From the IMG/VR virus record IMGVR_UViG_3300044796_000657, positions 310,001 to 374,000 of that record: 64,000 nucleotides of DNA; one strand, 5' to 3'. Below are positions 1-64,000 of this stretch, piece after piece (the stretch's first letter is position 1; the number at the start of each line of letters is the position of its first letter). Below the pieces are notes generated by a model. That model was not told the DNA's origin. It did not search any database and was given only the letters and a program-made list of their open reading frames with translations. The translations under genes and the position numbers were made by a program.

Positions 1-1270
1 ATGAAAAATTACCTTCAATATTCGTATTTCCAAAAGCACCTTCAACATTTTGAGCAACAGAGCCAGTTGTGCCATCTTCATTAATGTTTACTGTAAACGG
101 ACTATTGGCTTCAACGGCGATCTTAAAGTTCGTAACGGTTTCGGCAAGAGTCCCACCGATTGTTACACCATATGTTCCTCCTGTAATGCTTTCATTATTA
201 TCAAATTCAAAGACATATTGTTCACCATTGGTATCTTGAAAACTGACGCCATAACCATCTACTACGCTTTGACGACTAAAATCAAACTCTGCCGAAGCAG
301 GCGCAAGTGCATCACTGAAATGATTGTTGTTTCCAATCAACATAATATTGGTATAAGTGTCACCGATGACATTAACATCCTCGCCTCCGTTGAGATTGTT
401 AATGTTGATAGCATCGAGAATATCGCCGCCGTTCATATTTAGAACACCAGCAGGGTCTTCGTCTGCCCCTTTCATGATCAAGGCACTAATATTGTGAAGA
501 TAACTAACTCCGGCCCCGCCACACGATTCTACACCACCAACAAATGCTATGCCCGGCGTATAAATTCCCGATCCAAATTGGAATGTTTCTTGATCGGAAT
601 TAAAACTGACTATGGACTCTTCACCCGCACCAAAAACAAGTGTGGGTGTTTGAACTAGATCAAAAGCCACTTGATCGGTCGTATTCAAACTTTGATCAAA
701 TGAGTCCCCACCACCGCCTCCACCTGTTGCTGCCCATGAAGTTGTCGTGCCGTTAGTAGTCAAGAACTGTCCACTGTGTCCGGTTTGTGTTGGAAAAATA
801 CCGGCAGCATCACCCGTAATATTCAAATGATGAACATCTAGTGTTCCTGTATAAGTCCCATTGTTGCCACTTAAAGTATCAGCCATCAATTGGCCATCCA
901 CACCGGCATTATTGCTGACAACGAGATTGTTAAACGTGACGTCATCGGTTGTATTCAAATCCTGATCAAACGAACTGCCACCACCACTAATGGTTTTGAA
1001 TATGATTGTTTCACTTTCAGAATCATATGCCAAAACTCTATTGTTTGCTTTATTGGACGTATCAACGTTAATACCGTCAATGGTATTATCATCTACGGTT
1101 TTGAATTCTATCGCTTGCGTATCAGCGTTATAGAATAAGACTTTTCCGTCACCCTTGTTTGTAACATCAATCTTTATCCCTTTGATAAAATTTGCATCCG
1201 TTCTATTGGTGGATGCAAACTTAAGAGTTATAAATGGAACATAGGCGCCGTTGAGAAAATACATTGTCAT
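1..1270 (-). CDS. Tail fibre / receptor-binding-like virion protein, 3'-partial (runs off the window start; absent from the ORF track)
   Basis: Manual translation from ATG at 1270 (MTMYFLNGAYVPFITLKF...) stays open to position 1. It is Gly/Thr/Asn-rich with a repeated motif SFDQDLNTTDDVTF / SFDQSLNTTDQVAF and a GGGGGG linker. Confidence 0.7.
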   Translation of the reverse strand, partial: MTMYFLNGAYVPFITLKFASTNRTDANFIKGIKIDVTNKGDGKVLFYNADTQAIEFKTVDDNTIDGINVDTSNKANNRVLAYDSESETIIFKTISGGGSSFDQDLNTTDDVTFNNLVVSNNAGVDGQLMADTLSGNNGTYTGTLDVHHLNITGDAAGIFPTQTGHSGQFLTTNGTTTSWAATGGGGGGDSFDQSLNTTDQVAFDLVQTPTLVFGAGEESIVSFNSDQETFQFGSGIYTPGIAFVGGVESCGGAGVSYLHNISALIMKGADEDPAGVLNMNGGDILDAININNLNGGEDVNVIGDTYTNIMLIGNNNHFSDALAPASAEFDFSRQSVVDGYGVSFQDTNGEQYVFEFDNNESITGGTYGVTIGGTLAETVTNFKIAVEANSPFTVNINEDGTTGSVAQNVEGAFGNTNIEGNFS

Positions 1271-1331
1271 AGTAAGATATTTACTTTTTTTTACTCAATA
1301 TCCTAGAAAAAGTTTTTTAGAGGTGTTGCCA

Positions 1332-1835
1332 ATGGATTATCTGAAAATGGGATTAGTGATGATTCCCGACTTTATCACCGAGGATGAAGAAAAAGCCATT
1401 ATGTCTCATATCATTAAGGCAAAAGCAACTAAAAGTAAAAGTCGAAATACCATTAAACGTTTCGGTTCTAGTTTGCCTTACAAAAGTAATATGGCATCTA
1501 AAGTCATCCCGCCTTTTTTAGACGCAATTGCCAGCAAGCTTTACGATCAAAACTTATTAACTGCAAAGCCCGATTCCGTAACGATCAACGAGTACTTTCC
1601 CGGCCAAGGGATTGCACCGCATATCGATAGCAAGAGCAGCGGCGACATTATTACTATTTTAAGTTTGTTGGGATCTGCTAAAATGGATTTCGTGAAAGGT
1701 GATAAAAAGTTCAGTATCGATTATCCCGCACGCTGCTTGTTGCAGATGAAAGATGAAATTCGATATTCTTGGATGCACTCAATCTTAAAAGTTAATGAAA
1801 TACGATATTCCCTTGTTTTTCGCAAGGGAACTTAA
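1332..1835 (+). CDS. alkB: AlkB-family 2OG-Fe(II) dioxygenase
   Basis: NEYFPGQGIAPHID (HxD), WMHSI and RYSLVFR motifs. The likely start is ATG 1332 rather than 1251. Confidence 0.85.
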   Translation: MDYLKMGLVMIPDFITEDEEKAIMSHIIKAKATKSKSRNTIKRFGSSLPYKSNMASKVIPPFLDAIASKLYDQNLLTAKPDSVTINEYFPGQGIAPHIDSKSSGDIITILSLLGSAKMDFVKGDKKFSIDYPARCLLQMKDEIRYSWMHSILKVNEIRYSLVFRKGT

Positions 1836-1836
1836 T

Positions 1837-2094
1837 TCATATTAACCATTGATGCGGTTTGGCAGCAAGTTTGGGCTTTGTTAATGTTGGCGACACTTCG
1901 GTTTGAAGGGTTGGCGTATGCTCAATGTTTGGTGTAATAATTGGCGAAGGTGTGGGTTGTTTGAATGGATCGCCGTAAATTGCACAATGCAGTACACCGA
2001 ATAATACAACCAAAACAACCATAATCAAAAAAATGACAGGTGCGGGTCGTAATTGCGGTGGTCTGACGCCGGGATCATAACTCCATAATTTCAT
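1837..2094 (-). CDS. Small membrane protein, hypothetical
   Basis: One hydrophobic helix (VIFLIMVVLVVLFGVLHCAIY) followed by a P/T-rich tail. Confidence 0.55.
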   Translation of the reverse strand: MKLWSYDPGVRPPQLRPAPVIFLIMVVLVVLFGVLHCAIYGDPFKQPTPSPIITPNIEHTPTLQTEVSPTLTKPKLAAKPHQWLI

Positions 2095-2143
2095 TTTGAA
2101 TCTCCAAAGTGTAACTAATTTACATAGATGAATTTATTTAAGT

Positions 2144-3097
2144 TTGATGAAGGATAATACGATGATTGATGCGAAAGATATGCAAGAAAAGATGGCTCTC
2201 TGGGAAAAAACTGGCCTTCTCAAAGGTCTTTCTGACGATAAAAAATTGGCAGTTTCAATTTTGATGGAAAATCAAAGGGTTTTAAATGAAAGCCATGACG
2301 ATCAATCAGTGAAACGCTTCAATATACCTCTTGTTAGAAGATGGGTTGGTAATACCGTCTTATTTGATTTAGTGTCAGTCCAAGCATTGACAGAAGCCAA
2401 TTCTGAAATTTACCATTTTAGCAAAAACACGTTAATATCTTCGGAAGTCAAAACGACACCTCGAAAAATGAAAACGTCTTGGAGTCTTGAAGCCACTCAA
2501 TCATTACGATCATGTAACGGTATTGATGCCGAGATGGACTTGTTGAGCATTATAGCAGCAGAACTTACACTAGAAGTTGATCGTTCCGTTATTAGCGAAA
2601 TGCGAATTAACGCTGCTTTACATAAAAAGATAAACTTTAAGTATCTGTCAGGAACATATCAAGAAAAAAATGAAATTGTCAAACAGCAAATTTACAATGT
2701 CGGCAAAGAATCCAGTGAAATGTATGGTCGCTCTTTCCCCAATTGGATGATCTGCTCTCCTGAAATGAGAGAATCTGTCGGTAATAATACCAGCAAAAAA
2801 ACTCGTTCGTGGAATTTGGGGGTTCGGAAAGAAGGGGTCTTTGAGTTTGAAGATGCCACTATTAATATTTACAGCGATCCCCTTTTCCCTGTTGGTACAG
2901 TTCTCCTTGGATACAAAGGTGAACACGTATGCGACTCAGGTTATGTGTTTGCCCCGCACTTGATGGTTCAGGCATCACCCGTAGTTCTTGATCCTGATGA
3001 CTTTGTCCCACGACGACAGTTACTCAGCCAATTCAGCGGCAACCTCATTAATCCCACTTATTATTCCACTTTGGAAGTTAAAGATTTTCTCGCCTAA
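2144..3097 (+). CDS. Short, divergent T4 gp23-like major capsid protein paralogue
   Basis: gp23-like motifs WEKTGLL, ILMENQ, IPLVRR, VSVQ, RKMKTSWSLE, GIDAEMDL...EVDRSVI and GYKG...DSGYVFAPH. The start is possibly ATG 2162. Confidence 0.8.
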   Translation: MMKDNTMIDAKDMQEKMALWEKTGLLKGLSDDKKLAVSILMENQRVLNESHDDQSVKRFNIPLVRRWVGNTVLFDLVSVQALTEANSEIYHFSKNTLISSEVKTTPRKMKTSWSLEATQSLRSCNGIDAEMDLLSIIAAELTLEVDRSVISEMRINAALHKKINFKYLSGTYQEKNEIVKQQIYNVGKESSEMYGRSFPNWMICSPEMRESVGNNTSKKTRSWNLGVRKEGVFEFEDATINIYSDPLFPVGTVLLGYKGEHVCDSGYVFAPHLMVQASPVVLDPDDFVPRRQLLSQFSGNLINPTYYSTLEVKDFLA

Positions 3098-3882
3098 TGA
3101 GATATGAGCAAAAAGATGCGCTAGATAGGTTTTATACCAACCGTGAAACTGCCTCTCGTTGTGTATCGTTGCTTGATTTAACACAGTATGAATTGATTGT
3201 AGAACCATCAGCGGGGGATGGTTCTTTTGTGGATGCTATCAAAGTATCCCACTTGATTGCCTTGGACATCAACCCCGGTAGAGAAGATATTCAACAAGCC
3301 GATTTTTTTGACTTTACGACATCTATTGATGCTTCCAAAGTATTAGTCATAGGAAATCCGCCTTTTGGGAAACAAAACAGTCTGGCCTTAAAGTTCATCG
3401 CCCACGCTTCCAAGTGGGCGGATACAATTGCCTTCATTTTACCTTTGTCTTTTATGAAGCCATCGGTTCAAAATAAAATCAATCCGACATTTCATCTTTT
3501 TGTTTGTGAAGAGCTTCCGCCAATCAGCTTCTTATTTAATGGGGTGCCTTATGATGTGCCTTGCGTATTTCAGATTTGGCGAAAAGGTGAATTGCGAAAA
3601 CCGCAACGACCAGATACACCCATAGGGTTTGAATATACCAATTCCAATTATGGCAACGTTTGTGTGAGACGGGTTGGATATTATGCGGGCAAGGCATCCG
3701 ATGATATGACGAAAAACAAGGAATCTCATTTTTTCTTGAAAGTAGACACCAATAAGGTAGACACGGTTATTGCCGGGCTAAATCAACAAGTCTGGAATCA
3801 TAAAAACACCGTTGGGCCACGAACGGTATCTCGCTTCGATCTCAATCCCATTATTAATGGCATTCTCAAAGAAAATTGTTGA
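3097..3882 (+). CDS. N6-adenine DNA methyltransferase-like protein
   Basis: DRFYT, the SAM-binding motif VEPSAGDGSF and the catalytic motif GNPPF. Confidence 0.8.
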   Translation: MRYEQKDALDRFYTNRETASRCVSLLDLTQYELIVEPSAGDGSFVDAIKVSHLIALDINPGREDIQQADFFDFTTSIDASKVLVIGNPPFGKQNSLALKFIAHASKWADTIAFILPLSFMKPSVQNKINPTFHLFVCEELPPISFLFNGVPYDVPCVFQIWRKGELRKPQRPDTPIGFEYTNSNYGNVCVRRVGYYAGKASDDMTKNKESHFFLKVDTNKVDTVIAGLNQQVWNHKNTVGPRTVSRFDLNPIINGILKENC

Positions 3883-3907
3883 CAAGTGATATGGGATAGG
3901 TTATAGT
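3879..3907 (+). promoter_or_regulatory. Sigma70-type (early) promoter upstream of the SPFH pair
   Basis: TTGACA (3879-3884), a 17-nt spacer and TATAGT (3902-3907). Confidence 0.75.
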
Positions 3908-3952
3908 CTTTTGTAATCCGGGTTCTTTCTACCCGGCACACAGGAGAATCCC

Positions 3953-5563
3953 ATGAAGGATTGGATTGAGGCCAATGTCGGCAAGCTCATCGCTGCCGGT
4001 ATTGCCTTTGTACTGTTCGTGATTGTTGGTATCATCACTTACAGCAGTGTCCGCATCGACGTTCCGGCAGAACACATTGCCGTTTTGACACGGAATACCG
4101 GCGAAGACATCGATAACGGCGATGCGGTGGCACCTGATGCCAACCACAAAGGGCTGCAACTCGGTGTGTTAACCGAAGGCCGACACTTTTACAATCCGTA
4201 TTCGTGGTCGTCCAACGTCTACCCGATGATTACCATCCCTGACGGCAAGCTCGGCGTTCGCATCCGCCAATACGGGAAGAACCTTCCCTACGGCGACTTC
4301 CTTGCCACGCAGGAAGATCAGAAGGGTATCGTGCCCGAAGTGCTTCGCCCCGGACGCTATCCCATCAATGGCGTGATCAAGGGTGAAGAAGCCAAACGCC
4401 CCAAAAACGACTATGTGGAAATCATCGAGCTTTACACGCCGGTCACCATTCCCGCCGGATACCGTGGGGTGGTTGCCAATCTCGCCGGGCCGCTTCCCGA
4501 AAATCCCAACGTGATCCTCGTTCCAAAGGGTTGCCGTGGCGTTCAAGAGGAAACGCTCGATACGGGAACCTACTACCTGAACCCATACCTTCACCGTGTT
4601 AACGTTGTGGATTGCCGCTCGCAACGGTTCAATCTCGCCGAAACGGTAGACATGGGCTTTCCGAGCCGGGATGGATTTTGGGTGTCCCTCGACGGCATCA
4701 TCGAGTTCCGTGTCGATCCAGCCAAGGCCGCACATGTATTCGTCGTCTACAACGAAACCTCTAACGACAATGTCGCCGACTCCATCATCCACGACGAATT
4801 GATCCGCAAGGTCATCATGCCGAACGCCCGCTCATTCTGCCGACTGAAAGGGTCGGACAAGTCGGGCCGGGACTTCATCGGCGGCGAAACCCGGATTGAA
4901 TTCCAGAAAGATTTCCAAACGGCAATGGCGAAATCGTGCCGTCTCGAAGGCGTGGATGTCGTCCAAGCACTGATTACGAAGATTAACCCGCCGCAAGCAA
5001 TCGCCAAGCCGGTTCGGGATCGAGAAGTCGCCCACCAAAAGCAACAGCAATACGTGGAGCAGAAAAAGCAGCAAGTGGCCGAAGCGATGCTGGCGACGGA
5101 AAAGGCATTGATCGCCCAACGTCAAGCACTGGTCACAACGGAAACGACTGTGATACAGAACACGACCACTGCGAAGCAAAACCAGCAGGTGAAAGTCACC
5201 GAAGCAAATCGGGACTTGTCGGTTGGCAAGGCCGATCTCGAAGCAGCGAAGGATAAAGCCTCAGCGGTTCTTGCCGGGAAGAAAGCCGAAGCCGGGGTTA
5301 TCGACTTCCAAAATCTCGCTGATGCTGCCGGTTGGAAAACGGCGGTAGACGCATTGGGAGGCGATGGCGAAGCCTATGCCCGGTTCGTTCTCTACCAGAA
5401 GTTAGCACCGGCATTCAAGAAGATGATGGTTAACACTGGCGATAGCCCACTCATGAAAATCTTTGAGGGCTTCAACAAGGATAACCAAAAACCGGCACCA
5501 CCGGCAGGCGCACCGAAACCGGTTGCTGCATTGCCGGAACCGAAACCGCTCGAAAAGAAATAA
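3953..5563 (+). CDS. SPFH/band-7 domain membrane protein A (TM, three beta repeats, SPFH domain, coiled coil)
   Basis: N-terminal TM helix; repeats ending EGRHFYNPY, PGRYPING and TGTYYLNPY; SPFH core FPSRDGFWVSLDGIIEFRV; Ala/Gln/Lys-rich coiled coil. Confidence 0.85.
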   Translation: MKDWIEANVGKLIAAGIAFVLFVIVGIITYSSVRIDVPAEHIAVLTRNTGEDIDNGDAVAPDANHKGLQLGVLTEGRHFYNPYSWSSNVYPMITIPDGKLGVRIRQYGKNLPYGDFLATQEDQKGIVPEVLRPGRYPINGVIKGEEAKRPKNDYVEIIELYTPVTIPAGYRGVVANLAGPLPENPNVILVPKGCRGVQEETLDTGTYYLNPYLHRVNVVDCRSQRFNLAETVDMGFPSRDGFWVSLDGIIEFRVDPAKAAHVFVVYNETSNDNVADSIIHDELIRKVIMPNARSFCRLKGSDKSGRDFIGGETRIEFQKDFQTAMAKSCRLEGVDVVQALITKINPPQAIAKPVRDREVAHQKQQQYVEQKKQQVAEAMLATEKALIAQRQALVTTETTVIQNTTTAKQNQQVKVTEANRDLSVGKADLEAAKDKASAVLAGKKAEAGVIDFQNLADAAGWKTAVDALGGDGEAYARFVLYQKLAPAFKKMMVNTGDSPLMKIFEGFNKDNQKPAPPAGAPKPVAALPEPKPLEKK

Positions 5564-5614
5564 CCCTCACCCCACTCTTACTTTCCCCTTAACATTGAAA
5601 CAGGAGATTGCGTC

Positions 5615-7207
5615 GTGAACTGGAAACTCAAATTCGGCTTGCTTGGATTGCTCGCCGTGATGGTGATCTATGTCGGCGTGGATTGGCTTTGGAACCGGGT
5701 ACAAGTTCCAGACGGCCACAGCCTGCAACTGCGATACAAAGGTCCGATGTTCTTCGGTAAACACAATCAAGCCGAAGCAGGCAATTGGGCCAAAGAAGGC
5801 GAAGTCGGCATTTTGGAAAAACTCCGTGGGCCGGGCCGACACTTCTACTGCCCGATCTGGTGGGAACGTACGATTGTGCCGGATGTGATCGTCAAGCCGG
5901 GTGAAGTCGGCTTGGTGACGTGCAAGTTGGGTGCCTCCTTGCCAGAAGGCGAATTCCTCGTAGACGGCGAAATCGGGGATACGAAATTCAAGGGAACGCT
6001 TCGGAAGGTATTGGGGCCGGGTCGCTACCGGGTTAACCCTTACGGCTACGAAGTGAAAGTTGTTGGCACCCACACCATTGACTCTGGCAACGCCAAGAAG
6101 CAATCTGGTTGGGTTAACATTCCAACAGGATACGTCGGCGTCGTTTCCAACTTGGCTGACAATCCGATTACTCACCAGAAAACCGGCATTCAAGACAAGG
6201 TTCTGCCTCCCGGCCTGTATCCGATGAATCCGGCTGAACAACACGTGGACGTTGTGGAAATCGGCTTCCACGAAACCCACATTGACATTACCAGCGGTGG
6301 AAAGAACACGCTGGAAATGGCCAAGGCGGATGAAGAAGGAAATAACCTCGATGCGACATTGACCGGGGGTATTAACTTCCCATCAGCGGACGGGTTCAGC
6401 ATCACGATGGACTATACGGCAGTGTGGGGGCTGATGCCAAATCAAGCCCCGAATGCTATCCGCAAGTTCGGCAACGTCGGCCTTGTGGAGCAGAAGGTGG
6501 TGTTGCCACAAATCGAATCGATCTGCCGCAACAATGGTTCCGAATATCCGGCAGTGAAGCTGTTGGTCGGCGAACAGCGAGAAATCTTCCAGAACAAGAC
6601 TCTGACTGAATTCCAAGCTGTTCTGGCAGCAAAAGACATTACCTTACTCTACGGATTGGTACGGCACATCTATATTCCAACAGATGTTCGCCGTCCTATT
6701 CAAACGGCATACATTGCCGACGAGTTGAAGCTGACACGGGAAGTGGAACAGCTAACGGCCAAAAAGGAAGCCGAATTGCGGGAAGCAGAGCGAAAGGTTG
6801 AACAGGCAACACTCGAAACCAACGCTCTGACGACGAAGTTGGTTGCCGAAAAATTGGCAGACGGTGACAAGATAGTTGCCGAAACGGACGCCGAAACCCG
6901 GAAGCTGGTTGCCACAATTAACAAGCAAACCGCCGAATTGAAGGCGCAAGCGACACTTGTGGCAGGGCAAGCGGAAGGTGAAGGCAAGATGGCTATCGAG
7001 ACGGCGAAAGCCAGCAAGTTCAAGATGGCTGTGACCGCCTTTGGAACACCCGCTGCCTACAATAATTGGGTGTTCGCTACCGCTCTGCCCGATGGATTGG
7101 AATTGAACCTGTTCTATTCGGGCACCGGAACCCTGTGGACGGACTTGAACGGCGGTAAGTTCAACATTAACGTGCCAGCACCGGCAGCAGAAGCTCCGAA
7201 GAAGTAA
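5615..7207 (+). CDS. SPFH/band-7 domain membrane protein B, paralogue of A
   Basis: TM helix; repeats PGRHFYCPIW, PGRYRVNPY and PGLYPMNP; core FPSADGFSITMDYTAVW; coiled coil. Confidence 0.85.
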   Translation: MNWKLKFGLLGLLAVMVIYVGVDWLWNRVQVPDGHSLQLRYKGPMFFGKHNQAEAGNWAKEGEVGILEKLRGPGRHFYCPIWWERTIVPDVIVKPGEVGLVTCKLGASLPEGEFLVDGEIGDTKFKGTLRKVLGPGRYRVNPYGYEVKVVGTHTIDSGNAKKQSGWVNIPTGYVGVVSNLADNPITHQKTGIQDKVLPPGLYPMNPAEQHVDVVEIGFHETHIDITSGGKNTLEMAKADEEGNNLDATLTGGINFPSADGFSITMDYTAVWGLMPNQAPNAIRKFGNVGLVEQKVVLPQIESICRNNGSEYPAVKLLVGEQREIFQNKTLTEFQAVLAAKDITLLYGLVRHIYIPTDVRRPIQTAYIADELKLTREVEQLTAKKEAELREAERKVEQATLETNALTTKLVAEKLADGDKIVAETDAETRKLVATINKQTAELKAQATLVAGQAEGEGKMAIETAKASKFKMAVTAFGTPAAYNNWVFATALPDGLELNLFYSGTGTLWTDLNGGKFNINVPAPAAEAPKK

Positions 7208-7210
7208 TCC

Positions 7211-7702
7211 GTGTCATGTTGCCGGGGTAGCAATACCCCGGCGTTTTTTCCACCTTCAATTTTAGGCTTCATCATGCGATGGCAACCATATCTGACAAAT
7301 GCCTCGGTGGCTTCCATTACTTCCGCATCCATTAAGCTAGATGCGGAGCATTATGGAGAATGGTTTAAGGATTTGGACAATCCTACGGATGAAGAGGTCG
7401 CCAATTACTTTCGCCACTTCTTTTCTGGTATGAGTGATGAGTGGGAAATTCCTATCAATGGCAATTTCCGCATCGATAAATTCGAAGGCGAGTTGGATGA
7501 TCTTCCAAAAGGAACAGTTGTCCAAGAGGGCAAAGAGGAAATGAAGCGACTAGATGTTAATAAAATTCAAGTCATCATAGATGGCGAAATTTACATCCTC
7601 GAAGCCGCTGCTCCAATCCGAGCCAAACGAGTTGATGCCGAACAAGAAGAAACAGAAACAAAGCCTCTCAAGCAAAAAGCAATGGAACCGCCTTACGAGT
7701 GA
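7211..7702 (+). CDS. Hypothetical acidic protein (true start probably downstream, near 7274)
   Basis: Long ORF with protein-like composition; its 5' end overlaps the terminator. Confidence 0.55.
   Translation: MSCCRGSNTPAFFPPSILGFIMRWQPYLTNASVASITSASIKLDAEHYGEWFKDLDNPTDEEVANYFRHFFSGMSDEWEIPINGNFRIDKFEGELDDLPKGTVVQEGKEEMKRLDVNKIQVIIDGEIYILEAAAPIRAKRVDAEQEETETKPLKQKAMEPPYE
7221..7249 (+). terminator. Intrinsic terminator closing the SPFH unit
   Basis: GCCGGGGTA-GCAA-TACCCCGGC stem-loop followed by a T-tract. Confidence 0.8.
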
Positions 7703-7738
7703 CCATACACCACTTATCACAACTAATGGACTAAAAAA

Positions 7739-8350
7739 ATGGGCTTCTCCTTCATCATTGATACCGACAAATACGCAGGTAATTTTGAACGAGAAATCTG
7801 TGCTTTTGTCACGGGTCGTATCGGTGAAGACGGCGTTGGTGAAGAAGAAGGCACCCAATACATCAAAGACGGCTACGATCCATTGGAATTTGTTGAGAAC
7901 CGCTTTGATGAAGATGATCTTGAGGATGATACATATCGACCAGTTAATGTTTATCCTACACCGGGATGGTTCAACCACGGACTAGGCAAAGAATTCAAAG
8001 ACGGGGAAGAGGAAAAGGCTCTCAAAATACTCAAGCAGGATGCTGCCGATAACTGCAAGAAGCAAAATGATAAAATCAAAAATTATAAGCATTGGCCACT
8101 GGAGTCACGGGAACAATCTATCAAGCAAAATACAGAAACAATGCTTGCGGTTGTTCAGCGTGAAACCATCATCAAGTACCCCGCCTATCTATCGGTAGCC
8201 ATTTTTTGCAGCCGTCAACCTACCACAGACGAAATGTTTTTCATGCAAGAGCGGGCCAGACTCTATGTCAAAGACCGTAATATTAACATCAGTGGTTTCC
8301 GTTTACTTGTTGATTCCAAGCCGGAACTTATCAACGAGAAGGACATGTAG
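7739..8350 (+). CDS. Hypothetical protein
   Basis: 203-aa ORF with no recognised motif. Confidence 0.6.
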   Translation: MGFSFIIDTDKYAGNFEREICAFVTGRIGEDGVGEEEGTQYIKDGYDPLEFVENRFDEDDLEDDTYRPVNVYPTPGWFNHGLGKEFKDGEEEKALKILKQDAADNCKKQNDKIKNYKHWPLESREQSIKQNTETMLAVVQRETIIKYPAYLSVAIFCSRQPTTDEMFFMQERARLYVKDRNINISGFRLLVDSKPELINEKDM

Positions 8351-9472
8351 ATCGCTACATTGCTGAGGGTGAGCAATTGCGACATTTCGTTTCTCATTTG
8401 GGTCGGTATCTAAATTGTACAGTTCACTTGTTTCGGTGTTGTGTGTGTAGATGTATTTCCACTTTCCTAATCGTACCATATGCTGAGTGCCCACAAAACG
8501 GCTTCTATTAGACTTGGCAAAGGCCCAATCTTTCCATTTCTTGCCTTTCAACAAAGACGTTAAATTTCTACCTTGCCCGAATTTTTCAACACCCAACTTG
8601 CGAGCAATTGTTGTTGAAACGTCCAATGATGAACAAACATTGTCTTTGACACCATAATGCTCACCATCTGAGATAATCAATGGCACCTTGATTGCGCCAT
8701 CGTACAGACAAGGTTTACTCCACAAGCCGTGGTGTCCCATCATATTTCCGTGGTCAGACGTATAAATCACTTCGCTATTATTGATTAATCCAGTTGAATG
8801 AAGACTGTTCATCAATTCACCAACTCTTTCATCCATCCACATAATCATTCCATAATATGATGCCAATACTTTTCTGGATTCTTCTCTGGTGAGTTTGGGT
8901 TGATTGACAAATTTGGCAGCACCTTCGTGTGCAGGCCACGGGGGGTTTGGAAACTGTATTTGATCCATGAATCGATCAACATATCTTTTTGCTGGAACCG
9001 CCAAAGGTGGATGTGGTGCCAAGTAATTCAGCATGGCAAAAAATGGTTGTTTGGGTGCCCCTTCAAATAAACGACATACATGTCTGGTTGATAGAATGTC
9101 ATGCTTATGATTTTTATTAACTTCTACATTTTTGGCCTTTAGGAGTTTTGGTCTATGGTTTCTTTTTTGAGCAAATCTCGGACAAAGAAGATTGAATTTA
9201 CCTTTGATCGTACTCATTTTGCCGACATAAAAGGAGTGTATTTCTTGTTGTGATAGTTTATAGGCAAGTGCTGGTTTTTGAGAGTTTGATTGACCGGAGA
9301 GAAAGAGTGATCTTGCCGAAGTGCATGAAGGACTGGCAGCGTAGCAATTGGTTAAGGTTGTTCCATTTTTTGCGAGCAAGTCCAAGTTTGGGGTATGAGC
9401 AATTTGATTTCCGGCACAACCCATGAAGTTGTGATTGTGTCCATCTGACATAATAAGAATAACATTTTTCAT
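8303..9472 (-). CDS. Formylglycine-type sulfatase (choline-sulfatase-like)
   Basis: NVILIMSDGH, the active-site motif SPSCTSAR, HPP, IYTSDHG, GLWSKPCLYDG and ELYNLDTDPNE. Confidence 0.88.
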   Translation of the reverse strand: MKNVILIMSDGHNHNFMGCAGNQIAHTPNLDLLAKNGTTLTNCYAASPSCTSARSLFLSGQSNSQKPALAYKLSQQEIHSFYVGKMSTIKGKFNLLCPRFAQKRNHRPKLLKAKNVEVNKNHKHDILSTRHVCRLFEGAPKQPFFAMLNYLAPHPPLAVPAKRYVDRFMDQIQFPNPPWPAHEGAAKFVNQPKLTREESRKVLASYYGMIMWMDERVGELMNSLHSTGLINNSEVIYTSDHGNMMGHHGLWSKPCLYDGAIKVPLIISDGEHYGVKDNVCSSLDVSTTIARKLGVEKFGQGRNLTSLLKGKKWKDWAFAKSNRSRFVGTQHMVRLGKWKYIYTHNTETSELYNLDTDPNEKRNVAIAHPQQCSDLHVLLVDKFRLGINK

Positions 9473-9574
9473 TTTAGATCAAATCCTTACAAGTCGTCGT
9501 ATTGAGCGTTTTTTATCACACGGAATTATTTATTGACCCCTCCAACTACTTTATTTTGTTCGTGGAGGATCTCA

Positions 9575-10330
9575 ATGAAAAAATTATTTTTAGGCGTAGT
9601 GGCTGCGTTGCTGCTCGTCGGTCCGGCTTTTTCAGCCGAACCGGAAGTTAAAGTTCCCGTTGCAAAGGCCAAAGTAGCCGATGTGCCGGAACTTAAAGTC
9701 CCGACTGAAATGAAAGTTAAACCGGGTCGCCTGTTGCGAATTCCGGCTGAAACTGCTTGCAAAACCGTTATCTGGTACCTTGATTCCGCTGATGCCGATT
9801 TGGTAACTTTTGAATCAACTAAAGAAGCTGTATTTAGCAGCCCAGTACCCGGCAAATACAAAATTATCGTTTATACCGCTGCTGGTGATGTACCAAGTCA
9901 GCCATATGTTTGCGTAGTAACAGTAGAAGGTGATGTGCCTGTGCCGCCCACACCGCCCACTCCACCCGGCCCTGGTCCCGATCCAATTCCGGTGGATGTA
10001 TTACTTCAAAATCTAGTTAAAGCGTATCAAGCTGATACTACGGCTGATAAGGCTACAAAATTACAAGCACTTGTTACTTTGTGGAAAAGTGCTGCCAAAA
10101 ACACAGTTAACGATGCCGACATCAAGACCACCGGAAAACTTCTTGAAGTTCTCCACAATTCAGCTCAACAACTTTTGGGTAATGACTTAATGGGATTGAG
10201 AGAGGCCATCAGAGTTGATTTGGACTCAAAATTGCCGAAGACCGCAACAGCCGCTCTTGATGATGCTACTCGTAAAGCAATTGCCGTTCACTTTCAAAAT
10301 GTAGCCGATGCGCTAGGGAAGGTTAAATAA
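9575..10330 (+). CDS. Exported protein with signal peptide, Ig/PKD-like N-domain, Pro-rich linker and helical C-domain
   Basis: GGAGG Shine-Dalgarno before ATG 9575; signal peptide MKKLFLGVVAALLLVGPAFSA; PPTPPTPPGPGPDP linker. Confidence 0.7.
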   Translation: MKKLFLGVVAALLLVGPAFSAEPEVKVPVAKAKVADVPELKVPTEMKVKPGRLLRIPAETACKTVIWYLDSADADLVTFESTKEAVFSSPVPGKYKIIVYTAAGDVPSQPYVCVVTVEGDVPVPPTPPTPPGPGPDPIPVDVLLQNLVKAYQADTTADKATKLQALVTLWKSAAKNTVNDADIKTTGKLLEVLHNSAQQLLGNDLMGLREAIRVDLDSKLPKTATAALDDATRKAIAVHFQNVADALGKVK

Positions 10331-11274
10331 TGCTAAAATCATTCAAGTATAATAATGCAGAATTCTTCTTCGGATGGAAGAAGGATAATAATGCTGTAGC
10401 TCGTGTTCTCAGTCAACTTCAACATCCGTTCTTTTCGGGTGCTGCTCCTCACCTTAAGGGAACAGGTGAAAATAAGGATGTATTTTTCTGGGAAGCCGAA
10501 CAAAAAGTTTTAGGTCAAGTTCTTAATTCGTGGGATCAAGGACAAGTTGGAAGTTGTGTTTCACACGGTTCAGGTCGTGCAGCACAAGACTTGTTAATTG
10601 TTCAAATCGCTTTGGGCGCTGCCGAAGAATGGGAAGGTCACGAAGTAGCCCGTGAACCGATTTATGGCGGTAGTCGCTGTGAAGTCGGTGGGCAATACGG
10701 TGATTATTCTGATGGATCGGTTGGTGCTTGGGCAGCTGAGTGGTTAAATAAGTGGGGAATTGTTCTCGGCGAAAAATACGACTCAGTGGATTTGTCAAGT
10801 TATAACGAAACTCGATGCCGTGATTGGGGTGCCAAGGGCGTTCCAAGCGATATTGAAACAATCGCTAAACAACACCATATCCAAACGACAATGGTAAGCA
10901 CTGTTACCGAAGCAAGAGATGCTTTGGCAAACGGCTATCCGATTAGCATTTGCGGTTCATTGGGCCGTACAATGCAACGTCAAGCCGGTGGATGGTGTCC
11001 GGTGTCTGGAGCATGGGCACACTGCCAAGCTCTGCGTGGCGTATGTACAGTCAAGGGTGGCACGCCTGCCTTTGTTTATCAAAATTCTTGGGGTGATTAC
11101 TTGGGAAATACCAACAATGTTGTGACCTTGGAAAGTGGTCGTCAAGTGACTCTTCCGCAAGGTTGCTATCTCTCAGATTTTGATAGTGTTGGTCGTGAAT
11201 TGAAACAGCAAGATACATTTGCTTATTCGCAAGCAGTTGGTTGGCCCGCTCAAACAATTAGCTGGCTAGTCTAA
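10330..11274 (+). CDS. Papain-like C1 cysteine peptidase
   Basis: DQGQVGSCV (oxyanion Gln and catalytic Cys), WAHCQAL (His) and QNSWG (Asn). Confidence 0.85.
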   Translation: MLKSFKYNNAEFFFGWKKDNNAVARVLSQLQHPFFSGAAPHLKGTGENKDVFFWEAEQKVLGQVLNSWDQGQVGSCVSHGSGRAAQDLLIVQIALGAAEEWEGHEVAREPIYGGSRCEVGGQYGDYSDGSVGAWAAEWLNKWGIVLGEKYDSVDLSSYNETRCRDWGAKGVPSDIETIAKQHHIQTTMVSTVTEARDALANGYPISICGSLGRTMQRQAGGWCPVSGAWAHCQALRGVCTVKGGTPAFVYQNSWGDYLGNTNNVVTLESGRQVTLPQGCYLSDFDSVGRELKQQDTFAYSQAVGWPAQTISWLV

Positions 11275-11281
11275 AAAAAAG

Positions 11282-11308
11282 AAAACCTCCCTTCGGGGAG
11301 GTTTTTTT
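11282..11308 (+). terminator. Intrinsic terminator
   Basis: CCTCCC-TTCG-GGGAGG followed by T7. Confidence 0.85.
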
Positions 11309-11346
11309 GTGCTGCATACATAGAGTAACATCTAAAAGGTGAATCT

Positions 11347-11940
11347 ATGAAAAAGTATCTCGCATTAATTGTTGTATTGTTAACGTTATCGTTTATTCCG
11401 GCGGCTGAATCACAAGTCGAAACGGATGTTAAAGTAGCCCTTGCTATCGCCAAAGCCAAAGCATTAGCCGTAGCCCCTGTTTCCGAGTCCGCTCCGGACT
11501 TCAAAGAATATGGTGTCGCACGTGAAAAAGCAATCAAAGAACATAAAAACCTGATTGTTTGGGTTGGTTATTATTCGCCACTCATGATTGATGATTTATC
11601 TGATTTCGTACACGTTGCCGTGTCGCCTGATTTGTTCGGTCGTGGTAAGGATAAAGAAATTCTTGTTGGTAAGTATTTCAATAACGAACTTTGGATTGTT
11701 CCGGGTATTGAAACTACGGATTTACCACCAACCATTAAATCTAAAGTAGAAGCCTATAAAATCGCTTTATCTACACAAGGTAAAGTTGAAGTGCAACAAC
11801 CTGTATTCAGCGGCACAATCATTCAAGGTTGCTCCGGTGGACAATGCGGTGTTGGACGTATCATTCAACAACCTGTTTTTTCCGGACAAATCAGAGGTAG
11901 CAGCAGTGGTTGTGCCAATGGTCAATGTCCCGTTAAGTAA
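11347..11940 (+). CDS. Exported protein with a twice-repeated C-terminal Cys/Gly motif
   Basis: Signal peptide; QQPVFSG.I.G repeated twice, followed by GCSGGQCG and GCANGQCP. Confidence 0.65.
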   Translation: MKKYLALIVVLLTLSFIPAAESQVETDVKVALAIAKAKALAVAPVSESAPDFKEYGVAREKAIKEHKNLIVWVGYYSPLMIDDLSDFVHVAVSPDLFGRGKDKEILVGKYFNNELWIVPGIETTDLPPTIKSKVEAYKIALSTQGKVEVQQPVFSGTIIQGCSGGQCGVGRIIQQPVFSGQIRGSSSGCANGQCPVK

Positions 11941-11997
11941 GTTGATTATCTGTCTTATTATGGTATCTTCATGGTAGTTCCTTTTAGTTGCTAAAAC

Positions 11998-12378
11998 TTG
12001 GAGTGTATCATGAAGATCCCGTGTCCTCTTAGCAAGACGGCCAAGAAGTTTAAGTTCCAGTACATTGCTGGCCCCTTCCTGCCGTTTACGGATGCTGAAC
12101 TTGCAAAAAAAATGGCGGTTAACGTCGCCAACAAAGAAAACGTCGTCATCGCTGACTACCGATCATTCGGCTATCACGAAATGGACGAAACTCTCAAAAA
12201 GGCTTGGCTCAATGCTCAAATCGGTTGGGATCACCCAATGTTGAAGGGTCAAGGCCCGGATAGTAAGATTGCCGCCCGTAGCTATTTCGTTTGCTCCAAA
12301 ACGGAAAGTGATAAGCCGTACTCGTTCTTTGAAGATCAAAACGATGAGTATTGGAAGACGATTGAAAAACGAGGCTAA
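11998..12378 (+). CDS. Hypothetical protein
   Basis: 126-aa ORF followed by a terminator. Confidence 0.6.
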   Translation: MECIMKIPCPLSKTAKKFKFQYIAGPFLPFTDAELAKKMAVNVANKENVVIADYRSFGYHEMDETLKKAWLNAQIGWDHPMLKGQGPDSKIAARSYFVCSKTESDKPYSFFEDQNDEYWKTIEKRG

Positions 12379-12382
12379 TTAT

Positions 12383-12405
12383 AACCCGGCTTGGCCGGGT
12401 TTTTT
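12383..12405 (+). terminator. Intrinsic terminator
   Basis: ACCCGGC-TTG-GCCGGGT followed by a T-tract. Confidence 0.75.
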
Positions 12406-12415
12406 ATTCGATATT

Positions 12416-12422
12416 CTAAATA
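12416..12422 (+). promoter_or_regulatory. T4-like late promoter box CTAAATA
   Basis: Lies 4 nt upstream of ATG 12427; the same geometry recurs at 20749, 52008, 17879(-), 52980 and 61441. Confidence 0.65.
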
Positions 12423-12426
12423 AAGA

Positions 12427-12561
12427 ATGATGAACTTCAAAGAATGGTTAAAAATTAATGAAATGGCTGGAGTTGCCACCATTATAAATCCAAAGAAGGA
12501 TTGCAAAAATCCCGATTTTCAGGTATGGGGTGCGGTTTGTAAAAAGTCTAAGAAGAAGTAG
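12427..12561 (+). CDS. 44-aa protein with a capsid-targeting-like N-terminus (not in the ORF track)
   Basis: Manual translation MMNFKEWLKINEMAGVATIINPKKDCKNPDFQVWGAVCKKSKKK*, preceded by CTAAATA. Confidence 0.65.
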   Translation: MMNFKEWLKINEMAGVATIINPKKDCKNPDFQVWGAVCKKSKKK

Positions 12562-12922
12562 GTAATCTTTCCATAATCGCATGACCTAACGGATTTCCCC
12601 GGCCAATAATGCGGAATCCAAGATTCAGATAAAAGTTTCCAAGTCGATTAAGGTTTGTTCGTTTGTCGAGTGGCGATGCTAAAAGTTTGATTCTTAATTT
12701 TCTTGCATCTGCCTCTGCTACCAATGCTTTCATGGCAGCAAGAGCTAATCCCTGATTTCTTTTCTTTCCTGAAACACGAAGAGAAGCAAGGTCAATAAGG
12801 TCGCCTGACACTTGATAAAGTAACCTTGCACCATTAATGTTTTTCTGATGATGCTTTTCAGCGAAATCTTCATCAGAAAATGGCAGGTTCTCGGACTCTA
12901 AATAGTATTGCTTGAAGTTCAT
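12548..12922 (-). CDS. GNAT-family acetyltransferase with a capsid-targeting-like N-terminus
   Basis: LRVSGKKRNQGLALAAM (acetyl-CoA loop) and FYLNLGF; N-terminus MNFKQYYLE. Confidence 0.75.
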   Translation of the reverse strand: MNFKQYYLESENLPFSDEDFAEKHHQKNINGARLLYQVSGDLIDLASLRVSGKKRNQGLALAAMKALVAEADARKLRIKLLASPLDKRTNLNRLGNFYLNLGFRIIGRGNPLGHAIMERLPTSS

Positions 12923-13581
12923 TGGTCTGAAATTTGAAACTCCTTCTTTTTAGCGGCAATCCAAACCTCCGTAATAATGATAAATTTTATACCCCGCTTC
13001 TTACAGTACTCGTTGCAATAACTCCATTTAGATTCATTTATCGCCAAGTTTGTTTGATTGACCGGCTTGATTTCCCACACTTCTTTTCTTCCATCGGTAA
13101 AGTGAACACGCAAGTCAGGAAGATAAGTATGTCTCTCACCATCAAAGAAATACTCAATTTCCAGCGGCTCTACTTCGTAACCAATTACATCATCCATCTT
13201 ATCCAGAATGCGATAAACATCTAATTCCCATCCCGAATTGTAATGGAGCTTTCTGCGATTTTTTGGCGAAACGTGCCACCCTTCCTTGAATGATATTTTC
13301 TTTTTCTTACGATTAGGATCTTTGGGATCACGCCAGATCAATGATTTCATTTGACAAGTTTTAGGCAACACTTCTTGTGGATGTATTGATTTGAAATGTG
13401 CTCTGACATCTCTAACGGGAGCACAGCAACGAGCCAAGGGGCATACGACGTATTCTCGCCCCTCTTCGTGGTTATTGCGTATATGTTCTTTGAAACTGGC
13501 CCAATCGGGCTGCAGGACGCCACAGACGAAGCATTGAAATTGTCTCTTGCCGCCGTGGTTATTGTTAAATGGTAATGGCAT
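12919..13581 (-). CDS. TnsA-like / T4 gp4-like PD-(D/E)XK endonuclease with two N-terminal C2H2 zinc fingers
   Basis: CFVC-x12-HIRNNH and CPLARC...HFKSIH fingers; nuclease motifs YNSGWE, YEVEPLEIEY, YLPD and EIKP. Confidence 0.75.
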   Translation of the reverse strand: MPLPFNNNHGGKRQFQCFVCGVLQPDWASFKEHIRNNHEEGREYVVCPLARCCAPVRDVRAHFKSIHPQEVLPKTCQMKSLIWRDPKDPNRKKKKISFKEGWHVSPKNRRKLHYNSGWELDVYRILDKMDDVIGYEVEPLEIEYFFDGERHTYLPDLRVHFTDGRKEVWEIKPVNQTNLAINESKWSYCNEYCKKRGIKFIIITEVWIAAKKKEFQISDQ

Positions 13582-13689
13582 ATAAAAATCTTTTTTAATT
13601 TGACTATAATTGGCATTCCTTATTATGCCAATTGTTTAATCACCTGTGTCAGAAATCCCATCCCATTAAGACAAAGCAATCTTCGAGCA

Positions 13690-14196
13690 TTATGAACACG
13701 TATCGCCAAAAAGTTCATGCGTTTCTTTAACGAAATCTGAGAACATTTTGACTAAGTGAATATTAACAGCTTCTAGCAATTTCAATGAACTATCAAGAGT
13801 GCCTAAAAATACATAAGATCCTCTTTCACATTGAGTACAAGAAATTTCACTCATATAATGGTTAATGTCTTTAACTGCTTTCAAGAAATCGTCGTTATAA
13901 AACATTAACTCTTTTTCAACTTGTAAAATGGCATTTTTTGTACTTACCCATTTAGCATGACAAGGGGCCGTTGAGTAAAAGGTTGCCTTGGTGTCACACT
14001 TAGTTTTCCAATCCGCTATTTGTTCTGATAATTCATGAAATTCTTTTGATATAACATCATTCAATCTATTTAGCTGATCTTTTTTGAATTGATGACAAGA
14101 TGGTGCGAATGTCAAATCATCACAAGGCGTGTGATCTTTCACCAAGGGTGTAATAGCTTCGATTTTGGCTGGTGCTATATTGGATATATTGCTCAT
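13690..14196 (-). CDS. Hypothetical helical protein
   Basis: 168-aa ORF. Confidence 0.55.
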   Translation of the reverse strand: MSNISNIAPAKIEAITPLVKDHTPCDDLTFAPSCHQFKKDQLNRLNDVISKEFHELSEQIADWKTKCDTKATFYSTAPCHAKWVSTKNAILQVEKELMFYNDDFLKAVKDINHYMSEISCTQCERGSYVFLGTLDSSLKLLEAVNIHLVKMFSDFVKETHELFGDTCS

Positions 14197-14238
14197 GTAA
14201 TCCTTTTTGTAACAATGACTTAAATATTATATATTCCA

Positions 14239-15000
14239 TTAATCGTATTTTATAGACTTGACCTCTAACATGAGGTTTTGATTGAAAACCCCTATTACAA
14301 TTTTGTCGGCAATAAACTTGTAATGGTTGCCGGTTTCAACCAATGTGGTAAAATTAACACCATCTGGTGAAATGGAAATTTTGCGATAATTATCATCATC
14401 TTCCAATTGAACAAACTTGGCAGCAGACATGGACATTTGTTTTGTTTTCATTTCAAATCCTTTGAAATGAACTTGATCTTGCCAACGTGCGACAAAGGCA
14501 TTGGGTTTTATACCGAAATCCCGTAATCCAAGAGTCATTGCTTTGCCGCAATTTGATCCAAATCCAAAGTAAATGGCCCCGGTACGATTTTCAGGAGCAA
14601 ATTCATCAGCTATCAAACTTGATTCCCATTGAAACGTCACCTTGTATGGTGTTATTGGTATTTCACGATAGAGAAACACTGGATGTGGCGTATAAGATGA
14701 CCGACAAACGACATTTAACGATCCTTCATTTTCGCTACAAACGGAATCTTCTTTGTTGTACGACCATTCCCATCCTTGTGCTGGTACATCAAACATCTTG
14801 CCATATTCGTTGTATCTTGTCCAAGATGTGCCATCGTCATAGAGTTTGAAGGGTCTATCCTCACAGATAAACAATCTCCCGGCATTTCCTGCTTCTGGAC
14901 AATCTTCATATTTACCTGCGATGATTGGTGAAGGGACGCATTCTTTGACTAATCCATAGACCATATCTTTGACGGCACATTTTGAACACTTGCATTTCAT
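14239..15000 (-). CDS. Hypothetical protein (Cys-rich N-terminus, beta-rich and possibly lectin-like C-terminus)
   Basis: 253-aa ORF rich in aromatic residues and beta-strand patterns. Confidence 0.5.
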   Translation of the reverse strand: MKCKCSKCAVKDMVYGLVKECVPSPIIAGKYEDCPEAGNAGRLFICEDRPFKLYDDGTSWTRYNEYGKMFDVPAQGWEWSYNKEDSVCSENEGSLNVVCRSSYTPHPVFLYREIPITPYKVTFQWESSLIADEFAPENRTGAIYFGFGSNCGKAMTLGLRDFGIKPNAFVARWQDQVHFKGFEMKTKQMSMSAAKFVQLEDDDNYRKISISPDGVNFTTLVETGNHYKFIADKIVIGVFNQNLMLEVKSIKYD

Positions 15001-15035
15001 GTTAATTTCCTTTTGTAATATTATGTATTTTTATC

Positions 15036-15064
15036 TTGCAAATGATTTTCAATTATGGTAGACT
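15036..15064 (+). promoter_or_regulatory. Sigma70-type promoter of pncB
   Basis: TTGCAA, a 17-nt spacer and TAGACT with an extended TG; TTATGGTAGACT is shared with the pncA promoter. Confidence 0.6.
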
Positions 15065-15088
15065 ATTTCCATCCTTCCGGAGTAGATC

Positions 15089-16285
15089 ATGGCCATTAAA
15101 AGCTTGCTGGACAACGACATCTATAAAATTTTCATGCAATATGCCGTACTCAAAGAGTTTCCGGGTACGCATGTCCGTATGGCTTTCATGAACCGTCGTA
15201 AAACCGATGTTCTCTCAAAATCGCTTTTGAAATCTTTAAGGGAAGTCGTAAATTCCGTGAAAGGCATGAAAGCCGATTCATGGGAATTGTCACACATCCA
15301 TAAACACTACCCATTCCTGCCAAATTGGTATATGGATTGGCTTAGTGAGTTTGCCCCAAATCCCGCCCACGTTAATATAACGGAAAACGGTGAAATTACC
15401 GTTGAAGGCCCGTGGGAACAAGCCATGTGGTGGGAAATTCCCATCCTCTACACAATCAGCGAATTGTTCTGCGGGGAAATCGATGCTGAAATAGGACACA
15501 TTCCTCGTAGCGAAATAGTCAAATCCACATTGACCAAAATGGAAATTCTGAAAGGTCACTACAGTCGCTATGGCGAGGCAATCGAACACGATCCTTGTCA
15601 ATACGTTCAATTCGGCTGTCGTCGTCGTCGCTCATACGATATTGAGGATGAAGTTGTTCGTACAATGAAAAAGGCCGATCATCCGAATATGCTCGGTATT
15701 AGCAACATCCACTTGGCAGCGAAATACGATATTAGGCCGGTGGGCACAATGGCTCATGAGTTCGTTATGGGTGTCAGTGCATTGAAAAGCCTGCGATATG
15801 CCAACCGTGAGGCAATGGAGACATGGCTTCGTGTTTTCAAGGGCGAATTGGATATTTTCCTGCCCGATACTTTTGGAACGAATGTGTTCCTGAAAGACTA
15901 CACTCGCCAATTTGCTCAAGCATTCAATGCGACTCGACAAGATAGCGGGTCAGCGTATGAATACGGCGAAAAACTCATTAACCATTACAAAACAGTAAAA
16001 CTTGATCCAAAAACCAAATCGATCACATTCAGTGATGGGTTAACTGCTACAGAATCAACGAACATCCAGCAACACTTCTACAATCGAATTAAAAGAGCTT
16101 ACGGCATCGGCACACACTTCACTAACGATTTCATGAACAGACCTGCCATGAATATCGTGATGAAGTTAACACATGTCAACGGAATTCCGGTCGTCAAGCT
16201 CAGCGACGTTCCCGGCAAAGCCTGTGGCGATCCCAATGCTCTCAAAGCAGCAAAGTGGGTGTTTCTCGGCGAACCTTTAGTATAA
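15089..16285 (+). CDS. pncB: Nicotinate phosphoribosyltransferase
   Basis: SLLDNDIYK, FGCRRR, GTMAHEF (phospho-His), LPDTF, RQDSG, FSDGL, GIGTHFTND and KLSDVPGK. Confidence 0.93.
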   Translation: MAIKSLLDNDIYKIFMQYAVLKEFPGTHVRMAFMNRRKTDVLSKSLLKSLREVVNSVKGMKADSWELSHIHKHYPFLPNWYMDWLSEFAPNPAHVNITENGEITVEGPWEQAMWWEIPILYTISELFCGEIDAEIGHIPRSEIVKSTLTKMEILKGHYSRYGEAIEHDPCQYVQFGCRRRRSYDIEDEVVRTMKKADHPNMLGISNIHLAAKYDIRPVGTMAHEFVMGVSALKSLRYANREAMETWLRVFKGELDIFLPDTFGTNVFLKDYTRQFAQAFNATRQDSGSAYEYGEKLINHYKTVKLDPKTKSITFSDGLTATESTNIQQHFYNRIKRAYGIGTHFTNDFMNRPAMNIVMKLTHVNGIPVVKLSDVPGKACGDPNALKAAKWVFLGEPLV

Positions 16286-16294
16286 GGATTTACG

Positions 16295-16783
16295 ATGAAG
16301 TACGTTGAATGTCCCGACTTGTTCATTCCTGAATCCATCGATGATTACAAGAAAACCTTGTTTCTCGGTGGGGGAATTTCAGGTGTGGGCAATTGGCAAG
16401 CGGAGATGGTGAGATTGTTGCAGGATACGGAGTTAATCCTCATCAATCCCCGGCGAACCAACTTCGACGTTAATAATACAAAAATGACTGTGGAACAAAT
16501 CCAGTGGGAATATCACCACTTGAATTTGTCTCATGCTCGTATGTTCTGGTTCCCACCGGAAACTCTGTGTCCGATCACCTTATTTGAATTAGGGAGATTC
16601 TCCGTACAGAGCAATCCCCTATTCGTAGGGTGTGATCCCAAATACGCACGGTCGCTTGATCTCGAAGAGCAAATGAAGCATGTCCGAAGATCGGAAGTCA
16701 TGTTTGATTTGGAGATTCTCGCACGACAGATTATTTTGTATGCGAAACATATGTCAAGCAACGGGCGATACTACGCCACTTAA
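16295..16783 (+). CDS. Nucleoside 2-deoxyribosyltransferase-like protein
   Basis: LFLGGGI, NWQ, LINPRR, QIQWE, FWFP and CPITLFELG. Confidence 0.8.
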   Translation: MKYVECPDLFIPESIDDYKKTLFLGGGISGVGNWQAEMVRLLQDTELILINPRRTNFDVNNTKMTVEQIQWEYHHLNLSHARMFWFPPETLCPITLFELGRFSVQSNPLFVGCDPKYARSLDLEEQMKHVRRSEVMFDLEILARQIILYAKHMSSNGRYYAT

Positions 16784-17121
16784 CCACTACTACTAGAAGA
16801 AGACGAACTTGATGAATGAATAACTTTGTGTGTTGGAAAATTGCTCACTCTTAACGGTACGCCCGGCAGCAATCCAATTGGTGGAGGCACGAAGTCATCA
16901 AAATCAGGATGCCGCAAATTCGGTAAAGGAATTGGAATTCGTCTCGTTCCCCACGGCCAAAGTAATGGTAAAAAATACCTCATTCCCGGTGGTGGCACCA
17001 TTGGCGGTGGTGCTTGCGGTTGTGGTTGTGGTTGCGGTTGTTCGATTGGTGGCGGTGGTGGTAATTGCATATTATTCCTTTTCTTGTGGTGTTTAACTAC
17101 TACTGCTGCTACTACTATCAC
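16780..17121 (-). CDS. Pro-rich protein with a C-terminal poly-Ser tail (paralogue 2)
   Basis: PPPPPIEQPQPQPQPQ...PTHKVIHSSSSSSSSSG; the start is probably the internal MQLPPP. Confidence 0.55.
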   Translation of the reverse strand: MIVVAAVVVKHHKKRNNMQLPPPPPIEQPQPQPQPQAPPPMVPPPGMRYFLPLLWPWGTRRIPIPLPNLRHPDFDDFVPPPIGLLPGVPLRVSNFPTHKVIHSSSSSSSSSSG

Positions 17122-17470
17122 TTGACGAAGATGATGAGTGGCTAACTACGTGAGTGGGTCTTATGGGTTCAGGTCGTAATACCATGCCGGGTGGTGTATC
17201 AAAAAATGGGAAATCTGGTAACTTAAATTTAGGCCACCACTTTGGCGGAGTTGGAATTGGCGGAATCGGTATCGGCGGTATTGGTGGGAGTGGGAACGGC
17301 CAAGATCGCCGTGGTGTCCCCGGAGGTGTCGGGGGCGTCGGCGGTGAAGGTATTCCTCTCGGTGGTTCAGGCGGCATAGTCGGCGGCAATAGCGGCATCA
17401 TTGGAGGCCCATAAGGCCCAATTGGTCCAAAAGGCGGTGGTGGTGGAAGCGGGGGTAAAGGTGGATTCAT
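17093..17470 (-). CDS. Pro-rich protein with a C-terminal poly-Ser tail (paralogue 1)
   Basis: MNPPLPPLPPPPP...PTHVVSHSSSSSSDSSSSSSS; its start abuts the upstream stop (TAATG overlap). Confidence 0.6.
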   Translation of the reverse strand: MNPPLPPLPPPPPFGPIGPYGPPMMPLLPPTMPPEPPRGIPSPPTPPTPPGTPRRSWPFPLPPIPPIPIPPIPTPPKWWPKFKLPDFPFFDTPPGMVLRPEPIRPTHVVSHSSSSSSDSSSSSSS

Positions 17471-17874
17471 TATTTTCCTTGTGGGGTTGTTTGATCTTTT
17501 TCACGTTCAAAAAATGCTGAAAGTTGAGCCAATACTTCATCTCTAGAGATGATATGAACTTTCGGCAAATCTGTTTCTCCAAAAATCATTTGAAGTTGAA
17601 CGCCTTGTCCCATTTTGTTCAGGTTAATAGCAGTAAAGTGGGCTTCTTTAAGCCATCCCGGTGAATTGTCTTCATCATCCAAGTCTTTCATCTTAGCAAA
17701 CATTACACGACTGCCTTCATCACCACCGAAAACCGAGTCTTCGAAAGTAAAGAAAAATGAAAAGTTTCCACCATCCAACATTAACTTCAATTTATTTTTT
17801 TGAATAGAATCCAATGCCGCTTCTAGCAAAACGGAAAGATTCTTTCGGCCAAAAATTTCATCCATGTTGATCAT
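17470..17874 (-). CDS. Hypothetical late protein
   Basis: CTAAATA box 4 nt upstream (17879-17885). Confidence 0.65.
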   Translation of the reverse strand: MINMDEIFGRKNLSVLLEAALDSIQKNKLKLMLDGGNFSFFFTFEDSVFGGDEGSRVMFAKMKDLDDEDNSPGWLKEAHFTAINLNKMGQGVQLQMIFGETDLPKVHIISRDEVLAQLSAFFEREKDQTTPQGK

Positions 17875-18000
17875 GCTCTATTTAGCCCCTCATGTCACAA
17901 TCATTTCAGATTGATTGTCATTCTTGTTTCGTTATAATAACACCCAGAATAATAGAATTTTGACTATCTGAAATAGGCGAAGCTTTTAATTTACGGAGTA

Positions 18001-18600
18001 TTGATGTTAAAATATATTGGTTTTGGTGGACAATATCGTTCGGGAAAAGACGCTGCTTCTGATCATTTATATGCTCGTTTGAGTGGAAAATGGAAACGTG
18101 CCTCGTTGGGTCATGCCGTCAAAAAGATTTTCGCTGAACACTTTAACGTAAGTATGGAATTTATTGAGGAATGGAAAGTCAAAGAAGAAGTGCCGCCCGG
18201 ATTCAATTGCCCTTTGCGAGATGGGTTAATTAAAATTGGGGATGGCTGGCGGGACACCAAGGCTGATATTTGGATTAGAAAATTATTCGATAACAATAAA
18301 GATAATTTGATTATCTCAGATGTTCGTTATATTAATGAAGCTGAGCATGTTCGTAATAACAATGGTATTATGAATTTGGTTTGGCGACCGGGATATGAAA
18401 ACAAAAAACCATCACGATCAGAACAAGAATTGATGCAATTTGTCAAAAGGCTTCAAAAAGAGCCAAGCGGTCGTATTGATCATGAAAAATATCCTGACGT
18501 TCCTTTTGACTTCTGGTTAGTTAATGATGGAAATTATAGGGATTGGCTGGAAAAGGTTGATAACATCGTATTGCCATATGCTCTTAAAAGGTTAAGTTAA
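18001..18600 (+). CDS. Deoxynucleoside monophosphate kinase (T4 gp1-like)
   Basis: P-loop GQYRSGKD, LGHAVK, IISDVRYINE and NDG. Confidence 0.8.
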   Translation: MMLKYIGFGGQYRSGKDAASDHLYARLSGKWKRASLGHAVKKIFAEHFNVSMEFIEEWKVKEEVPPGFNCPLRDGLIKIGDGWRDTKADIWIRKLFDNNKDNLIISDVRYINEAEHVRNNNGIMNLVWRPGYENKKPSRSEQELMQFVKRLQKEPSGRIDHEKYPDVPFDFWLVNDGNYRDWLEKVDNIVLPYALKRLS

Positions 18601-19346
18601 TGCATTTCGTTATAAGAAACAAAGATTTTATTTTCACAGAAACCGTATTGCCGGGCGATGATGTTCTTACATCCAATGGCGGTAAGGTATTTCAAGATTA
18701 CATCCAAGAAACTAAAGTTTTATGTGGGCCTTACTCTGAATGTAAATTTCCACAAAGTTACTTCGGCAACATCCGACCTTGGGATTACGAGCGGATTTTA
18801 GAATACGGGGACTTCGCTGCCAATCAAAAGGTTTTAGAATGCGGTGGGCTTCATAGCTATTTCGCTATTGCCACTTCCCAAAAAGTTAATCATTACACTT
18901 GTACTGATAGTTTTTATTGGGCGACTCGTGACTATGCTCAAAATCCACAATTACAAAGTCCTCAAGAGTGGTGTAAGTATTTGATTGGTAAAGGTCGTGG
19001 CAAACTTCACGCCGAAGAAGCCGACTTGCAATCCATGAAGTATGCCAACGAACAATTTGATAGAGTTGTCTGTATCAGTGTGATTGAGCATGTACACGAA
19101 GATCGCAAGGGTATTCTGGAAATGATGAGGGTTCTTAAGCCGGGCGGTTTATTGCTTTTGACAACTGAATACAATCCCACTTGGTCTAAGCCTTACGCTG
19201 AAACAGACGGCAGTTATTATCGTGTATATGATCAAAGTGACTTGAGTAATCTTTTGGCTGGTCTTGATGTTGAAGTAATGCAAGCCCAAGGTGGGGATGT
19301 TCGTGACGGGCAATTTACTACTACGTTCATACGGATCAGAAAATGA
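18600..19346 (+). CDS. Class I SAM-dependent methyltransferase
   Basis: VLECGG, FDRVVCISVIEH and RVLKPGGLLLLT. Confidence 0.85.
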   Translation: MHFVIRNKDFIFTETVLPGDDVLTSNGGKVFQDYIQETKVLCGPYSECKFPQSYFGNIRPWDYERILEYGDFAANQKVLECGGLHSYFAIATSQKVNHYTCTDSFYWATRDYAQNPQLQSPQEWCKYLIGKGRGKLHAEEADLQSMKYANEQFDRVVCISVIEHVHEDRKGILEMMRVLKPGGLLLLTTEYNPTWSKPYAETDGSYYRVYDQSDLSNLLAGLDVEVMQAQGGDVRDGQFTTTFIRIRK

Positions 19347-20752
19347 ATGTATCTGACATCATTAATAAGTTCAAAATTCAAAATGCCAAAACGAGACTGA
19401 GAATAGCAGTTATTGGTGATACGCTCGTTGATGAATACCGTTACGGCCAAGTCAACCGGATTTCGCCCGAATTTCCCGTTCCGATATTAACTTCCGAGTC
19501 AGACGCCAAGGAATCTTGTCCCGGTGGCGCTGCGAATGTATGCCATCAAATGACACACATGAACGCCGAAGTCTTTCTCGTAGGCTTTGTGGACAATGTC
19601 ACACGTAAATTGTACGGTCAGCAAACCTTCAATATTGACTACTGCGTTGATTTGCCAAGCGGCTTTGTACCAATCAAAGTTCGATTTTATGAAGGCGACT
19701 TTCCTCTCCTGCGATGGGATATTGAAAGTCCTAACTATGGCGAAAAAGATTTAAGTGAATTGAGACGAAAAATTCTCATTAATTTTGAATCTCTCATCAA
19801 AGAGGGATTGAGTGCGGTCATTATTAGTGATTATAATAAAGGCATCTTTGACGAAGCTACCGCTCGTTCTCTCATGCAATTATGTACTTATTACCGCATT
19901 CCTACTATCGTTGATCCCAAGAAACCACCAGTGAGCAAATGGTTCGGGGCTACAGTCATTAAGCCAAATGCGGCTGAAGCCAAGACGCTAACTGGTGAAT
20001 CTACTATTTCATCTCAATTGAGTAAATTATGTGAAAATGCTCATACGAGTATGATCACCCAAGGCGGCGACGGTGTTATTTGCCAAATTGGAAAAGAAAT
20101 TTTTGAATACATGTCCCCCGTACCACGATCTAAGGAGGTGAACAGTGTTATCGGGGCGGGGGACTGTTTTATAGCAATGTTAACTCTTGGGATGTCGCAC
20201 GGTATGACAACTCAAGAAGCTGTAGCATTGGCATTTGAAGCCGGTGCTGTTTACGTTAAAGCAAGACATAATAAACCAATTCATCTTAATGAAATACTCG
20301 CAAGAGTTGATGTTGAAGGCTCTCGTATCGTCAAAGCCGAAGAGTTAAACTTTAACAAAAACGAACGTATTGTTTTCACAAATGGTTGTTTTGACGTTAT
20401 TCATGCTGGTCACTTGGATACTTTGAAATTTGCCAAATGTCAAGGTGATCGATTGATTGTCGGTGTTAATTCGGATGCTTCTGTCAAGCGACTTAAGGGT
20501 GATAAGCGACCCATTTATGGACAAGATGAACGTGCTAGATTTTTAGCGTCAATGTATTTCGTAGATCATGTTGTGATTTTTGATGAAGATACACCAGCCG
20601 AATTGATTAATAAAATTCAGCCACACATTGTTGTTAAGGGCGGCGATTACTCTATTACGGATGTTGTTGCCGGTAATGCCAAAGTTGTTTTGTCGCCTCT
20701 CAGAAAAGGATACTCTTCAACTAATACAATTAATAAACTATCTGACGACTAA
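19343..20752 (+). CDS. hldE: Bifunctional heptose-7-phosphate kinase / heptose-1-phosphate adenylyltransferase
   Basis: PfkB half: GDTLVDEY, RISPEFPVP, GGAANV, SDYNKG and GAGD. C-terminal half: FTNGCFDVIHAGH, GVNSD, EDTP and VKGGDY. Confidence 0.93.
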   Translation: MNVSDIINKFKIQNAKTRLRIAVIGDTLVDEYRYGQVNRISPEFPVPILTSESDAKESCPGGAANVCHQMTHMNAEVFLVGFVDNVTRKLYGQQTFNIDYCVDLPSGFVPIKVRFYEGDFPLLRWDIESPNYGEKDLSELRRKILINFESLIKEGLSAVIISDYNKGIFDEATARSLMQLCTYYRIPTIVDPKKPPVSKWFGATVIKPNAAEAKTLTGESTISSQLSKLCENAHTSMITQGGDGVICQIGKEIFEYMSPVPRSKEVNSVIGAGDCFIAMLTLGMSHGMTTQEAVALAFEAGAVYVKARHNKPIHLNEILARVDVEGSRIVKAEELNFNKNERIVFTNGCFDVIHAGHLDTLKFAKCQGDRLIVGVNSDASVKRLKGDKRPIYGQDERARFLASMYFVDHVVIFDEDTPAELINKIQPHIVVKGGDYSITDVVAGNAKVVLSPLRKGYSSTNTINKLSDD

Positions 20753-20759
20753 ATAAGGT

Positions 20760-21044
20760 ATGTTCAAAAAATTCAAAGAATTCGTTTCACTAAAAGAGGC
20801 AATGGCTCCTCAAATGGGCCAACCGGGTCAAATGACTCCACAGACGCCAAATCCTGCCGCTAAAATGAACGTTCAAAACACTTTGAAGCAGGCGATGAAT
20901 GTGCCGCCTCCGACTGGTATCAATCAATCAATATATAAGAACAAGTTGATGGCAGCTATGAAAATGTCTCAAACGAGCAATGTTCAAACACCTCAACAAG
21001 CGATAGATTTAGTTAATATTCAGCAGCGGGCGGCTCAGGCGTAA
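20760..21044 (+). CDS. Gln/Pro/Met-rich small protein with a capsid-targeting-like N-terminus
   Basis: N-terminus MFKKFKEFVSLKE; CTAAATA at 20749-20755. Confidence 0.65.
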   Translation: MFKKFKEFVSLKEAMAPQMGQPGQMTPQTPNPAAKMNVQNTLKQAMNVPPPTGINQSIYKNKLMAAMKMSQTSNVQTPQQAIDLVNIQQRAAQA

Positions 21045-21324
21045 ATCTCTCGGTTTCATCAATCCAATATTCTTTATCGTTCATCCATAAATGAACAATC
21101 CAATGACCTTTAGTAGAAAAATATTTGCGGTCGACTTTAATGTTTTCCGAATGTATACTACGATGACAATTACAGCACACGGTAATTACGTTACTTGAGT
21201 GGTAAGTTCCACCTTCAACAATACGGTGAGCATCAAGTAGCTTGTAATTGTGTTCATCACAAAGCAGACATTTCCCGTCTATTCTTTTTTTGATCTGTTG
21301 GCGAGAGTATTTTTTCTTTTTCAC
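21013..21324 (-). CDS. Small HNH endonuclease
   Basis: CLLC...DAHRI...NVITVCCNCHRSIH. Confidence 0.8.
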   Translation of the reverse strand: MKKKKYSRQQIKKRIDGKCLLCDEHNYKLLDAHRIVEGGTYHSSNVITVCCNCHRSIHSENIKVDRKYFSTKGHWIVHLWMNDKEYWIDETERFTPEPPAAEY

Positions 21325-21378
21325 TTATTAAGAGAGTGACCTTTCTATGATAATGTTGAAAATAACTCACAGGAATTA

Positions 21379-21675
21379 ATGATGATTAAAGTTACAGGTG
21401 TTAGAGCTTCTGGATATTCTTTCATTGTGGAATTACTTAACGAACAAGAACTTGCAGCCGGTCATTCCGTCTTGAGTATTCGTGATCGAGAAAGTAATCA
21501 CGGGATTATCAAGAGCGTCGGCCCACTCGTTCAAAAAGAAGCAGGTATTAAAGAAGGCGACATCGTTCTTCTCCAAAGTCAATTCGTACCGGTTCCAAAT
21601 CCAACGAATTCCAAGCGAAAGTGGGGTTCAGTTGAACTCCATGCGATCAAGGCAATCTTAACCACCGAGGAATAA
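21379..21675 (+). CDS. GroES-like co-chaperonin (functional analogue of T4 gp31)
   Basis: GIIKSVGP...IKEGDIVL...AIKAIL pattern, 98 aa. Confidence 0.7.
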   Translation: MMIKVTGVRASGYSFIVELLNEQELAAGHSVLSIRDRESNHGIIKSVGPLVQKEAGIKEGDIVLLQSQFVPVPNPTNSKRKWGSVELHAIKAILTTEE

Positions 21676-22025
21676 TGTCGCAAATTTTAGATTTAGTCGT
21701 CAGTCAAGTATCTGATGCCCTTCAAGTAGAAAAAGTTGATAAGAAAATCGCTGTTGATCCTATGATGATTGATGTAATCCTTCAAATCATTTTGGCAGCG
21801 ATTCAGGCTTATCAAAAGTGTCAGCAACCACCCGCACAAGTAGTAGCAGATTTGAAATCTCTTAATTTGATGCGAAGATGGCAACTAAGACGTTTGATTT
21901 TACAACATATTAATGATGGTGAAGTTTCACTCAAATTGGGATCGCAAGTATTCACCGCTATCTCAAAAGTAGGCGCAACACTTACCGAAGAAAGCGTCAA
22001 TAAGATGTTTTCAGAAGTTCATTGA
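21675..22025 (+). CDS. Hypothetical protein with an amphipathic/hydrophobic segment
   Basis: Segment IDVILQIILAAIQAY; translationally coupled to the GroES-like gene. Confidence 0.55.
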   Translation: MSQILDLVVSQVSDALQVEKVDKKIAVDPMMIDVILQIILAAIQAYQKCQQPPAQVVADLKSLNLMRRWQLRRLILQHINDGEVSLKLGSQVFTAISKVGATLTEESVNKMFSEVH

Positions 22026-22030
22026 AAAAC

Positions 22031-22056
22031 AAAAACCGGGCAAAGCCCGGTTTTTT
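22031..22056. terminator. Bidirectional terminator between convergent genes
   Basis: A5-CCGGGC-AAA-GCCCGG-T6. Confidence 0.8.
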
Positions 22057-22059
22057 ACT

Positions 22060-22500
22060 TTAACTACCACTATCGCTACTACTGTCCATATTCATATCAA
22101 ATGGCGGCGAATAAAAGTTCAACAATACCGTACCAGTCTTTGAAAGGTTGGTGAGTTGATGGATCGCCTCACCATCCAATCCTGAAATATCACCCTTGCG
22201 AAGATAATGCTGGTGATAGAATGACAACTCGCCCGGATCTTCTTCTTTATAAAGCGTTTCCAGCAACTTGCCATTAACTACACGGATCACACAATTGCTA
22301 CCTTGGTGATTGTGTACCGAACTTGTTTGGCCTTCTCGGAAGCAAATCAAAACGATTTCCATGTCGTCGTCACGAGAGATAGAAACTCTCGTATAAGGTT
22401 CGTCGCCGAAACTTACCGGCAAGTTCTTTAACTTGAATTGGTAATTATAGGCAAAATTGGTCAGGGCTGATAGGTCGTAACTCATGTTATTAAATAGCAA
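22060..22500 (-). CDS. Cysteine dioxygenase-like cupin
   Basis: YTRV, SSVHNHQGSNC, IHQL and FYSPPF; the start is probably 22485. Confidence 0.8.
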   Translation of the reverse strand: MLFNNMSYDLSALTNFAYNYQFKLKNLPVSFGDEPYTRVSISRDDDMEIVLICFREGQTSSVHNHQGSNCVIRVVNGKLLETLYKEEDPGELSFYHQHYLRKGDISGLDGEAIHQLTNLSKTGTVLLNFYSPPFDMNMDSSSDSGS

Positions 22501-24165
22501 TTACCAACCAAATTCCTGTAAAAGTTTATGATGTGGTCTTTGTGTGTCGAACATCATTCTTGGCAACAAGTCAACATCTGGATCTAGATTGGCCAACAAA
22601 TCGCCCGTTTCAATACCAGCTTCCAATTCTTTCCACAATGCCTTAACGTCGTCACCCGAAAAACTCTTGTGAATGATATTAGCATCAGGCGTAGCACCGA
22701 TTGGCATTTCCCGGTTCAAAACGTCAGAGATGTACAATGCTATACTGAGGCAAATCACCAAGTCGTCATGCTTGTTCTTTTGTGCTTCGGCTCTTTGCTT
22801 TTCTTGATTGTAAATGAATGTTAACAATTCCCGAATAATACGAACGCTTCGAATCTTGACAAGACGATTCAACATACACGTTTGTAATGCTTCCATACAA
22901 ACTGGACGCAATACTTTATTCATGTTAACGCCGGGACGATCTCTAGTTGCCCCTTGCGTAAAGTAAAGGTTGTCATAACTCAATGAGTGTTCAAGTCGTT
23001 CACAAACAGCTTGGCCCGGTCCCATTGAGTTTTCCACAATAATCAAAGCATTGTTATAAAGTTTTCCCACATGCGCCAAAACTTGACTGAACTTATATGT
23101 CGGAATTGTCTTGGAATAAAATTCAGCCACTTGCGTTAACGTGGAAATGTCCATGACAATAAAGGCGCAGTTATCGCCTTCTTGTCCAACACCCATAGCG
23201 GCATCGGCAGTAATGAGATATTCACGACCGGATTTAGGCATTTCCCAAACCCACATCGCACCGGGTTCGTATTTTGCATTCGGAAGTTCGTCTTCTTTGA
23301 AGCTTTCTTCGGGGATGATGTCCCATTCACCCATCATCTTTTTAATTGGATTAGAGCATTGTTTTTCAAATTCTTTGATAACTTCACCGGGAATGTAAGT
23401 ATCACCGGAGCCGAGGAATGAACCTTCGTATTCCTGTGCGAAGCCTTTTTCGCCGATGTTAGCTCGTGTTCGCTTTTCCCATTCGGCATTGTTATAGTCG
23501 GGGTGTTCATGCCAGTCAATATGTACAACAAAAAACTGACTTCTCTTGTCAATAGCCTTTTGGTATTGTTCGTAGTACCAACCACCGACGCCACCGATAC
23601 CGTTAACCGTGGAGATGATAATAGCATTACCACCGGTTGAGAGCGTAGGATACATGCTCTTCCAGTGTTCTTCCATACCTTGAACGAACGCCGCTTCATC
23701 GATAATTAGATAAGTTAAAGCACGGGAACGAGCAGCGGCAGGAGTATAGAACCACATAACCGAACGAGTTTCAGCAAACTCTTTTTCGTGGTCGTTATCG
23801 TTGTTCATTTCCGGACGAAGCCATTCCGGAAGTTCATTCTTGGCATTAGCTACCGTTTTACCTACAGCTTTAGCTTCACGGTCAGTTTTAGAAGCAATGA
23901 GAATACGCTGATCGGTGTAGAAAATGCACTTCCATAACATCCACATAGATGTTACAGTGGTCAGACCGGCTTGACGGAATTTCTTAACAATGCTAAACTG
24001 ATTAGATTCAAAGTCAGAGATAACTCGATTTTGGAAGTCGTATAGAACGAATGGTACCAAACCCTTTTTCGGGTGGGTAATCTGTAAGTACTTCTCAGAA
24101 AAGTACTTGAAACTATTTCGACATCTGATAAACTCTCTAAGTTGCTCGTCATTTAATTGGCCCAT
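22501..24165 (-). CDS. terL: Terminase large subunit (T4 gp17-like)
   Basis: Walker A region KFRQAGLTT, Walker B IIDEAAF, ISTVNG, QEYEGSF, nuclease motif ITAD and HDDLV. Confidence 0.95.
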   Translation of the reverse strand: MGQLNDEQLREFIRCRNSFKYFSEKYLQITHPKKGLVPFVLYDFQNRVISDFESNQFSIVKKFRQAGLTTVTSMWMLWKCIFYTDQRILIASKTDREAKAVGKTVANAKNELPEWLRPEMNNDNDHEKEFAETRSVMWFYTPAAARSRALTYLIIDEAAFVQGMEEHWKSMYPTLSTGGNAIIISTVNGIGGVGGWYYEQYQKAIDKRSQFFVVHIDWHEHPDYNNAEWEKRTRANIGEKGFAQEYEGSFLGSGDTYIPGEVIKEFEKQCSNPIKKMMGEWDIIPEESFKEDELPNAKYEPGAMWVWEMPKSGREYLITADAAMGVGQEGDNCAFIVMDISTLTQVAEFYSKTIPTYKFSQVLAHVGKLYNNALIIVENSMGPGQAVCERLEHSLSYDNLYFTQGATRDRPGVNMNKVLRPVCMEALQTCMLNRLVKIRSVRIIRELLTFIYNQEKQRAEAQKNKHDDLVICLSIALYISDVLNREMPIGATPDANIIHKSFSGDDVKALWKELEAGIETGDLLANLDPDVDLLPRMMFDTQRPHHKLLQEFGW

Positions 24166-24212
24166 GTTAAGTATGTAGTGGCTTCATTTGCTAAATTACC
24201 AAGGGTCTTACC

Positions 24213-24533
24213 ATGCGACGACGCCTTAGAAAACTCATTGTGTTTGTCATGGAAGCTGCCATGCTCGGAATGCTGGCATCGCAGATAGTTAATATCGGCT
24301 CAGGTGAAGCGACAATGTCTGTCATACTTGGCGACATATTGAGCTGTGTAGTATTGGCATTTTTCTTGTACCTATTTACTGTGTTTGAAGTGGCAGAATA
24401 CAAAGAGGTTTTCGCCTTATCATATTGGAGAAGAAAAGTTCGTTGGATTTGGCCTATAAAGCCAAAGGTTTATCCGCATAATATCAATGACATCGTTGCT
24501 GACGATTATCGTCGTCAATTAAATCGCAGATAA
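24213..24533 (+). CDS. Small membrane protein
   Basis: Two hydrophobic segments and a basic C-terminus. Confidence 0.55.
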   Translation: MRRRLRKLIVFVMEAAMLGMLASQIVNIGSGEATMSVILGDILSCVVLAFFLYLFTVFEVAEYKEVFALSYWRRKVRWIWPIKPKVYPHNINDIVADDYRRQLNRR

Positions 24534-24536
24534 AAA

Positions 24537-24938
24537 ATGTCCAAACCCGACAAGAAATGTACTTGGTGTACCCTAGAGCATCCGCTTTCACAAGGCAGAA
24601 TGCGAAATGGGGATTGGGTCTGTTACACATGCTTTCCCCAAGATGCCGGGTTTATAACCTGTGTACGTAAGTGCGATATTTGTGGAAACAAAGCAAATCA
24701 AGGAACGGTAGCAGGTAGAAATTTCTTTTGTGTTAATTGTAGTGGTCAACCACTTTACTCAAATCACAAACACACAAACGCCAAGAAAAAGAGCCGCAAA
24801 GGTTGGTATCAGCCTTCGCAACCCGAACCAGAAGTCTACAAAAAAGGCCGCAAAAACAAACAAGAATATCACGAACCACCAGTCAAAATTGAGCGGTGGA
24901 AAGTTCTGATTGAAGACATTACAACGGGCGAACTATAA
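24537..24938 (+). CDS. Zinc-finger protein
   Basis: Several CxxC pairs (CTWC, CYTC, CDIC, CVNC). Confidence 0.6.
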   Translation: MSKPDKKCTWCTLEHPLSQGRMRNGDWVCYTCFPQDAGFITCVRKCDICGNKANQGTVAGRNFFCVNCSGQPLYSNHKHTNAKKKSRKGWYQPSQPEPEVYKKGRKNKQEYHEPPVKIERWKVLIEDITTGEL

Positions 24939-24944
24939 GTTAAT

Positions 24945-25745
24945 ATGAAAAAAATTAGACCTGTTTTCAAAGTGCATGGCGGCAAGTATTACATAAGCGA
25001 TTTTGTTATCGCTCATTTCCCACAAAACTTTCACAAGTACGTAGAAGGTTGCGGCGGTGCTGCTTCTGTTCTACTGAATAAGCCTCAATCTCTCATTGAG
25101 GTTTATAATGATGCCGATCCTGCCATTGCCAACATATTTCATCACCTCAAAGAAAATCCCGAAGCATTTTTGGCTTTAATACAAGGTATTGAATACGCCG
25201 AAGCATCTTTTGATAATGCCAAAATCCATTGCCATGAACCGGGTTTGATTGGCGCAGTATCCGAATTAGTTGTACGACGTATGAGTCGTGGCGGATTGAG
25301 AAAAGCCTTTAGTTGGTCAGAACGACTACGAGGTGGAAGGCCCGGAGATTTGAATGCGTGGGAGACATACAAAGAACATTTGCCGTTAATTATTAATAGA
25401 CTTCATAATGTTCAAGTAGAAAACAAACCGGTAGCTGAGTTGATAGCAGCTCACGATGCTCCTGATACATTCTTCTATGTCGATCCGCCTTATCTGCCAT
25501 CAACCAGACAATCCAACAACGTTTATTCCGTGGAAATGACCGAAGAACAGCATATTGAATTACTCAAGATTGCTAACGACATACAAGGTAGGATACTCAT
25601 CAGTGGATACCCTTCACCACTGTATGAAAAATACTTAAAGGGATGGAAGATGAATTGTCGTCCTATTGCCAATCATTCTTCACAGTCAAAACAAAAAGAA
25701 AAAAGAATTGAAGTCTTGTGGATGAACTACAAATTGGAGAAATGA
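24945..25745 (+). CDS. dam: Dam-family DNA adenine methyltransferase
   Basis: GGKYY, YVEGCGGAASV, EVYND, DPPY, ISGY and EVLWMNY. Confidence 0.9.
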   Translation: MKKIRPVFKVHGGKYYISDFVIAHFPQNFHKYVEGCGGAASVLLNKPQSLIEVYNDADPAIANIFHHLKENPEAFLALIQGIEYAEASFDNAKIHCHEPGLIGAVSELVVRRMSRGGLRKAFSWSERLRGGRPGDLNAWETYKEHLPLIINRLHNVQVENKPVAELIAAHDAPDTFFYVDPPYLPSTRQSNNVYSVEMTEEQHIELLKIANDIQGRILISGYPSPLYEKYLKGWKMNCRPIANHSSQSKQKEKRIEVLWMNYKLEK

Positions 25746-26326
25746 TGAAAATAAATTTAGCAAAATTTGGCTTTGACAATGAAGTGGAAATCATTGGCAC
25801 TTTAGAAAAAGAACATTGTATTGATAATCAACCATTGGTCATTGTATTTGGCGAAAATCATAAGAATGAAATGATTCTCAAAAACGCCAAAGATGCTATT
25901 GCTTTTTGTGATTGTAATATAATTGGGTGTATTGGAACAGAGCCTCAGTTCAGTATTCTTTCACGTTATAATTTTGCTACCGAATTAAAAAAACTTCACC
26001 CGAAAATTAACCTCGTATGTGTTGAAGATGAAAACTTACTTAAAGAAACAGAAATCGTTCAACCGAAATATAATGATTATGAGTTTTGGGTCGGAGAAGG
26101 CAAGACGATTGAGCACCCTTTTCCAAAATATCCAAAAAGAAATCAACATCCTAATACCTTAAAACGAGAAAAGCGATTTTTGGAAATTCTTTTTGACCAT
26201 TGGGATAAAGAAAAAATAGCTATTTTAAATTTAGGAAGAGATCACGTTTTGCCTATTTTGGATGATCTTGTAATAAAAAAATGTAATTATATTTACATAA
26301 GACATGATGATGAAGATGGTTTATAA
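25718..26326 (+). CDS. Hypothetical protein
   Basis: 202-aa ORF with FGENH and GRDHV motifs that suggest a metal-binding site. Confidence 0.5.
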   Translation: MDELQIGEMMKINLAKFGFDNEVEIIGTLEKEHCIDNQPLVIVFGENHKNEMILKNAKDAIAFCDCNIIGCIGTEPQFSILSRYNFATELKKLHPKINLVCVEDENLLKETEIVQPKYNDYEFWVGEGKTIEHPFPKYPKRNQHPNTLKREKRFLEILFDHWDKEKIAILNLGRDHVLPILDDLVIKKCNYIYIRHDDEDGL

Positions 26327-27187
26327 AAATAATTTTCTCTTTGAGTTGTGTTTGCGTCTTACAGCCAATTCCGTACGCACCAAACTAGCGGGGTCTTTGA
26401 GCGGGTGAACTATGGAGGCTTCGGGATAAATCTCCCCGGAGGCGATGTCTGGTGCGTTGCGAATGGGGTATTTGCGGAACTTCCCCCGCCAAGTATCATG
26501 ATCTTTTCCGGCATAATAAACTTTAGAGTCTGTTCGGGTAGATTGGTGGTCACTTTGATCGCCATATTTCCAACAAGAAAGTTCGTAGAGGTTGCCGCCT
26601 AGACTGGTTGCCAGAGTAGGCCATAGTTCCTCTTCAAATGCCCATCGGTTGTATCCGGGGAATTTGCCCTTTTCGTAATCTTTGGTTGCTTCTAGGAACT
26701 TGTCGAAAAAGTTAATTTCAGCCAATTTGCGAACGAATGAACCCCTGTGAAAATGGCAACAACCTAAGAAGTAATAAGAGAATTTAGGAATTGGCAAGTT
26801 GATGATGTTGAACAGTTCGGGAAATTCAAAGGTAAATCGACGGAGATCAACGCCGACAAGCCAAGCGTTTCGTTCTTCTGCCGATTTGAGTTCTTCTTTG
26901 AATTTGTCAGAAACAAAAACGCAGTCGTATTCTGTGTAGAGGTACCAATCAGAGTCCGGCCATCGTTCGTATAATCGTTTGAGTCCAAGTGCGTAGTTTC
27001 TATATGGACTTCTTTTGTGTGCGTGGTAAAAGCCTTTTTCGGCATTGGGAAAATTTTGAAATTGATCCCAACCCGCTGCGTCCACAAGAGTCATAACACG
27101 ATCACCCGTAAATTCACGGATTGAATTAACGGTATCCTTAGTTAATTTAGGATATGCATGAGTCAGAACTACGCTGGATATTTTCAT
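26321..27187 (-). CDS. Putative GT-A-fold glycosyltransferase
   Basis: LVDAAG, RSPYRNYALGL, the DxD-like YTEYDC, and HPLK near the C-terminus. Confidence 0.55.
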   Translation of the reverse strand: MKISSVVLTHAYPKLTKDTVNSIREFTGDRVMTLVDAAGWDQFQNFPNAEKGFYHAHKRSPYRNYALGLKRLYERWPDSDWYLYTEYDCVFVSDKFKEELKSAEERNAWLVGVDLRRFTFEFPELFNIINLPIPKFSYYFLGCCHFHRGSFVRKLAEINFFDKFLEATKDYEKGKFPGYNRWAFEEELWPTLATSLGGNLYELSCWKYGDQSDHQSTRTDSKVYYAGKDHDTWRGKFRKYPIRNAPDIASGEIYPEASIVHPLKDPASLVRTELAVRRKHNSKRKLFL

Positions 27188-27420
27188 TTAGTTGTCGAGT
27201 CAGTGACGCCTTCCCAAATGAGTTTACCGCCCGGCGTTGAACACAACGGATTATGACAGCGGTACTCCCAAGGTCCGTAGCCTCCGGCCCAAAACATGGC
27301 ACCTTCCCATTGCTTGCCGCATTCGTAGCACAATGGCCATACTTTGCCTTGATTCGGCTGTTGGACACCTGTATAATCGACGTAAAAGTAACAGCAATCA
27401 TTCATTTTGGAACTTCCCAT
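27184..27420 (-). CDS. Small Cys-rich (zinc-ribbon-like) protein
   Basis: CYEC and CHNPLC; coupled to the downstream gene. Confidence 0.55.
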   Translation of the reverse strand: MGSSKMNDCCYFYVDYTGVQQPNQGKVWPLCYECGKQWEGAMFWAGGYGPWEYRCHNPLCSTPGGKLIWEGVTDSTTK

Positions 27421-27445
27421 TATGGTCTAACTACATAAAGTAGTT

Positions 27446-27712
27446 ATGAAAAAAAATCACGAACAAGTAGAATTGCTGATTCGCAATGCGATAGCAGCCT
27501 GTGGATATGATGCGGCATTTTCTGAGACTAAACGTTATTTATCTGCCGCATTACAATCTACTCAAAAAGTTTCCAAAAAACGCTCACGTTCAGTAGCGAA
27601 TGAGAAACATAATCAAGAAGTAAAGACCTACCAAGAAAAGTGGTGGGAAATGATTAAACGTAATAATGCCAATTACAAAGTTGAAGATGTTAATTATAAG
27701 GAAAACCAATGA
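27446..27712 (+). CDS. Hypothetical late protein
   Basis: CTACATA at 27431-27437. Confidence 0.55.
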   Translation: MKKNHEQVELLIRNAIAACGYDAAFSETKRYLSAALQSTQKVSKKRSRSVANEKHNQEVKTYQEKWWEMIKRNNANYKVEDVNYKENQ

Positions 27713-28161
27713 CTATTGATGAATTTGTTGATGAAATGCAGGGCGACCTAGTAAACGAATACACTCATATGCTTTTTTATATGCATGCGAGTTTTACCTT
27801 AAACGGCTACGAAAGAATGTTTGCCGTTCCTTGGCTGACGGCACAATCCAATGAGGAAATGGGTCACGTTCGCCAATTCGCAGAAAAGATCAGGGCTTTC
27901 GGTAAAATGCCTACTCACGCCAATGGTAAAGGCTATCAAGGCGGTGAGTATTCCTTTACGACCCTCAAAGAAATTTTAGAATTCGCTCTTGCTTTAGAGA
28001 AGACGGTTATTGAAAATTATCACAAGAGATTGGGACAAGCACAAAAATTATTTGAAAAAACTGGCAAGTATTACGATTTGGTTATTTTCTACGAAGAACA
28101 TATTGAACATTCTCAACATGACGTTGATGAAATAGTCAAAATGTTGTCTTCCACACGGTAA
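27709..28161 (+). CDS. Ferritin/bacterioferritin-like diiron protein
   Basis: NEY, EEMGH, LEKTV..NY and EHSQHD in a four-helix-bundle spacing. Confidence 0.8.
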   Translation: MTIDEFVDEMQGDLVNEYTHMLFYMHASFTLNGYERMFAVPWLTAQSNEEMGHVRQFAEKIRAFGKMPTHANGKGYQGGEYSFTTLKEILEFALALEKTVIENYHKRLGQAQKLFEKTGKYYDLVIFYEEHIEHSQHDVDEIVKMLSSTR

Positions 28162-28163
28162 GT

Positions 28164-28193
28164 AAAAAAGCCACTCAGATGAGTGGCTTTTTT
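28164..28193. terminator. Bidirectional terminator
   Basis: A6-GCCACTC-AGAT-GAGTGGC-T6. Confidence 0.8.
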
Positions 28194-28195
28194 GT

Positions 28196-28444
28196 TTAAC
28201 CTAATGCTGTATCCCCTAACGTAAACGGCAAAACCGCACCTTCTTCCATAGAAAGTGAAGATGAAGACGAAGAGGAGGAGGAGGAGGAGGAGGAACAAGG
28301 GTCATCATCTATAACATAATCAATACTATTAGTATTATTAGTTGTTGCTGCTGTTTGAAAAGCGCCAACTAATCTACGCAAGCTGTAATTTGGATGCACT
28401 AGCGATTTGATTTTTCGTAATTCGATAAGGGTTGGGTTAGACAT
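28196..28444 (-). CDS. Small late protein with an internal poly-Ser tract
   Basis: 13 consecutive Ser encoded largely by a TCC triplet repeat; ATAAATA upstream at 28455-28461. Confidence 0.6.
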   Translation of the reverse strand: MSNPTLIELRKIKSLVHPNYSLRRLVGAFQTAATTNNTNSIDYVIDDDPCSSSSSSSSSSSSSLSMEEGAVLPFTLGDTALG

Positions 28445-28457
28445 ATTGTATACTTAT

Positions 28458-29282
28458 TTATGGAGGCGTTACTAAATCACCACTCGTCATAACGTAAGGG
28501 ATTTCTGTAATTTGGTCAGGTTTAGTATTAGCACCACTATAAACATAATCTATCTGACGGGCCAAATCACCAACTCTGGCACCAGCAGCGTATTCAATAA
28601 TTGTCGTAATGCGGTCGCTACCATCTACAGTAATTTTCTGGAAGTTAAAGATACCAGACCGGCCACGCAACAGCTCCCAATCGGCTTGCTCATTCGTATA
28701 ATTCAAACCGGCATCCGCAATAATAGCCTGATCAATAGCTTGTGAGACATCGAGCTTTTGAAGAACACCCAAGGAGTCTGGGAATGATGTAATGCTGCTG
28801 ATTGTGTGTCTGTCAAAGTACAAAGGCATTTCAGCAACGCCAGCCTTTTTGTTAAATCTCAACTTGCTTTCAGCACCGCTATTTGAGATGTAAACCTTGA
28901 ATTGGGTTCTCTGTCTTAGAGACTTAACGATAACATAATTAACACCGTGGTTATCGGTATTGACACTAGCCGCAAACAAAGCTTTGAAAGTGCTATTGGC
29001 ATTCAAAGCAGTAACTACTTCAGTAGCAGACACAGCAGAGGAACTTACGGCACCAGCGGCAATATTAACAGCTAATTGTGCGTAGCTTTTGCCGACATCA
29101 AATGAATAATTGAATGTTAATGTATTTACAACTGATAAATCGAATGGTTCTGGATTGAACGCCATCATCAATTGCGAAGAATTGATATTGGAGTTAACTA
29201 CAAACGTCATATTGTATTGCTTATCAGACAGCAATAAGTTACCACGAAACTCGGTGTCAAATACGTTTTGGTAAAACGGCAT
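28458..29282 (-). CDS. Probable virion structural protein
   Basis: Ala/Ser/Asn/Val-rich and beta-rich; the start is probably MPFYQNVF at 29282. Confidence 0.55.
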   Translation of the reverse strand: MPFYQNVFDTEFRGNLLLSDKQYNMTFVVNSNINSSQLMMAFNPEPFDLSVVNTLTFNYSFDVGKSYAQLAVNIAAGAVSSSAVSATEVVTALNANSTFKALFAASVNTDNHGVNYVIVKSLRQRTQFKVYISNSGAESKLRFNKKAGVAEMPLYFDRHTISSITSFPDSLGVLQKLDVSQAIDQAIIADAGLNYTNEQADWELLRGRSGIFNFQKITVDGSDRITTIIEYAAGARVGDLARQIDYVYSGANTKPDQITEIPYVMTSGDLVTPP

Positions 29283-29283
29283 A

Positions 29284-29793
29284 TTAATATCCCCACAAGG
29301 CTTTAAATCGTTGCACAATCCCCTGTGCTTTTTTACGCTCATCCACTTTTCTCTCTTCTTTTTCTTCAAGAGATTTTCTGGCTTCTACTGGTCGAGCATA
29401 ACCGTAAAGCCTGTCAACTGCATCTTCCCATTCAGTACCGGGAACGTACGACCTCAACTCACCTTCAATTTCCATATAAGTTCTATAACCCTGATAATGG
29501 ACAATCAATTCCGCTGGTCGGCTATCATAAAACATCAATTTGATACACAAATTGATTCCTCGTCTTAGCCCATCGAAGTAATAACCTTTAAGGTAGACTT
29601 CGCCATCCCCGTCATCCAAAATGTCGGGCGTATCCATTTCCCAGAAATCGGGCAGCATTGAATATTGAACGGTTTGTTCGACTACCGGTCTGCCAAAAGC
29701 CTTTACGATTACGTGAAGTTTACTGGTCAATTCTTTTCGGGCCGCTTCAATCGTCCGTTTTTCAACGAGCGCTTTGATCCTCTCTTCAATCAT
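29284..29793 (-). CDS. Hypothetical protein
   Basis: 169-aa ORF. Confidence 0.6.
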   Translation of the reverse strand: MIEERIKALVEKRTIEAARKELTSKLHVIVKAFGRPVVEQTVQYSMLPDFWEMDTPDILDDGDGEVYLKGYYFDGLRRGINLCIKLMFYDSRPAELIVHYQGYRTYMEIEGELRSYVPGTEWEDAVDRLYGYARPVEARKSLEEKEERKVDERKKAQGIVQRFKALWGY

Positions 29794-29912
29794 GTCACTT
29801 TATATAGTATTTTTTCAAGAAAGTGATATTCAATGTACTTACTTAATTTTTCATTTATTTCATTGCTACTTCATATATATTGCCCACTATCGAAAGGGGG
29901 GGGTATATATAT

Positions 29913-31331
29913 ATGAAAATATGGAATTCATTAAAGGCGTTTTTTGTTACCCCAATAGTAAAGGCTTTTAGTGGTTTAATACATTACCAAGCTAACGATC
30001 CAACGAGGCCAGAGCTTGCGGTAGTGATGGAATTGCCACAGCCGCCAACCCCTTGCCCGCCATTCGTGGTTGAAGGATTTACGGGCAAAGATGGACCGGA
30101 TGGATCAATTGAGCGGCAAGCTTGTGGCGTTTACACCACAATGACTTTGTCGCTAATCCAATGCCAAAACATTCTTACTAAGCCGATTATTCGTTGGCCA
30201 GCCCTTTGCCAGCTTTTTGCCAATCCACGTTCTGGCAAAATGTTCAATGCTTATTACGACCGATACTATCTCAACTTCTTTTACGATTTAGACCCAAAAA
30301 CCAATCAGACGGTTTATACGTGTGAATCGACAGATGTTGTTGCCCACGAACTCGGACATGCCATTCTTGACGCTCTCCGACCCGACTTGTGGGCCGTTCA
30401 AAGTGTTGAAATCCAATCTTTCCATGAAGCTTTTGGCGACATTAATGCGATGTTAACGGAACTTACAATGAAGGAAATGGTTGCTGACGTTTTGAAAGAA
30501 ACGAATGGTGATTTGAGAAAGAGTAATGTTGTTGCCCGTATCGGCGAACAAATGGGACTTGCTATCTACCATGCTAAGGGTAATGATGGTATGCCGGATA
30601 ATTTTGCTTTGAGAACCGCTATCAATAACTTCCAATACGTTGCCCCTGAAACATTGCCAACACGTGCGCCGGATGATACTTTGGCTGGTGAACCACACAG
30701 TTTCAGCCGAGTTTTCGCAGGCGGATTCTACGATGCATTGGTCAATGTTTACGATAAAGAAGTTGCAAGTGGAAAACTTCCTGTTGATGCCTTAGAGCAA
30801 GCTAGATTGAAAATGTCTAAAATCATTTACAACAGTATCCGTACTGCTCCCGTGACGACACGATTCTTCGGGTCAGTTTTGAAGGCAATGTTAACTTATG
30901 ATTTCCAAATGGGATTAGAGTGTGGTGAAGCAATTAGAACTGGTTTCGCAGGACACGGCATTTATGCTCCGGAAGATTTGAATGTCAATATGGTGGCTAT
31001 TGATTTGACGGCACAAGATTCGTTGTTTATGCTTGGCCAAAACCAAGTTGAAACGGCCAGAACGGTTGATTTTGACTTTGACAAGAGCGATCCTCTTTAT
31101 TCTTGTATTATTGAATTGGCAAATGCTCATCAACCACGCCAGTTTGTTACTGACAATTTAGAAGATTTACAAAAAGCCATTGGTGCTGCCAAACACTCAT
31201 TAATGGTAATTCGTGATCATGATCGTGTTGCCTCCGGACCAACTGCCGGAAGGGTTCACGAAAAGGAATTTTCCGTTATTGATGGCCGTTTAGTGCGTAA
31301 TTACTTCAGTTGCTGGTTTCATCAACATTAG
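29913..31331 (+). CDS. Thermolysin-like (M4/M36) zinc metallopeptidase
   Basis: FNAYY, DVVAHELGH (HExxH), SFHEAFGDI (third ligand) and EPHSFS. Confidence 0.8.
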   Translation: MKIWNSLKAFFVTPIVKAFSGLIHYQANDPTRPELAVVMELPQPPTPCPPFVVEGFTGKDGPDGSIERQACGVYTTMTLSLIQCQNILTKPIIRWPALCQLFANPRSGKMFNAYYDRYYLNFFYDLDPKTNQTVYTCESTDVVAHELGHAILDALRPDLWAVQSVEIQSFHEAFGDINAMLTELTMKEMVADVLKETNGDLRKSNVVARIGEQMGLAIYHAKGNDGMPDNFALRTAINNFQYVAPETLPTRAPDDTLAGEPHSFSRVFAGGFYDALVNVYDKEVASGKLPVDALEQARLKMSKIIYNSIRTAPVTTRFFGSVLKAMLTYDFQMGLECGEAIRTGFAGHGIYAPEDLNVNMVAIDLTAQDSLFMLGQNQVETARTVDFDFDKSDPLYSCIIELANAHQPRQFVTDNLEDLQKAIGAAKHSLMVIRDHDRVASGPTAGRVHEKEFSVIDGRLVRNYFSCWFHQH

Positions 31332-32122
31332 GTATAATGGTCGTATCCATGAGGGGTACGGCAATGAACGTGGCAACAGAATACGTTATGCGAAACAACG
31401 TAGCAGCTAAAATGCTCAAGCTGCCTTGTTCGTTGTTTTTAGAAAGTTTAAGCAAACGCAAAAAGAAAATGACGAAATCTGCTCTGGTTCTGGAAACAGA
31501 CGGTGCGGATTTCGTCACCGTGACGAGATACGACTTAACTCAACAAAAATCCAAATCGGTACCCGAACCTTCATACAAAACGCAAGTTAACCGGGCTGAC
31601 ATTTTCACAAGTCCGTTTATCGTAATTCCCAACATGTTCCTCATGCCTTTCCACGAAACGCCTTATACGTTCGATGGCAAGCAAGAACAATCGATACCTT
31701 TGAGTGTTATTCAAGAAAAAGAATACACGAAAACCGTGGATGGGTTCTTCCAATCCATGAACAATAAAACCGCCCGTGAAACTTGGCTTTGGCGGGTTTT
31801 TGAAAAAATTAACATTTCCCCCGAAACCCGAACTCTTTATGCTGAGTCTGGGTTTGCGGAAGCAACCGCATTGTCTCGCTTTGATGCTGCTCTACACCAG
31901 ATTTGGGTACAGTGGAAAAGCACTTTGCTGGATTTTTCTGGTCCCGCATCAGAATTGATTTTCAACAAAGTCTATAAAGGAAAGATTAACGCTTATCCAG
32001 AAAGACTGGTACGATCAGGCATGGATGAATTTATGCCTGTCATGCGTCCTAGCCGACAGAGAGAGAGAATCATTTTCCCCCCATTGGGTATGCGGCCACC
32101 TAGTAGAACCATTCGTGAATAA
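31310..32122 (+). CDS. Hypothetical protein
   Basis: 270-aa ORF. Confidence 0.5.
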   Translation: MLVSSTLGIMVVSMRGTAMNVATEYVMRNNVAAKMLKLPCSLFLESLSKRKKKMTKSALVLETDGADFVTVTRYDLTQQKSKSVPEPSYKTQVNRADIFTSPFIVIPNMFLMPFHETPYTFDGKQEQSIPLSVIQEKEYTKTVDGFFQSMNNKTARETWLWRVFEKINISPETRTLYAESGFAEATALSRFDAALHQIWVQWKSTLLDFSGPASELIFNKVYKGKINAYPERLVRSGMDEFMPVMRPSRQRERIIFPPLGMRPPSRTIRE

Positions 32123-32150
32123 TGATTTTTGTATTAAGAATCTACATACT

Positions 32151-32954
32151 ATGATGGAAAGACGCAAATTCGATAATTGGGTTAAATCTCGCCAAAATAT
32201 AGTAGGCGAAGGCTTCATGGATCGTATATTCGGCAGAAAGCAACAGCCGCAATCGCACGAACCACCTGAACCGGAAGAACCGTCACATATTTATGCGCAC
32301 CCAACGGTTGAAAAATATCACCGTGAAGTCCTAGATCATCTTCTTTTGAATCAGCCACTCGAAATCATTAATGGTTCTGGTCAAAAGACCGGCGATTATC
32401 ATGGTAAACTCCCGCCGGAAATTGACAAGGCTCTCCGAAGATTTGTGGCAAGTCACACTTTGGGCGGCGAAAAGTCATTCCTCAGAGTTAACCAGCACGA
32501 CGCAATTTTGATCCTCAACTATATGGATCGATTGCGGGTGCCGGGCGAAGACTCACCACTCACCGACCGCTTTGGCATTACAAATCCTGTTTCATTCAGT
32601 CAATGGATGGAAACCCACGTTCCAGTATCCTTGAACGTACAAAGACAAATGGGCTTTGCACAAGCATCCGGTAACTATGTGCCGCCACGTGATAATGTCG
32701 GAGCGGGTTCTTTACGTGATCCAAGAATCAAGAAACTTGTTGACGCTTCGTTGAAAGTAATTAACGGTGTCAGCGGCAAGATGGAAACATCAAGCCGTAG
32801 AATTACAAAAGACATTATTGATGGTGTCAAAGAAATGCGTGGGGCACTAGCTGCCATGAACATTATTGATGATGCTCAACCGACCACCAACACCCCTCCT
32901 CCTGATCCTTACGTCGTTGGCAAGGGCCGTCCAAAACCCAAACAAAAGCCTTGA
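32151..32954 (+). CDS. Hypothetical late protein, possible internal head protein
   Basis: CTACATA at 32142-32148 just before ATG; N-terminus MMERRKFDNWVKS. Confidence 0.6.
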   Translation: MMERRKFDNWVKSRQNIVGEGFMDRIFGRKQQPQSHEPPEPEEPSHIYAHPTVEKYHREVLDHLLLNQPLEIINGSGQKTGDYHGKLPPEIDKALRRFVASHTLGGEKSFLRVNQHDAILILNYMDRLRVPGEDSPLTDRFGITNPVSFSQWMETHVPVSLNVQRQMGFAQASGNYVPPRDNVGAGSLRDPRIKKLVDASLKVINGVSGKMETSSRRITKDIIDGVKEMRGALAAMNIIDDAQPTTNTPPPDPYVVGKGRPKPKQKP

Positions 32955-32978
32955 CATTTAGGTAATTTATGGTAGACT
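32951..32978 (+). promoter_or_regulatory. Sigma70-type promoter of pncA
   Basis: TTGACA, a 16-nt spacer and TAGACT with an extended TG; contains TTATGGTAGACT. Confidence 0.65.
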
Positions 32979-32996
32979 TAATATAAGGAGTCTACC

Positions 32997-33602
32997 ATGA
33001 ATACCGATGCCTTATTTGTTGTCGATCCTCAAAACGGTTTTTCAAAATTGTGTCCAAAAGAGTTGCCCGTAGAAGGGGCTTTGGACATCATTGCTCCGAT
33101 TAACGAACTCCTTGAATTACCTTTTGCCCGCAAAGACATGTCATTGGATTGGCACCCTGCCGATCACGACTCTTTCAAAATATATCCGCCTCATTGCGTC
33201 ATGGACACCTTCGGCGCATCGCCTCTTAGTGGGTTGAATACCCACAAGATTCATGTCATTTGGCGTAAGGGCTACGACAAAACCGGGATGGCATACAGTG
33301 CCGTCGATCAACACCCGTATCTGCCTCATATGTTCATTCATCAAGGTATCAAAAGAATTTTCTTTTGCGGCATTTGTACCAACATCTGTGTGATTGATAC
33401 AGCATTAGGAATGATCCTTAATTGTCCGATGTATAAGGATGTCGGACGACCTTTTTACGAAGTCTACATTGTAGAAGATGCTTCGGCGGGCATTGATATT
33501 CCCGCATTGGACATTGATCAAAAAGCCGCCAAAGCCAAAGGCATTGCCAATGGCATCAAATACATTACCGTGGCCGAAGTCAAGAAGATGGTTAAGGAGT
33601 AG
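32997..33602 (+). CDS. pncA: Nicotinamidase (isochorismatase fold)
   Basis: VVDPQNGF, DWHP, PPHC, RKG, YSA and GICTNICV (catalytic Cys). Confidence 0.9.
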   Translation: MNTDALFVVDPQNGFSKLCPKELPVEGALDIIAPINELLELPFARKDMSLDWHPADHDSFKIYPPHCVMDTFGASPLSGLNTHKIHVIWRKGYDKTGMAYSAVDQHPYLPHMFIHQGIKRIFFCGICTNICVIDTALGMILNCPMYKDVGRPFYEVYIVEDASAGIDIPALDIDQKAAKAKGIANGIKYITVAEVKKMVKE

Positions 33603-33604
33603 TC

Positions 33605-33790
33605 ATGGCTAAAAAGACTCAAACCAAACAAGAGCAAATTTCGCAAGAAGAGCAGTATATCGCATTCCTTCAAAAGCGATTAGCTTCTGAGCATTACAAG
33701 GAAGTTACTTCAAAGGAAGACTACGCCAAGGAAAAGGCAAAGTATGAAAAGGCAAAGTTCAAATTGAAGATGTTGAAGGAACAGCGTTAA
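33605..33790 (+). CDS. Small basic hypothetical protein
   Basis: 61-aa ORF directly downstream of pncA. Confidence 0.6.
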   Translation: MAKKTQTKQEQISQEEQYIAFLQKRLASEHYKEVTSKEDYAKEKAKYEKAKFKLKMLKEQR

Positions 33791-34286
33791 TAGAACCTAC
33801 GATGTTTTCGATAATCTGCCGGGATTTCTGAAACAGTGAAATCAAACCCGAATGAAATTTCTTTGAAGATATTAACATCATCTTTTGAATTTCTTCATAA
33901 GCCAACCAGTCAATATGGGAAGTTTCCCAACTATGTCCGGAATGGGGACTGAAAGTGAATTCTGTTGGCACAACACCAATGAAATTGAAATACTTGAAGT
34001 TTCCAGAACTGAAAACATAAGCGGGAGTTAACTGGATTGCCCCTTCGTAACCCGTCTCTTCTTTCATTTCTTCTTTGGCACTTTCGGCGGGTTGCATTCC
34101 TCTTTGGATTGCGCCTCCAAGAGTGCCGTAGCAATTACCCATATGAACCGATCCGGAACGCCACGCAAGACAAATCCGTTTCGTACTTGAACATATCGGA
34201 AGAATGCCGCTGGCCCCACCACCTTCACCAGCCCAAAAACCGTCGTTATCGTAGTGAGATTCTATCCACATCTTAAATCTCTTCAT
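33759..34286 (-). CDS. NUDIX hydrolase with a capsid-targeting-like N-terminus
   Basis: NUDIX box GGAIQRGMQPAESAKEEMKEETGY; N-terminus MKRFKMWIES. Confidence 0.8.
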   Translation of the reverse strand: MKRFKMWIESHYDNDGFWAGEGGGASGILPICSSTKRICLAWRSGSVHMGNCYGTLGGAIQRGMQPAESAKEEMKEETGYEGAIQLTPAYVFSSGNFKYFNFIGVVPTEFTFSPHSGHSWETSHIDWLAYEEIQKMMLISSKKFHSGLISLFQKSRQIIENIVGSINAVPSTSSI

Positions 34287-34516
34287 TAGACCGTTCTCAC
34301 AACCTGTTTTCTTCCGATCTGTGGCAATGCTGGCCCGCCATAGGTTGGGAATGCCGAAGTCGTTGGTTCGGGCCGCATTGGTTTAGGTATACTTTTATCA
34401 CTCAGTCCACCAGATTTCAAGTCCGGTCTACGATCCTGTGAAGGCGTTGCTTTGATTGGCCCATTATCTACAATAGGCCCACCAAATTCCATCCATGTTC
34501 TAAAACTGCTTAGCAT
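34286..34516 (-). CDS. Small protein with a capsid-targeting-like N-terminus
   Basis: Internal start MLSSFRTWME at 34516, preceded by ATATATA. Confidence 0.6.
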   Translation of the reverse strand: MLSSFRTWMEFGGPIVDNGPIKATPSQDRRPDLKSGGLSDKSIPKPMRPEPTTSAFPTYGGPALPQIGRKQVVRTV

Positions 34517-34554
34517 ATCTTTATATATCCTCTCATTATCGTATACATATTTAT

Positions 34555-35031
34555 ATGCAGTTAATGACAATATCAGAAATTATCCATTTCGATATCGATG
34601 GAAAAGAATTGTGGCGAATGGAAGACATCCATAATGTCTTTCATGTTCAAGGTGAAGAATATTTCTTGAAAGCACTTTTTACTGGTCTCGCAATACCAAC
34701 CAATTATTATGTCGGTTTGGATAATAGGCTCAACATCAATAAAGCGGACATAGCAAGCGGTTTGTTGGGCGAACCTACCGGTGGCGGATATACCAGAAAA
34801 ACTGTCAGTAGTTTCGGGGCGGTTTACGAAAGTGGCAAGTGGCGAGTCAAATCAACAACGTTAATTTTTAATGCTATTGGTGGTGGATGGGGGCCGGTCA
34901 GAAATGCGTTTTTGACTACCTCTACCGGCAATAGTGGATACCTGATTTCTTCGGTGCCTTTACAGTCGCCAAGAACCTTGACGGATGGACAATCGTTGAG
35001 TTTTAGGTATGTTTTAGCTATGGGGGAATGA
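34555..35031 (+). CDS. Virion structural protein (tail/baseplate-associated type)
   Basis: YYVGL, EPTGGGYTR, WGPV.NAFL and RTLTDGQSL pattern typical of myovirus tail proteins; ATACATA upstream. Confidence 0.6.
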   Translation: MQLMTISEIIHFDIDGKELWRMEDIHNVFHVQGEEYFLKALFTGLAIPTNYYVGLDNRLNINKADIASGLLGEPTGGGYTRKTVSSFGAVYESGKWRVKSTTLIFNAIGGGWGPVRNAFLTTSTGNSGYLISSVPLQSPRTLTDGQSLSFRYVLAMGE

Positions 35032-35034
35032 TTT

Positions 35035-35418
35035 ATGATGCTATGGGAAGAGTATTTTTTGAGACACAAAATGCCTCTCATATCGCCTTATCCTCCTTTT
35101 ATTGAGGATACAGGGGCGTCGTTCATCATTAGACCAAACCCGCCACAAGAGCATAGAAGGTGGGTTGAATTCATTGTACAATTCAACGAATCGCTCAGAA
35201 GTAATGAAATAGGACAGCAGGCGATGAGATGGGGGTCTGAAATCACCCAAGGCAGATTGAGTTATATGCCTTCTTTGCGAGAGCAGCAATCATTCTTGTT
35301 TCATCAGATACCGGCAATGGAAGTCTTGTGGCACTCACAAGTTAACCGTGTTATCTCGTGGTCCTGTTCAGATAGCTTGCGAGATTCTCACAGAATACTG
35401 ACCTCTCCAATTCGCTAA
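35035..35418 (+). CDS. Hypothetical protein
   Basis: 127-aa ORF. Confidence 0.4.
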   Translation: MMLWEEYFLRHKMPLISPYPPFIEDTGASFIIRPNPPQEHRRWVEFIVQFNESLRSNEIGQQAMRWGSEITQGRLSYMPSLREQQSFLFHQIPAMEVLWHSQVNRVISWSCSDSLRDSHRILTSPIR

Positions 35419-35821
35419 TATCCTGAATAACGATTTGATTGGTAGTAAAAAAACGTTCGCCATTTTTCGTGGTTACGTTTTCAATGACGAATTGGAACCA
35501 TGTTATATCGTCGGGAGCATCAGCGGCTTTTACCCACTTGTTGGTATCGGATATGTTGATGTGATACCCGGCCTCTACTTCTTCAATTTCATCTGTTGAA
35601 TGACTCGTAATTGAGTATGGGCAATAAATTTCACTGAGTTGCAAATCGGATGCCGATTCGTCAACCGGAACGCAAAATCCAACCGTTTCAATGGTTGTTG
35701 GTGATGCCAAATCGGCAATTTCTTGTCTGGTCAAAAATATGCTGTGGGAGATATAAAGACGTTTCATTTTTTGCTCGTCAAAGGGGTTCTGAGGTAATAT
35801 AGTAGCGTTGTGACCATACAC
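35351..35821 (-). CDS. Hypothetical protein
   Basis: 156-aa acidic ORF. Confidence 0.55.
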   Translation of the reverse strand: MYGHNATILPQNPFDEQKMKRLYISHSIFLTRQEIADLASPTTIETVGFCVPVDESASDLQLSEIYCPYSITSHSTDEIEEVEAGYHINISDTNKWVKAADAPDDITWFQFVIENVTTKNGERFFTTNQIVIQDISELERSVFCENLASYLNRTTR

Positions 35822-35829
35822 CCTACTAG

Positions 35830-36060
35830 ATGCCCAAACAGGAGAATGCCATGATGAAGCGTATCAAAATTTGGATGCTGAATCGCAAGGTTAATGCCGC
35901 CAAGGCGAACTTGGCCAGCGTGCTTGCGATGCCTGCAGACTATCTAGCGAAACAAACGATTGATGTTGTTCCGCTATTGAGAATCTACATCAAGCAACAT
36001 GAAGCCGATCTGCTCAAACTTACGGATGCTGCTGCTGCAGTTTTGCCAGCAACGCTCTGA
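35830..36060 (+). CDS. Hypothetical protein
   Basis: 76-aa helical ORF. Confidence 0.45.
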   Translation: MPKQENAMMKRIKIWMLNRKVNAAKANLASVLAMPADYLAKQTIDVVPLLRIYIKQHEADLLKLTDAAAAVLPATL

Positions 36061-36853
36061 GTTTTGGAACGAGCTGCTTGTTGTTCAGTCTGCCGCCACG
36101 ATTGCCATTTAACATCGCCGACAAGTCTTTCACAACTGCTTGGGCATCAAATGCTATGCTTTGTGGCGTTGGGTTATTTGTCGGCTGTTGTGGTTGCGGG
36201 TTATTAGGCTGCGGTGTAGGTTGTTGTGGCTGAGGCTGAGGCTGCGGTGTAGGTTGTTGTGGCGTTGGCTGAGGCTGAGGCTGCGGTTGGGGTGGTTGTG
36301 TTGGATTAGGCGTCGGTTGCTGTGGAGCCGGTGTCGGTGCAGTTGGTTGTGATGCTGACCACGGTTGCGGTGCTGCATACTTACCAATTCCTAATTGCTT
36401 GTGAATATTATTCATCGTCCTATCATTTCGAGCTTGCTGATACCCTTGCTTGAAATTTTGCCCAAAGCTATTTTGTGATTGAGCAACAGCCGCATTTTGC
36501 TGTTTTTCTAATTGGTCAATGTGCTGTTGCGTAATGCCTTGTTTTGCCAATTCGTCGGGCGATAGGCTCTTGAGATAAGCCAGTTGGCTTGTTTGCTGTT
36601 GCGCCCGGCCCTTCGAACCGATATTCTTGAAGGCATTGCCAACACCTTTCAAGCCGTCCCAAGCCTTGCCCATACCAAGCAATTCATTGATAGCCTCTTC
36701 GTCTTCCATCATCAAAATATCTGGATTTTTAACGAGAGTTTCGTAAAAAAGCGTAGGATCGTATCCGGCATCGGCAATGATTTGAGCCGACTCGTTAACA
36801 AACTTGGCTAGGTCTTTGTTAGCAACAAAGTATTCGTATTTGTACTTAAACAT
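36020..36853 (-). CDS. Gln/Pro-rich late protein, possible internal head protein
   Basis: QPTPQPQPQ repeats; ATAGATA box 5 nt upstream. Confidence 0.65.
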   Translation of the reverse strand: MFKYKYEYFVANKDLAKFVNESAQIIADAGYDPTLFYETLVKNPDILMMEDEEAINELLGMGKAWDGLKGVGNAFKNIGSKGRAQQQTSQLAYLKSLSPDELAKQGITQQHIDQLEKQQNAAVAQSQNSFGQNFKQGYQQARNDRTMNNIHKQLGIGKYAAPQPWSASQPTAPTPAPQQPTPNPTQPPQPQPQPQPTPQQPTPQPQPQPQQPTPQPNNPQPQQPTNNPTPQSIAFDAQAVVKDLSAMLNGNRGGRLNNKQLVPKLRALLAKLQQQHP

Positions 36854-36861
36854 ATCGGTAT

Positions 36862-37506
36862 CTATGGAGCATCATACCAAGTTTTCGGCATTTTTATGGA
36901 ACGCAAAAAAGACAAAGTTTCATCTTTGTTTTTGCCACTTGAATAAGCGTTCCATATCATCAAATCCAGATCGGCAACACTTCGCTTAGCAGCATCGGCG
37001 AATTCCAAGAATTTGCCTTCAATTTTATTGTATTTCTTGCCGGGACTCTTTGGAACAGTTAACCCTAGATCGTTCAAACAGGCTAGAACGTGAGTATCCA
37101 ATCCGGCGACTCGTACATTCTCTCTACTATGAAGCACGAAGCAGCGAGCGGTTTTAGGCCCAATACCATAAATGGCATCAAGTTCATCAACCGTACACGT
37201 TCGCAAATCCAAATCCGAATAAATCAATTGATGAATTGTTTTGCTTTTGATTTGCCAGCAACCAAGCCCACTTGTTGCCAGAGCGTCCACTACGACACGC
37301 CAACCCCATCGCTGATTCGCACTCACTATTGATGCAAAAGGACTGTACGAAGCATCTGGTGCTTTGTACATACGCTTTAGGAACTTGTCAACACCACGGG
37401 CAGTCGATATGGCGTTATGCCCTGCTGCGAATACCCAAAAGAGCAATGTTTCTTCAAGTTCTGATATGGTTAAATTGTAATTGGTGATTTTTGTAGGGTC
37501 AATCAT
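36862..37506 (-). CDS. HhH-GPD DNA glycosylase/AP lyase (Ogg-like)
   Basis: HhH motif ELDAIYGIGPKTA with Lys, and the catalytic LDTHV. Confidence 0.75.
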   Translation of the reverse strand: MIDPTKITNYNLTISELEETLLFWVFAAGHNAISTARGVDKFLKRMYKAPDASYSPFASIVSANQRWGWRVVVDALATSGLGCWQIKSKTIHQLIYSDLDLRTCTVDELDAIYGIGPKTARCFVLHSRENVRVAGLDTHVLACLNDLGLTVPKSPGKKYNKIEGKFLEFADAAKRSVADLDLMIWNAYSSGKNKDETLSFLRSIKMPKTWYDAP

Positions 37507-37873
37507 TTAAAACTTTGATTTTTGTTTCATTGCGATCCAATAAGGTAAAATGCAGTTCCACTGCATCGAATGTTTGTTTGATCATATCAATAACATCTTT
37601 GACTTCAAACGTAGCGCAGGAATAAAGATCGAACCTCAAATACGGTGGTTCGGCCTTGTCCCAAGCGTGAATGCTTAGATGTGAAGTCTCTATGCATACA
37701 GCCCCGGTGATGCCGTTATTCCCGTCAGCAGTACAGTAATCAGCGAATGGGCCGATCTTGATTTTCATGCCGATTTTATCAACAACATTTCGCAAGAAAT
37801 CTTCCGTAGCTCTTGGATCTACGGGGGGCTTATTGACAATGGCGTTAACTATCAAATGTTTGTGATCAAGCAT
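37499..37873 (-). CDS. speD: Pyruvoyl-dependent S-adenosylmethionine decarboxylase-like protein
   Basis: HKHLIV, GITG, IETSHLSIHAW (self-cleavage region) and DLYSC. Confidence 0.85.
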   Translation of the reverse strand: MLDHKHLIVNAIVNKPPVDPRATEDFLRNVVDKIGMKIKIGPFADYCTADGNNGITGAVCIETSHLSIHAWDKAEPPYLRFDLYSCATFEVKDVIDMIKQTFDAVELHFTLLDRNETKIKVLND

Positions 37874-38252
37874 CGTATTTCTTCTTGAGTTTGAGAAAGG
37901 TTTTATATTCGTTATCTGCAGTTTCTTCGGCTTTTTTCTTTTGGTATTCGGCTAATTGTTCCTCGTAAATAGCTATTAGTTTTTCATAATTTGCCATTGC
38001 CTTGTCATGCCGCCCTTTCATTAAGGCTAATTCAGCGTCTTCCAGCGGCACATTTTTCATGAATTGAAGATCAACTTCAATATCGCCATATCCAGCTTCT
38101 TTAGCATAAATGGTAATATTGCTGGTACCTTCTGGAATATCGTCGATATTTAACATACTGCCATTCGTAAAATCCATCGATTTCAAGTTAACGAATTTGT
38201 GAGTAACTAAAGGCGACGGCATTGTCGGCTTATAAGGAATTGCTATGCCCAT
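37866..38252 (-). CDS. Hypothetical protein
   Basis: 128-aa ORF. Confidence 0.55.
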   Translation of the reverse strand: MGIAIPYKPTMPSPLVTHKFVNLKSMDFTNGSMLNIDDIPEGTSNITIYAKEAGYGDIEVDLQFMKNVPLEDAELALMKGRHDKAMANYEKLIAIYEEQLAEYQKKKAEETADNEYKTFLKLKKKYDA

Positions 38253-38554
38253 TAAATTCTACCTCTCAACATTTCATAACACATTTTGACATCTGCCATT
38301 TTAGCATAAATCGGATTGGAACTCAAGAAGGCTGGTTTATTTCCTTCATGGATCAAATGCCCCGGAACGGCAAACGGATAAACAATAAACGGTGTCAAAA
38401 GCAACCACCACAGGCTCACACCGGCTACTAGAGCGAAAAACAGCACCAAAGCAAAATAAGTCCACGTTGCCACTTGACCAGCAAGGTGAAAGAGGCGATT
38501 GTGCGGATTTTGATGTTTGCTTAGGTAGAACGGATAATACTCAGAAAATGTCAT
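38252..38554 (-). CDS. DUF962/Mpo1-like membrane protein
   Basis: YYPFYLSKHQNPHNRLFHLAG, GHLIHEGNKPA and P...KMAD. Confidence 0.8.
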   Translation of the reverse strand: MTFSEYYPFYLSKHQNPHNRLFHLAGQVATWTYFALVLFFALVAGVSLWWLLLTPFIVYPFAVPGHLIHEGNKPAFLSSNPIYAKMADVKMCYEMLRGRI

Positions 38555-38555
38555 G

Positions 38556-39021
38556 TTAATTTCTTTCTTTCTTTTTGTTATGCCAATCTAAAGCTCGCTG
38601 TGCAGCCTTGGATTCTATTGGATCTTGATGCTTCAAAGTTTTTTTCAAATTATTAAGGTAAAATTGTGAGCAATCTGTTAGTCCTTTTTGCTGACAATAA
38701 CGCAGAACAAATTTGTGAGCCTGCGTTTCCATTAATTCTTTTGCCATATTTTCATCAGACCGATAAAGATGAAATAATTTAGGTCGAAATTTTAAATGAT
38801 ATCGAGCATGACATAACTCATGTAGCAGATAAACTATGTTTTGTAATGAGTTGTTATTGGCATTGAGGTGTATTGTATTAATGGTTTTTATTTTTTTTAC
38901 GTACTAAATCACCTTTGCAGAAAGCTTTTTTCTCTTCTGTCCAATTTTTGATTTCAAAAATTACAATACCCTCTGATCTGACTTGTTCACACAAATTCTT
39001 GTAAAATGCATCTAAGTTCAT
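38556..39021 (-). pseudogene. HExxH metallopeptidase-like gene split by a +1 frameshift in an A8 tract (38891-38898)
   Basis: ATG 39021 reads MNLDAFYKNL...VRKKNKNH* (stop 38878-38880). Removing one A gives ...RKKIKTINTIHL...LLHELCHA...MAKELMETQAHKF, in frame with ORF 38556-38747. Confidence 0.65.
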
Positions 39022-39042
39022 ATTAACTTCCGAAAAGGGTAA

Positions 39043-40602
39043 TTACGAGTAACAGCAAGTTGTCTTAATTTTATTATCAAGATTTCGAGTGATTTTTTTA
39101 TTGGCCACTTTTTTGAACCCAATAATTTTATTAAGAAGTTTGGGATAGGTTTCAAAAAACTTTTTTACGTATGAATTGTCTTTGCCATCGTTTCTAAGAC
39201 TGTAGAGATTAACTTTACGACTAAAGGGCTTACCTTTTTCTATTGAAGATAAAAGGCTTTGTTGATCATGCTCATCTTTCCACTCATTTAGATTTTTGAT
39301 ATGACCTAAACCACCATATGCTTTATCAGCATTTTTGGCTTCTATTTCATTTTCATATATTGTGATTTCATACTCTTCTTCTTCTGACCACGTATTGGTG
39401 TTCCAAACTCCGCTAGGAATAAGATATTGATCTGATTCATAAAATGAAACAGCCTTTTCCATTTCTTTTTTATCGCAATATATTAAAAAAGTATCATCAA
39501 ATTTTGAATGTTTGTCTTGTCCCAAATAGCCACAACACCGACCCGCTACCTGTGCTATATTGTCAGCGTTAGATCTAGCACCCTCAATCCAGCCTTTAAT
39601 ATGTTTGGTTGTAGAAAGAGTCTTGCCTGCTCGTAAAGAGCCTAAAATAATGACTACAAATGGTTTAGGCGGAATTTTTCCCAATCTGTCATTTAAGGAT
39701 GAAATAGGAAAATGTCCTTTGCCTTTTTTGGAAGAATAAATTCTTACATCAATTTGATCGCCATACTTTTCAGCCAGCCATGACCTTAATAATGTTGGAT
39801 TTTCACCAACTGCTCTCACTATCAAGTAGCCATTACTTGATTCGCAATTATCAATAAAAACTTCTGCTTGTTTAACAAAGAAGTCAGTAGGTTTTTTGTC
39901 TCTACCAATAATTTTTTGAGATTGATGATATCGATTTTTCAATTTCAAATCACTCAATCCAAAATATTCCGGTGAGACTTTTATTGCTACTGTTGAAAAA
40001 ACGCCATTTTCAATATTTTCTTTGATGACAGCAGCATAAGGTGTCGCTGACACTGACAAAATAAAGGTATTTTGATTTTCCCATTCATGACTTTTAGAGC
40101 CGTACTTTACACCTCTTGCAGCAAAAAATTTATCAAGCGGCTTGTCCTTCTTCAAGGCGATATGGCATTCGTCATCAACAATAAGTCGACAATCAACATT
40201 TTTAGGTTCAAGTTCCGCTTGTGACAAATGGAGTAAATTAACTTTATTTGATAAGGCTGCATCTACCAGTCTATCATCAGTTTGGTTCAATAAGTCATTA
40301 TCAGCAATGTTGATGATGTAATCAATTTCATAGCTTTTGCCTTGTGACTCACAGTACTTGATGAACTCGTCAATAATTAAAGCGACGGTGCTGGTTTTGC
40401 CTTGTTGTGGTTGTGCTATCAATAAAACTGATTTTTTGTTGTTCTTGAAATTATCTATAACTTTAATAGAAGCTTCTGTTTGTTGAGGATAAACTTGTAG
40501 TTCGCCTATTTTTTTCATTCCAATTATTAATGGTTGTATTGGCTTTATTGGAGCAGGAATGCCGAACATATGCGTGAATGTCGTATTTGAAGAAGTTGTC
40601 AT
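39043..40602 (-). CDS. SF2 (DExH) helicase/ATPase-like protein
   Basis: AQPQQGKT, VDDECH, SVSATP, SLRAGKT and QVAGRCCGY; AT-rich. Confidence 0.7.
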   Translation of the reverse strand: MTTSSNTTFTHMFGIPAPIKPIQPLIIGMKKIGELQVYPQQTEASIKVIDNFKNNKKSVLLIAQPQQGKTSTVALIIDEFIKYCESQGKSYEIDYIINIADNDLLNQTDDRLVDAALSNKVNLLHLSQAELEPKNVDCRLIVDDECHIALKKDKPLDKFFAARGVKYGSKSHEWENQNTFILSVSATPYAAVIKENIENGVFSTVAIKVSPEYFGLSDLKLKNRYHQSQKIIGRDKKPTDFFVKQAEVFIDNCESSNGYLIVRAVGENPTLLRSWLAEKYGDQIDVRIYSSKKGKGHFPISSLNDRLGKIPPKPFVVIILGSLRAGKTLSTTKHIKGWIEGARSNADNIAQVAGRCCGYLGQDKHSKFDDTFLIYCDKKEMEKAVSFYESDQYLIPSGVWNTNTWSEEEEYEITIYENEIEAKNADKAYGGLGHIKNLNEWKDEHDQQSLLSSIEKGKPFSRKVNLYSLRNDGKDNSYVKKFFETYPKLLNKIIGFKKVANKKITRNLDNKIKTTCCYS

Positions 40603-40606
40603 GTCG

Positions 40607-41629
40607 TTAATTTTTTTCTTTCTTTTTTCTAATGGTTTTTGATTTTATTATTTGTCTTTGATGTACCGGATCATTGTCTAGTTTAGCATCAATAAACTTC
40701 ATAATCAATTTCTGTTTTTCTTGATTGATTGCTGGTTCAGCGATTGGATATGGGCAATTTTTAATTTTTTGATAAACATAGTTTCTCGCCCACTTGCATT
40801 CAGGAATGCTTTGATAATCACCTAAATTTTTCGTCATAAATCTTAATCTGATACGGTTGTTTTTGTTTTCTATACCACAACCTTCGCAGTATTCAATTAA
40901 TTCGGGCAAAAATTTATCTACCAAATCTTTTTTGCGAGACAAATAAGGGCCGTCGGAATAAATGAAATTCAAAAAAGTTAACACATCGGCCTTTTTGTTC
41001 CAAACGATACTCCACGCAGCATTAACGGATTTTGTGTTTTTGCTCTTTTGTGATGGATGTTGAGGGAGTTTGGTGATTTTTCCGATTTCATCATTCATCA
41101 TATCAACAAACATCTTTGTGCCAATTAGCGTAACACCTACAAGGTTTTTCTTATTTTTGAAAATACAACCATCGCCATCAAAATATCCACGTATAAAATG
41201 AGAGAGATATTGTTCTTCAATATTTGGAAAAGGCAAATTGAGATAGGTTTTATTGGGCAAAATGCCGTGTTTGTTTACAAGACAAGAAATTAACTTTTTG
41301 CTGTAAATGGCAATTTTTGTATAAGGCTTAACGTAATAGCCTTTTTTATGCCAATAGCCATCCAGTCTGGTAATTTTATGTTTTGAATGAATTGCATTTC
41401 TCAAACCAACTACGATCTCTTCATCTTCGGTAGTGCATCCAATTTGTAATTTTCCATCACTGATATTGCCATCAGCCCATATCCACCCAAGATAATAAGC
41501 CATTTCTGTTGACCAATTTTCAAAATAATCATGTTTCATTCCATAAAATAGTATCATGGAATGAAAATGGGCATATTTCACGTAAGTTTCCAAAACTGAC
41601 AGAGGGTTCGATAATCGCACCGATGGCAA
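40607..41629 (-). mobile_element. Free-standing LAGLIDADG homing endonuclease gene
   Basis: YYLGWIWADG and FIRGYFDGDG; the start is probably 41539. Confidence 0.85.
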
Positions 41630-42384
41630 TGTCGCCCGGTATTGCCATGAACTTTATCAGGATCAAGGGATTCGATTTCCTTGTATCTTGCCAAGAGTTT
41701 TTCAGGAACACTCAAAAGTTGTTCTTCGCTGAAAGTTGTCGGTATCAACTTATTGTCGTCCAGATAAAATAAGGCAGCACGGATATTTTTAGCCGGAACC
41801 TTGAATGTATTCATGACAACATAGCAATAGCACATTAACTGCAAGTCTTGGCCAATGGTTCGTTCGTTCTTGCGCCAACCACCTGTTTTTGTCGTCTTAT
41901 AATCCAGCAGGAAAAACTCGTCGTCTTTGCGGATCATGCGGTCAATGAAGCCGGTCATTTTGCGGTTATGTCCATCCATGTCCAAATCAAACTTCCATTC
42001 AAGTTCACCACCATAACCAATCTTTTCAGTTAGTCGCTTATAGTATCCCAACATTCTTATGAGTTTGTTTTGATATTCGGGATCAAATCTCGGAGCCTTC
42101 TTGCCGGGCTTCGTGACCATGACTTGCTTATCCTTGTCAAAATATGATACCGGTGGTTCTAAATCAATCTTGCCGCTGAGAACGTCTTTAGCAACTATTG
42201 AAAGTTCTAACGAACCTCTTGCTCTCGTATGTTCTTCAATGATCTTGTGGATGGCTTTCCCGAAGGCGAAATAAATTGGCTCTGGTACCGGAGACACGGT
42301 TTCCAAGTGATACCGAAATTTGTACTTTTGTGGGCATTCAGTGAAACAACTTTCACGAGAAATGGATATGTGGTTTATTTTCAT
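41578..42384 (-). CDS. PD-(D/E)XK (RecB/Cas4-like) exonuclease
   Basis: SISRESCFTECPQKY, FGKAIH, GFIDR, LDYKT, QLMCY and C-terminal CHRCDYRTLC. Confidence 0.85.
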   Translation of the reverse strand: MKINHISISRESCFTECPQKYKFRYHLETVSPVPEPIYFAFGKAIHKIIEEHTRARGSLELSIVAKDVLSGKIDLEPPVSYFDKDKQVMVTKPGKKAPRFDPEYQNKLIRMLGYYKRLTEKIGYGGELEWKFDLDMDGHNRKMTGFIDRMIRKDDEFFLLDYKTTKTGGWRKNERTIGQDLQLMCYCYVVMNTFKVPAKNIRAALFYLDDNKLIPTTFSEEQLLSVPEKLLARYKEIESLDPDKVHGNTGRHCHRCDYRTLCQFWKLT

Positions 42385-42433
42385 AATGTCTCTGGTATAA
42401 TCTAAACAACGTTTGTACATTAAATAAGTTACT

Positions 42434-43441
42434 ATGTCAATATCTTTTGAATCGTTCTACAATTGGTGCGTCAGCAAATTCGGCGATCACAACGTTAAAG
42501 TTTCTGGTCCGGAAATTTGTCTCAACTCACCATTCTCGCCAAAACACAACCCAGATTCAGGGCATCACTGTTGGTGTAATCCTGATAAGAATGCTTACAA
42601 CTGCTGGAAAACTAATGAACACGGTTCGCTTCATCAATTAGTAGCTGAATTCGAGCCATGCGATTTAGCGGATGCCGATGAAATACTCGGCAATACAAAT
42701 CTAATTCGTGGACTTGAGGATAAACTCAGACAGTTGTTCACAAATAAAAAAGAAGAGCGACCGACGGTTAAGTCTTCTATTATACTACCCATTGAAGCAG
42801 TTGCCTATAGCAGTTTGTCATCTATTCACAAAGACAGGGTGCATGATTATATGGCGAAGCGGCAACTTCCGCCAAATGATCTTTTCTATTGTCATACTGG
42901 ACGATACCGAGAAAGAATCGTTATTCCTTATTATGGGCCAAAGGGCGAGTTGATCTATTTCAATGGGCGTGACATCAGTAGTAAGGGTACAGGGCCACGG
43001 TATTTGGGGCCACCAAAAGAGATTGGAATTGGCAAGGGTGATGTATTGTGGATGAAGTCTTGGCCAACTCAAGGAAAGATTTATTTGTGCGAAGGAGAAT
43101 TTAACGCTATGTCATTAGGTCAAGCAAATCTTCCGGCTGCAGCATGTGGTGGTAAGAACCTGAGTGACAAACAGTTAACTATGCTTCAACCATATGATGT
43201 AACGTTTTGTTTTGACAATGACAAATATGGTCAAGAAGCACTACATAAATTCAGTGCATACAAGAAGTCGTTTCACGGCGGCAAGTCGACAACCGTAGGT
43301 TTCGTACTGCCCCCAACGGGTTTCAAGGACTGGAACGATTTGCTGATCCACGGGGGAGCCGGGGCGTTAAACTATTACGTCACTTCTCAGGAGAAGCAAC
43401 TTGATTGGGGCGATTTTATGCGAATGCGATTACGTCTTTAA
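42434..43441 (+). CDS. DnaG-type DNA primase (T4 gp61-like)
   Basis: Zinc-binding domain, RIVIP, YFNGR, TOPRIM CEGEFNA, FDND..G and KDWND. Confidence 0.9.
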   Translation: MSISFESFYNWCVSKFGDHNVKVSGPEICLNSPFSPKHNPDSGHHCWCNPDKNAYNCWKTNEHGSLHQLVAEFEPCDLADADEILGNTNLIRGLEDKLRQLFTNKKEERPTVKSSIILPIEAVAYSSLSSIHKDRVHDYMAKRQLPPNDLFYCHTGRYRERIVIPYYGPKGELIYFNGRDISSKGTGPRYLGPPKEIGIGKGDVLWMKSWPTQGKIYLCEGEFNAMSLGQANLPAAACGGKNLSDKQLTMLQPYDVTFCFDNDKYGQEALHKFSAYKKSFHGGKSTTVGFVLPPTGFKDWNDLLIHGGAGALNYYVTSQEKQLDWGDFMRMRLRL

Positions 43442-43450
43442 AGGCCCAAA

Positions 43451-43951
43451 ATGAAAAAGCGCAAGAGCCAAGGGAAGAGTTCCAAGCGTGAGAAAGTAGA
43501 CGACATCAGAAGTTTCTTTCTTGCTTGTGAATTCAAACCCAATTCAGATTTATTTTCCGTCCTCGATCCCTTCGCCTATGACATTAAGCCAGCCTTTATT
43601 CATGGTTCTCTCGGTATCGTAGCATACGAACCAGAAGCCTATGCCATTGTAGATGCCGATGAGAAAAGCCCACCTCTCATGGGTTATATTATGACCATTA
43701 CTCATCCTGATACCATTTTATTGCTAGATAAAATCAAGGGTGTCAATGGGCCAACCGGCTTCAATTACCACACCAAAAAATTAGTACACGTTTATACGGA
43801 TATTGATGTAGTTCAAAATGCTTGGATTTATATCTTGAGCGAATCAGCATTGGATGCTTATGAACAAATTGAGCAAGTAGAATTCGGTCTATGGGACGAG
43901 GAAGACGAACAACAAATCAGCTTCCTTGAAAAAATGGGAGATGGGATGTGA
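43451..43951 (+). CDS. Gamma-glutamylcyclotransferase-like (AIG2-like) protein
   Basis: Pattern ...LLDKIKG..Y..KLV.V...AWIY. Confidence 0.5.
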   Translation: MKKRKSQGKSSKREKVDDIRSFFLACEFKPNSDLFSVLDPFAYDIKPAFIHGSLGIVAYEPEAYAIVDADEKSPPLMGYIMTITHPDTILLLDKIKGVNGPTGFNYHTKKLVHVYTDIDVVQNAWIYILSESALDAYEQIEQVEFGLWDEEDEQQISFLEKMGDGM

Positions 43952-44298
43952 ATTATCAAGGTGTAGATTTTTTCCAAGAAAACCATCAAACTTTTTCACT
44001 CCACGACGGTGATAGAAGTAGCGAAGAAGTATTGGCTAAGATTTCGCCACACATTAGACTCTACGAAGGCTTTGAACTAAAATTATTGGAAATGTCTCGC
44101 ACTGCTAAAAGTCTCGTTATGAATGCGACTTTGTGGCCACTGACATTAAAAGTTAAAGTTTATCACAAAAAGAAACTCTCTTATGACGTAATTATCACAG
44201 CCAATGTGTCATATTACGAATTGGGGTATCGGGGCAATAGTGACCAATATCCAATACGCATCGTTTTTCACTGTTTGGATATTGAATGCAATGATTGA
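43948..44298 (+). CDS. Hypothetical protein
   Basis: 116-aa ORF, coupled to its neighbours. Confidence 0.55.
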   Translation: MNYQGVDFFQENHQTFSLHDGDRSSEEVLAKISPHIRLYEGFELKLLEMSRTAKSLVMNATLWPLTLKVKVYHKKKLSYDVIITANVSYYELGYRGNSDQYPIRIVFHCLDIECND

Positions 44299-44662
44299 AA
44301 GCTATAATTTTTTCATCGGAAAAGTTTGCACCATATTAACGACAAGTGTCGCTCTCCCTATCAAAGACGCTTTATCTGGTGCATTGTATTTTTCTGGTTT
44401 GGTTGCCAAAGTAGACGACAATGGTATCTGGATTCAACAACTTGAAACCAATACTATGAGTTATTTTACTTTTCCAATAGTCGGCATCGTACAAGAACAA
44501 GCGGTTGCTAAAAGTGATCCCAATTACGAAAAGATCAAAGAAGAAATTGAAAAGCAAAAACCTGTTGCCCCGCCTAAACCGGTACCGCCAAACTTTACGT
44601 CTGTTAGCGATTTGACTCAAAAAGCCAAAGAATTAAGACGACGAAAAGAAGAAGGTAAGTAA
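44291..44662 (+). CDS. Hypothetical protein, possibly Sm/LSm-like fold
   Basis: FIGKVCTI...FSGLVAKVDDNGIWI pattern; start at 44291. Confidence 0.5.
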   Translation: MIESYNFFIGKVCTILTTSVALPIKDALSGALYFSGLVAKVDDNGIWIQQLETNTMSYFTFPIVGIVQEQAVAKSDPNYEKIKEEIEKQKPVAPPKPVPPNFTSVSDLTQKAKELRRRKEEGK

Positions 44663-44672
44663 TAGGCATTGC

Positions 44673-44694
44673 CTAGGCAGAAAATTCTGCCTAG
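44673..44694. terminator. Hairpin between convergent genes
   Basis: CTAGGCAGAA-AA-TTCTGCCTAG; no clear U-tract. Confidence 0.5.
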
Positions 44695-44708
44695 ACCGTT
44701 AATCTTCA

Positions 44709-45185
44709 TTAGTCAGCCAAAAATTCTGAAATCTTTTTCAAGCTCATAATTGCTGAATCAAAATCGTGGTATTGCGAGTTAATGTATTCCAAGTTGAGCG
44801 AATCAAACTTTTCCACATCTTCACTGCCTACTTCAAAATAGAAGTTCCTAGTTTTGCGACCTACACACTTGAAGCCGTGCATCTTGACAAATGCAGCAGC
44901 ACCCAAATCGGAAACACTCTTGCGAATCATCCCATTTGGTTCCATCAATCGCTCTTGAACTTTTTTGAGGCTCATAATACATGCGTCAAAGTCATGGTAT
45001 GGTGAATTGATGTATTCAAGATTTAAATCTTCGAATTTATTTAATCCTTCATCTGCTACGTCAAAATAAAATGAACGACCTTTGCGGCCTACACATTTAT
45101 ATCCTTTCATTCTGGCAAATGCCGCTTCACCTAAATCATCGACTGGTCGACGTGTTACTTTCCGAACTTGCTTTTCCATATTCAT
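44709..45185 (-). CDS. Protein made of two tandem ~60-aa domains (DUF5659-like)
   Basis: DLGEAAFARMKGYKCVGRK...YINSPYHDFD..IMSLKK is repeated as DLGAAAFVKMHGFKCVGRK...YINSQYHDFD..IMSLKK. Confidence 0.75.
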   Translation of the reverse strand: MNMEKQVRKVTRRPVDDLGEAAFARMKGYKCVGRKGRSFYFDVADEGLNKFEDLNLEYINSPYHDFDACIMSLKKVQERLMEPNGMIRKSVSDLGAAAFVKMHGFKCVGRKTRNFYFEVGSEDVEKFDSLNLEYINSQYHDFDSAIMSLKKISEFLAD

Positions 45186-45249
45186 TCCTGCTTGCTTAAT
45201 ACTGTCACTACAATTTATAGAGGTTTCATAGTAATTATTTACTACGAAA

Positions 45250-45789
45250 TTACCCAATGGCGTTTTCCGCCGCAATCAATTGTCTATACGATGTTAAGTT
45301 ATCACACCATTTTATAAATTTTTCGTATGACATTTTGCCTTTAGCCCAATTGCATGTTTTGCAACACGGCAAAGAATTTTCGGTGGTATATCCTTGACCG
45401 GGTACTTTTTGATCTATCCCTAACCAATGATAATATCCCCAATTGGTAATGTTAGTTTTGTATAAACGATCAGGATTTGTACCGCAATAATGACAATTGC
45501 TAGAAGTTATGTCTTTGAATTCTTTCAAAGTCAAAGACATATAATTTCTCTTGCTATAAATATTAAATAATGCTTCAAGGCCACTTTGACCTTTGGGTTT
45601 ATTTTTACATTTTTTGCATACTGTATCTCTTTTTATATGACTTCTAGTTGATATTTTTATTGCATCGCAATTTTTACAATGAATTTTCCATACACTGGTC
45701 TTGCGATTAAATTCCATTTGTTTGATTTCAATAAATTCATCAACTATCCAATTTTTTAAATTATCAATCGTTTGTATGAATTTACTCAT
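45250..45789 (-). mobile_element. Free-standing HNH homing endonuclease gene
   Basis: CHYCG...GIDQKVPGQGYTTENSLPCCKTCNWAKG; ATGA overlap with the actin-like gene stop. Confidence 0.8.
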
Positions 45790-46787
45790 TGTAAAGCATT
45801 CTCTGCTGCCATTAAGCATCCTTTGCCGACACTAAATAAGTGATCTTCGGGACGCTTAACTTCACCAACAGGAATCGACCAATCCGCTTCTTTGATACCT
45901 TGTTTGAACAATTCAACAAAGCCGGGAGGACTCGCAGTACCACCACCCAAAATAACATCTAAAGGCTGACCGGGCACCGCTTTGGCACCAGCATCAACAA
46001 TCGCCTTCTTGATTGCGCTCGTCGTCTTTTGGATCAAGATTTCATATTGACTCTTAATTGCTCTTTCAACTAATGAAGTCGGCGTTTTGGTCAAATCGAT
46101 CTTCGTCTTTTCTTGATTGATGACTGTCGGACTTTCGCCGCACGCCTTTGCTGCCATCTTGTCAATCCAGTCGCCACTATTCACAAGCGACATTTGAAAT
46201 ACCGGTTGAGCAAAAATGGAATAACACAAGTTAACCATACCAGCACCGAAACTGATACCAACACCGGTATGCATCTTATTACCTAATTCGGCAAAAACCA
46301 ATGCTAAGGCTTCGTTGATTGGAAACGCTTGAAGTCTCTTATTGTTGACGTTGTACGCCTTGAAAATAGAGAGCAAGACGTTACTGTGAAAGTCCGCATC
46401 CGTTTCGGTGTTGATAGCGTTGGCAGGAACCGAATAGTAAAGAATTTCTTTGTCTTTTTCAATTTCGCCGATCAGAGAGTGAATCATGATCTTGAGAATT
46501 TCAAAAGCATTACGTTCTTTGGGGTTCAAACACCCATCAGCCATAGGACGCTTCAGATTTAAAAGCGGAATAGTATAAGCCATATCGATAGCCGGTTGAC
46601 CGACTACGTAAGCCACTTTATCACGCTCAATCATCTTAACTTTATCTTTGAGCATATTGAACATGAAACGATTTTCCAACGGCAATTCAATGAATGCATT
46701 TACCGTCTTCTTGCTCTTGATTTCATTCGTTTCATTACGCTTGCTACAAATAAGGTTGTAGGTACCCGCATCAAATCCGATTGCCAT
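45786..46787 (-). CDS. Actin-fold ATPase (MreB/ParM/MamK-like)
   Basis: Phosphate-1 IGFDAGT, INEALA, phosphate-2 GISFGAG, adenosine motif ILGGGT and SVGKG. Confidence 0.88.
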   Translation of the reverse strand: MAIGFDAGTYNLICSKRNETNEIKSKKTVNAFIELPLENRFMFNMLKDKVKMIERDKVAYVVGQPAIDMAYTIPLLNLKRPMADGCLNPKERNAFEILKIMIHSLIGEIEKDKEILYYSVPANAINTETDADFHSNVLLSIFKAYNVNNKRLQAFPINEALALVFAELGNKMHTGVGISFGAGMVNLCYSIFAQPVFQMSLVNSGDWIDKMAAKACGESPTVINQEKTKIDLTKTPTSLVERAIKSQYEILIQKTTSAIKKAIVDAGAKAVPGQPLDVILGGGTASPPGFVELFKQGIKEADWSIPVGEVKRPEDHLFSVGKGCLMAAENALQ

Positions 46788-46884
46788 TCTTCACCTTTTG
46801 TTCGTGTAAAATATAATAGTTATAAGTCTAAAATAGATTGCTTCCTGTATATAATTAACCGCAAATTAGATTGGTTGGTGTGAT

Positions 46885-47226
46885 ATGGGTGGCATGACAA
46901 GAAGTCCCGAATCGTGGTGGGAGTATTTTAAATCCCTTTTTAATATCAAAAATTATTATATCGATGGCACCGTTACGGTATGTGCTGGTTTCCATCAAAT
47001 TGAAATTCCTACGGTTACTAGCAATCCATGTTCTGTTTTTCTTAGCATCGAAGAGCCAGATAGCGCAACGACAACTTGTGTAGGCGATCTCAATTGGGCT
47101 ACTGCTAAGGTTCAACTCAACGGCTTCACTTTATACGCCAACATCAAATCTAACACTTGTACTATCAAATACGTTATTCAATATGACTGCGATAATTCTA
47201 ATCCTCAAAGCCCCATTGGTATATGA
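46885..47226 (+). CDS. Hypothetical beta-rich protein
   Basis: 113-aa ORF coupled to the downstream gene. Confidence 0.5.
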   Translation: MGGMTRSPESWWEYFKSLFNIKNYYIDGTVTVCAGFHQIEIPTVTSNPCSVFLSIEEPDSATTTCVGDLNWATAKVQLNGFTLYANIKSNTCTIKYVIQYDCDNSNPQSPIGI

Positions 47227-48212
47227 AAACTGTAACTGTTTTGGGTTGGTATGGCAAAAGCAATTGTGGTGATGAAAGCTACAAAATGGCTTTTCCTGCC
47301 GTGTTCAAAAATTATAAATTCAATTTCGTCAACAAGATTACCGATCACAATAGTGATGCTTACATTTTGGGTGGCGGCGATGTCTTGGCCCCTAGTTTCT
47401 TGAATCAATTAGTTAACGTCAAAAAACCAAAACACATTATTTCTGTTTCTGCTAACGAAAAAGTAGATCCGGAACTCTTGAAGGGTTACGCCAACATCTT
47501 TGTACGTGAAAAACAGTCGTTGGATATTTTGACCAAAAAGGGGGTCAAGGCTTCTTATGCCCCCGATGTTGCTTTCGCCTTATCAGGCGATCCAGTTCGT
47601 GGTCTTGAATTGATGCGAAATCACTTCGTTGAACAGAAACGGGATATGTACGAACGGCGAATCGTTGTTGTTATCAATGGCTTCTTGGCGGAAGATCACG
47701 CCAACGGCTTTGATGTACGGCGTGCTTATAACTTTCAAGACTTGACATATAAGTTGTCTCACGTTCTGGATCATACGAACGCCAGTTTCGTTTTTGTTCC
47801 ATTTGGTCAAGAATTGCCGTGGGATGATCGGGTAACAAATATGTGGATTGCGAGTAAAGCAAAATTCTGGAAAAAGAATTTATGTATCAGCGAATCCAAC
47901 GTTCAAAATGTTCTGGATATTATCTCAAGTGCTGATGCAATAGTCTCAACAAGATTACATTCTACCATTTTTGCTATGACAACAAAAACGCCTATTGTAG
48001 ACATTACTCACAATCATAAAAATCGTTGGTTGTTGGAAACAGTTGATAAAAATCATTTTTCTGTTAATTATCGTGCGATTGATGAAGGTGCTTTGAAATT
48101 AAAAATAAATGATTTGATTTCAAATCGTAATATACATGCAAAAGAACTCTCCATTTTGCTAGATAAACAAAAGGAAATCTTGGGAGGGTTGAGTAATGTA
48201 TGTCTCGTTTGA
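47223..48212 (+). CDS. Polysaccharide pyruvyltransferase family protein
   Basis: GWYGKSNCGDE, ILGGGD, IFVRE, PDVAF and STRLHSTI. Confidence 0.85.
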   Translation: MKTVTVLGWYGKSNCGDESYKMAFPAVFKNYKFNFVNKITDHNSDAYILGGGDVLAPSFLNQLVNVKKPKHIISVSANEKVDPELLKGYANIFVREKQSLDILTKKGVKASYAPDVAFALSGDPVRGLELMRNHFVEQKRDMYERRIVVVINGFLAEDHANGFDVRRAYNFQDLTYKLSHVLDHTNASFVFVPFGQELPWDDRVTNMWIASKAKFWKKNLCISESNVQNVLDIISSADAIVSTRLHSTIFAMTTKTPIVDITHNHKNRWLLETVDKNHFSVNYRAIDEGALKLKINDLISNRNIHAKELSILLDKQKEILGGLSNVCLV

Positions 48213-49473
48213 TCGGCATAACGTAATTACTGCTGTCTCTGAAGTTCCATTCAATTCCAATGGCCAAAGTGTAGTTCGAATCCACATTAACAAGGGTATG
48301 GATCTGAACCAAATCGTGGGGCGACTCTTGAGTACTAAACCAAAAAAACAGATAAAAGATTTGAAGGTAGCAGCAATATGCAATTGGGGCGATGCCTGCG
48401 GTATCGCCACTTACAGTAAATTTTTGTTCGATGAAATCAAGAAGAAGGTAGCTGATCTTCATGTATTTTCCGAAATCATACTCGAAGAACTGCCAGAAGA
48501 GGCTAATGTAACACGCTGTTGGAAGCGTGGTCAAAATCCATCAAAGCTTCTGGAGCAACTCAAAAAATACGATCCGGATTTTGTCATTATCCAGCACGAA
48601 TTTGGCATTTTTCCAAAAGCGGGATATTTCTTACAATTGCTTCAAGGACTTGAACAATATCCTTATGTGTTAACTTTGCACTCTGTATATGAACATCTTG
48701 ACAAAGCAGTATGTACTTCGGCTATTAAACACATTGTCGTCCATACCGAAGAAGGCAAAGAGGTTCTTAAGAAGACTGGGAATAATAACGATATTTTTGT
48801 AGTGCCTCACGGATGTGTTAGCATTCCTCCAGCAGAACGCATAGAATTATGGAATATTTTTCAAACCCCCTACGCTATCGTGCAATTCGGATTTGGTTTT
48901 TATTACAAAGGCGTTGATACGATTTTGGAAGCTATTGCTATCCTCAAAAAAACCAACTACGAAAAATACAAAGAACTCTTCTACTGCTATCTTTGCAGCG
49001 AGAATCCCCATGCCAATGCCATCCATACAAACTATTACAACTTTTTGATGGACAAGGTGAAAGAGTTGGATATTTCGGAGAACGTTGCCATTATTCGCAA
49101 GTTCCAAACCGAGCAGACAATTAACCATTACTTACGAACAGCTAAACTCGCAATCTTCCCATATCGTAGCGATCCGAACAATGTTGTTTATGGTGCTTCC
49201 GGTGCCAGTCGTATTGCTATGGCCAATGGTATTCCTGTTATTGTCGGCAAGAACCATCAGTTTGATGATTTGGAAGGTGTTTTGCCAAGAGCCGGTACAC
49301 CACAAGAATTGGCTAATGAAATTGACAAGATTTTCTCTAACGACAAACACCGCAAAGCAGTTATTGATCGTTCGTTAAAGTATATCGAAAATACGACTTG
49401 GAGCAAATGTGCCGATAAGTATTTGGATCTTTACGAAAAAGTATTACCCACCAACATCTTCGCCAAAATTTGA
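48196..49473 (+). CDS. GT4 glycosyltransferase
   Basis: CGIATYS, IQHEFG, TLHSV, PHG, FGFGFYYKG, FPY, ASGASRIAMANGIPVI. Confidence 0.85.
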   Translation: MYVSFDRHNVITAVSEVPFNSNGQSVVRIHINKGMDLNQIVGRLLSTKPKKQIKDLKVAAICNWGDACGIATYSKFLFDEIKKKVADLHVFSEIILEELPEEANVTRCWKRGQNPSKLLEQLKKYDPDFVIIQHEFGIFPKAGYFLQLLQGLEQYPYVLTLHSVYEHLDKAVCTSAIKHIVVHTEEGKEVLKKTGNNNDIFVVPHGCVSIPPAERIELWNIFQTPYAIVQFGFGFYYKGVDTILEAIAILKKTNYEKYKELFYCYLCSENPHANAIHTNYYNFLMDKVKELDISENVAIIRKFQTEQTINHYLRTAKLAIFPYRSDPNNVVYGASGASRIAMANGIPVIVGKNHQFDDLEGVLPRAGTPQELANEIDKIFSNDKHRKAVIDRSLKYIENTTWSKCADKYLDLYEKVLPTNIFAKI

Positions 49474-49689
49474 TAATAATTCCGTTGGACTATCAAAGTC
49501 CGGTATGATGAATTGAGTGCTCTCAACAGGGTCAATCTTCTTGAGAGCTATCGGACTATGCGGTGTTGCTCCGATGCTCAATGAACCATCTTGATTCAAA
49601 GTGATCGTTAAATTCAAGTTAACCGTTATTTCGCCTTGAACGGTTTGAACTCTCTCAGTGATAATTTGTGATTTGATGACCTGAACCAT
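49444..49689 (-). CDS. Hypothetical late protein
   Basis: GTAAATA upstream at 49696-49702. Confidence 0.55.
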   Translation of the reverse strand: MVQVIKSQIITERVQTVQGEITVNLNLTITLNQDGSLSIGATPHSPIALKKIDPVESTQFIIPDFDSPTELLSNFGEDVGG

Positions 49690-49698
49690 ACACCGTAT

Positions 49699-50658
49699 TT
49701 ACTTAGCAGTAGGCCATTTTACCATTATATCATCAAGCGATTGAAGAATTTCCTTCGCTGTCAATTCTGTAATACAAGGTTTTGATATTTGAGTATGATG
49801 ACATTTGTGACATTCACCCCAATTATAACACGGCCCACAATCCCATCCTTCATCACGATGTTTCTGAATTAAGTTCCACTTCTCATAATACTTGCCATAT
49901 ACCTTACCATCGGCCCATGAGAAAATTCCGACCATTGGAATTCCTAGACCACCAGCAATATGAAATGCGGCGCTGTCTACACTTATGACATAATCAGCAG
50001 CTCCGACCAATGCCATGAATTGTTTGTTATTTTTGCCGTGTAGCACTTTTCCATCAAAACCGGGAATGGCCCTTGAGTGAATTCCATAGTAGCTTAATCC
50101 CCGCTCTTGTAAACCTTTGCAGACTTGATCAATTTGCTCAACAGTTAAGTTTTTGCTGGAAATGGCCGATATGGGAGCGAAGCAAACTTTGGCACCTTGC
50201 GTTAGTTCTTTTGCTTCGGCTAACTCAGGTTCGCTAATTTTCATATGCATATTATGCCGAGTTAATTCTAATCCGCACCAATTGGCCCAAATATCGCTTC
50301 GGTGTGGTGCGGAATACGGAGAGGCTATGGCTTCAATTCTACCGCATATAGTTGTTGTGTCGTAATGAATAATCAATTTACTCATGTCGTAGTTGTTAAA
50401 GTCAACGACTTCGTCTACGAATGGATGTCCTTCAATTAGGGACATAAATTGTGGTGGACAACCGAATATAACTTTGATGTCTGGATTCAATAATTTGAAA
50501 TCTTCAAAAATCATCCTATGCATGAGGATGTCACCAATGCCACCGGTTCCTCGCATAATGAATACGGTTTGTCGTCTATCATAATAATCTCTAAGAGACC
50601 ATCGTTTCTTCATTGGGGGAATTCGATGGAGTCCAGAAGCAAGTCGTAATGTTTTCAT
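49699..50658 (-). CDS. GT9 (ADP-heptose-dependent heptosyltransferase-like) glycosyltransferase
   Basis: GGIGDILM, GHPFVDEV, ISVDSAAFHIAGGLGIPMVGIF and a C-terminal CGPC..C..C..PC cluster. Confidence 0.85.
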   Translation of the reverse strand: MKTLRLASGLHRIPPMKKRWSLRDYYDRRQTVFIMRGTGGIGDILMHRMIFEDFKLLNPDIKVIFGCPPQFMSLIEGHPFVDEVVDFNNYDMSKLIIHYDTTTICGRIEAIASPYSAPHRSDIWANWCGLELTRHNMHMKISEPELAEAKELTQGAKVCFAPISAISSKNLTVEQIDQVCKGLQERGLSYYGIHSRAIPGFDGKVLHGKNNKQFMALVGAADYVISVDSAAFHIAGGLGIPMVGIFSWADGKVYGKYYEKWNLIQKHRDEGWDCGPCYNWGECHKCHHTQISKPCITELTAKEILQSLDDIMVKWPTAK

Positions 50659-50672
50659 ACTAATCTAATTGA

Positions 50673-51302
50673 ATGTCGTACACGAATTACTTAAAAATAA
50701 AAGATAAGGTCTGTATTTGTTCTGAAGGCCACAACCCGGAATACCTTATACAGCTTCGAATATTATTGCCAACCCTAACCAAAGAGTTTCCGGAAATTGA
50801 TTTTACATTTGCCTGCCGAGCAGAAAATGTTCATTATATTCGTGGGGCTATTCCTATGGAAATTTACAATCAAACTAAAGGGGACTACGCATTCTCATAC
50901 GAAATCATTTATGATGCTCACTTCAAAGAGCATCCAATAGTCAGTATGTTAAACAATTCTAATATCACTCCAATTAAGATTAAGTCTTCTAGCCCCCGTG
51001 GACATATCGCCTACATATCAGCGATAGGCGACTTTCCTAATTCTAATTTGACAGATCAACAAATCAAAAAAGCATGTTCTTTTGCTGCGAATAAAGGATT
51101 CAAAACCAAAATCATTCAAGACAAATTAACTTTGAATGAAATTCAGAGGATGGTCATAGGGGCTGCGTTCGTTATCGGAACATCAAATGAGTTATTCTAT
51201 GAGGCTGTAGCAGCAGAAGCTCCAACTGCCTTGATTCCAACAGGCCCACAAGCCGAAGACATTTACCGAATGCTCGTACAATCGCCAAATGTTTTACCAT
51301 AA
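50673..51302 (+). CDS. Degenerate GT9-like protein
   Basis: Weak GT-B C-terminal pattern AAFVIGTSNELFYEAVAAEAPT. Confidence 0.45.
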   Translation: MSYTNYLKIKDKVCICSEGHNPEYLIQLRILLPTLTKEFPEIDFTFACRAENVHYIRGAIPMEIYNQTKGDYAFSYEIIYDAHFKEHPIVSMLNNSNITPIKIKSSSPRGHIAYISAIGDFPNSNLTDQQIKKACSFAANKGFKTKIIQDKLTLNEIQRMVIGAAFVIGTSNELFYEAVAAEAPTALIPTGPQAEDIYRMLVQSPNVLP

Positions 51303-51372
51303 AGAAAAAAATGATGGTAAATGAGCCTAAATAAAAGTGAGCTTATAACTTTTACATCCAAGGAGAGAACTC

Positions 51373-51954
51373 ATGAGTGTTTTCCGTGTTAATTTAGATC
51401 AAGGTGTTGGCCGTACGGCTGGTGGTTATCTTGATCCTTCGAAATCTGGTGGCTACAGCATTCAGCGTACTATTTACGCCCCTGGCCCAAACAAAATCAA
51501 TCGCAAACTCGTTGACGGCAGCACCTTTACTGACGTAAACTACTGGAAGCGTTTTTCAAGTTCAGTTCTTGCTCCTGAGCAAGCCTTCATTGAAGTTGTT
51601 ACCGATGACGGTAGCGTTTGGAGCGATTACAGCGCCGACAACAGCTTCCCTCGTTCATATCACGTAATCATTGCCGACAACTCAGCTTATGCTGCTAACG
51701 TTGTTGACATTTTGGGCGACAATGGCTCAGCAGCCGTGTTCACCCAAATCACCGTAACCGCTTCTGGCTCAGCCCCAACATTCCGCTTCAACGGTTTGTC
51801 AACGGCTACTTTGACAATCGCTGGTGGTGTTACCCAAGTGTTTGATAAGGGCGACCTTGTCATCAGCAAGATTGAAATCAACAACACTCAATCTTCACAC
51901 GCAGCCGCAACTGCCGACATCTTTGTTTCAATCAAATCTGTCGCCAATAGCTAA
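51373..51954 (+). CDS. Probable abundant virion structural protein
   Basis: CTAAATA at 51327, AGGAG Shine-Dalgarno, biased codon use and its own terminator. Confidence 0.6.
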   Translation: MSVFRVNLDQGVGRTAGGYLDPSKSGGYSIQRTIYAPGPNKINRKLVDGSTFTDVNYWKRFSSSVLAPEQAFIEVVTDDGSVWSDYSADNSFPRSYHVIIADNSAYAANVVDILGDNGSAAVFTQITVTASGSAPTFRFNGLSTATLTIAGGVTQVFDKGDLVISKIEINNTQSSHAAATADIFVSIKSVANS

Positions 51955-51966
51955 CTTGCCAAAAAT

Positions 51967-51998
51967 AAAAAAAAGCCCCGCAAAGCGGGGCTTTTTTT
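51967..51998 (+). terminator. Intrinsic terminator
   Basis: A8-GCCCCGC-AAA-GCGGGGC-T7. Confidence 0.85.
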
Positions 51999-52018
51999 AT
52001 TTAACGTCTAAATAAAAC

Positions 52019-52270
52019 ATGCTAGGATTCAAATTGTGGATAGAAGCGAAAGCCGCTCCTCTGATTATCAGTAGACGCAATGAATATGACGATTTTCCGT
52101 ACATCGTTGTTGCGTTCCCTAGCGGTGCCCGTTGGAAATATATTTTCCCTAATCAGCACACGATGGAAGAATATTTGTATCGATACAGTCGGAACGTTGG
52201 CAGATTAGTTTCCAAGATTAAAGACGACGATACTGTTAAACAAGAGCAATTACCTCTTCCACAGAGTTAA
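52019..52270 (+). CDS. Small protein with a capsid-targeting-like N-terminus
   Basis: N-terminus MLGFKLWIEA; CTAAATA at 52008-52014. Confidence 0.65.
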   Translation: MLGFKLWIEAKAAPLIISRRNEYDDFPYIVVAFPSGARWKYIFPNQHTMEEYLYRYSRNVGRLVSKIKDDDTVKQEQLPLPQS

Positions 52271-52975
52271 GTCTTTGCCTGTGATCTTTTCTAATTCTTC
52301 GGTATGCGGCAGATAATAATCAAGCCACTTCTTTCTTTGTTCAGGCGTTGGCTTTTGGGCGTTAAATTTCTTATCATGTTCGTGATAACTGAACTTGAAC
52401 CAGTCTTTATAGCTATCTGGCACAAAAGACTCATCTACACCTAAAAACTTCCAAACTTCTTTCAGCACTTTTACGGGTTGTGATTCAATATCATCGTACC
52501 AAACAATGTGAATTTGCTCTTTTGGAAATAGTGCGTACCACTGCTTCAACCAACGTGAGTATATGCTTCTCTCTCTTACCCGCCAGAATTCAAAAGAATC
52601 CATGAAGGTTTTGTTTTTATCAAATCTTCCAGCATTTGTGGCGTGTTTCCAATTAGAAAAAGCACGTTCTAATGGGTGTCTGAATGAAACTATTAACTTA
52701 GATTGCGGTGAATACTCTTTGATCAGGTGCATGGCTTCGTAGTGATGAAAATAATCCGGTGTAAACTCACCGGTTTTTTGTTCATCTGTTGCCCGACCCA
52801 ATTGTTTCATATACACAGACATTGATCGTTTAACGGCATTGTTAAAGAAATGCATTTCTTTGACTTTGGGGGAATAGAGTTGCGGATGGCTCTTCATTTC
52901 ACGCCATAGCCAACTCGTACCGCATTTGACGCAGCCGATACCAATCCAGTCTGGTAATCTCATAAAAGTTCTCAC
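52250..52975 (-). CDS. PAPS-dependent sulfotransferase
   Basis: 5'-PSB loop IGIGCVKCGTSWL, KEMHFF, GEFTPDY and the 3'-PB motif FRHPLERAFS. Confidence 0.9.
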   Translation of the reverse strand: MRTFMRLPDWIGIGCVKCGTSWLWREMKSHPQLYSPKVKEMHFFNNAVKRSMSVYMKQLGRATDEQKTGEFTPDYFHHYEAMHLIKEYSPQSKLIVSFRHPLERAFSNWKHATNAGRFDKNKTFMDSFEFWRVRERSIYSRWLKQWYALFPKEQIHIVWYDDIESQPVKVLKEVWKFLGVDESFVPDSYKDWFKFSYHEHDKKFNAQKPTPEQRKKWLDYYLPHTEELEKITGKDLTLWKR

Positions 52976-52990
52976 CTGTTTAAATACAGT

Positions 52991-54844
52991 ATGAAAATAA
53001 TGTTTTTGTCAGATCGCAAAGACGATTTACTGGAAACTCTATATGAATATTTTTCCAAGATGTATCCGTGCGAATATGGCATGAATACCACCGAAGCAGA
53101 TTTATTCGTCGCAAATTGCATAACTAATTTTCCGAATAAGACGATTTACTATGCGACTGATCCAAGTGATTATTTGTCCGACATCAGTACTCGGCGATTC
53201 AAAATAGGGTTTTTTCAAAAAACTAGGAGCATATTATGCCCATCTTTGTATCTCGCACAAACTTTTTATCGCAGGTTCAAAATACCTTGTGAAATACAAT
53301 ATCCACATTATTTGACAAAAGAAACATCACCTCAAAACATAATTTGTCATCCCAAGTTCGCATCTCAACACTCTATTGATGTTAATGAATTGTCACATGA
53401 AAACTTAAAATTGTTAGATGGCAACTTATCTCATGCTAAATTATATATTTCAAATGATGGGCCAATTGATGGTTCCCTTATAGAAGCATCGGCAAGAGGG
53501 GTTCCGGTTATTGCTCCGAATGATGTTTGGGTGCAAGAATTTTTAATTAACGGCGATCAGACTTTTCGATGGGGAACAACAGAGTGGATCGCAGCCACTA
53601 AAAAATGCTTGCGTAATATTGGAAGCAAAGTGCCGAGTGGTAAATATTCAAACATGTCTACATTACATGACAAAATTCAAAAGGCATTAGAAAAGAAGCC
53701 TACCGTTCTGCTTGATTTTCAACCAAAACCAGTCAAGCCCCCGCAAGTTTTTGGCAGACGACCAAATCGCACTACGAGAGTAGAACCACGTCGACCAATT
53801 ATGTTGCCTGAAATATCAGACAGAACAATTTACATCAGCGGCAGTTGTATCGGCATATCGGGATACGACAATTTGGTTTATGAAACAATTCGTGGGTTCA
53901 AATCTATTGGTGCTGACGTTCGCATCAATGCCAACAATCAAATTAATTATAATGTTTGTCCGGTATGGTTTCAAGATATTCACGCAGCCAAACCGGCCAA
54001 TGCGTGGGAAATTATCATTACCCCACCGTGTAATTTGAATTTTATCACACCGGGAAAGCGATCTGTTGTTTTGACAATGTGGGAAACGGATTATCTGGAA
54101 CCCGAATGGGTGAAGATGTTGAATAATGCCCATATGGTATGTGTACCGAGTCAGTGGGCTGTTGAGTGCTTCAAGAAGTGTGGTGTCACGGTTCCTATTG
54201 CTTGTGTTCCTCTCGGATATGATCCACTCATATTCAATCCTTTGGGTGAATTTCCAAAATTGTGTACCTTTGGTACAGCGGCAGCACTGACCGCTGGCGG
54301 TTTGCGTAAAAACACAAGATATATCATAGACTTATTCCGCAAAGCATTTCCTGAAGAAGCAGACGTAAGACTTAAAGTTAAAGTAAGTCCAGCTTGCCCA
54401 TTGCCGGAATTTCAGGATTCAAGAGTTGAAATCATTCGGGAGATGTTGCCCCCTGCTAAATTGGCTGATTGGTATCGATCCATTACTGCTTTTGTTAACG
54501 CTTCGTACGCTGAAGGGTTTGGACTACACCTAATAGAGTCAATGGCATGTGGTCGGCCATTGATTTCCACATACTATAGTGCCGTAACTGAATATTTTGA
54601 TGATAGTGTTGGTTGGACGGTAGATCATGAAATTATCAAAGCGGCGGGTGGTGCTTACTCTGGACATTGGGGAAAGCCGATAGAACAATCTATCATCAAC
54701 AACATGAGACAGGTTTATAGCGATAAAGAAGCGGTTAAAAATAAAGGTGAGGCGGCTTATCTGAAATCACGGGATTTCACTTGGAAGAAATTCGGTCATA
54801 AGTTAATAGAGGCTATTGGGAAAAATGGAGTGGTGAATTTATGA
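52991..54844 (+). CDS. Two-domain GT4-type glycosyltransferase
   Basis: C-terminal domain WETD, VPSQW, LRKN, AEGFGLHLIESMACGRP; degenerate N-terminal GT domain (EASARGVPVI); TTAAATA 4 nt upstream. Confidence 0.85.
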   Translation: MKIMFLSDRKDDLLETLYEYFSKMYPCEYGMNTTEADLFVANCITNFPNKTIYYATDPSDYLSDISTRRFKIGFFQKTRSILCPSLYLAQTFYRRFKIPCEIQYPHYLTKETSPQNIICHPKFASQHSIDVNELSHENLKLLDGNLSHAKLYISNDGPIDGSLIEASARGVPVIAPNDVWVQEFLINGDQTFRWGTTEWIAATKKCLRNIGSKVPSGKYSNMSTLHDKIQKALEKKPTVLLDFQPKPVKPPQVFGRRPNRTTRVEPRRPIMLPEISDRTIYISGSCIGISGYDNLVYETIRGFKSIGADVRINANNQINYNVCPVWFQDIHAAKPANAWEIIITPPCNLNFITPGKRSVVLTMWETDYLEPEWVKMLNNAHMVCVPSQWAVECFKKCGVTVPIACVPLGYDPLIFNPLGEFPKLCTFGTAAALTAGGLRKNTRYIIDLFRKAFPEEADVRLKVKVSPACPLPEFQDSRVEIIREMLPPAKLADWYRSITAFVNASYAEGFGLHLIESMACGRPLISTYYSAVTEYFDDSVGWTVDHEIIKAAGGAYSGHWGKPIEQSIINNMRQVYSDKEAVKNKGEAAYLKSRDFTWKKFGHKLIEAIGKNGVVNL

Positions 54845-55866
54845 TTGTTGGAATCTCAACACCGACATTAGTAGGGGGCGATGCCGTCGGTAATGATGTT
54901 ATGGGGATGTACTATGCATTATTATATCATGGTCACAAAGTGAGACTGTTTGCCAACCATTATGACGTTAATGCCACAGTAGAACCATTGACAAGGCTTG
55001 ATAACAACATGGATGTTTTGATCTATCATCATTCCATCAATTGCCCATTGGGTATTCAGGCACTCCAAAAAGGTAAATATCAGAAAGTTATTAAGTACCA
55101 CAATATTACGCCACCTGAATTTTTCATTGGTGATGAAAAAACTAAAAAGGAGTGCGAACTTGGACTAGAGCAGAACCACGAAATCGTTAAACATAACGTA
55201 TGGTCTGACTCTCATTACAACGCCAGCCAGTTGAAGGCTATCAAACCCGATTTAGAATATTCGGTAATTCCCCCATTTACACAAGCCGAAGATTTAGGGG
55301 CAGTAGAAGCAAATTTTCAAGCAGCAATACCATATGACGATTGGTTGACAAACATCATTATGGTTGGACGAGTTGCCGCCAACAAAGATGTTATGATGGG
55401 GATAAGAGCTTTTGAAGAGTATTTAAAAATCAATCGCTTTGCTCGCCTCATCATCATTGGCGATAAAAGTACCGATTATGCCAATAGTGTCATTGATTAT
55501 GCCAAAAAGTTTGGCGATAAAGTTGTTATGACTGGTCGGGTTACACTTTCAACATTGAAAGCGTTCTATTTGATAGCAGATGCTTTATTGATTACAAGTC
55601 TCCATGAGGGTTTTTGTGTACCGCTCATTGAAGCAATGTCTCTGAATGTTCCGGTGGTAGTTAATGATAAGTGTGCTTTGCCTGAAACTGCCGGTGATGC
55701 TGCCATTGTCATAAAAGGCAATGATCCCAAATCTTTTGCAGATGGATTACATCAAACGATTGATAGTATCACATATGTCAAAGCCGGAAAAGATCATTAC
55801 CGAGAAAAATTTCATCGCTCTGCCGTAGCTAAAACTTTTATCACGGCTTTTGAAGCAGTTCGGTAA
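54841..55866 (+). CDS. GT4 glycosyltransferase
   Basis: GDAVGND, YHNITP, VGRVAANK and SLHEGFCVPLIEAM. Confidence 0.88.
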   Translation: MIVGISTPTLVGGDAVGNDVMGMYYALLYHGHKVRLFANHYDVNATVEPLTRLDNNMDVLIYHHSINCPLGIQALQKGKYQKVIKYHNITPPEFFIGDEKTKKECELGLEQNHEIVKHNVWSDSHYNASQLKAIKPDLEYSVIPPFTQAEDLGAVEANFQAAIPYDDWLTNIIMVGRVAANKDVMMGIRAFEEYLKINRFARLIIIGDKSTDYANSVIDYAKKFGDKVVMTGRVTLSTLKAFYLIADALLITSLHEGFCVPLIEAMSLNVPVVVNDKCALPETAGDAAIVIKGNDPKSFADGLHQTIDSITYVKAGKDHYREKFHRSAVAKTFITAFEAVR

Positions 55867-56746
55867 TACTTTCAGCTAATGCTAGTTTGAGATTCGTGTA
55901 ATAAATGTGTCTGTATTTCTTCTCAAAGTAATTAGTGGCTCTTTCAGGTTTGAAGCCTTTGATTTTATTTTTGAGTGGAACCAAATGCATGACATTGTCA
56001 CAAATGTCAAAAAAGTTAATGGGGTGGTGTTTGTGCCATACGCCGATACTAGGTGTGGTTGTTGTTCCGGCAACGTGTAACGGGCCAGAATCTATGCCAA
56101 CGTAAAGTTTGGCCCTACCAATCAATGCTGCCAATGTACCAGCACTTGAATTTTTAACGCCCCCCCAAATTGGATTTTTGGCGTCGGGATTGAATATGGT
56201 TTTGTTGTCTGGAAGTGGTGACTCTTTTTTCCAATCTAAGATCACTGGTGTACAATTCATTCCTTTGACACACTTACAGATAAACCTTGCGTCGGCATGT
56301 GTGAGGCTCTTGGCTGTTTTGAGTGTCTTAGCCAAATAGTGAATTAGTACAAATGGTTTATCTGGCAGAGTTTTGATGAAATCGTCAGCTAATTGATGCT
56401 CATGAGGCTGGATTGTAATATCGTAGCCTTCATAGAGCTTTTCAATTGGCTTAACTTTTAATACGTGCTTCAAAAATTGCGTAGGCTTAGTGGAAGGTAA
56501 ATTACTGCAACAACTCTTTGGAATTGGCCAAAGAATATCTAAAATTTCGTCATAAGAACGACTTTCATATTGATCAATTTTTCTACGAAAGATGTTTCCG
56601 ACTTTGCCTAGAAAGTAAGATTCCTTTCCGGAGCCGACTTCAATATCCAGATTCCAATGAGGAAAGTAATGTGCAATATGCCGCATCACAATTGAAAATT
56701 GGGCATTGTCGCCCAAACCGTGCCTCATCTTAAACAAAACTCGCAT
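55841..56746 (-). CDS. GT9-like glycosyltransferase
   Basis: HGLGD and LYVGIDSGPLHVAGTTTTPSIGVW. Confidence 0.8.
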   Translation of the reverse strand: MRVLFKMRHGLGDNAQFSIVMRHIAHYFPHWNLDIEVGSGKESYFLGKVGNIFRRKIDQYESRSYDEILDILWPIPKSCCSNLPSTKPTQFLKHVLKVKPIEKLYEGYDITIQPHEHQLADDFIKTLPDKPFVLIHYLAKTLKTAKSLTHADARFICKCVKGMNCTPVILDWKKESPLPDNKTIFNPDAKNPIWGGVKNSSAGTLAALIGRAKLYVGIDSGPLHVAGTTTTPSIGVWHKHHPINFFDICDNVMHLVPLKNKIKGFKPERATNYFEKKYRHIYYTNLKLALAESITELLQKP

Positions 56747-56762
56747 ACTCTATGAAAGTAAG

Positions 56763-57749
56763 TTAAATCATATTCGGCGAACCACCGAGAAAATGTCTAA
56801 CTCTTTGCCCTCTCATAAGACCGTCATATATCTCCTTATTGATCATATCCTGTAGCTGATATGGAGTTCCTCGCCAATCTTCGTGCGGGCCAATGAAATC
56901 ACTATCTTTCATTGGTGGCAACGCAAGCAATGGCGGACGACTCAATCCAAGGGTTTTTTCGCCAAATGCTAAATCATCGATGTGTTCACCGAGTATTGAA
57001 ATTTCTGCCGTAAACTTTTCCCGCATCCGTGGTTTACTATTAAAGATTTTCGGTTGCGGCAAATTGGAAAGAGGATCGGCATCAACACCCAATAACCGAC
57101 ATCGTAATATATTCCATTCGTCCAACGGCATTTCGTTGACGTTGATACGGTAATCATTTGTGAAAAGGTCTAATGTTGGTGCAACATCGGGAGCACAATT
57201 ATGAATTAGATCGTAAGTTAAACAAATCGCTACTCCCATCCAAAAGTTGGGATTGTTCAACGGAAACACTTTTTGGTTACGAGTGATCTTATCGAGTATG
57301 GTTGGCGGGCTGCGGTGATACGTTTTAACATATCGACATTGCCCGTGCAATAAATTCCGATAGTGATGACTTAGATCACGGATACTATGAAATTGGTGTT
57401 GGGCGAGATGTTCACTTTTGCCAAAGATTGCCCAAGGAATTACGCTGACGCTACGACTTCCCGCAACAAAAAGTGTGCGATATGACAAAAAGCCGTTAAC
57501 TCTATCAAACATATCACATACCGTTTCACCCCATTCACACCAATGCTGCCGACGGCGGAAGCGGGAATCTTCGGGGTACGTATCGATATGCGCAAAGTAT
57601 TTTTTCAAGAAAAAGGTTTTCTTGAGAGCGCCTTTCGGTATAGCGAACTCCAGAACGTGATATTCGGTATCATCGACTACTTCGATGCTTGATGAGACAT
57701 TGCCGTTATGGAAGGCTTCTTTTGGTGTCATAATGTTGCTATTTTGCAA
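56763..57749 (-). CDS. Hypothetical protein
   Basis: 328-aa ORF with no recognised motif. Confidence 0.55.
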   Translation of the reverse strand: MQNSNIMTPKEAFHNGNVSSSIEVVDDTEYHVLEFAIPKGALKKTFFLKKYFAHIDTYPEDSRFRRRQHWCEWGETVCDMFDRVNGFLSYRTLFVAGSRSVSVIPWAIFGKSEHLAQHQFHSIRDLSHHYRNLLHGQCRYVKTYHRSPPTILDKITRNQKVFPLNNPNFWMGVAICLTYDLIHNCAPDVAPTLDLFTNDYRINVNEMPLDEWNILRCRLLGVDADPLSNLPQPKIFNSKPRMREKFTAEISILGEHIDDLAFGEKTLGLSRPPLLALPPMKDSDFIGPHEDWRGTPYQLQDMINKEIYDGLMRGQRVRHFLGGSPNMI

Positions 57750-57769
57750 ATTTAAGGTATACTAAACCC

Positions 57770-58654
57770 ATGAGCAAATTTCTAATTACCGGTGCTAGTG
57801 GTTTCATAGGATCAAATCTAGTAAATAACTTACTAGACATGGGGCATGAAGTCACATGCATCGGAAGAATAGACGAACAACCAGTTCGATGTCTATCATA
57901 CACTTTCCATGACATTAATTGGAAGAGCATTGGGCAGATTGATGGTATATTTCATCAAGCGGCAATCACCAATACGCTTCATCCCAACAAAACAGATTTT
58001 AACTTAATAAACTTTGAATACACGAAGTCACTGTTTGAGGCGGCTAAGCATAATGTCAAATCTATTGTGTACGCAAGTTCCTGTGGCGTTTACGGCGATG
58101 TTCCCACCCCATTTAGGGAAGATGGCCCCACCAAGCCACTCAATCTGTACAGTCAATCTAAATTGGATCTTGATCAATGGGCAATGAAATGGTCTCTTGC
58201 AAATCGTGTTAAGGTCGTTGGCCTCAGATATAGCAACGTGTACGGTGCTGGCGAATCACACAAGGGCAAGAGTGCCAGTATGATTTACCAATTGGCCAAA
58301 AGTATCAGTCGGGGAATTCGTCCTAGATTATTTGAACATGGCGAACAAAAGAGAGATTTCGTTTACATTGAAGATGTCATGACAGCAAATCGTTTGGCTT
58401 TAAGTGCTCCGTCCGGTGTCTACAATGTTGGCTCTGGATCAGCTACCTCGTTCAATGATATTGTTAATCATCTAAATGCCACCTTAAGCACAGATGTTAA
58501 ACCTGAATACTTCCCCAATCCACATCAATCAGTTTACCAAAATTCTACATTGTGCGATTTGAGTTTATCAAAAGATCGTTTGTGCTATTTCCCTCTGTAC
58601 GACATTGCTTCTGGCATCAAAGCATATCACCAATCGGGAAAGCTAGTCTCTTAA
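57770..58654 (+). CDS. hldD: ADP-L-glycero-D-manno-heptose 6-epimerase-like extended SDR
   Basis: GASGFIG, FHQAA, YASSCGVYG, YSQSK, RYSNVYGAGESHKGKSAS, RDFVYIED. Confidence 0.82.
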   Translation: MSKFLITGASGFIGSNLVNNLLDMGHEVTCIGRIDEQPVRCLSYTFHDINWKSIGQIDGIFHQAAITNTLHPNKTDFNLINFEYTKSLFEAAKHNVKSIVYASSCGVYGDVPTPFREDGPTKPLNLYSQSKLDLDQWAMKWSLANRVKVVGLRYSNVYGAGESHKGKSASMIYQLAKSISRGIRPRLFEHGEQKRDFVYIEDVMTANRLALSAPSGVYNVGSGSATSFNDIVNHLNATLSTDVKPEYFPNPHQSVYQNSTLCDLSLSKDRLCYFPLYDIASGIKAYHQSGKLVS

Positions 58655-59497
58655 GCCGCTGGTCGTATTAATAGCAACCGGCAAGCCCATAATTTTGACG
58701 CCGAATTTGTCCGGATGAACCGGCAGAGTACCTTGCGACACTTCTCTTTTTATCCAAATCGGCAATATGTCACCCGGTAACATTGTCCCAATTTCCAATG
58801 GTTCACGACGAGCATTGGTGTCAAACACAACGCCAGTTGGTGGATTGTTTGATATTCCTATGTTCGGAGCAGTGCTGTTAATTGGCCCGCCATAGCCGAT
58901 ACGTGTAATCCGAACATTCAAACCTTGATCATCAACTACTCTAAGCAATTCTTGCGCTCGCCCTTTTGCGGTACCCGAAAACGTAATAATAAAATCATAT
59001 GAATCGCTTGTTCTTTGGCCCAAACAAGTCACGCCTGTCAAATTCCCCAGAGAGTTGATTAGAGCCGCAATCCGTTGAGACATAAATGCGGTGTCTGGTA
59101 CCCATAGAATATCCCGTGTTTGGGTAGTTTTTGTACCTTGTGCAGAAGATTCTGTATAAGCCAATCGGAATGAACCACCAACTGGACTTCCGGGTATTGT
59201 AATGGCTTGTACATCATTGGTAAAAGCAAATCCTAATTCAATATCAGCACCTTTATCTGCTTCTTTGGTCAAAAATACACTGGCATTTTTGAGTTTTTCA
59301 ATAGAAGACAAGAGTTTAACATAGATACAACGGTAATCAATTGAACCATCAATTGTTTGCTCTCTGGTTACGTCATCGAATAAATTGTTAAATATTTTTT
59401 TGACTGGCGAGCGAGATGGTTCACCGCCAATAGATAACAATGGATCTGAATTGTGCTGTCCGCCGGATAGCATAAACTCAATGTCTTTTTCAGTCAT
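58643..59497 (-). CDS. Probable virion structural protein
   Basis: LSGG..NSDP..SIGG...NNLFDDV...DYRCIYV pattern seen in phage structural modules; GTATATA upstream. Confidence 0.55.
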   Translation of the reverse strand: MTEKDIEFMLSGGQHNSDPLLSIGGEPSRSPVKKIFNNLFDDVTREQTIDGSIDYRCIYVKLLSSIEKLKNASVFLTKEADKGADIELGFAFTNDVQAITIPGSPVGGSFRLAYTESSAQGTKTTQTRDILWVPDTAFMSQRIAALINSLGNLTGVTCLGQRTSDSYDFIITFSGTAKGRAQELLRVVDDQGLNVRITRIGYGGPINSTAPNIGISNNPPTGVVFDTNARREPLEIGTMLPGDILPIWIKREVSQGTLPVHPDKFGVKIMGLPVAINTTSGLRD

Positions 59498-59598
59498 TTG
59501 GTCTATATACCTTTATAGAAATTTGTAGCCTTGTGTATATATGTCATATCGTTGCAAGTGCCGATTGTACATTGGGTTGACTAGGAGAATACAGAAAC

Positions 59599-60615
59599 AT
59601 GATGAATTATCAAACATACAAACTCCTTAACGAAACTTTGGGTTTGTCGGCTCTTGGTGTTAAGTCCCCCCACAACTTGGGAATTGGCGCAGCACCATCG
59701 GGCTGGAGTGAAGCGGGTATGCTGCCTCCAGTGGGTGGGGCACTTAGCGGTGGCAATCCTTTTGGCGGCGTTGGTGGTGGCGGTGAAGCCCCTGCTCCCG
59801 GTGCCGATGATATGGGCGGCGATGACATGAATGCTGATCCTGATGCCGGTGACGATCAAGGTGATCAAGGTGATAAAGATCCAGCCGATATGTCTCACGA
59901 AGAATTGGTTGCTGCTTTAACTGATTTGGGACACGAAGAAGACGAACTTGAAGGCAAAGAAGACGACGAACTCCGTGATATGCTCGTCCAAGCCCAAGCC
60001 GAACAAGGCGATGATAGTGGCGACGGCGAAACCGATGCCGATCTGGATGCCGATCACGGCGACGATATGGGTGATGCTTCAGCGGGTAGTGGTGATGACA
60101 ATCTCGTACCTAATAAGAAGCCAGTTAGCCCATTCATGAAGGCTTTTATGAAGAAAGAAGCCGCTGAAGCTAAGGCCAATGACAAAGAAGACAAAAAGGG
60201 CAAAGACGACGGCAAGCCTACTTTCATGATGAAGAAAAAGTGCGGTTCCGGCATGGATGATAAGAAGATGGTTATTGGCAGCAAGAACTGCAAAGGGTGC
60301 AAAGACAATATGAAGAAAGAAAATACCGCTGGTGATTACGCTCGTCCAAAGAGTTACGATGGCAGCGAAGCGGCCTTCAAGAAGAGCATTCGTGAACAAC
60401 TCGCTGCTACCAATGTTAATCAAAAATTCAACGATGGTATGCGAGATTTCAAAAAGGAAGATTTGCTGATTATGCCAAATCCCCTTGAAACCCCTGCTAT
60501 GTCTCAACCCGGCGAAGCAGGTTTTGCACCACAGGGCAAGATTGGTGACTTAGGATTTACTGCGGAAGCCGTTGCCAGTATGATGAAGCGAATTGAAAAA
60601 TTGGAAAAGAAATAA
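59599..60615 (+). CDS. Acidic low-complexity late protein, prohead core/scaffold-like
   Basis: N-terminus MMNYQTYKLLNE; Asp/Gly-rich middle and Lys-rich segment; AGGAG Shine-Dalgarno; terminator downstream. Confidence 0.55.
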   Translation: MMNYQTYKLLNETLGLSALGVKSPHNLGIGAAPSGWSEAGMLPPVGGALSGGNPFGGVGGGGEAPAPGADDMGGDDMNADPDAGDDQGDQGDKDPADMSHEELVAALTDLGHEEDELEGKEDDELRDMLVQAQAEQGDDSGDGETDADLDADHGDDMGDASAGSGDDNLVPNKKPVSPFMKAFMKKEAAEAKANDKEDKKGKDDGKPTFMMKKKCGSGMDDKKMVIGSKNCKGCKDNMKKENTAGDYARPKSYDGSEAAFKKSIREQLAATNVNQKFNDGMRDFKKEDLLIMPNPLETPAMSQPGEAGFAPQGKIGDLGFTAEAVASMMKRIEKLEKK

Positions 60616-60621
60616 CTCATC

Positions 60622-60650
60622 AAAAAAAGCCCGCATTTGCGGGCTTTTTT
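60622..60650 (+). terminator. Intrinsic terminator
   Basis: A7-GCCCGC-ATTT-GCGGGC-T6. Confidence 0.85.
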
Positions 60651-60699
60651 ATTTGGGTTCACAATATTATACTACTGTGCAAGTTAATACAAGGAAAAT

Positions 60700-60807
60700 A
60701 TGGACAAGACGAGATATTTGAATTTTTGGCTCTTGAGAGCTGAAATAAGGAGACGATTAGTAGAAGAAAAAACCAAAGAAGTTAAAGTGGTCTACAAAAA
60801 GTCTTGA
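60700..60807 (+). CDS. 35-aa basic microprotein (not in the ORF track)
   Basis: AAGGA Shine-Dalgarno; MDKTRYLNFWLLRAEIRRRLVEEKTKEVKVVYKKS*; flanked by two terminators. Confidence 0.5.
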   Translation: MDKTRYLNFWLLRAEIRRRLVEEKTKEVKVVYKKS

Positions 60808-60810
60808 TAC

Positions 60811-60835
60811 AAGCCCCGCTAAGCGGGGCTTTTTT
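60811..60835 (+). terminator. Intrinsic terminator
   Basis: GCCCCGC-TAA-GCGGGGC-T6. Confidence 0.8.
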
Positions 60836-61499
60836 ATTTGCATTTCCATTGATTACGGCAAACAATCTCTTTCCAATCTTCTTTTTTCTTTGGTAATTTT
60901 TTTTCAAGAAGCCAAGAGGGATCAAAAATAGGTGTCTTTTTCAAGAGCTCTAATGTCCAAGTTTGAGTTTCTTGATAGGGCAACTTGGATGTTTCGTGGA
61001 TTGATCCCGGCCCCACAAAGAGGCCACCGTCGCCTCGAATGTCCAAGTTATATTTAACGCCGTCTTTGACTATTTTTTGAACATTACGAATACTTCTGTT
61101 CATTGGATGCCGATAAATGTAATGTGTACCGTGTCCGGAACCGCTGACCTGCATGAGTGGTGTAGGTGGACATGCTTTTTGTACGACTTGCTCAGCGGCC
61201 TCATCGTCGGCATCTACAACGATAATACCAGAAATTTTGCCTGTGATAATGGCATAATTCAAACCGGCATACCTTTGATACCAATAAACAATTTGGTCTA
61301 AGCTGGCTCGTTCTGATTGATAGGGCTTCCATCGTTCTACGGTACACCCTTTGTTGGATGCTCCCTTAACGAGTGGCGGTGATATGGAGAAGCCGAGATT
61401 GCATAATCGCAAAGCATTTTCAAAGATCAGTCTATGATTCATAAATATGATATGGGTTCTTTCAAAAAATGGCTTGAGTCTGCTGATCAACAACGACAA
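60834..61499 (-). CDS. Stand-alone Prim-Pol (bifunctional primase/polymerase N-terminal) domain protein
   Basis: NYAIITG, IIVVDAD, SGSGHGTHYIY and LDIRGDGGLFVGPGSIH. Confidence 0.8.
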   Translation of the reverse strand: MSLLISRLKPFFERTHIIFMNHRLIFENALRLCNLGFSISPPLVKGASNKGCTVERWKPYQSERASLDQIVYWYQRYAGLNYAIITGKISGIIVVDADDEAAEQVVQKACPPTPLMQVSGSGHGTHYIYRHPMNRSIRNVQKIVKDGVKYNLDIRGDGGLFVGPGSIHETSKLPYQETQTWTLELLKKTPIFDPSWLLEKKLPKKKEDWKEIVCRNQWKCK

Positions 61500-61586
61500 A
61501 AAGATAAGGCTTCCCTCGCTCTGAAAAAACCAGAAGTGAGAGATAGCCTAATATCTCGTTACGGTGGATTTTTGAAGAAAACTTAA
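61452..61586 (+). CDS. 44-aa protein with a capsid-targeting-like N-terminus (not in the ORF track)
   Basis: MGSFKKWLESADQQRQKDKASLALKKPEVRDSLISRYGGFLKKT*; ATAAATA at 61441-61447. Confidence 0.6.
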   Translation: MGSFKKWLESADQQRQKDKASLALKKPEVRDSLISRYGGFLKKT

Positions 61587-62260
61587 TACATGTCTTCCCC
61601 GACGTTTTCGTTTTCAATGACTTCGTAATCATCGTAGTAACCGAATCGTTTTGAGAAAAAGTCTCTCAGTAATCTAACGTCCAGATGGGATACTTGATGC
61701 CCACCGTGGTATCTTTCTACAAAGTCCACTGGATATTTTTGCTTTTGAAGTGCCTTTTGCATTGGTACATATCGTTCGTCCCACTTGAAACAATTATCAT
61801 CCATGTTGTGTTGGACGATGAGCGGCGCACCGGTAGGGCATTTTGGCAATTGTTTCGGATTGAGAATTGCACCAGCCAAACACACACCACCTGCCAATGG
61901 CTCAACGCTATGTGCCATGACGTTAATTGTCATAACACCACCTGCCGAGAAGCCCATAATGCCGATTTCGTTTCGCTTAAAGCCCCAACCGTTTTGGATG
62001 GTACTAATTGCCTTTTCGATCACGGCACGGGCAGCAGGCAAGCCTTCTACAGCGTCGTTTTGATCGTGGATGCCGTTTGGTTGAGGGTACCATTCAAGAT
62101 TGTTTGGCTCTAGAATGACGGCCATACTTCGCCATAAGCCACTATGCTCGAAGATGGATTCCATGTAAGAAGTGGGAATTCCACGCCCCGGCAAAGCCAA
62201 CATACAACCCACTGGCTTTGTACCAGAAACGGGTTCAATAACCGTCCATTTAGAAAGCAT
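61583..62260 (-). CDS. Phospholipase/carboxylesterase-family alpha/beta hydrolase
   Basis: LPGRG, nucleophile elbow GFSAGG, HNMDD and GGHQV. Confidence 0.85.
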   Translation of the reverse strand: MLSKWTVIEPVSGTKPVGCMLALPGRGIPTSYMESIFEHSGLWRSMAVILEPNNLEWYPQPNGIHDQNDAVEGLPAARAVIEKAISTIQNGWGFKRNEIGIMGFSAGGVMTINVMAHSVEPLAGGVCLAGAILNPKQLPKCPTGAPLIVQHNMDDNCFKWDERYVPMQKALQKQKYPVDFVERYHGGHQVSHLDVRLLRDFFSKRFGYYDDYEVIENENVGEDMY

Positions 62261-62289
62261 GACAACTCCGAAAATATGTACGTATTAAG

Positions 62290-62313
62290 GCCACCGATCA
62301 AAAGATCGGTGGC
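62290..62313 (-). terminator. Hairpin after the ligase gene
   Basis: GCCACCGATC-AAAA-GATCGGTGGC. Confidence 0.6.
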
Positions 62314-62326
62314 TTAGAGACGACGA

Positions 62327-63331
62327 TTAGAAACCCCATGCCGTTGCGAGGTCAGTCCACGTTGCGGTGCAGTGTCGCTTGCCGTTGATGGGTTCGCAAG
62401 CCAACAGCAATTCTTCGTACAGCTTGGCGGGCATGTACTTCTTCACCAACCCGTTCAAGAAGGTTTTGCCCAACTTCTTGTCGGAATTGTTAATTGCGTT
62501 TTTGAGGTCTTCCACCTTGTAGGCGGTGCAGGTCTGTTCATCTTTCCAGAGTTCCAGATGCTTCTTTTCGGCGACGAAATCGACCGTGAACTTGCTCAAC
62601 CGATAAATCAGTTGAACGAGGGCCGGACTGCGGAGCCAGAAGTTGCCGGTTGCTCGGTATTCAACGCCGTAATCCTTCGGACGGTGGGTACCGGCGTTCC
62701 CATAGAGCTTCCGACGAGCGGCGCTGGTTGGGTCTTGATCCATCCACAGGGAGGGAATGCCGACGAACAAATCCATCATGCGTACCACCCACACCCGACC
62801 CCAAGGGCGTGCTTGGCCTTCGTCTTGGTCTTCCGGGGCAGTTAACGGGTACACTTGGTCGGCAAAGCCCAAGTGGATGTGCCCGCCCGCCGAACGGAAT
62901 GTGGTTTCGCAGCTCGGTGCTTGAACCATTGCCATTTCGTAGGCATCGAATTCGGGTTCGCAGCCGAAGACCAGTGCGTCGGGGTGTTGGCATTCCGATT
63001 TCGGATATTCGCCCGAAGCACGCAGTTCCAATTGATATGGGTACACTGCCTTGGAAAGACGATACAAGCAATCCTTGATGGTAGCGACCAGTGCGGCATC
63101 GCTATCAGCGGGATTGATGTTAACTTCGACGTTCACGTTGTCCGGAAACGCCTTGCCGCCGTTCCCCAAATCGAGTTTCTTTTCCTTGTTACCGTGAATC
63201 ACGCCGATGGCGGATTTCAGGTAGCCGGTTTTGGGATCGCAGAGCATCATCTCCGGATCGGTGCCCACAAGCAGTTTCGTCTTCGCCATGACTGTCGCTC
63301 CCTTAAGGTTTAATCGCCGTAGTAGTCGCAC
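62327..63331 (-). CDS. phiEco32-like COOH-NH2 ligase (type 2 amidoligase)
   Basis: VGTDPE, DNVNVE, GCEPEFDAY, RSAGGHIHLG, RRKLYG, RPKDYGVEYR and NFW. Confidence 0.88.
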   Translation of the reverse strand: MRLLRRLNLKGATVMAKTKLLVGTDPEMMLCDPKTGYLKSAIGVIHGNKEKKLDLGNGGKAFPDNVNVEVNINPADSDAALVATIKDCLYRLSKAVYPYQLELRASGEYPKSECQHPDALVFGCEPEFDAYEMAMVQAPSCETTFRSAGGHIHLGFADQVYPLTAPEDQDEGQARPWGRVWVVRMMDLFVGIPSLWMDQDPTSAARRKLYGNAGTHRPKDYGVEYRATGNFWLRSPALVQLIYRLSKFTVDFVAEKKHLELWKDEQTCTAYKVEDLKNAINNSDKKLGKTFLNGLVKKYMPAKLYEELLLACEPINGKRHCTATWTDLATAWGF

Positions 63332-63920
63332 CGACCATCGATGAAACTACCTTTTCTTCCACCTTTTTCTTTTCGTCAATACTCTTTCGTGTCCAATACT
63401 TGCACACGTTTTGCGTTGCGCCACTGGCAAAACCGCAAATCCCGGCACTGTTGTGCATAGTACTAATTGGCACTTTCGCCGGGTAATTCTTCTGAGTATC
63501 GATGAAGAAGAACTTACGATAACCCATCTTTAGTATCTTTTCTATCCCTTTCAACGCCTGCGAAACCTGATGCTGATCGTTAGTTTGGTATGCGGGTATT
63601 TTTCCTGAACCCACGCCTCTTAACGTTACCATAAAGTCAGTGCCGGGCTTATGTACGAAGCCAACTCGCAACATAAGGCTGTACATGCTAACCATGACCG
63701 GTGAATTGAACCACTTGCCCGATCCGCTAATGCGATATGCACCCGTTTTAGCGTATCTTGAAGGGGGATTCGATACCTTCCAAATTCTGGTCGGCTTTAA
63801 TTTGAGTTTTTGTTCTACCTGATTTAGAAAATCAAGCACCCCCTGAATTTTTTCATTGAATTTCTTATCACGAGAATTAACCACCACCAACCGAATCCTA
63901 TCCATCGATATTTTCGGCAT
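63303..63920 (-). CDS. Hypothetical basic protein
   Basis: 205-aa ORF upstream of the ligase. Confidence 0.55.
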   Translation of the reverse strand: MPKISMDRIRLVVVNSRDKKFNEKIQGVLDFLNQVEQKLKLKPTRIWKVSNPPSRYAKTGAYRISGSGKWFNSPVMVSMYSLMLRVGFVHKPGTDFMVTLRGVGSGKIPAYQTNDQHQVSQALKGIEKILKMGYRKFFFIDTQKNYPAKVPISTMHNSAGICGFASGATQNVCKYWTRKSIDEKKKVEEKVVSSMVGATTTAIKP

Positions 63921-64000
63921 TGTGGCCGGGTTATAGGTAAAACCGTAAATGGATGCCGTGCGGTTATTCAGATGCCCTTGAACGGCATCTTGAATAAAGT

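What the first reader, a model, noticed from the sequence alone, without database searches (positions are those of the whole stretch)
18600..58654. Phage ADP-heptose biosynthesis plus a glycan build-and-decorate toolkit interleaved with virion genes
Seen in sequence: full HldE coupled to a SAM methyltransferase; an HldD-like epimerase; two clear GT9 genes and one degenerate GT9; three GT4 genes; a GT-A-like gene; a pyruvyltransferase; and a sulfotransferase. Most lie within 47-59 kb, among probable virion genes (51373, 58643), and at least one (52991) has a late-promoter box. Established: HldE and HldD make ADP-L-glycero-D-manno-heptose, the donor for GT9 heptosyltransferases. TibC/Aah-type enzymes use it to heptosylate Ser residues of proteins and carry a Cys4 iron finger, and 49699-50658 ends in a CGPC..C..C..C cluster. 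Inference: the phage builds a heptose-containing, pyruvylated, sulfated and possibly methylated glycan, either on its own virion proteins (poly-Ser proteins are candidate acceptors) or on host LPS to mask receptors. GmhA and GmhB are not in the window.
Basis: partly seen in the sequence, partly recalled or inferred. Interest (0 to 1): 0.8.

Follow-up and report, generated by a model that had tools for sequence, protein, structure and literature searches.

The report
Huge-phage heptose glycan-building gene set
A very large bacteriophage carries working-looking genes to make ADP-heptose and about ten enzymes to build and decorate a sugar chain; two of these enzymes and a small structural-looking protein are conserved in hundreds of related huge phages, so the sugar is probably put on the phage's own proteins, although host LPS remains a serious alternative.

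Summary
The gene inventory is mostly real. Confirmed by Pfam/NCBIfam:
- full-length HldE overlapping a SAM methyltransferase
- an HldD-type epimerase
- two GT9 genes plus a shortened GT9 paralogue
- three GT4 genes
- a pyruvyltransferase and a sulfotransferase

No GT-A gene was found. The "late-promoter box" is a weak TTTAAATA. The two "virion genes" are virus-only families with no proven virion role.

The window is part of a huge phage contig of at least 430 kb with a T4-type capsid protein and terminase. Its nearest public relative is LR756511.1 (595 kb).

The main new point is that the toolkit has two layers.
- **Clade-wide core:** GT9-A (49699-50658, invariant Cys4 cluster), GT4-A (48196-49473) and a 193-aa jelly-roll protein (51373-51954). 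Each has about 500-630 homologues, many on contigs of 200-670 kb. GT9-A and the 193-aa gene are neighbours in all five relatives examined.
- **Lineage-variable:** sulfotransferase, two GT4, GT9-B, HldD and the methyltransferase.

All the enzymes are soluble, and no flippase, polymerase or ligase is present. I favour cytoplasmic glycosylation of phage protein(s) (0.4) over LPS-core remodelling (0.3) or DNA glycosylation (0.08). This is a new variant of a known kind. The acceptor is not shown.

The parts
18001..18600 (+). dNMP-kinase-like gene, first gene of a tightly packed three-gene unit with the methyltransferase and HldE
   Evidence: PF04275 (E 1.5e-7) and PF21448 DNMK (E 1.7e-5). Its end overlaps the methyltransferase start by 1 nt. 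LR756511.1 has a 42% identical homologue 7 kb from its own HldE.
18600..19346 (+). Class I SAM-dependent methyltransferase with unknown substrate
   Evidence: Methyltransf_11/23/25 hits. It overlaps HldE by 4 nt. It is absent from LR756511.1. Relative L022 carries two methyltransferases inside its glycan island.
19343..20752 (+). HldE, a bifunctional heptose-7-P kinase and heptose-1-P adenylyltransferase
   Evidence: NF008454 at E 1e-86 over the full length, below the equivalog cut-off. It is 35% identical to E. coli HldE with the motifs kept. Homologues of 40-44% identity occur in LR756511.1, L003 and L004.
46885..47226 (+). 113-aa Cys/Thr-rich protein that travels with GT4-A
   Evidence: Two tandem homologues sit next to GT4-A in LR756511.1, and one in L022. 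It has no Pfam or PHROG hit.
47223..48212 (+). Polysaccharide pyruvyltransferase (CsaB/WcaK type)
   Evidence: PF04230 at E 7e-21 and TIGR03609 at E 2.5e-20, the latter below its cut-off. It is 53% identical in L022 at the same position. It is 33% identical in LR756511.1, at a different position.
48196..49473 (+). GT4-A, a clade-core GT4 glycosyltransferase
   Evidence: PF00534 and PF13692. It has 534 homologues at E <= 0.001; the 120 listed are 47-86% identical (one 100% partial), on contigs up to 670 kb. It is 56% identical in LR756511.1, where it lies between the capsid and terminase genes.
49444..49689 (-). 81-aa protein between GT9-A and the actin-like gene
   Evidence: A weak homologue sits at the same position in L019 and L022. 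Similar small ORFs occur in L017 and L018.
49699..50658 (-). GT9-A, a clade-core GT9 enzyme with a conserved C-terminal Cys4 cluster
   Evidence: PF01075. It has 493 homologues at E <= 0.001; the 120 listed are 42-75% identical. D43, K169 and D228 are invariant and match WaaC D13, K192 and D261. C274, C277, C283 and C295 are invariant. The AF2 model has pLDDT 91 and its best folds are WaaF, 3TOV, WaaC and TibC.
50673..51302 (+). 209-aa shortened GT9-like paralogue, probably non-catalytic
   Evidence: hhalign against the GT9-A family gives probability 53% and E 1e-4, and the GGxGD motif is not kept. It is conserved next to the 193-aa gene in L017, L018, L019 and L022.
51373..51954 (+). 193-aa jelly-roll protein, the candidate acceptor or structural partner of GT9-A
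   Evidence: It has 633 homologues at E <= 0.001; the 120 listed are 45-79% identical. It is within one gene of GT9-A in 5 of 5 relatives. The AF2 model (pLDDT 85) has an N-terminal strand, a variable floppy linker and a beta-sandwich. Its best matches are Ena fibre subunits, cupins and plant-virus coats, all at low TM. It is 20% Ser+Thr. S2, S29 and the C-terminal S193 are invariant.
51968..51998 (.). Strong bidirectional intrinsic terminator just after the 193-aa gene
   Evidence: 14-bp stem with 7 GC pairs, flanked by an A-run and a T-run.
52250..52975 (-). Sulfotransferase
   Evidence: PF00685 (E 1e-17) and PF13469. It is 53% identical in L022 at the same position and absent from LR756511.1.
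52991..54844 (+). GT4-B, 617 aa, with an unknown N-terminal 350 aa and a C-terminal GT4 domain
   Evidence: PF13692 and PF00534 on residues 440-547, and PHROG 2170 glycosyltransferase. The N-terminal half has no Pfam hit. It is 45% identical in L022.
54841..55866 (+). GT4-C
   Evidence: PF00534 at E 4e-23. It is 40% identical in L022.
55841..56746 (-). GT9-B, a second GT9 enzyme without the Cys4 cluster
   Evidence: PF01075 at E 5e-8. hhalign against the GT9-A family gives probability 80%. GLGD and DSGPLH motifs are present. No homologue was found in LR756511.1 or in other IMG/VR contigs.
56763..57749 (-). 328-aa protein of unknown function inside the island
   Evidence: No Pfam, NCBIfam or PHROG hit, and the Atlas model is poor.
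57770..58654 (+). HldD-type ADP-glycero-manno-heptose 6-epimerase
   Evidence: TIGR02197 at E 4e-69, just below its cut-off. It is 34% identical to E. coli HldD with the signature motifs kept.
58643..59497 (-). 284-aa virus-only protein; a virion role is possible but not shown
   Evidence: The only family hit is PHROG 13135 (unknown function, E 2.7e-5). Atlas look-alikes are viral hypotheticals, with weak tube and baseplate resemblance at TM 0.4. LR756511.1 has two 27-29% identical paralogues.

Best explanation
**Proposed mechanism**

This is a virus-encoded cytoplasmic glycosylation system of a huge phage, and its most likely acceptor is one or more of the phage's own proteins.

1. *Sugar supply (shown by homology).* HldE phosphorylates and adenylylates heptose phosphate made by the host. 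Host GmhA and GmhB are needed, because neither is in the window. HldD converts part of the ADP-D,D-heptose to ADP-L,D-heptose.
2. *Core module (conservation shown, roles inferred).* This module is shared by the whole phage clade.
   - GT9-A is a GT9 heptosyltransferase with a conserved Cys4 metal-finger-like cluster.
   - It is possibly helped by its shortened paralogue (50673-51302).
   - It would put heptose on the neighbouring 193-aa jelly-roll protein.
   - GT4-A would act with, or on, the 113-aa protein.
3. *Variable set (inferred).* GT4-B, GT4-C, GT9-B, the pyruvyltransferase, the sulfotransferase and a methyltransferase would extend and decorate the chain, giving an acidic, strain-specific glycan.
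4. *Product (inferred).* The glycosylated protein ends up on the particle surface, as a decoration or a fibre. There the glycan would shield or stabilise the virion or mediate adsorption.
For: **Enzymes look functional.** HldE, HldD, GT9-A and GT9-B keep their catalytic and donor-binding motifs.

**Core status.**
- GT9-A, GT4-A and the 193-aa protein have 493, 534 and 633 homologues, many on contigs of 200-670 kb.
- The only record in the GenBank phage collection that carries GT9-A is the uncultured 595-kb phage LR756511.1.
- GT4-A is 56% identical to its LR756511.1 orthologue, against 41.6% for the large terminase.
- GT9-A is only 12-15% identical to bacterial WaaC and WaaF. This fits long evolution inside phages, not a recent host capture.

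**Conserved neighbourhood.**
- The order 209-aa, 193-aa, GT9-A, small ORF, actin-like gene is kept in L017, L018, L019 and L022. In L017, L018 and L019 large PKD-domain proteins lie upstream.
- In LR756511.1, GT4-A and the 113-aa genes lie between the capsid and terminase genes.

**The 193-aa protein looks structural.**
- It has a conserved N-terminal strand, a linker of variable length and a jelly-roll domain.
- It is Ser/Thr-rich with an invariant C-terminal Ser.
- A strong terminator follows it.

**No export machinery.** No enzyme has a membrane segment, and no flippase, polymerase, ligase or priming transferase is in the window.

**Variable sugar genes around a fixed core.** HldD is here, a GDP-mannose dehydratase in L022 and a UDP-glucose dehydrogenase in L017.

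**Precedents.**
- TibC heptosylates Ser of a protein and needs a Cys4 iron finger (PMC4358343).
- Mycobacteriophage capsid and tail-tube C-termini carry glycans (cited in PMC12619734).
- Mimivirus fibrils carry pyruvylated and methylated glycans (PMC8456856).
Against: - No direct evidence shows that the 193-aa, 113-aa or 284-aa proteins are virion components or are glycosylated. PHROGs, Pfam and the fold searches give no named structural family.
- The GT9-A fold matches LPS enzymes (WaaF, WaaC) at better E-values than TibC. It lacks TibC's N-terminal beta-barrel.
- LPS-core enzymes are also soluble or peripheral and need no phage-encoded flippase. The missing export genes therefore do not exclude LPS.
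- HldD makes the L,D-heptose that is typical of LPS inner cores.
- Only 64 kb of a genome of at least 430 kb was visible, so export or lipid-carrier genes could lie elsewhere.
- GT9-A is less conserved than the terminase against LR756511.1 (34% against 41.6%).
Confidence: 0.4

Rival explanations
1. Host envelope remodelling. The phage boosts ADP-heptose and uses its GT9 and GT4 enzymes, with pyruvyl and sulfate transfer, to alter the host LPS core or another host surface glycan during infection. The effect would be to mask receptors, block superinfection or prevent progeny from re-adsorbing to lysed cells.
For: - HldE, HldD and GT9 are the canonical LPS inner-core pathway, and the best folds for GT9-A are WaaF and WaaC.
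- Cyanomyophages such as P-SSM2, S-SSM7 and S-CAM1 carry split HldE genes, annotated there as carbohydrate kinase and heptose-phosphate adenylyltransferase.
- A heptosyltransferase in a wastewater huge phage has already been read as an LPS auxiliary gene (PMC10747093).
- LPS-core enzymes act on the cytoplasmic face, so no phage flippase is needed.
- GT9-B, HldD, the sulfotransferase and GT4-B/C are lineage-variable, like host-derived auxiliary genes.
Against: - GT9-A and GT4-A are clade-wide, strongly conserved, phage-specific families. They keep fixed neighbours that are virus-only proteins. This is unusual for host-interaction auxiliary genes.
- The conserved Cys4 insertion was not seen aligned in WaaC or 3TOV.
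- Host identity and LPS chemistry are unknown. There is only a tentative Planctomycetota hint.
Confidence: 0.3
2. Split function. The clade-core pair (GT9-A with the 193-aa protein, GT4-A with the 113-aa protein) glycosylates phage proteins. The variable genes (GT9-B, HldD, GT4-B/C, sulfotransferase) act on a host glycan. Alternatively, the whole set makes a free or cell-associated acidic polysaccharide.
For: - The two layers have clearly different conservation.
- The best NCBIfam match of the pyruvyltransferase is CsaB, which modifies a cell-wall polymer.
- A sulfatase and a cysteine dioxygenase elsewhere in the window point to a wider involvement with sulfur and sulfated glycans.
Against: - The variable genes are physically inserted around the core module, and they keep that position in L022. 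This argues for one pathway.
- No polymerase or exporter for a free polysaccharide was seen.
Confidence: 0.15
3. DNA hypermodification. The heptose, and possibly further sugars, are attached to a modified base in phage DNA to block restriction. This has been shown for phage clusters that make 5-heptosyl-hydroxymethylcytosine.
For: - Phage clusters are known that put mono- and di-heptose on 5hmC (bioRxiv 10.1101/2023.12.21.572611).
- HldE sits in a tight unit with a dNMP kinase.
- GT9-A lies close to primase, nuclease and helicase genes, and it has a Cys4 finger that could bind nucleic acid.
Against: - No homologue of T4 dCMP hydroxymethylase or beta-glucosyltransferase is in the window or in the complete LR756511.1 genome.
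- No TET/JBP, thymidylate-synthase or C5-methylase domain was found among the window ORFs scanned.
- Seven transferases plus pyruvyl and sulfate transfer go far beyond the mono- to trisaccharides known on DNA.
- The known DNA heptosyltransferase is T4-beta-GT-like, not GT9.
- ThyX-type and 5mYOX enzymes were not specifically searched for, and 85% of the genome was not visible.
Confidence: 0.08

Closest known systems
LPS inner-core heptose pathway (HldE, HldD, WaaC/WaaF/WaaQ; GT9)
   Same: The same enzyme families are present with the catalytic motifs kept. The GT9 fold and the donor-binding residues are conserved.
   Different: - GT9-A is only 12-15% identical to WaaC and WaaF, carries an extra conserved Cys4 cluster, and is a core gene of a phage clade.
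- GmhA, GmhB and Kdo transferases are not seen.
- The acceptor is unknown.
Bacterial autotransporter heptosyltransferases (TibC, AAH, BimC)
   Same: - Both have a GT9-like catalytic core that uses ADP-heptose.
- Both have a CxxC...C...C cluster inserted near the C-terminus. In TibC it binds iron and is needed for activity (PMC4358343).
- TibC is among the fold matches for GT9-A (TM 0.61-0.65) and has the lowest rmsd.
   Different: - GT9-A has no N-terminal beta-barrel.
- Its N-lobe is a normal Rossmann fold with helices.
- The Cys spacing differs: x2, x5, x11 here against x2, x15, x11 in TibC.
- A family profile does not find TibC by sequence.
- No autotransporter-like beta-helix substrate is present.
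Cyanomyophage surface-sugar gene islands (P-SSM2, S-SSM7, S-CAM1)
   Same: These are phage-encoded heptose kinase and adenylyltransferase genes with epimerases and transferases nearby, in T4-like phages.
   Different: - In those phages HldE is split into two genes, and the sets sit in variable islands.
- Here two of the transferases are clade-core and have fixed virus-only partners.
Virion glycosylation in mycobacteriophages and in giant viruses (chloroviruses, Mimivirus fibrils)
   Same: In both cases virus-encoded transferases build glycans on the virus's own structural proteins. Mimivirus glycans are pyruvylated and O-methylated (PMC8456856). Mycobacteriophage glycans sit at protein C-termini (cited in PMC12619734).
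   Different: - Those systems use different sugars and enzyme families, and heptose is not reported in them.
- Glycosylation is not demonstrated here.
Phage DNA glycan hypermodification clusters (5hmC plus heptose or Kdo)
   Same: These are phage-encoded nucleotide-heptose supply plus a GT-B transferase.
   Different: - They need a 5hmC-forming enzyme and a T4-beta-GT-like transferase, and neither was found here.
- Their glycans are much shorter.

Membership tests
HldE (bifunctional heptose kinase/adenylyltransferase) | Both domains in one chain: an N-terminal PfkB/ribokinase-type kinase and a C-terminal cytidylyltransferase-like domain | tested here: met
   PF00294 covers residues 59-306 and PF01467 covers 345-438. 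NF008454 is aligned over positions 10-471 of 475.
HldE (bifunctional heptose kinase/adenylyltransferase) | Score above NCBIfam's equivalog cut-off | tested here: not met
   The score is 291 bits against a cut-off of 521. The domain models also score below their cut-offs. This is a divergent member.
HldE (bifunctional heptose kinase/adenylyltransferase) | Catalytic motifs: the ribokinase GAGD anion hole and the nucleotidyltransferase HxGH | tested here: met
   PGGAANV, GAGD and TNGCFDxxHxGH are invariant in the alignment with E. coli HldE and two phage homologues.
HldD (ADP-glycero-manno-heptose 6-epimerase) | SDR fold with the GxxGxxG motif, the Ser-Tyr-Lys triad and the HldD signature RYxNVYGxxExHKG | tested here: met
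   It is 34% identical to E. coli HldD with all these motifs aligned. A 16-residue loop is missing. TIGR02197 scores 233 bits against a cut-off of 274.6.
GT9 heptosyltransferases | GT-B fold closest to WaaC and WaaF | tested here: met
   The AF2 model has pLDDT 91. The Foldseek top hits are 1psw, 3tov, 6dfe and 2h1h, with E from 3e-12 to 3e-9.
GT9 heptosyltransferases | Counterparts of WaaC D13, K192 and D261. That these are the key WaaC residues is from my own recall. | tested here: met
   GT9-A D43, K169 and D228 align to them and are invariant in 43 homologues. GT9-B has GLGD and DSGPLH motifs.
GT9 heptosyltransferases | Uses ADP-heptose as donor; LPS core as acceptor | not testable with these tools
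   This needs an enzyme assay.
BAHT family (TibC/AAH protein heptosyltransferases) | Four conserved Cys forming a metal finger inserted in the C-lobe | tested here: inconclusive
   Four invariant Cys lie 24-45 residues from the C-terminus, a position like TibC's. The spacing differs, and metal binding and 3D clustering could not be checked.
BAHT family (TibC/AAH protein heptosyltransferases) | N-terminal beta-barrel domain (TibC residues 1-97) | tested here: not met
   GT9-A is 319 aa, and the first Rossmann strand starts at residue 31.
BAHT family (TibC/AAH protein heptosyltransferases) | Detectable sequence relationship to TibC | tested here: not met
   A family-profile search of the PDB at E <= 10 finds 3TOV, WaaC and WaaF but not TibC. 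TibC appears only in the fold search.
GT4 glycosyltransferases | Glycos_transf_1-type C-terminal domain above the Pfam cut-off | tested here: met
   All three genes meet this. For GT4-B only residues 440-547 match.
Polysaccharide pyruvyltransferase (PF04230) | Domain match above the Pfam cut-off | tested here: met
   75.7 bits against a cut-off of 25.3. The CsaB and WcaK equivalog models score below their cut-offs.
Sulfotransferase (PF00685) | Domain match above the Pfam cut-off | tested here: met
   64.9 bits against a cut-off of 22. The PAPS source was not examined.
Phage virion protein (51373-51954 and 58643-59497) | Match to a known structural family, or presence in particles | tested here: inconclusive
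   - No structural family was found in Pfam or PHROGs.
- The 193-aa model has a jelly-roll domain that resembles Ena fibre subunits and virus coats only weakly.
- Proteomics was not possible.

The most novel reading that the evidence does not exclude
A whole clade of huge phages builds glycosylated surface fibrils or a glycan coat from a small jelly-roll protein. The 193-aa family would polymerise or dock through its conserved N-terminal strand, in the way Ena-type fibres do. A phage-specific Cys4-finger GT9 enzyme would O-heptosylate it, and lineage-specific enzymes would then extend the glycan into a pyruvylated, sulfated chain. This would be the first protein heptosylation system outside the bacterial autotransporters, and a phage counterpart of the Mimivirus glycosylated fibril layer.
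Probability: 0.15. Interest if true: 0.85.

Novelty: new variant of a known kind. Interest (0 to 1): 0.6.

Why it matters
Phage-encoded sugar genes are usually filed as auxiliary genes that tweak host LPS. Here two glycosyltransferases and a small virus-only protein are among the better-conserved genes of a large, environmentally widespread clade of huge phages, which suggests that glycosylation is part of the phage's own biology.

If the acceptor is a virion protein, several things follow:
- Self-made virion glycans would extend from mycobacteriophages and giant viruses to huge phages.
- Heptose, pyruvate and sulfate would be added to the known chemistry of viral glycans.
- Protein heptosylation would gain a second, independent family.

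Such a coat could affect adsorption, particle stability and recognition by grazers or immune systems. The conserved GT9-A and 193-aa pair is small and soluble, so it is directly testable by co-expression.

Tried and rejected
- **Close public phage:** megablast of 22 kb against GenBank phages found nothing. Only protein searches found LR756511.1.
- **Residue-level comparison with TibC:** a single-sequence PDB search with GT9-A found nothing, and GT9-B gave only a marginal 3TOV hit at E 0.74. The family profile did not reach TibC either. A residue-level alignment of the Cys cluster with TibC's iron finger was therefore not possible.
- **GT-A gene:** a Pfam search down to E = 1 on all unexplained ORFs found none.
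- **Virion annotation:** PHROG scans of 20 unexplained ORFs gave only glycosyltransferase, endonuclease VII and methyltransferase-related hits.
- **T4 late promoter:** TATAAATA is not enriched in the window.
- **GmhA and GmhB in the rest of this genome:**
  - Only about 10 kb around a match can be fetched.
  - A scan with the LR756511.1 GmhB-like protein found nothing.
  - This question stays open.
- **328-aa ORF (56763-57749):** no family was found and the model is poor.
- **DNA modification:** tblastn with T4 gp42, beta-GT and gp56 against the window and LR756511.1 was negative. This is a weak test, because TET and ThyX types were not covered.

Full report
**What the window is**

The window is part of IMG/VR contig IMGVR_UViG_3300044796_000657 (430,229 bp). 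It corresponds to about 310,001-374,000 of that contig. The same GT9 protein is also on record on a 614-kb contig.

The window encodes a T4-type major capsid protein (2144-3097) and a large terminase (22501-24165), alongside many replication and metabolic genes on both strands. No similar DNA exists in GenBank phages. By protein, the nearest record is the uncultured 595-kb phage LR756511.1, with terminase 41.6% identical and HldE 39.7% identical. I fetched that whole record for comparison.

**Checking the observation**

Profile searches confirm most of the list.

| Gene | Coordinates |
|---|---|
| SAM methyltransferase | 18600-19346 |
| HldE | 19343-20752 |
| Pyruvyltransferase | 47223-48212 |
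| GT4 | 48196-49473, 52991-54844, 54841-55866 |
| GT9 | 49699-50658, 55841-56746 |
| Sulfotransferase | 52250-52975 |
| HldD | 57770-58654 |

- HldE and HldD score below NCBIfam's equivalog cut-offs. They align end to end with the E. coli enzymes (35% and 34% identity) and keep all the signature motifs.
- The methyltransferase overlaps HldE by 4 nt and follows a dNMP-kinase-like gene with a 1-nt overlap, so the three form one unit.
A profile-profile comparison with the GT9-A family gives only 53% probability (E 1e-4), and the catalytic GGxGD motif is gone.
- No GT-A gene could be found.
- GmhA and GmhB are indeed absent from the window.
- The 'late-promoter box' before 52991 reads TTTAAATA. 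The T4 consensus is not enriched in the window. A shorter TAAATA lies upstream of 10 of 84 starts, 8 of them 6-16 nt from the start codon, against about 1.7 expected. Its meaning is unknown.
- The two 'probable virion genes' have no named family.

**Two layers of conservation**

Comparison with LR756511.1, with three more distant contigs L017-L019 and with the closer 69-kb contig L022 shows that the toolkit is not uniform.

*Clade-wide genes*
- GT9-A: 493 homologues at E <= 0.001; the 120 listed are 42-75% identical.
- GT4-A: 534 homologues at E <= 0.001; the 120 listed are 47-86% identical.
- The 193-aa protein at 51373-51954: 633 homologues at E <= 0.001; the 120 listed are 45-79% identical.
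- Many of these lie on contigs of 200-670 kb.
- In LR756511.1, GT4-A is the second most conserved of the shared proteins (56%, against 41.6% for the terminase).

*Conserved gene order*
- L017, L018 and L019 share one order: PKD-domain proteins, then proteins of about 620, 290 and 110 aa, further small ORFs, the 209-aa GT9-like protein, the 193-aa protein, GT9-A, a small ORF, an actin-like (Volactin) gene, and further on primase and PD-(D/E)XK nuclease.
- In LR756511.1, GT9-A and the 193-aa gene are adjacent. GT4-A sits with two copies of the 113-aa gene between the capsid and terminase genes.

*Variable genes*
- The sulfotransferase, GT4-B and GT4-C are shared only with L022, at 40-53% identity and in the same positions.
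- The methyltransferase, GT9-B, the 328-aa ORF and a true HldD were found in no relative.
- L022 instead carries two methyltransferases inside the island and a GDP-mannose 4,6-dehydratase at its edge.
- L017 has a UDP-glucose dehydrogenase nearby.

The picture is of a fixed core that different lineages surround with different sugar-supply and tailoring genes.

**GT9-A**

- The family alignment shows an invariant GGxGD, K169, D228 and H233. These align with WaaC D13, K192 and D261. The importance of those WaaC residues is from my own recall.
- Four Cys (274, 277, 283, 295) are invariant and lie just before the C-terminal helix.
- The AF2 model is confident (pLDDT 91).
- Foldseek ranks WaaF, the Veillonella GT9 and WaaC first, with E from 3e-12 to 3e-9. 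All TibC chains follow, with E about 6e-8, TM 0.61-0.65 and the lowest rmsd of 4.7 A.
- TibC's iron finger uses Cys339, 342, 358 and 370 of 406 residues. It is an insertion in the C-lobe and is required for activity (PMC4358343).
- GT9-A therefore shares the position and the CxxC...C...C character of that insertion. It lacks the N-terminal beta-barrel and shows no sequence-level link to TibC.
- I do not file it in the TibC family. It may nevertheless work in a similar way.
- GT9-B has the GT9 motifs but no Cys cluster.

**The 193-aa protein**

- The alignment shows a conserved start (MSVFxVxL), then a linker whose length varies by up to about 40 residues, then a well-conserved body that ends in an invariant Ser.
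- The model (pLDDT 85) has an N-terminal strand, a low-confidence linker and a jelly-roll sandwich.
- The best structural matches are Ena endospore-appendage subunits, PirA, cupins and plant-virus coat proteins. All cover only the roughly 100-residue sandwich and have modest TM.
- The protein has 20% Ser+Thr and no Cys.
- A strong bidirectional terminator follows it at 51968-51998.
- These features fit an abundant structural protein that docks or polymerises through its N-terminal strand, but that is inference.

**Where the glycan goes**

- None of the enzymes has a membrane segment.
- No flippase, polymerase, O-antigen ligase or priming transferase was found in the window. The chain must therefore be built in the cytoplasm directly on its acceptor.
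- That fits a protein acceptor. It equally fits the LPS core, which is assembled on lipid A at the cytoplasmic face.
- What tips the balance for me is the core status, the phage-specific divergence and the fixed virus-only neighbours of GT9-A and GT4-A. Host-surface auxiliary genes are usually sporadic.
- Against this, nothing shows that the candidate acceptors are in the particle. HldD makes the LPS-type L,D-heptose. And 85% of the genome was out of reach.
- DNA glycosylation deserves mention because phage clusters that heptosylate 5hmC are known.
  - No hydroxymethylase or T4-type DNA glucosyltransferase homologue is in the window or in the complete LR756511.1 genome.
  - The number of transferases, plus pyruvyl and sulfate transfer, points to a polysaccharide-like product.

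**Comparison with what is known**

- Phage HldE genes have long been annotated in cyanomyophages.
- A huge-phage heptosyltransferase has been read as an LPS auxiliary gene (PMC10747093).
- Glycosyltransferases and PfkB kinases are reported as widespread in huge phages (bioRxiv 10.64898/2026.10.24.761521).
- Four core glycosyltransferase groups of unknown role were noted in another large aquatic phage lineage (PMC12619734).
- Virion glycans made by the virus itself are established for mycobacteriophages and giant viruses, including pyruvylated and methylated Mimivirus glycans.
- The present case is a new variant. It has a conserved Cys4-finger GT9 paired with a jelly-roll protein, and it is embedded here in an unusually rich heptose, pyruvate and sulfate island.

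**Verdict**

- Probabilities by acceptor:
  - 0.4 for a phage-own protein
  - 0.3 for LPS or the host envelope
  - 0.15 for a split or other glycan target
  - 0.08 for DNA
  - the remaining 0.07 unassigned
- Interest is 0.6.

Noticed in passing
window 45786-46787 (-): An actin-like gene of the Volactin family (PF25216, E 1e-56). It is 55-67% identical in every relative examined and always lies one small ORF away from GT9-A (in this window and L022 the 113-aa, pyruvyltransferase and GT4-A genes are also inserted between them). It is one of the most conserved genes of this huge-phage clade.
   Followed up: partly
window 3953-7207 (+): Two tandem SPFH/Band-7 genes in a stretch with GC 0.49-0.54, against about 0.40 elsewhere. 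Tandem orthologues of 54-60% identity lie on high-GC contigs of Planctomycetota MAGs. This suggests gene transfer and gives a tentative host hint.
   Followed up: partly
window 8303-9472 (-) and 22060-22500 (-): A sulfatase (PF00884, E 3e-33) and a cysteine dioxygenase (PF05995, E 6e-14). Together with the sulfotransferase they give the phage a sulfur and sulfated-glycan theme.
   Followed up: no
window 15089-16285, 32997-33602, 33759-34286: A nicotinate phosphoribosyltransferase, an isochorismatase-type (nicotinamidase-like) protein and a NUDIX hydrolase. This is a possible NAD salvage set.
   Followed up: no
window 39043-41629 (-): A helicase-like gene (ResIII N-terminus, 519 aa) directly follows a 340-aa ORF with a LAGLIDADG domain, in the lowest-GC part of the window (0.35). 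A homing endonuclease or intein may have split a helicase.
   Followed up: no
window 1251-3097 (+): The capsid gene ORF (317 aa) matches only positions 139-354 of the 376-position Gp23 profile. LR756511.1 matches it in two separate pieces. The gene may be split, or its start may lie in the upstream ORF.
   Followed up: no
window 37499-37873 (-), 27709-28161 (+), 62327-63331 (-): An S-adenosylmethionine decarboxylase, a ferritin-like protein and a phiEco32-type COOH-NH2 ligase. These are further metabolic genes unrelated to the glycan set.
   Followed up: no
window 60623-60650 and 60811-60831 (+): Two strong terminator-like hairpins follow 59599-60615. That gene encodes a 338-aa protein with long acidic Gly/Asp-rich and Lys-rich stretches and no family hit.
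   Followed up: no
LR756511.1 about 101.9-111.6 kb (L008): The relative has a second sugar cluster. It holds a 322-aa protein with a GmhB-like HAD domain (E 2e-12 to E. coli GmhB), a cytidylyltransferase-like ORF and an SDR epimerase or dehydratase. No GmhA was found anywhere in that genome.
   Followed up: partly
L022 19716-20651 (-) and L017 4734-5219 (-): Small Gp23-like (capsid-fold) paralogues lie next to sugar-nucleotide genes in two relatives, a GDP-mannose dehydratase in one and a UDP-glucose dehydrogenase in the other. The matches are weak (E 0.001, or marked 'weak').
   Followed up: no

What the first reader, a model, noticed from the sequence alone, without database searches (positions are those of the whole stretch)
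44709..46787. Actin-like ATPase with a tandem-domain neighbour: a possible phage cytoskeleton or partition system
All actin-fold nucleotide-binding motifs are intact. Downstream, once the inserted HNH gene is ignored, lies a protein made of two copies of a small domain, a plausible adaptor as ParR is to ParM. The pair sits next to the primase and exonuclease genes. Known phage filament systems are mainly tubulin (PhuZ, TubZ) or the AlpC-type actin. An MreB/MamK-like filament in a T4-like lytic phage could position replication or assembly sites or block host division.
Basis: partly seen in the sequence, partly recalled or inferred. Interest (0 to 1): 0.62.

Follow-up and report, generated by a model that had tools for sequence, protein, structure and literature searches.

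The report
Huge-phage actin gene with conserved partner
A 430-kb peat-soil phage encodes an actin-type filament protein of the volactin family. Next to it lies a small two-domain protein of unknown fold, and the pair is conserved across a whole clade of huge phages, so it is a likely but untested phage-made cytoskeleton.

Summary
Window 45786-46787(-) encodes a 333-aa actin-fold ATPase. Window 45250-45789(-) is a free-standing HNH endonuclease inserted only in this genome. Window 44709-45185(-) encodes a protein made of two copies (62% identical) of a ~72-aa domain. The actin is neither MreB nor ParM. It is a full-length member of Pfam Volactin (193 bits against a cut-off of 35), and its model is closest to MamK, MreB, BeeR and actin. 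The genome is a huge tailed phage: 430 kb, 37 tRNAs, a Gp23-like head gene and no tubulin. In 53 of the 54 related loci with sequence beyond the actin stop, the small domain lies just downstream on the same strand, as one copy or as a tandem. The tandem form arose at least three times, which points to a dimer as the working unit. The partner model is confident (pLDDT 92) but matches no known fold. It is not basic and is not RHH or HTH, and no centromere-like repeat array was found. My best reading is a phage actin filament plus a dimeric cofactor or adaptor that positions replicating phage DNA or assembly sites. That makes it analogous to AlpAC, ParMR and PhuZ, but not a member of those families. 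The function is inferred, not shown.

The parts
45786..46787 (-). Volactin-family actin-like ATPase gene (333 aa, P0001)
   Evidence: Pfam PF25216 matches at E 1e-56 over its full length. The AF2 model has pLDDT 90.3 and pTM 0.88. Foldseek ranks MamK 5ljv first (TM 0.74), then MreB, BeeR and actin. More than 1100 relatives were found, the top 120 at 57-89% identity. There is an RBS before the ATG.
45250..45789 (-). Free-standing HNH homing-type endonuclease inserted between the actin and partner genes (179 aa from the ATG that overlaps the actin stop; the maximal ORF runs to 45819)
   Evidence: phrog_1035 endonuclease VII/HNH matches at E 7.6e-14. ATGA start/stop overlap. It is single-copy in the 430-kb genome and absent from all related loci. 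The closest relative, L004, has only 147 bp at this junction.
44709..45185 (-). Partner gene: tandem of two ~72-aa alpha+beta domains (158 aa; the maximal ORF starts at TTG 45275)
   Evidence: The repeats are 62% identical. The domain HMM hits both halves at E ~1e-43. The AF2 model has pLDDT 91.7 and pTM 0.83, with each half folding as b-a-b-b-a-a. It lies downstream of the actin gene on the same strand in 53 related loci. No Pfam or PHROG family matches.
44673..44694 (.). Perfect 10-bp inverted repeat (CTAGGCAGAA / TTCTGCCTAG) just after the partner's stop, between convergent genes. It is a probable bidirectional terminator that ends the module.
   Evidence: Repeat I25; sequence read.
46788..46884 (-). 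97-bp spacer upstream of the actin gene holding two copies of CAATCTAWTTT, 33 nt apart. This is a low-confidence candidate promoter or operator.
   Evidence: Repeat D3. The 11-mer occurs only twice on both strands of the whole 430-kb genome, both times here. It is not conserved upstream of L004's actin, so the evidence is weak.
49444..49689 (-). 81-aa protein (cluster c2) that directly precedes the actin gene in 51 of 58 related loci. Here a 2.6-kb opposite-strand glycosylation gene insert (46885-49473) separates it from the actin.
   Evidence: Synteny clustering. HMM hit in the genome at G000 359447-359698, E 5e-8. No Pfam or PHROG family.
42434..43441 (+). DnaG-type primase (Toprim), a conserved neighbour of the module
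   Evidence: Pfam Toprim_2 E 4.6e-11; phrog_47 E 1e-41. Syntenic in 43 of 58 loci.
41578..42420 (-). PD-(D/E)XK (Cas4-like) exonuclease, a conserved neighbour
   Evidence: Pfam PDDEXK_1 E 2e-28; phrog_69. Syntenic in 35 of 58 loci.
44204..44662 (+). 152-aa protein of unknown function (cluster c4), convergent with the partner gene and conserved in 48 of 58 loci
   Evidence: No Pfam or PHROG hit.

Best explanation
The window comes from a huge tailed phage found in peat. It carries a two-gene module that is conserved across a large clade of huge phages with contigs up to about 630 kb.

Shown:
- The first gene encodes an actin-fold ATPase of the volactin family.
- The second gene encodes a small alpha+beta domain protein with no known fold relative.
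- The partner occurs either as a single domain or as a covalent tandem.
- In this genome an HNH homing endonuclease has landed between the two genes.

Inferred mechanism:
- The actin polymerises with ATP into dynamic filaments, as its archaeal relative volactin does.
- The partner works as a dimer, or as a pseudo-dimer in the tandem form. It binds the filament as a cofactor or adaptor that nucleates it, caps it or couples it to cargo.
- Together they place replicating phage DNA or the replication/assembly site inside the infected cell. This would be the role that the tubulin PhuZ plays in nucleus-forming jumbo phages and that AlpC/AlpA plays for prophage CGP3.

Polymerisation, the actin-partner contact and the cargo are all untested.
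For: Family and fold:
- Pfam Volactin scores 193 bits against a cut-off of 35 over the full length.
- The AF2 model is confident, and all its nearest structures are filament formers: MamK, MreB, BeeR and actin.
- H. volcanii volactin forms dynamic filaments in vivo (PMC10869688).

Phage identity:
- The genome is 430 kb with 37 tRNAs and a tmRNA.
- It has a Gp23-like head gene and a large terminase.
- It has no tubulin.

Conservation of the pair:
- 49 IMG/VR loci, 2 GenBank huge phages and 7 loci in MAGs carry relatives.
- The partner domain lies downstream on the same strand in 53 of the 54 loci with sequence beyond the actin stop. The median gap is 68 nt and 7 loci have overlapping stop and start.
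- This adjacency survives rearrangements on both sides.
- The phage actins form one tight clade, separated by a long branch from cellular volactin-family genes (99% support).

Dimer inference:
- The tandem form arose at least three times independently.
- The tandem model packs as one unit (pTM 0.83).

Link of the family to DNA:
- Two Acidobacteriota volactin-family actins are fused to an HU/IHF-type DNA-binding domain.
- The phage module sits in a conserved primase/exonuclease block.

Precedent:
- AlpC/AlpA is a phage actin plus a co-transcribed adaptor needed for efficient replication (PMC4446434).

Possible expression:
- A peat metatranscriptome from another study holds 100%-identical contigs over 29 of 30 bins of window 43900-49800. 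DNA carry-over is not excluded.
Against: - No experiment or interface prediction links the partner to the actin.
- The partner is neutral to acidic (pI 5.2-7.8) and shows no RHH/HTH or other nucleic-acid-binding fold.
- No iterated repeat array lies next to the module or elsewhere in the genome. The only candidate site is a two-copy 11-mer that is not conserved in the closest relative.
- All related loci belong to one phage clade with strong overall synteny, so adjacency could partly reflect inherited gene order.
- A distant huge-phage volactin (LR745208, 30% identity) has no partner anywhere in its 485-kb genome. The actin can therefore exist without it.
- The canonical phosphate-2 Asp is Ser in the whole family. 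The effect on hydrolysis is unknown.
Confidence: 0.5

Rival explanations
1. The pair is a true partition system for an extrachromosomal (plasmid-like or pseudolysogenic) state of the huge phage. The actin pushes sister phage genomes apart at host division, and the partner is the centromere-binding adaptor, as in ParMRC.
For: - The gene order, actin then small partner on the same strand, is that of parM-parR.
- The dimeric nature of the partner fits centromere binders.
- IMG/VR labels the record 'provirus'.
- Volactin-family actins are fused to an HU-type DNA-binding domain in two bacteria.
Against: - No iteron or centromere array was found by the module or genome-wide.
- The partner is not basic and has no RHH/HTH fold.
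- The 'provirus' label is doubtful. The same protein is on record on a 614-kb contig, relatives are free 546-634-kb contigs, and the seven MAG hits fall in seven unrelated lineages, as misbinned phage contigs would.
- No integrase or plasmid replication evidence was sought or found here.
Confidence: 0.12
2. The phage actin acts on the host rather than on phage DNA. It co-polymerises with or replaces a host actin-like cytoskeleton to change cell shape or size or to block division during the long infection a huge phage needs. The partner tunes its assembly.
For: - Volactin itself is a cell-shape factor in H. volcanii (PMC10869688).
- Cellular volactin-family genes occur in 5 of 250 Acidobacteriota genomes sampled, a phylum I know from the literature to be common in peat (not tested here).
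- The neighbourhood upstream is rich in cell-envelope-type glycosylation genes.
Against: - The phage clade is only 28-31% identical to the cellular proteins and sits on a long branch. Co-polymerisation with a host protein is therefore unlikely.
- The family was not found in 200 Bacteroidota, 200 Actinomycetota or 250 Thermoproteota genomes sampled, so most candidate hosts lack it.
- The stable neighbours downstream are replication genes.
Confidence: 0.13
3. The actin works alone, or with other unknown factors. The small tandem-domain protein is functionally unrelated, for example a replication accessory or regulator, and sits beside the actin only through inherited gene order in this clade.
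For: - All loci come from one syntenic clade.
- 19 of 53 loci have an extra 500-1100 bp inserted between the two genes.
- LR745208 has the actin without the partner.
- The partner has weak, sub-threshold resemblance to DUF5659, a widespread viral domain not known to be linked to actins.
Against: - The actin-partner adjacency is the most persistent one in the neighbourhood: 53 loci, against 51, 48 and 43 for the next neighbours.
- It survives where both flanks have changed.
- 34 of 53 pairs are 150 nt or less apart, and some overlap.
- The partner occurs only once per genome in G000 and LR756511, always at this place.
Confidence: 0.2
4. The protein is a non-polymerising ASKHA-fold ATPase, such as a kinase or chaperone-like enzyme, and not a cytoskeletal element.
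For: - The phosphate-2 motif lacks the canonical Asp.
- The profile of the family finds no solved structure by sequence better than E 0.68.
Against: - It is a full-length match to a family whose founding member forms filaments.
- All top structural matches are filament-forming actins, not Hsp70 or sugar kinases.
- The four-subdomain architecture and size (333 aa) are those of MreB/MamK.
Confidence: 0.05

Closest known systems
Volactin (VolA, HVO_2015) of Haloferax volcanii; Pfam PF25216
   Same: Same Pfam family: full-length match at 193 bits against a cut-off of 35. The S-x-G-x-G-M-x-N phosphate-2 form is invariant in every volactin-family sequence I aligned (phage and Acidobacteriota; no haloarchaeal one), so whether volactin itself shares it was not checked. 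Volactin forms dynamically unstable filaments in vivo (PMC10869688).
   Different: Volactin is a chromosomal archaeal cell-shape factor with no known binding partner. The phage clade sits on a long separate branch, about 30% identical to the cellular family members I could fetch. It is always paired with the small-domain protein, which the cellular genes lack. I could not obtain the H. volcanii sequence itself for a direct comparison.
AlpC/AlpA of Corynebacterium glutamicum prophage CGP3
   Same: A phage-encoded actin-like protein co-transcribed with a small adaptor. Both are needed for efficient phage DNA replication, and the genes are expressed early (PMC4446434, PMC5539076). This is the closest functional analogue.
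   Different: - alpA lies upstream of alpC; here the partner lies downstream.
- AlpA binds 24 alpS repeats in its own promoter; no such array exists here.
- CGP3 is a small integrated prophage, not a huge phage.
- No sequence relationship was tested, because no AlpC or AlpA sequence was at hand.
ParM/ParR/parC type II plasmid partition (also Alp7A/Alp7R and AlfA/AlfB)
   Same: The actin gene is followed on the same strand by a small dimeric partner gene, and the module sits on a mobile genetic element.
   Different: - The actin is not ParM-like. Its nearest folds are MamK and MreB, and no ParM chain is in the top 50.
- The partner is not a ribbon-helix-helix protein and is not basic.
- No adjacent centromere repeats were found.
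PhuZ/TubZ tubulins of jumbo phages
   Same: A phage-encoded cytoskeletal polymer in very large phages, used to position the replicating genome (reviewed in PMC7950403).
   Different: PhuZ belongs to a different superfamily (tubulin). This genome has no tubulin-family gene. Whether this phage makes a nucleus-like compartment was not tested.
MamK and MreB
   Same: They are the best structural matches: TM 0.74 for MamK 5ljv and 0.68-0.71 for MreB.
   Different: Sequence identity is only 15-19%. Pfam MreB_Mbl does not match. A family profile reaches MamK only at E 0.68.
DUF5659 (PF18903), for the partner domain
   Same: Similar size. ESM-Atlas gives a structural TM of 0.71 and a feature score of 0.81 to DUF5659 clusters, which are mostly viral.
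   Different: The match is sub-threshold by sequence: 5 of 26 members, best E 0.012. The family HMM does not hit the partner in the genome. DUF5659 has no known function, and no paper in the library mentions it.

Membership tests
Volactin family (Pfam PF25216) | Score above the curated gathering threshold over the whole domain | tested here: met
   193.2 bits against a cut-off of 35, covering residues 1-328 against profile positions 1-321/321. Confirmed in the genome search.
Volactin family (Pfam PF25216) | Family-wide motif set, including the S-x-G-x-G-M-x-N phosphate-2 variant | tested here: met
   S179, G181, G183, M184 and N186 are invariant across phage, LR745208 and five Acidobacteriota members.
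Volactin family (Pfam PF25216) | Forms dynamic filaments in vivo | not testable with these tools
   Known only for H. volcanii VolA (PMC10869688).
Actin/ASKHA polymerising actins | Four-subdomain actin fold with phosphate-1, connect-1, phosphate-2, adenosine and connect-2 motifs | tested here: met
   The AF2 model has pLDDT 90.3. Foldseek probability is 1.00 to MamK, MreB, BeeR and actin. Motifs were read. Phosphate-2 carries Ser in place of the canonical Asp.
MreB/Mbl (Pfam PF06723) | Match to the family HMM | tested here: not met
   There is no PF06723 hit for P0001 at E <= 0.1 and none in the whole genome at E <= 0.01. Some relatives carry a weak precomputed PF06723 hit beside Volactin.
ParMRC type II partition system | ParM-family actin | tested here: not met
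   Pfam reports only Volactin. No ParM chain is among the 50 best structural matches.
ParMRC type II partition system | Small adaptor gene immediately downstream in the same operon | tested here: met
   53 loci have the partner downstream on the same strand, with a median gap of 68 nt. In the window the HNH insertion interrupts the pair.
ParMRC type II partition system | Adaptor is a ribbon-helix-helix (or HTH) DNA-binding dimer | tested here: not met
   The model topology is b-a-b-b-a-a. There is no RHH or HTH match; the best VIA Z is 6.0, to unrelated alpha+beta proteins. pI is 5.2-7.8. The dimer aspect is supported by recurrent tandem fusion.
ParMRC type II partition system | Centromere of iterated repeats next to the operon | tested here: inconclusive
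   No array was found in window 43900-47400 or by TRF genome-wide. The only candidate is a two-copy 11-mer unique to the actin's upstream spacer, and it is not conserved in L004.
ParMRC type II partition system | Adaptor binds the actin filament | not testable with these tools
   This needs biochemistry, or a validated multimer prediction with several protomers.
AlpAC (CGP3) | Adaptor gene upstream of the actin gene; adaptor binds repeats in its own promoter | tested here: not met
   The gene order is reversed here and there is no repeat array. AlpAC features are taken from PMC4446434.
PhuZ/TubZ phage tubulin systems | Tubulin/FtsZ-family GTPase | tested here: not met
   PF00091 finds nothing in the 430-kb genome, while 13 of 14 control genomes ring.
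DUF5659 (PF18903), partner domain | Match to the family HMM above the cut-off | tested here: not met
   The best E is 0.012, in 5 of 26 members. There is no hit on the partner in the genome search. Only an ESM-Atlas lead exists.

The most novel reading that the evidence does not exclude
A large clade of huge phages (about 400-630 kb) that lack tubulin has evolved its own actin-based cytoskeleton. It consists of a volactin-type filament plus a dimeric adaptor with a previously unseen fold, and it organises the replication or assembly compartment. This would be an actin counterpart of the PhuZ spindle, and the partner would be the first known binding factor for the volactin family.
Probability: 0.3. 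Interest if true: 0.8.

Novelty: new variant of a known kind. Interest (0 to 1): 0.62.

Why it matters
Phage-built cytoskeletons are known in detail only for the PhuZ and TubZ tubulins, and for one prophage actin (AlpC). This module is actin-based and is present in more than a thousand metagenomic sequences. It is a stable core feature of a clade of the largest known phages, and no paper in the searched library describes it.

If the module forms filaments, intracellular organisation by very large phages would have evolved at least twice, from different polymers. It would also supply a candidate regulator for the newly recognised volactin family, whose binding factors are unknown. Two bacterial volactin-family actins are fused to an HU-type DNA-binding domain, and that fusion independently points to a DNA-linked role for the family.

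Both proteins are small and give confident models, so polymerisation and binding tests should be straightforward.

Tried and rejected
- Complex prediction of actin plus partner returned 'no answer' (score 0.00, below the mark, controls not run). It counts neither for nor against binding.
- phmmer of the actin against PDB sequences found no hit at E <= 1. A family profile reached only MamK at E 0.68. Only fold comparison was informative.
- Fold searches with the partner model gave nothing above background. Foldseek on the PDB had no E <= 0.001. VIA-align wide gave a best Z of 6.0, to a designed cage protein, with BMC-, KH- and CutA-like alpha+beta hits at Z 4-5. BFVD hits had TM <= 0.3.
- The weak Pfam LidA_Long_CC hit and the JGI name 'regulator of sigma D' for partner homologues were rejected as spurious. 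They are below the cut-off and the model is not a coiled coil.
- The DUF5659 lead was tested and not confirmed.
- A megablast of 8 kb against GenBank phages found no match.
- PHROGs has no family for the actin or the partner.
- Tandem repeat, direct repeat and promoter scans found no centromere-like array, and promoter-like sites were not above shuffles.
- Literature searches for a phage volactin or a huge-phage actin found no description.
- I could not fetch the H. volcanii volactin sequence or other named actins (ParM, AlpC, crenactin).
- The large representative-protein search was not run, because Pfam and the word search had already placed the protein.
Full report
WHAT IS THERE

The finding covers three minus-strand ORFs.

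The first, 45786-46787, encodes a 333-aa protein (P0001) and has a good ribosome-binding site. Its only Pfam match is Volactin (PF25216), at E 1e-56 and 193 bits against a cut-off of 35, covering the whole profile. No PHROG family matches it.

The second ORF encodes an HNH/endonuclease-VII-type nuclease (phrog_1035, E 7.6e-14). Its probable ATG at 45789 overlaps the actin stop as ATGA.

The third, 44709-45275 as a maximal ORF, probably starts at the ATG at 45185. It encodes 158 aa made of two copies of a ~72-aa domain that are 62% identical. It ends at a perfect 10-bp hairpin.

- DnaG-type primase, 42434-43441
- PD-(D/E)XK exonuclease, 41578-42420
- LAGLIDADG endonuclease, 40607-41629
- SF2 helicase, 39043-40602

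THE GENOME

The window is bases 310001-374000 of a 430,229-bp IMG/VR virus record. The genome has GC 43%, 37 tRNAs and a tmRNA. It has a Gp23-like major head gene (window ORF 2144-3097) and a large terminase. No tubulin-family gene and no MreB_Mbl match were found. It is therefore a huge tailed phage with a T4-type capsid protein, not a classical T4-like phage.

The source is a peat metagenome. The same actin protein is on record on a 614-kb contig. Relatives lie on contigs of 546-634 kb. I therefore take the IMG/VR label 'provirus' to be a boundary-calling artefact. That is an inference.

THE ACTIN

An AlphaFold2 model built on 40 homologues is confident (pLDDT 90.3, pTM 0.88). Its best PDB matches are all filament-forming actins, at 15-19% identity:
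- MamK (TM 0.74)
- MreB (0.68-0.71)
- BeeR (0.71)
- eukaryotic actin

Sequence searches of the PDB find nothing significant.

Phosphate-1 (D6-x-G8-T9), the catalytic Glu region (N158-E159) and the adenosine motif (G282-G283-G-T) are canonical. Phosphate-2 is S179-F-G-A-G-M-x-N rather than D-x-G-x-G-T. Aligning phage proteins, the distant huge-phage copy and five Acidobacteriota proteins shows S, G, G, M and N to be invariant in all of them. This is the family's own form, not degeneration. The founding member, H. volcanii volactin, forms dynamically unstable filaments in vivo (PMC10869688).

DISTRIBUTION

The word search found more than 1100 relatives, and the best 120 were 57-89% identical. 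ESM-Atlas clusters of 'Volactin domain' proteins nearest to P0001 are 92-100% viral.

GenBank phages hold only two relatives, both uncultured huge phages. LR756511 (595 kb) is 57.5% identical and LR745208 (485 kb) is 29.8% identical. IMG/VR holds 49 loci, many on contigs of 100-390 kb.

Among 185,579 species genomes, a pattern scan found only seven loci. They lie in MAGs of seven unrelated lineages, one of them on a 546-kb contig, as misbinned phage contigs would.

Searching the Pfam family directly in sampled genomes gave:
- Bacteroidota: 0 of 200
- Other Actinomycetota: 0 of 200
- Other Thermoproteota: 0 of 250
- Acidobacteriota: 5 of 250

The five Acidobacteriota genes are high-GC and only 28-31% identical to P0001, and they have no partner domain nearby. 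In a tree the phage proteins form one tight clade on a long branch, apart from these cellular genes and from LR745208 (99% support).

THE PARTNER

I built an HMM from the two repeats plus a 76-aa ORF seen downstream of the actin in LR756511. It finds the domain immediately downstream of the actin gene, on the same strand, in 53 of 58 related loci. Four of the five exceptions end within 14 bases of the actin gene. The fifth has only 1.2 kb of downstream sequence.

The median gap is 68 nt. Seven pairs overlap. Nineteen have 500-1100 bp inserted between the genes, so this junction is an insertion hot spot, and the window's HNH gene is one such insert. The HNH gene is single-copy in this genome and absent from every relative.

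The partner occurs as a single domain (71-88 aa) or as a tandem (149-158 aa). A tree of the individual domains shows at least three independent duplications:
- in the window + L004 lineage
- in L041, whose two repeats are sisters inside a clade of single-domain forms
- in the L017/L009/L027 group

L023 may be a fourth case. Recurrent fusion of two copies argues that the functional unit is a dimer.

The AF2 model of the tandem is confident (pLDDT 91.7, pTM 0.83). Each half folds as beta-alpha-beta-beta-alpha-alpha. No solved or predicted viral structure matches above background.

There is no Pfam or PHROG family for it. A lead to DUF5659 from ESM-Atlas stays below threshold. The protein is neutral to acidic (pI 5.2-7.8).

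It occurs once in G000 and once in LR756511, always at this position. It is absent from LR745208, whose actin is only 30% identical.

CONTEXT

Clustering the ORFs of all loci shows a conserved order:
- GT9-like glycosyltransferase
- a 76-aa protein (c2)
- the actin
- the partner
- a ~125-aa protein on the opposite strand (c4)
- primase
- PD-(D/E)XK exonuclease

In the window and in its closest relative L004, an opposite-strand block separates c2 from the actin. In the window, c2 is at 49444-49689 and the block consists of a 113-aa protein, a pyruvyl transferase and a GT1 glycosyltransferase at 46885-49473. The actin-partner adjacency is the most persistent one and survives changes on both flanks.

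CENTROMERE SEARCH

No iterated repeat array lies in 43900-47400 or anywhere in the genome by TRF. The 97-bp spacer upstream of the actin holds two copies of CAATCTAWTTT, 33 nt apart. These are the only two copies on either strand of the 430-kb genome. The motif is absent upstream of L004's actin, so I treat it only as a weak candidate operator.

EXPRESSION

A peat metatranscriptome from a different study holds 100%-identical contigs over 29 of 30 bins of window 43900-49800, including the actin gene. Contigs give neither strand nor level, and DNA carry-over cannot be excluded. This shows the phage in a second sample. At most it hints at transcription.

INTERPRETATION

Shown:
- a real, conserved two-gene module in a clade of huge phages
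- volactin-family membership of the actin
- the HNH gene as a lineage-specific insertion
- a partner with a confident but unmatched fold, and recurrent tandem fusion

Inferred:
- ATP-dependent filament formation, from family and fold
- the partner acting as a dimeric cofactor or adaptor of the filament, from persistent operon-like linkage and the precedent of ParM/ParR and AlpC/AlpA (PMC4446434)
- a role in placing replicating phage DNA or assembly sites, from the replication-gene neighbourhood, the absence of tubulin and the HU-volactin fusions in two Acidobacteriota

The ParR analogy is positional only. Fold, charge and the lack of a repeat array all differ, so this is not a ParMRC member. 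The rival readings are plasmid-state partition, host cytoskeleton manipulation, an unrelated neighbour, and a non-polymerising ATPase. They are weighed in their own sections.

The one complex prediction allowed gave no verdict and is not used as evidence.

NOVELTY

Phage or prophage actins with adaptors are a known kind (AlpAC; ParM-like systems on plasmid prophages). Pfam and the Atlas already label these sequences automatically as Volactin-domain proteins. The new elements are the family (volactin-type), the setting (a core gene pair of huge, apparently tubulin-less phages) and a partner with no recognisable fold. No paper in the searched library describes any of these. I rate it a new variant of a known kind, with interest 0.62.

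Noticed in passing
L067:1048-2475 and L068:1129-2475 (Acidobacteriota genomes G055 and G226): Two cellular volactin-family actins are fused in frame to an N-terminal HU/IHF-type DNA-binding domain (PF00216 at E 3.5e-11 and 1.5e-9, plus PF25216). This actin-HU fusion ties the family to DNA.
   Followed up: partly
window 46788-46884: CAATCTAWTTT occurs only twice in the whole 430-kb genome on both strands, both times in the 97-bp spacer upstream of the actin gene and 33 nt apart. It is not conserved in the closest relative.
   Followed up: partly
window 40607-41629 (-) and 45250-45789 (-): Two different free-standing homing-type endonucleases, one LAGLIDADG and one HNH, are inserted within 5 kb in the replication gene block. 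The actin-partner junction also carries other inserts of 500-1100 bp in 19 of 53 related loci.
   Followed up: partly
window 46885-49473 (+), 49699-50658 (-), 19343-20752 (+), 52991-54844 (+): The density of glycosylation genes is unusually high: pyruvyl transferase, GT1, GT9/heptosyltransferase-like, heptose kinase/adenylyltransferase-like and another glycosyltransferase. The first block is an insert between c2 and the actin gene that is specific to the window/L004 lineage.
   Followed up: no
window 3953-7207 (+): A GC-rich segment (49-54% against about 40%) holds two paralogous ~530-aa genes that match phrog_200 ('lipoprotein'), just after the Gp23-like head gene.
   Followed up: no
G000 383702-427646 (outside the window): The genome has 37 tRNA genes, 33 of them in a 44-kb stretch, plus a tmRNA. 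ARAGORN calls one tRNA at 399874-399948 with a four-base anticodon (ggaa).
   Followed up: no
whole record G000: IMG/VR labels the 430-kb record 'provirus', yet the same actin protein is on record on a 614,480-bp contig and relatives lie on 546-634-kb contigs. The label probably reflects a wrongly called boundary inside a roughly 600-kb phage genome.
   Followed up: no
L004:7012-7158: In the closest relative, the 147-bp actin-partner spacer holds a short Cys-rich reading frame (about 48 codons, CxxC pairs) at the place where the window has the HNH gene.
   Followed up: no
window 43900-49800: A peat metatranscriptome from a different study contains 100%-identical contigs over nearly the whole stretch. 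The same phage is therefore present, and possibly active, in a second sample.
   Followed up: partly
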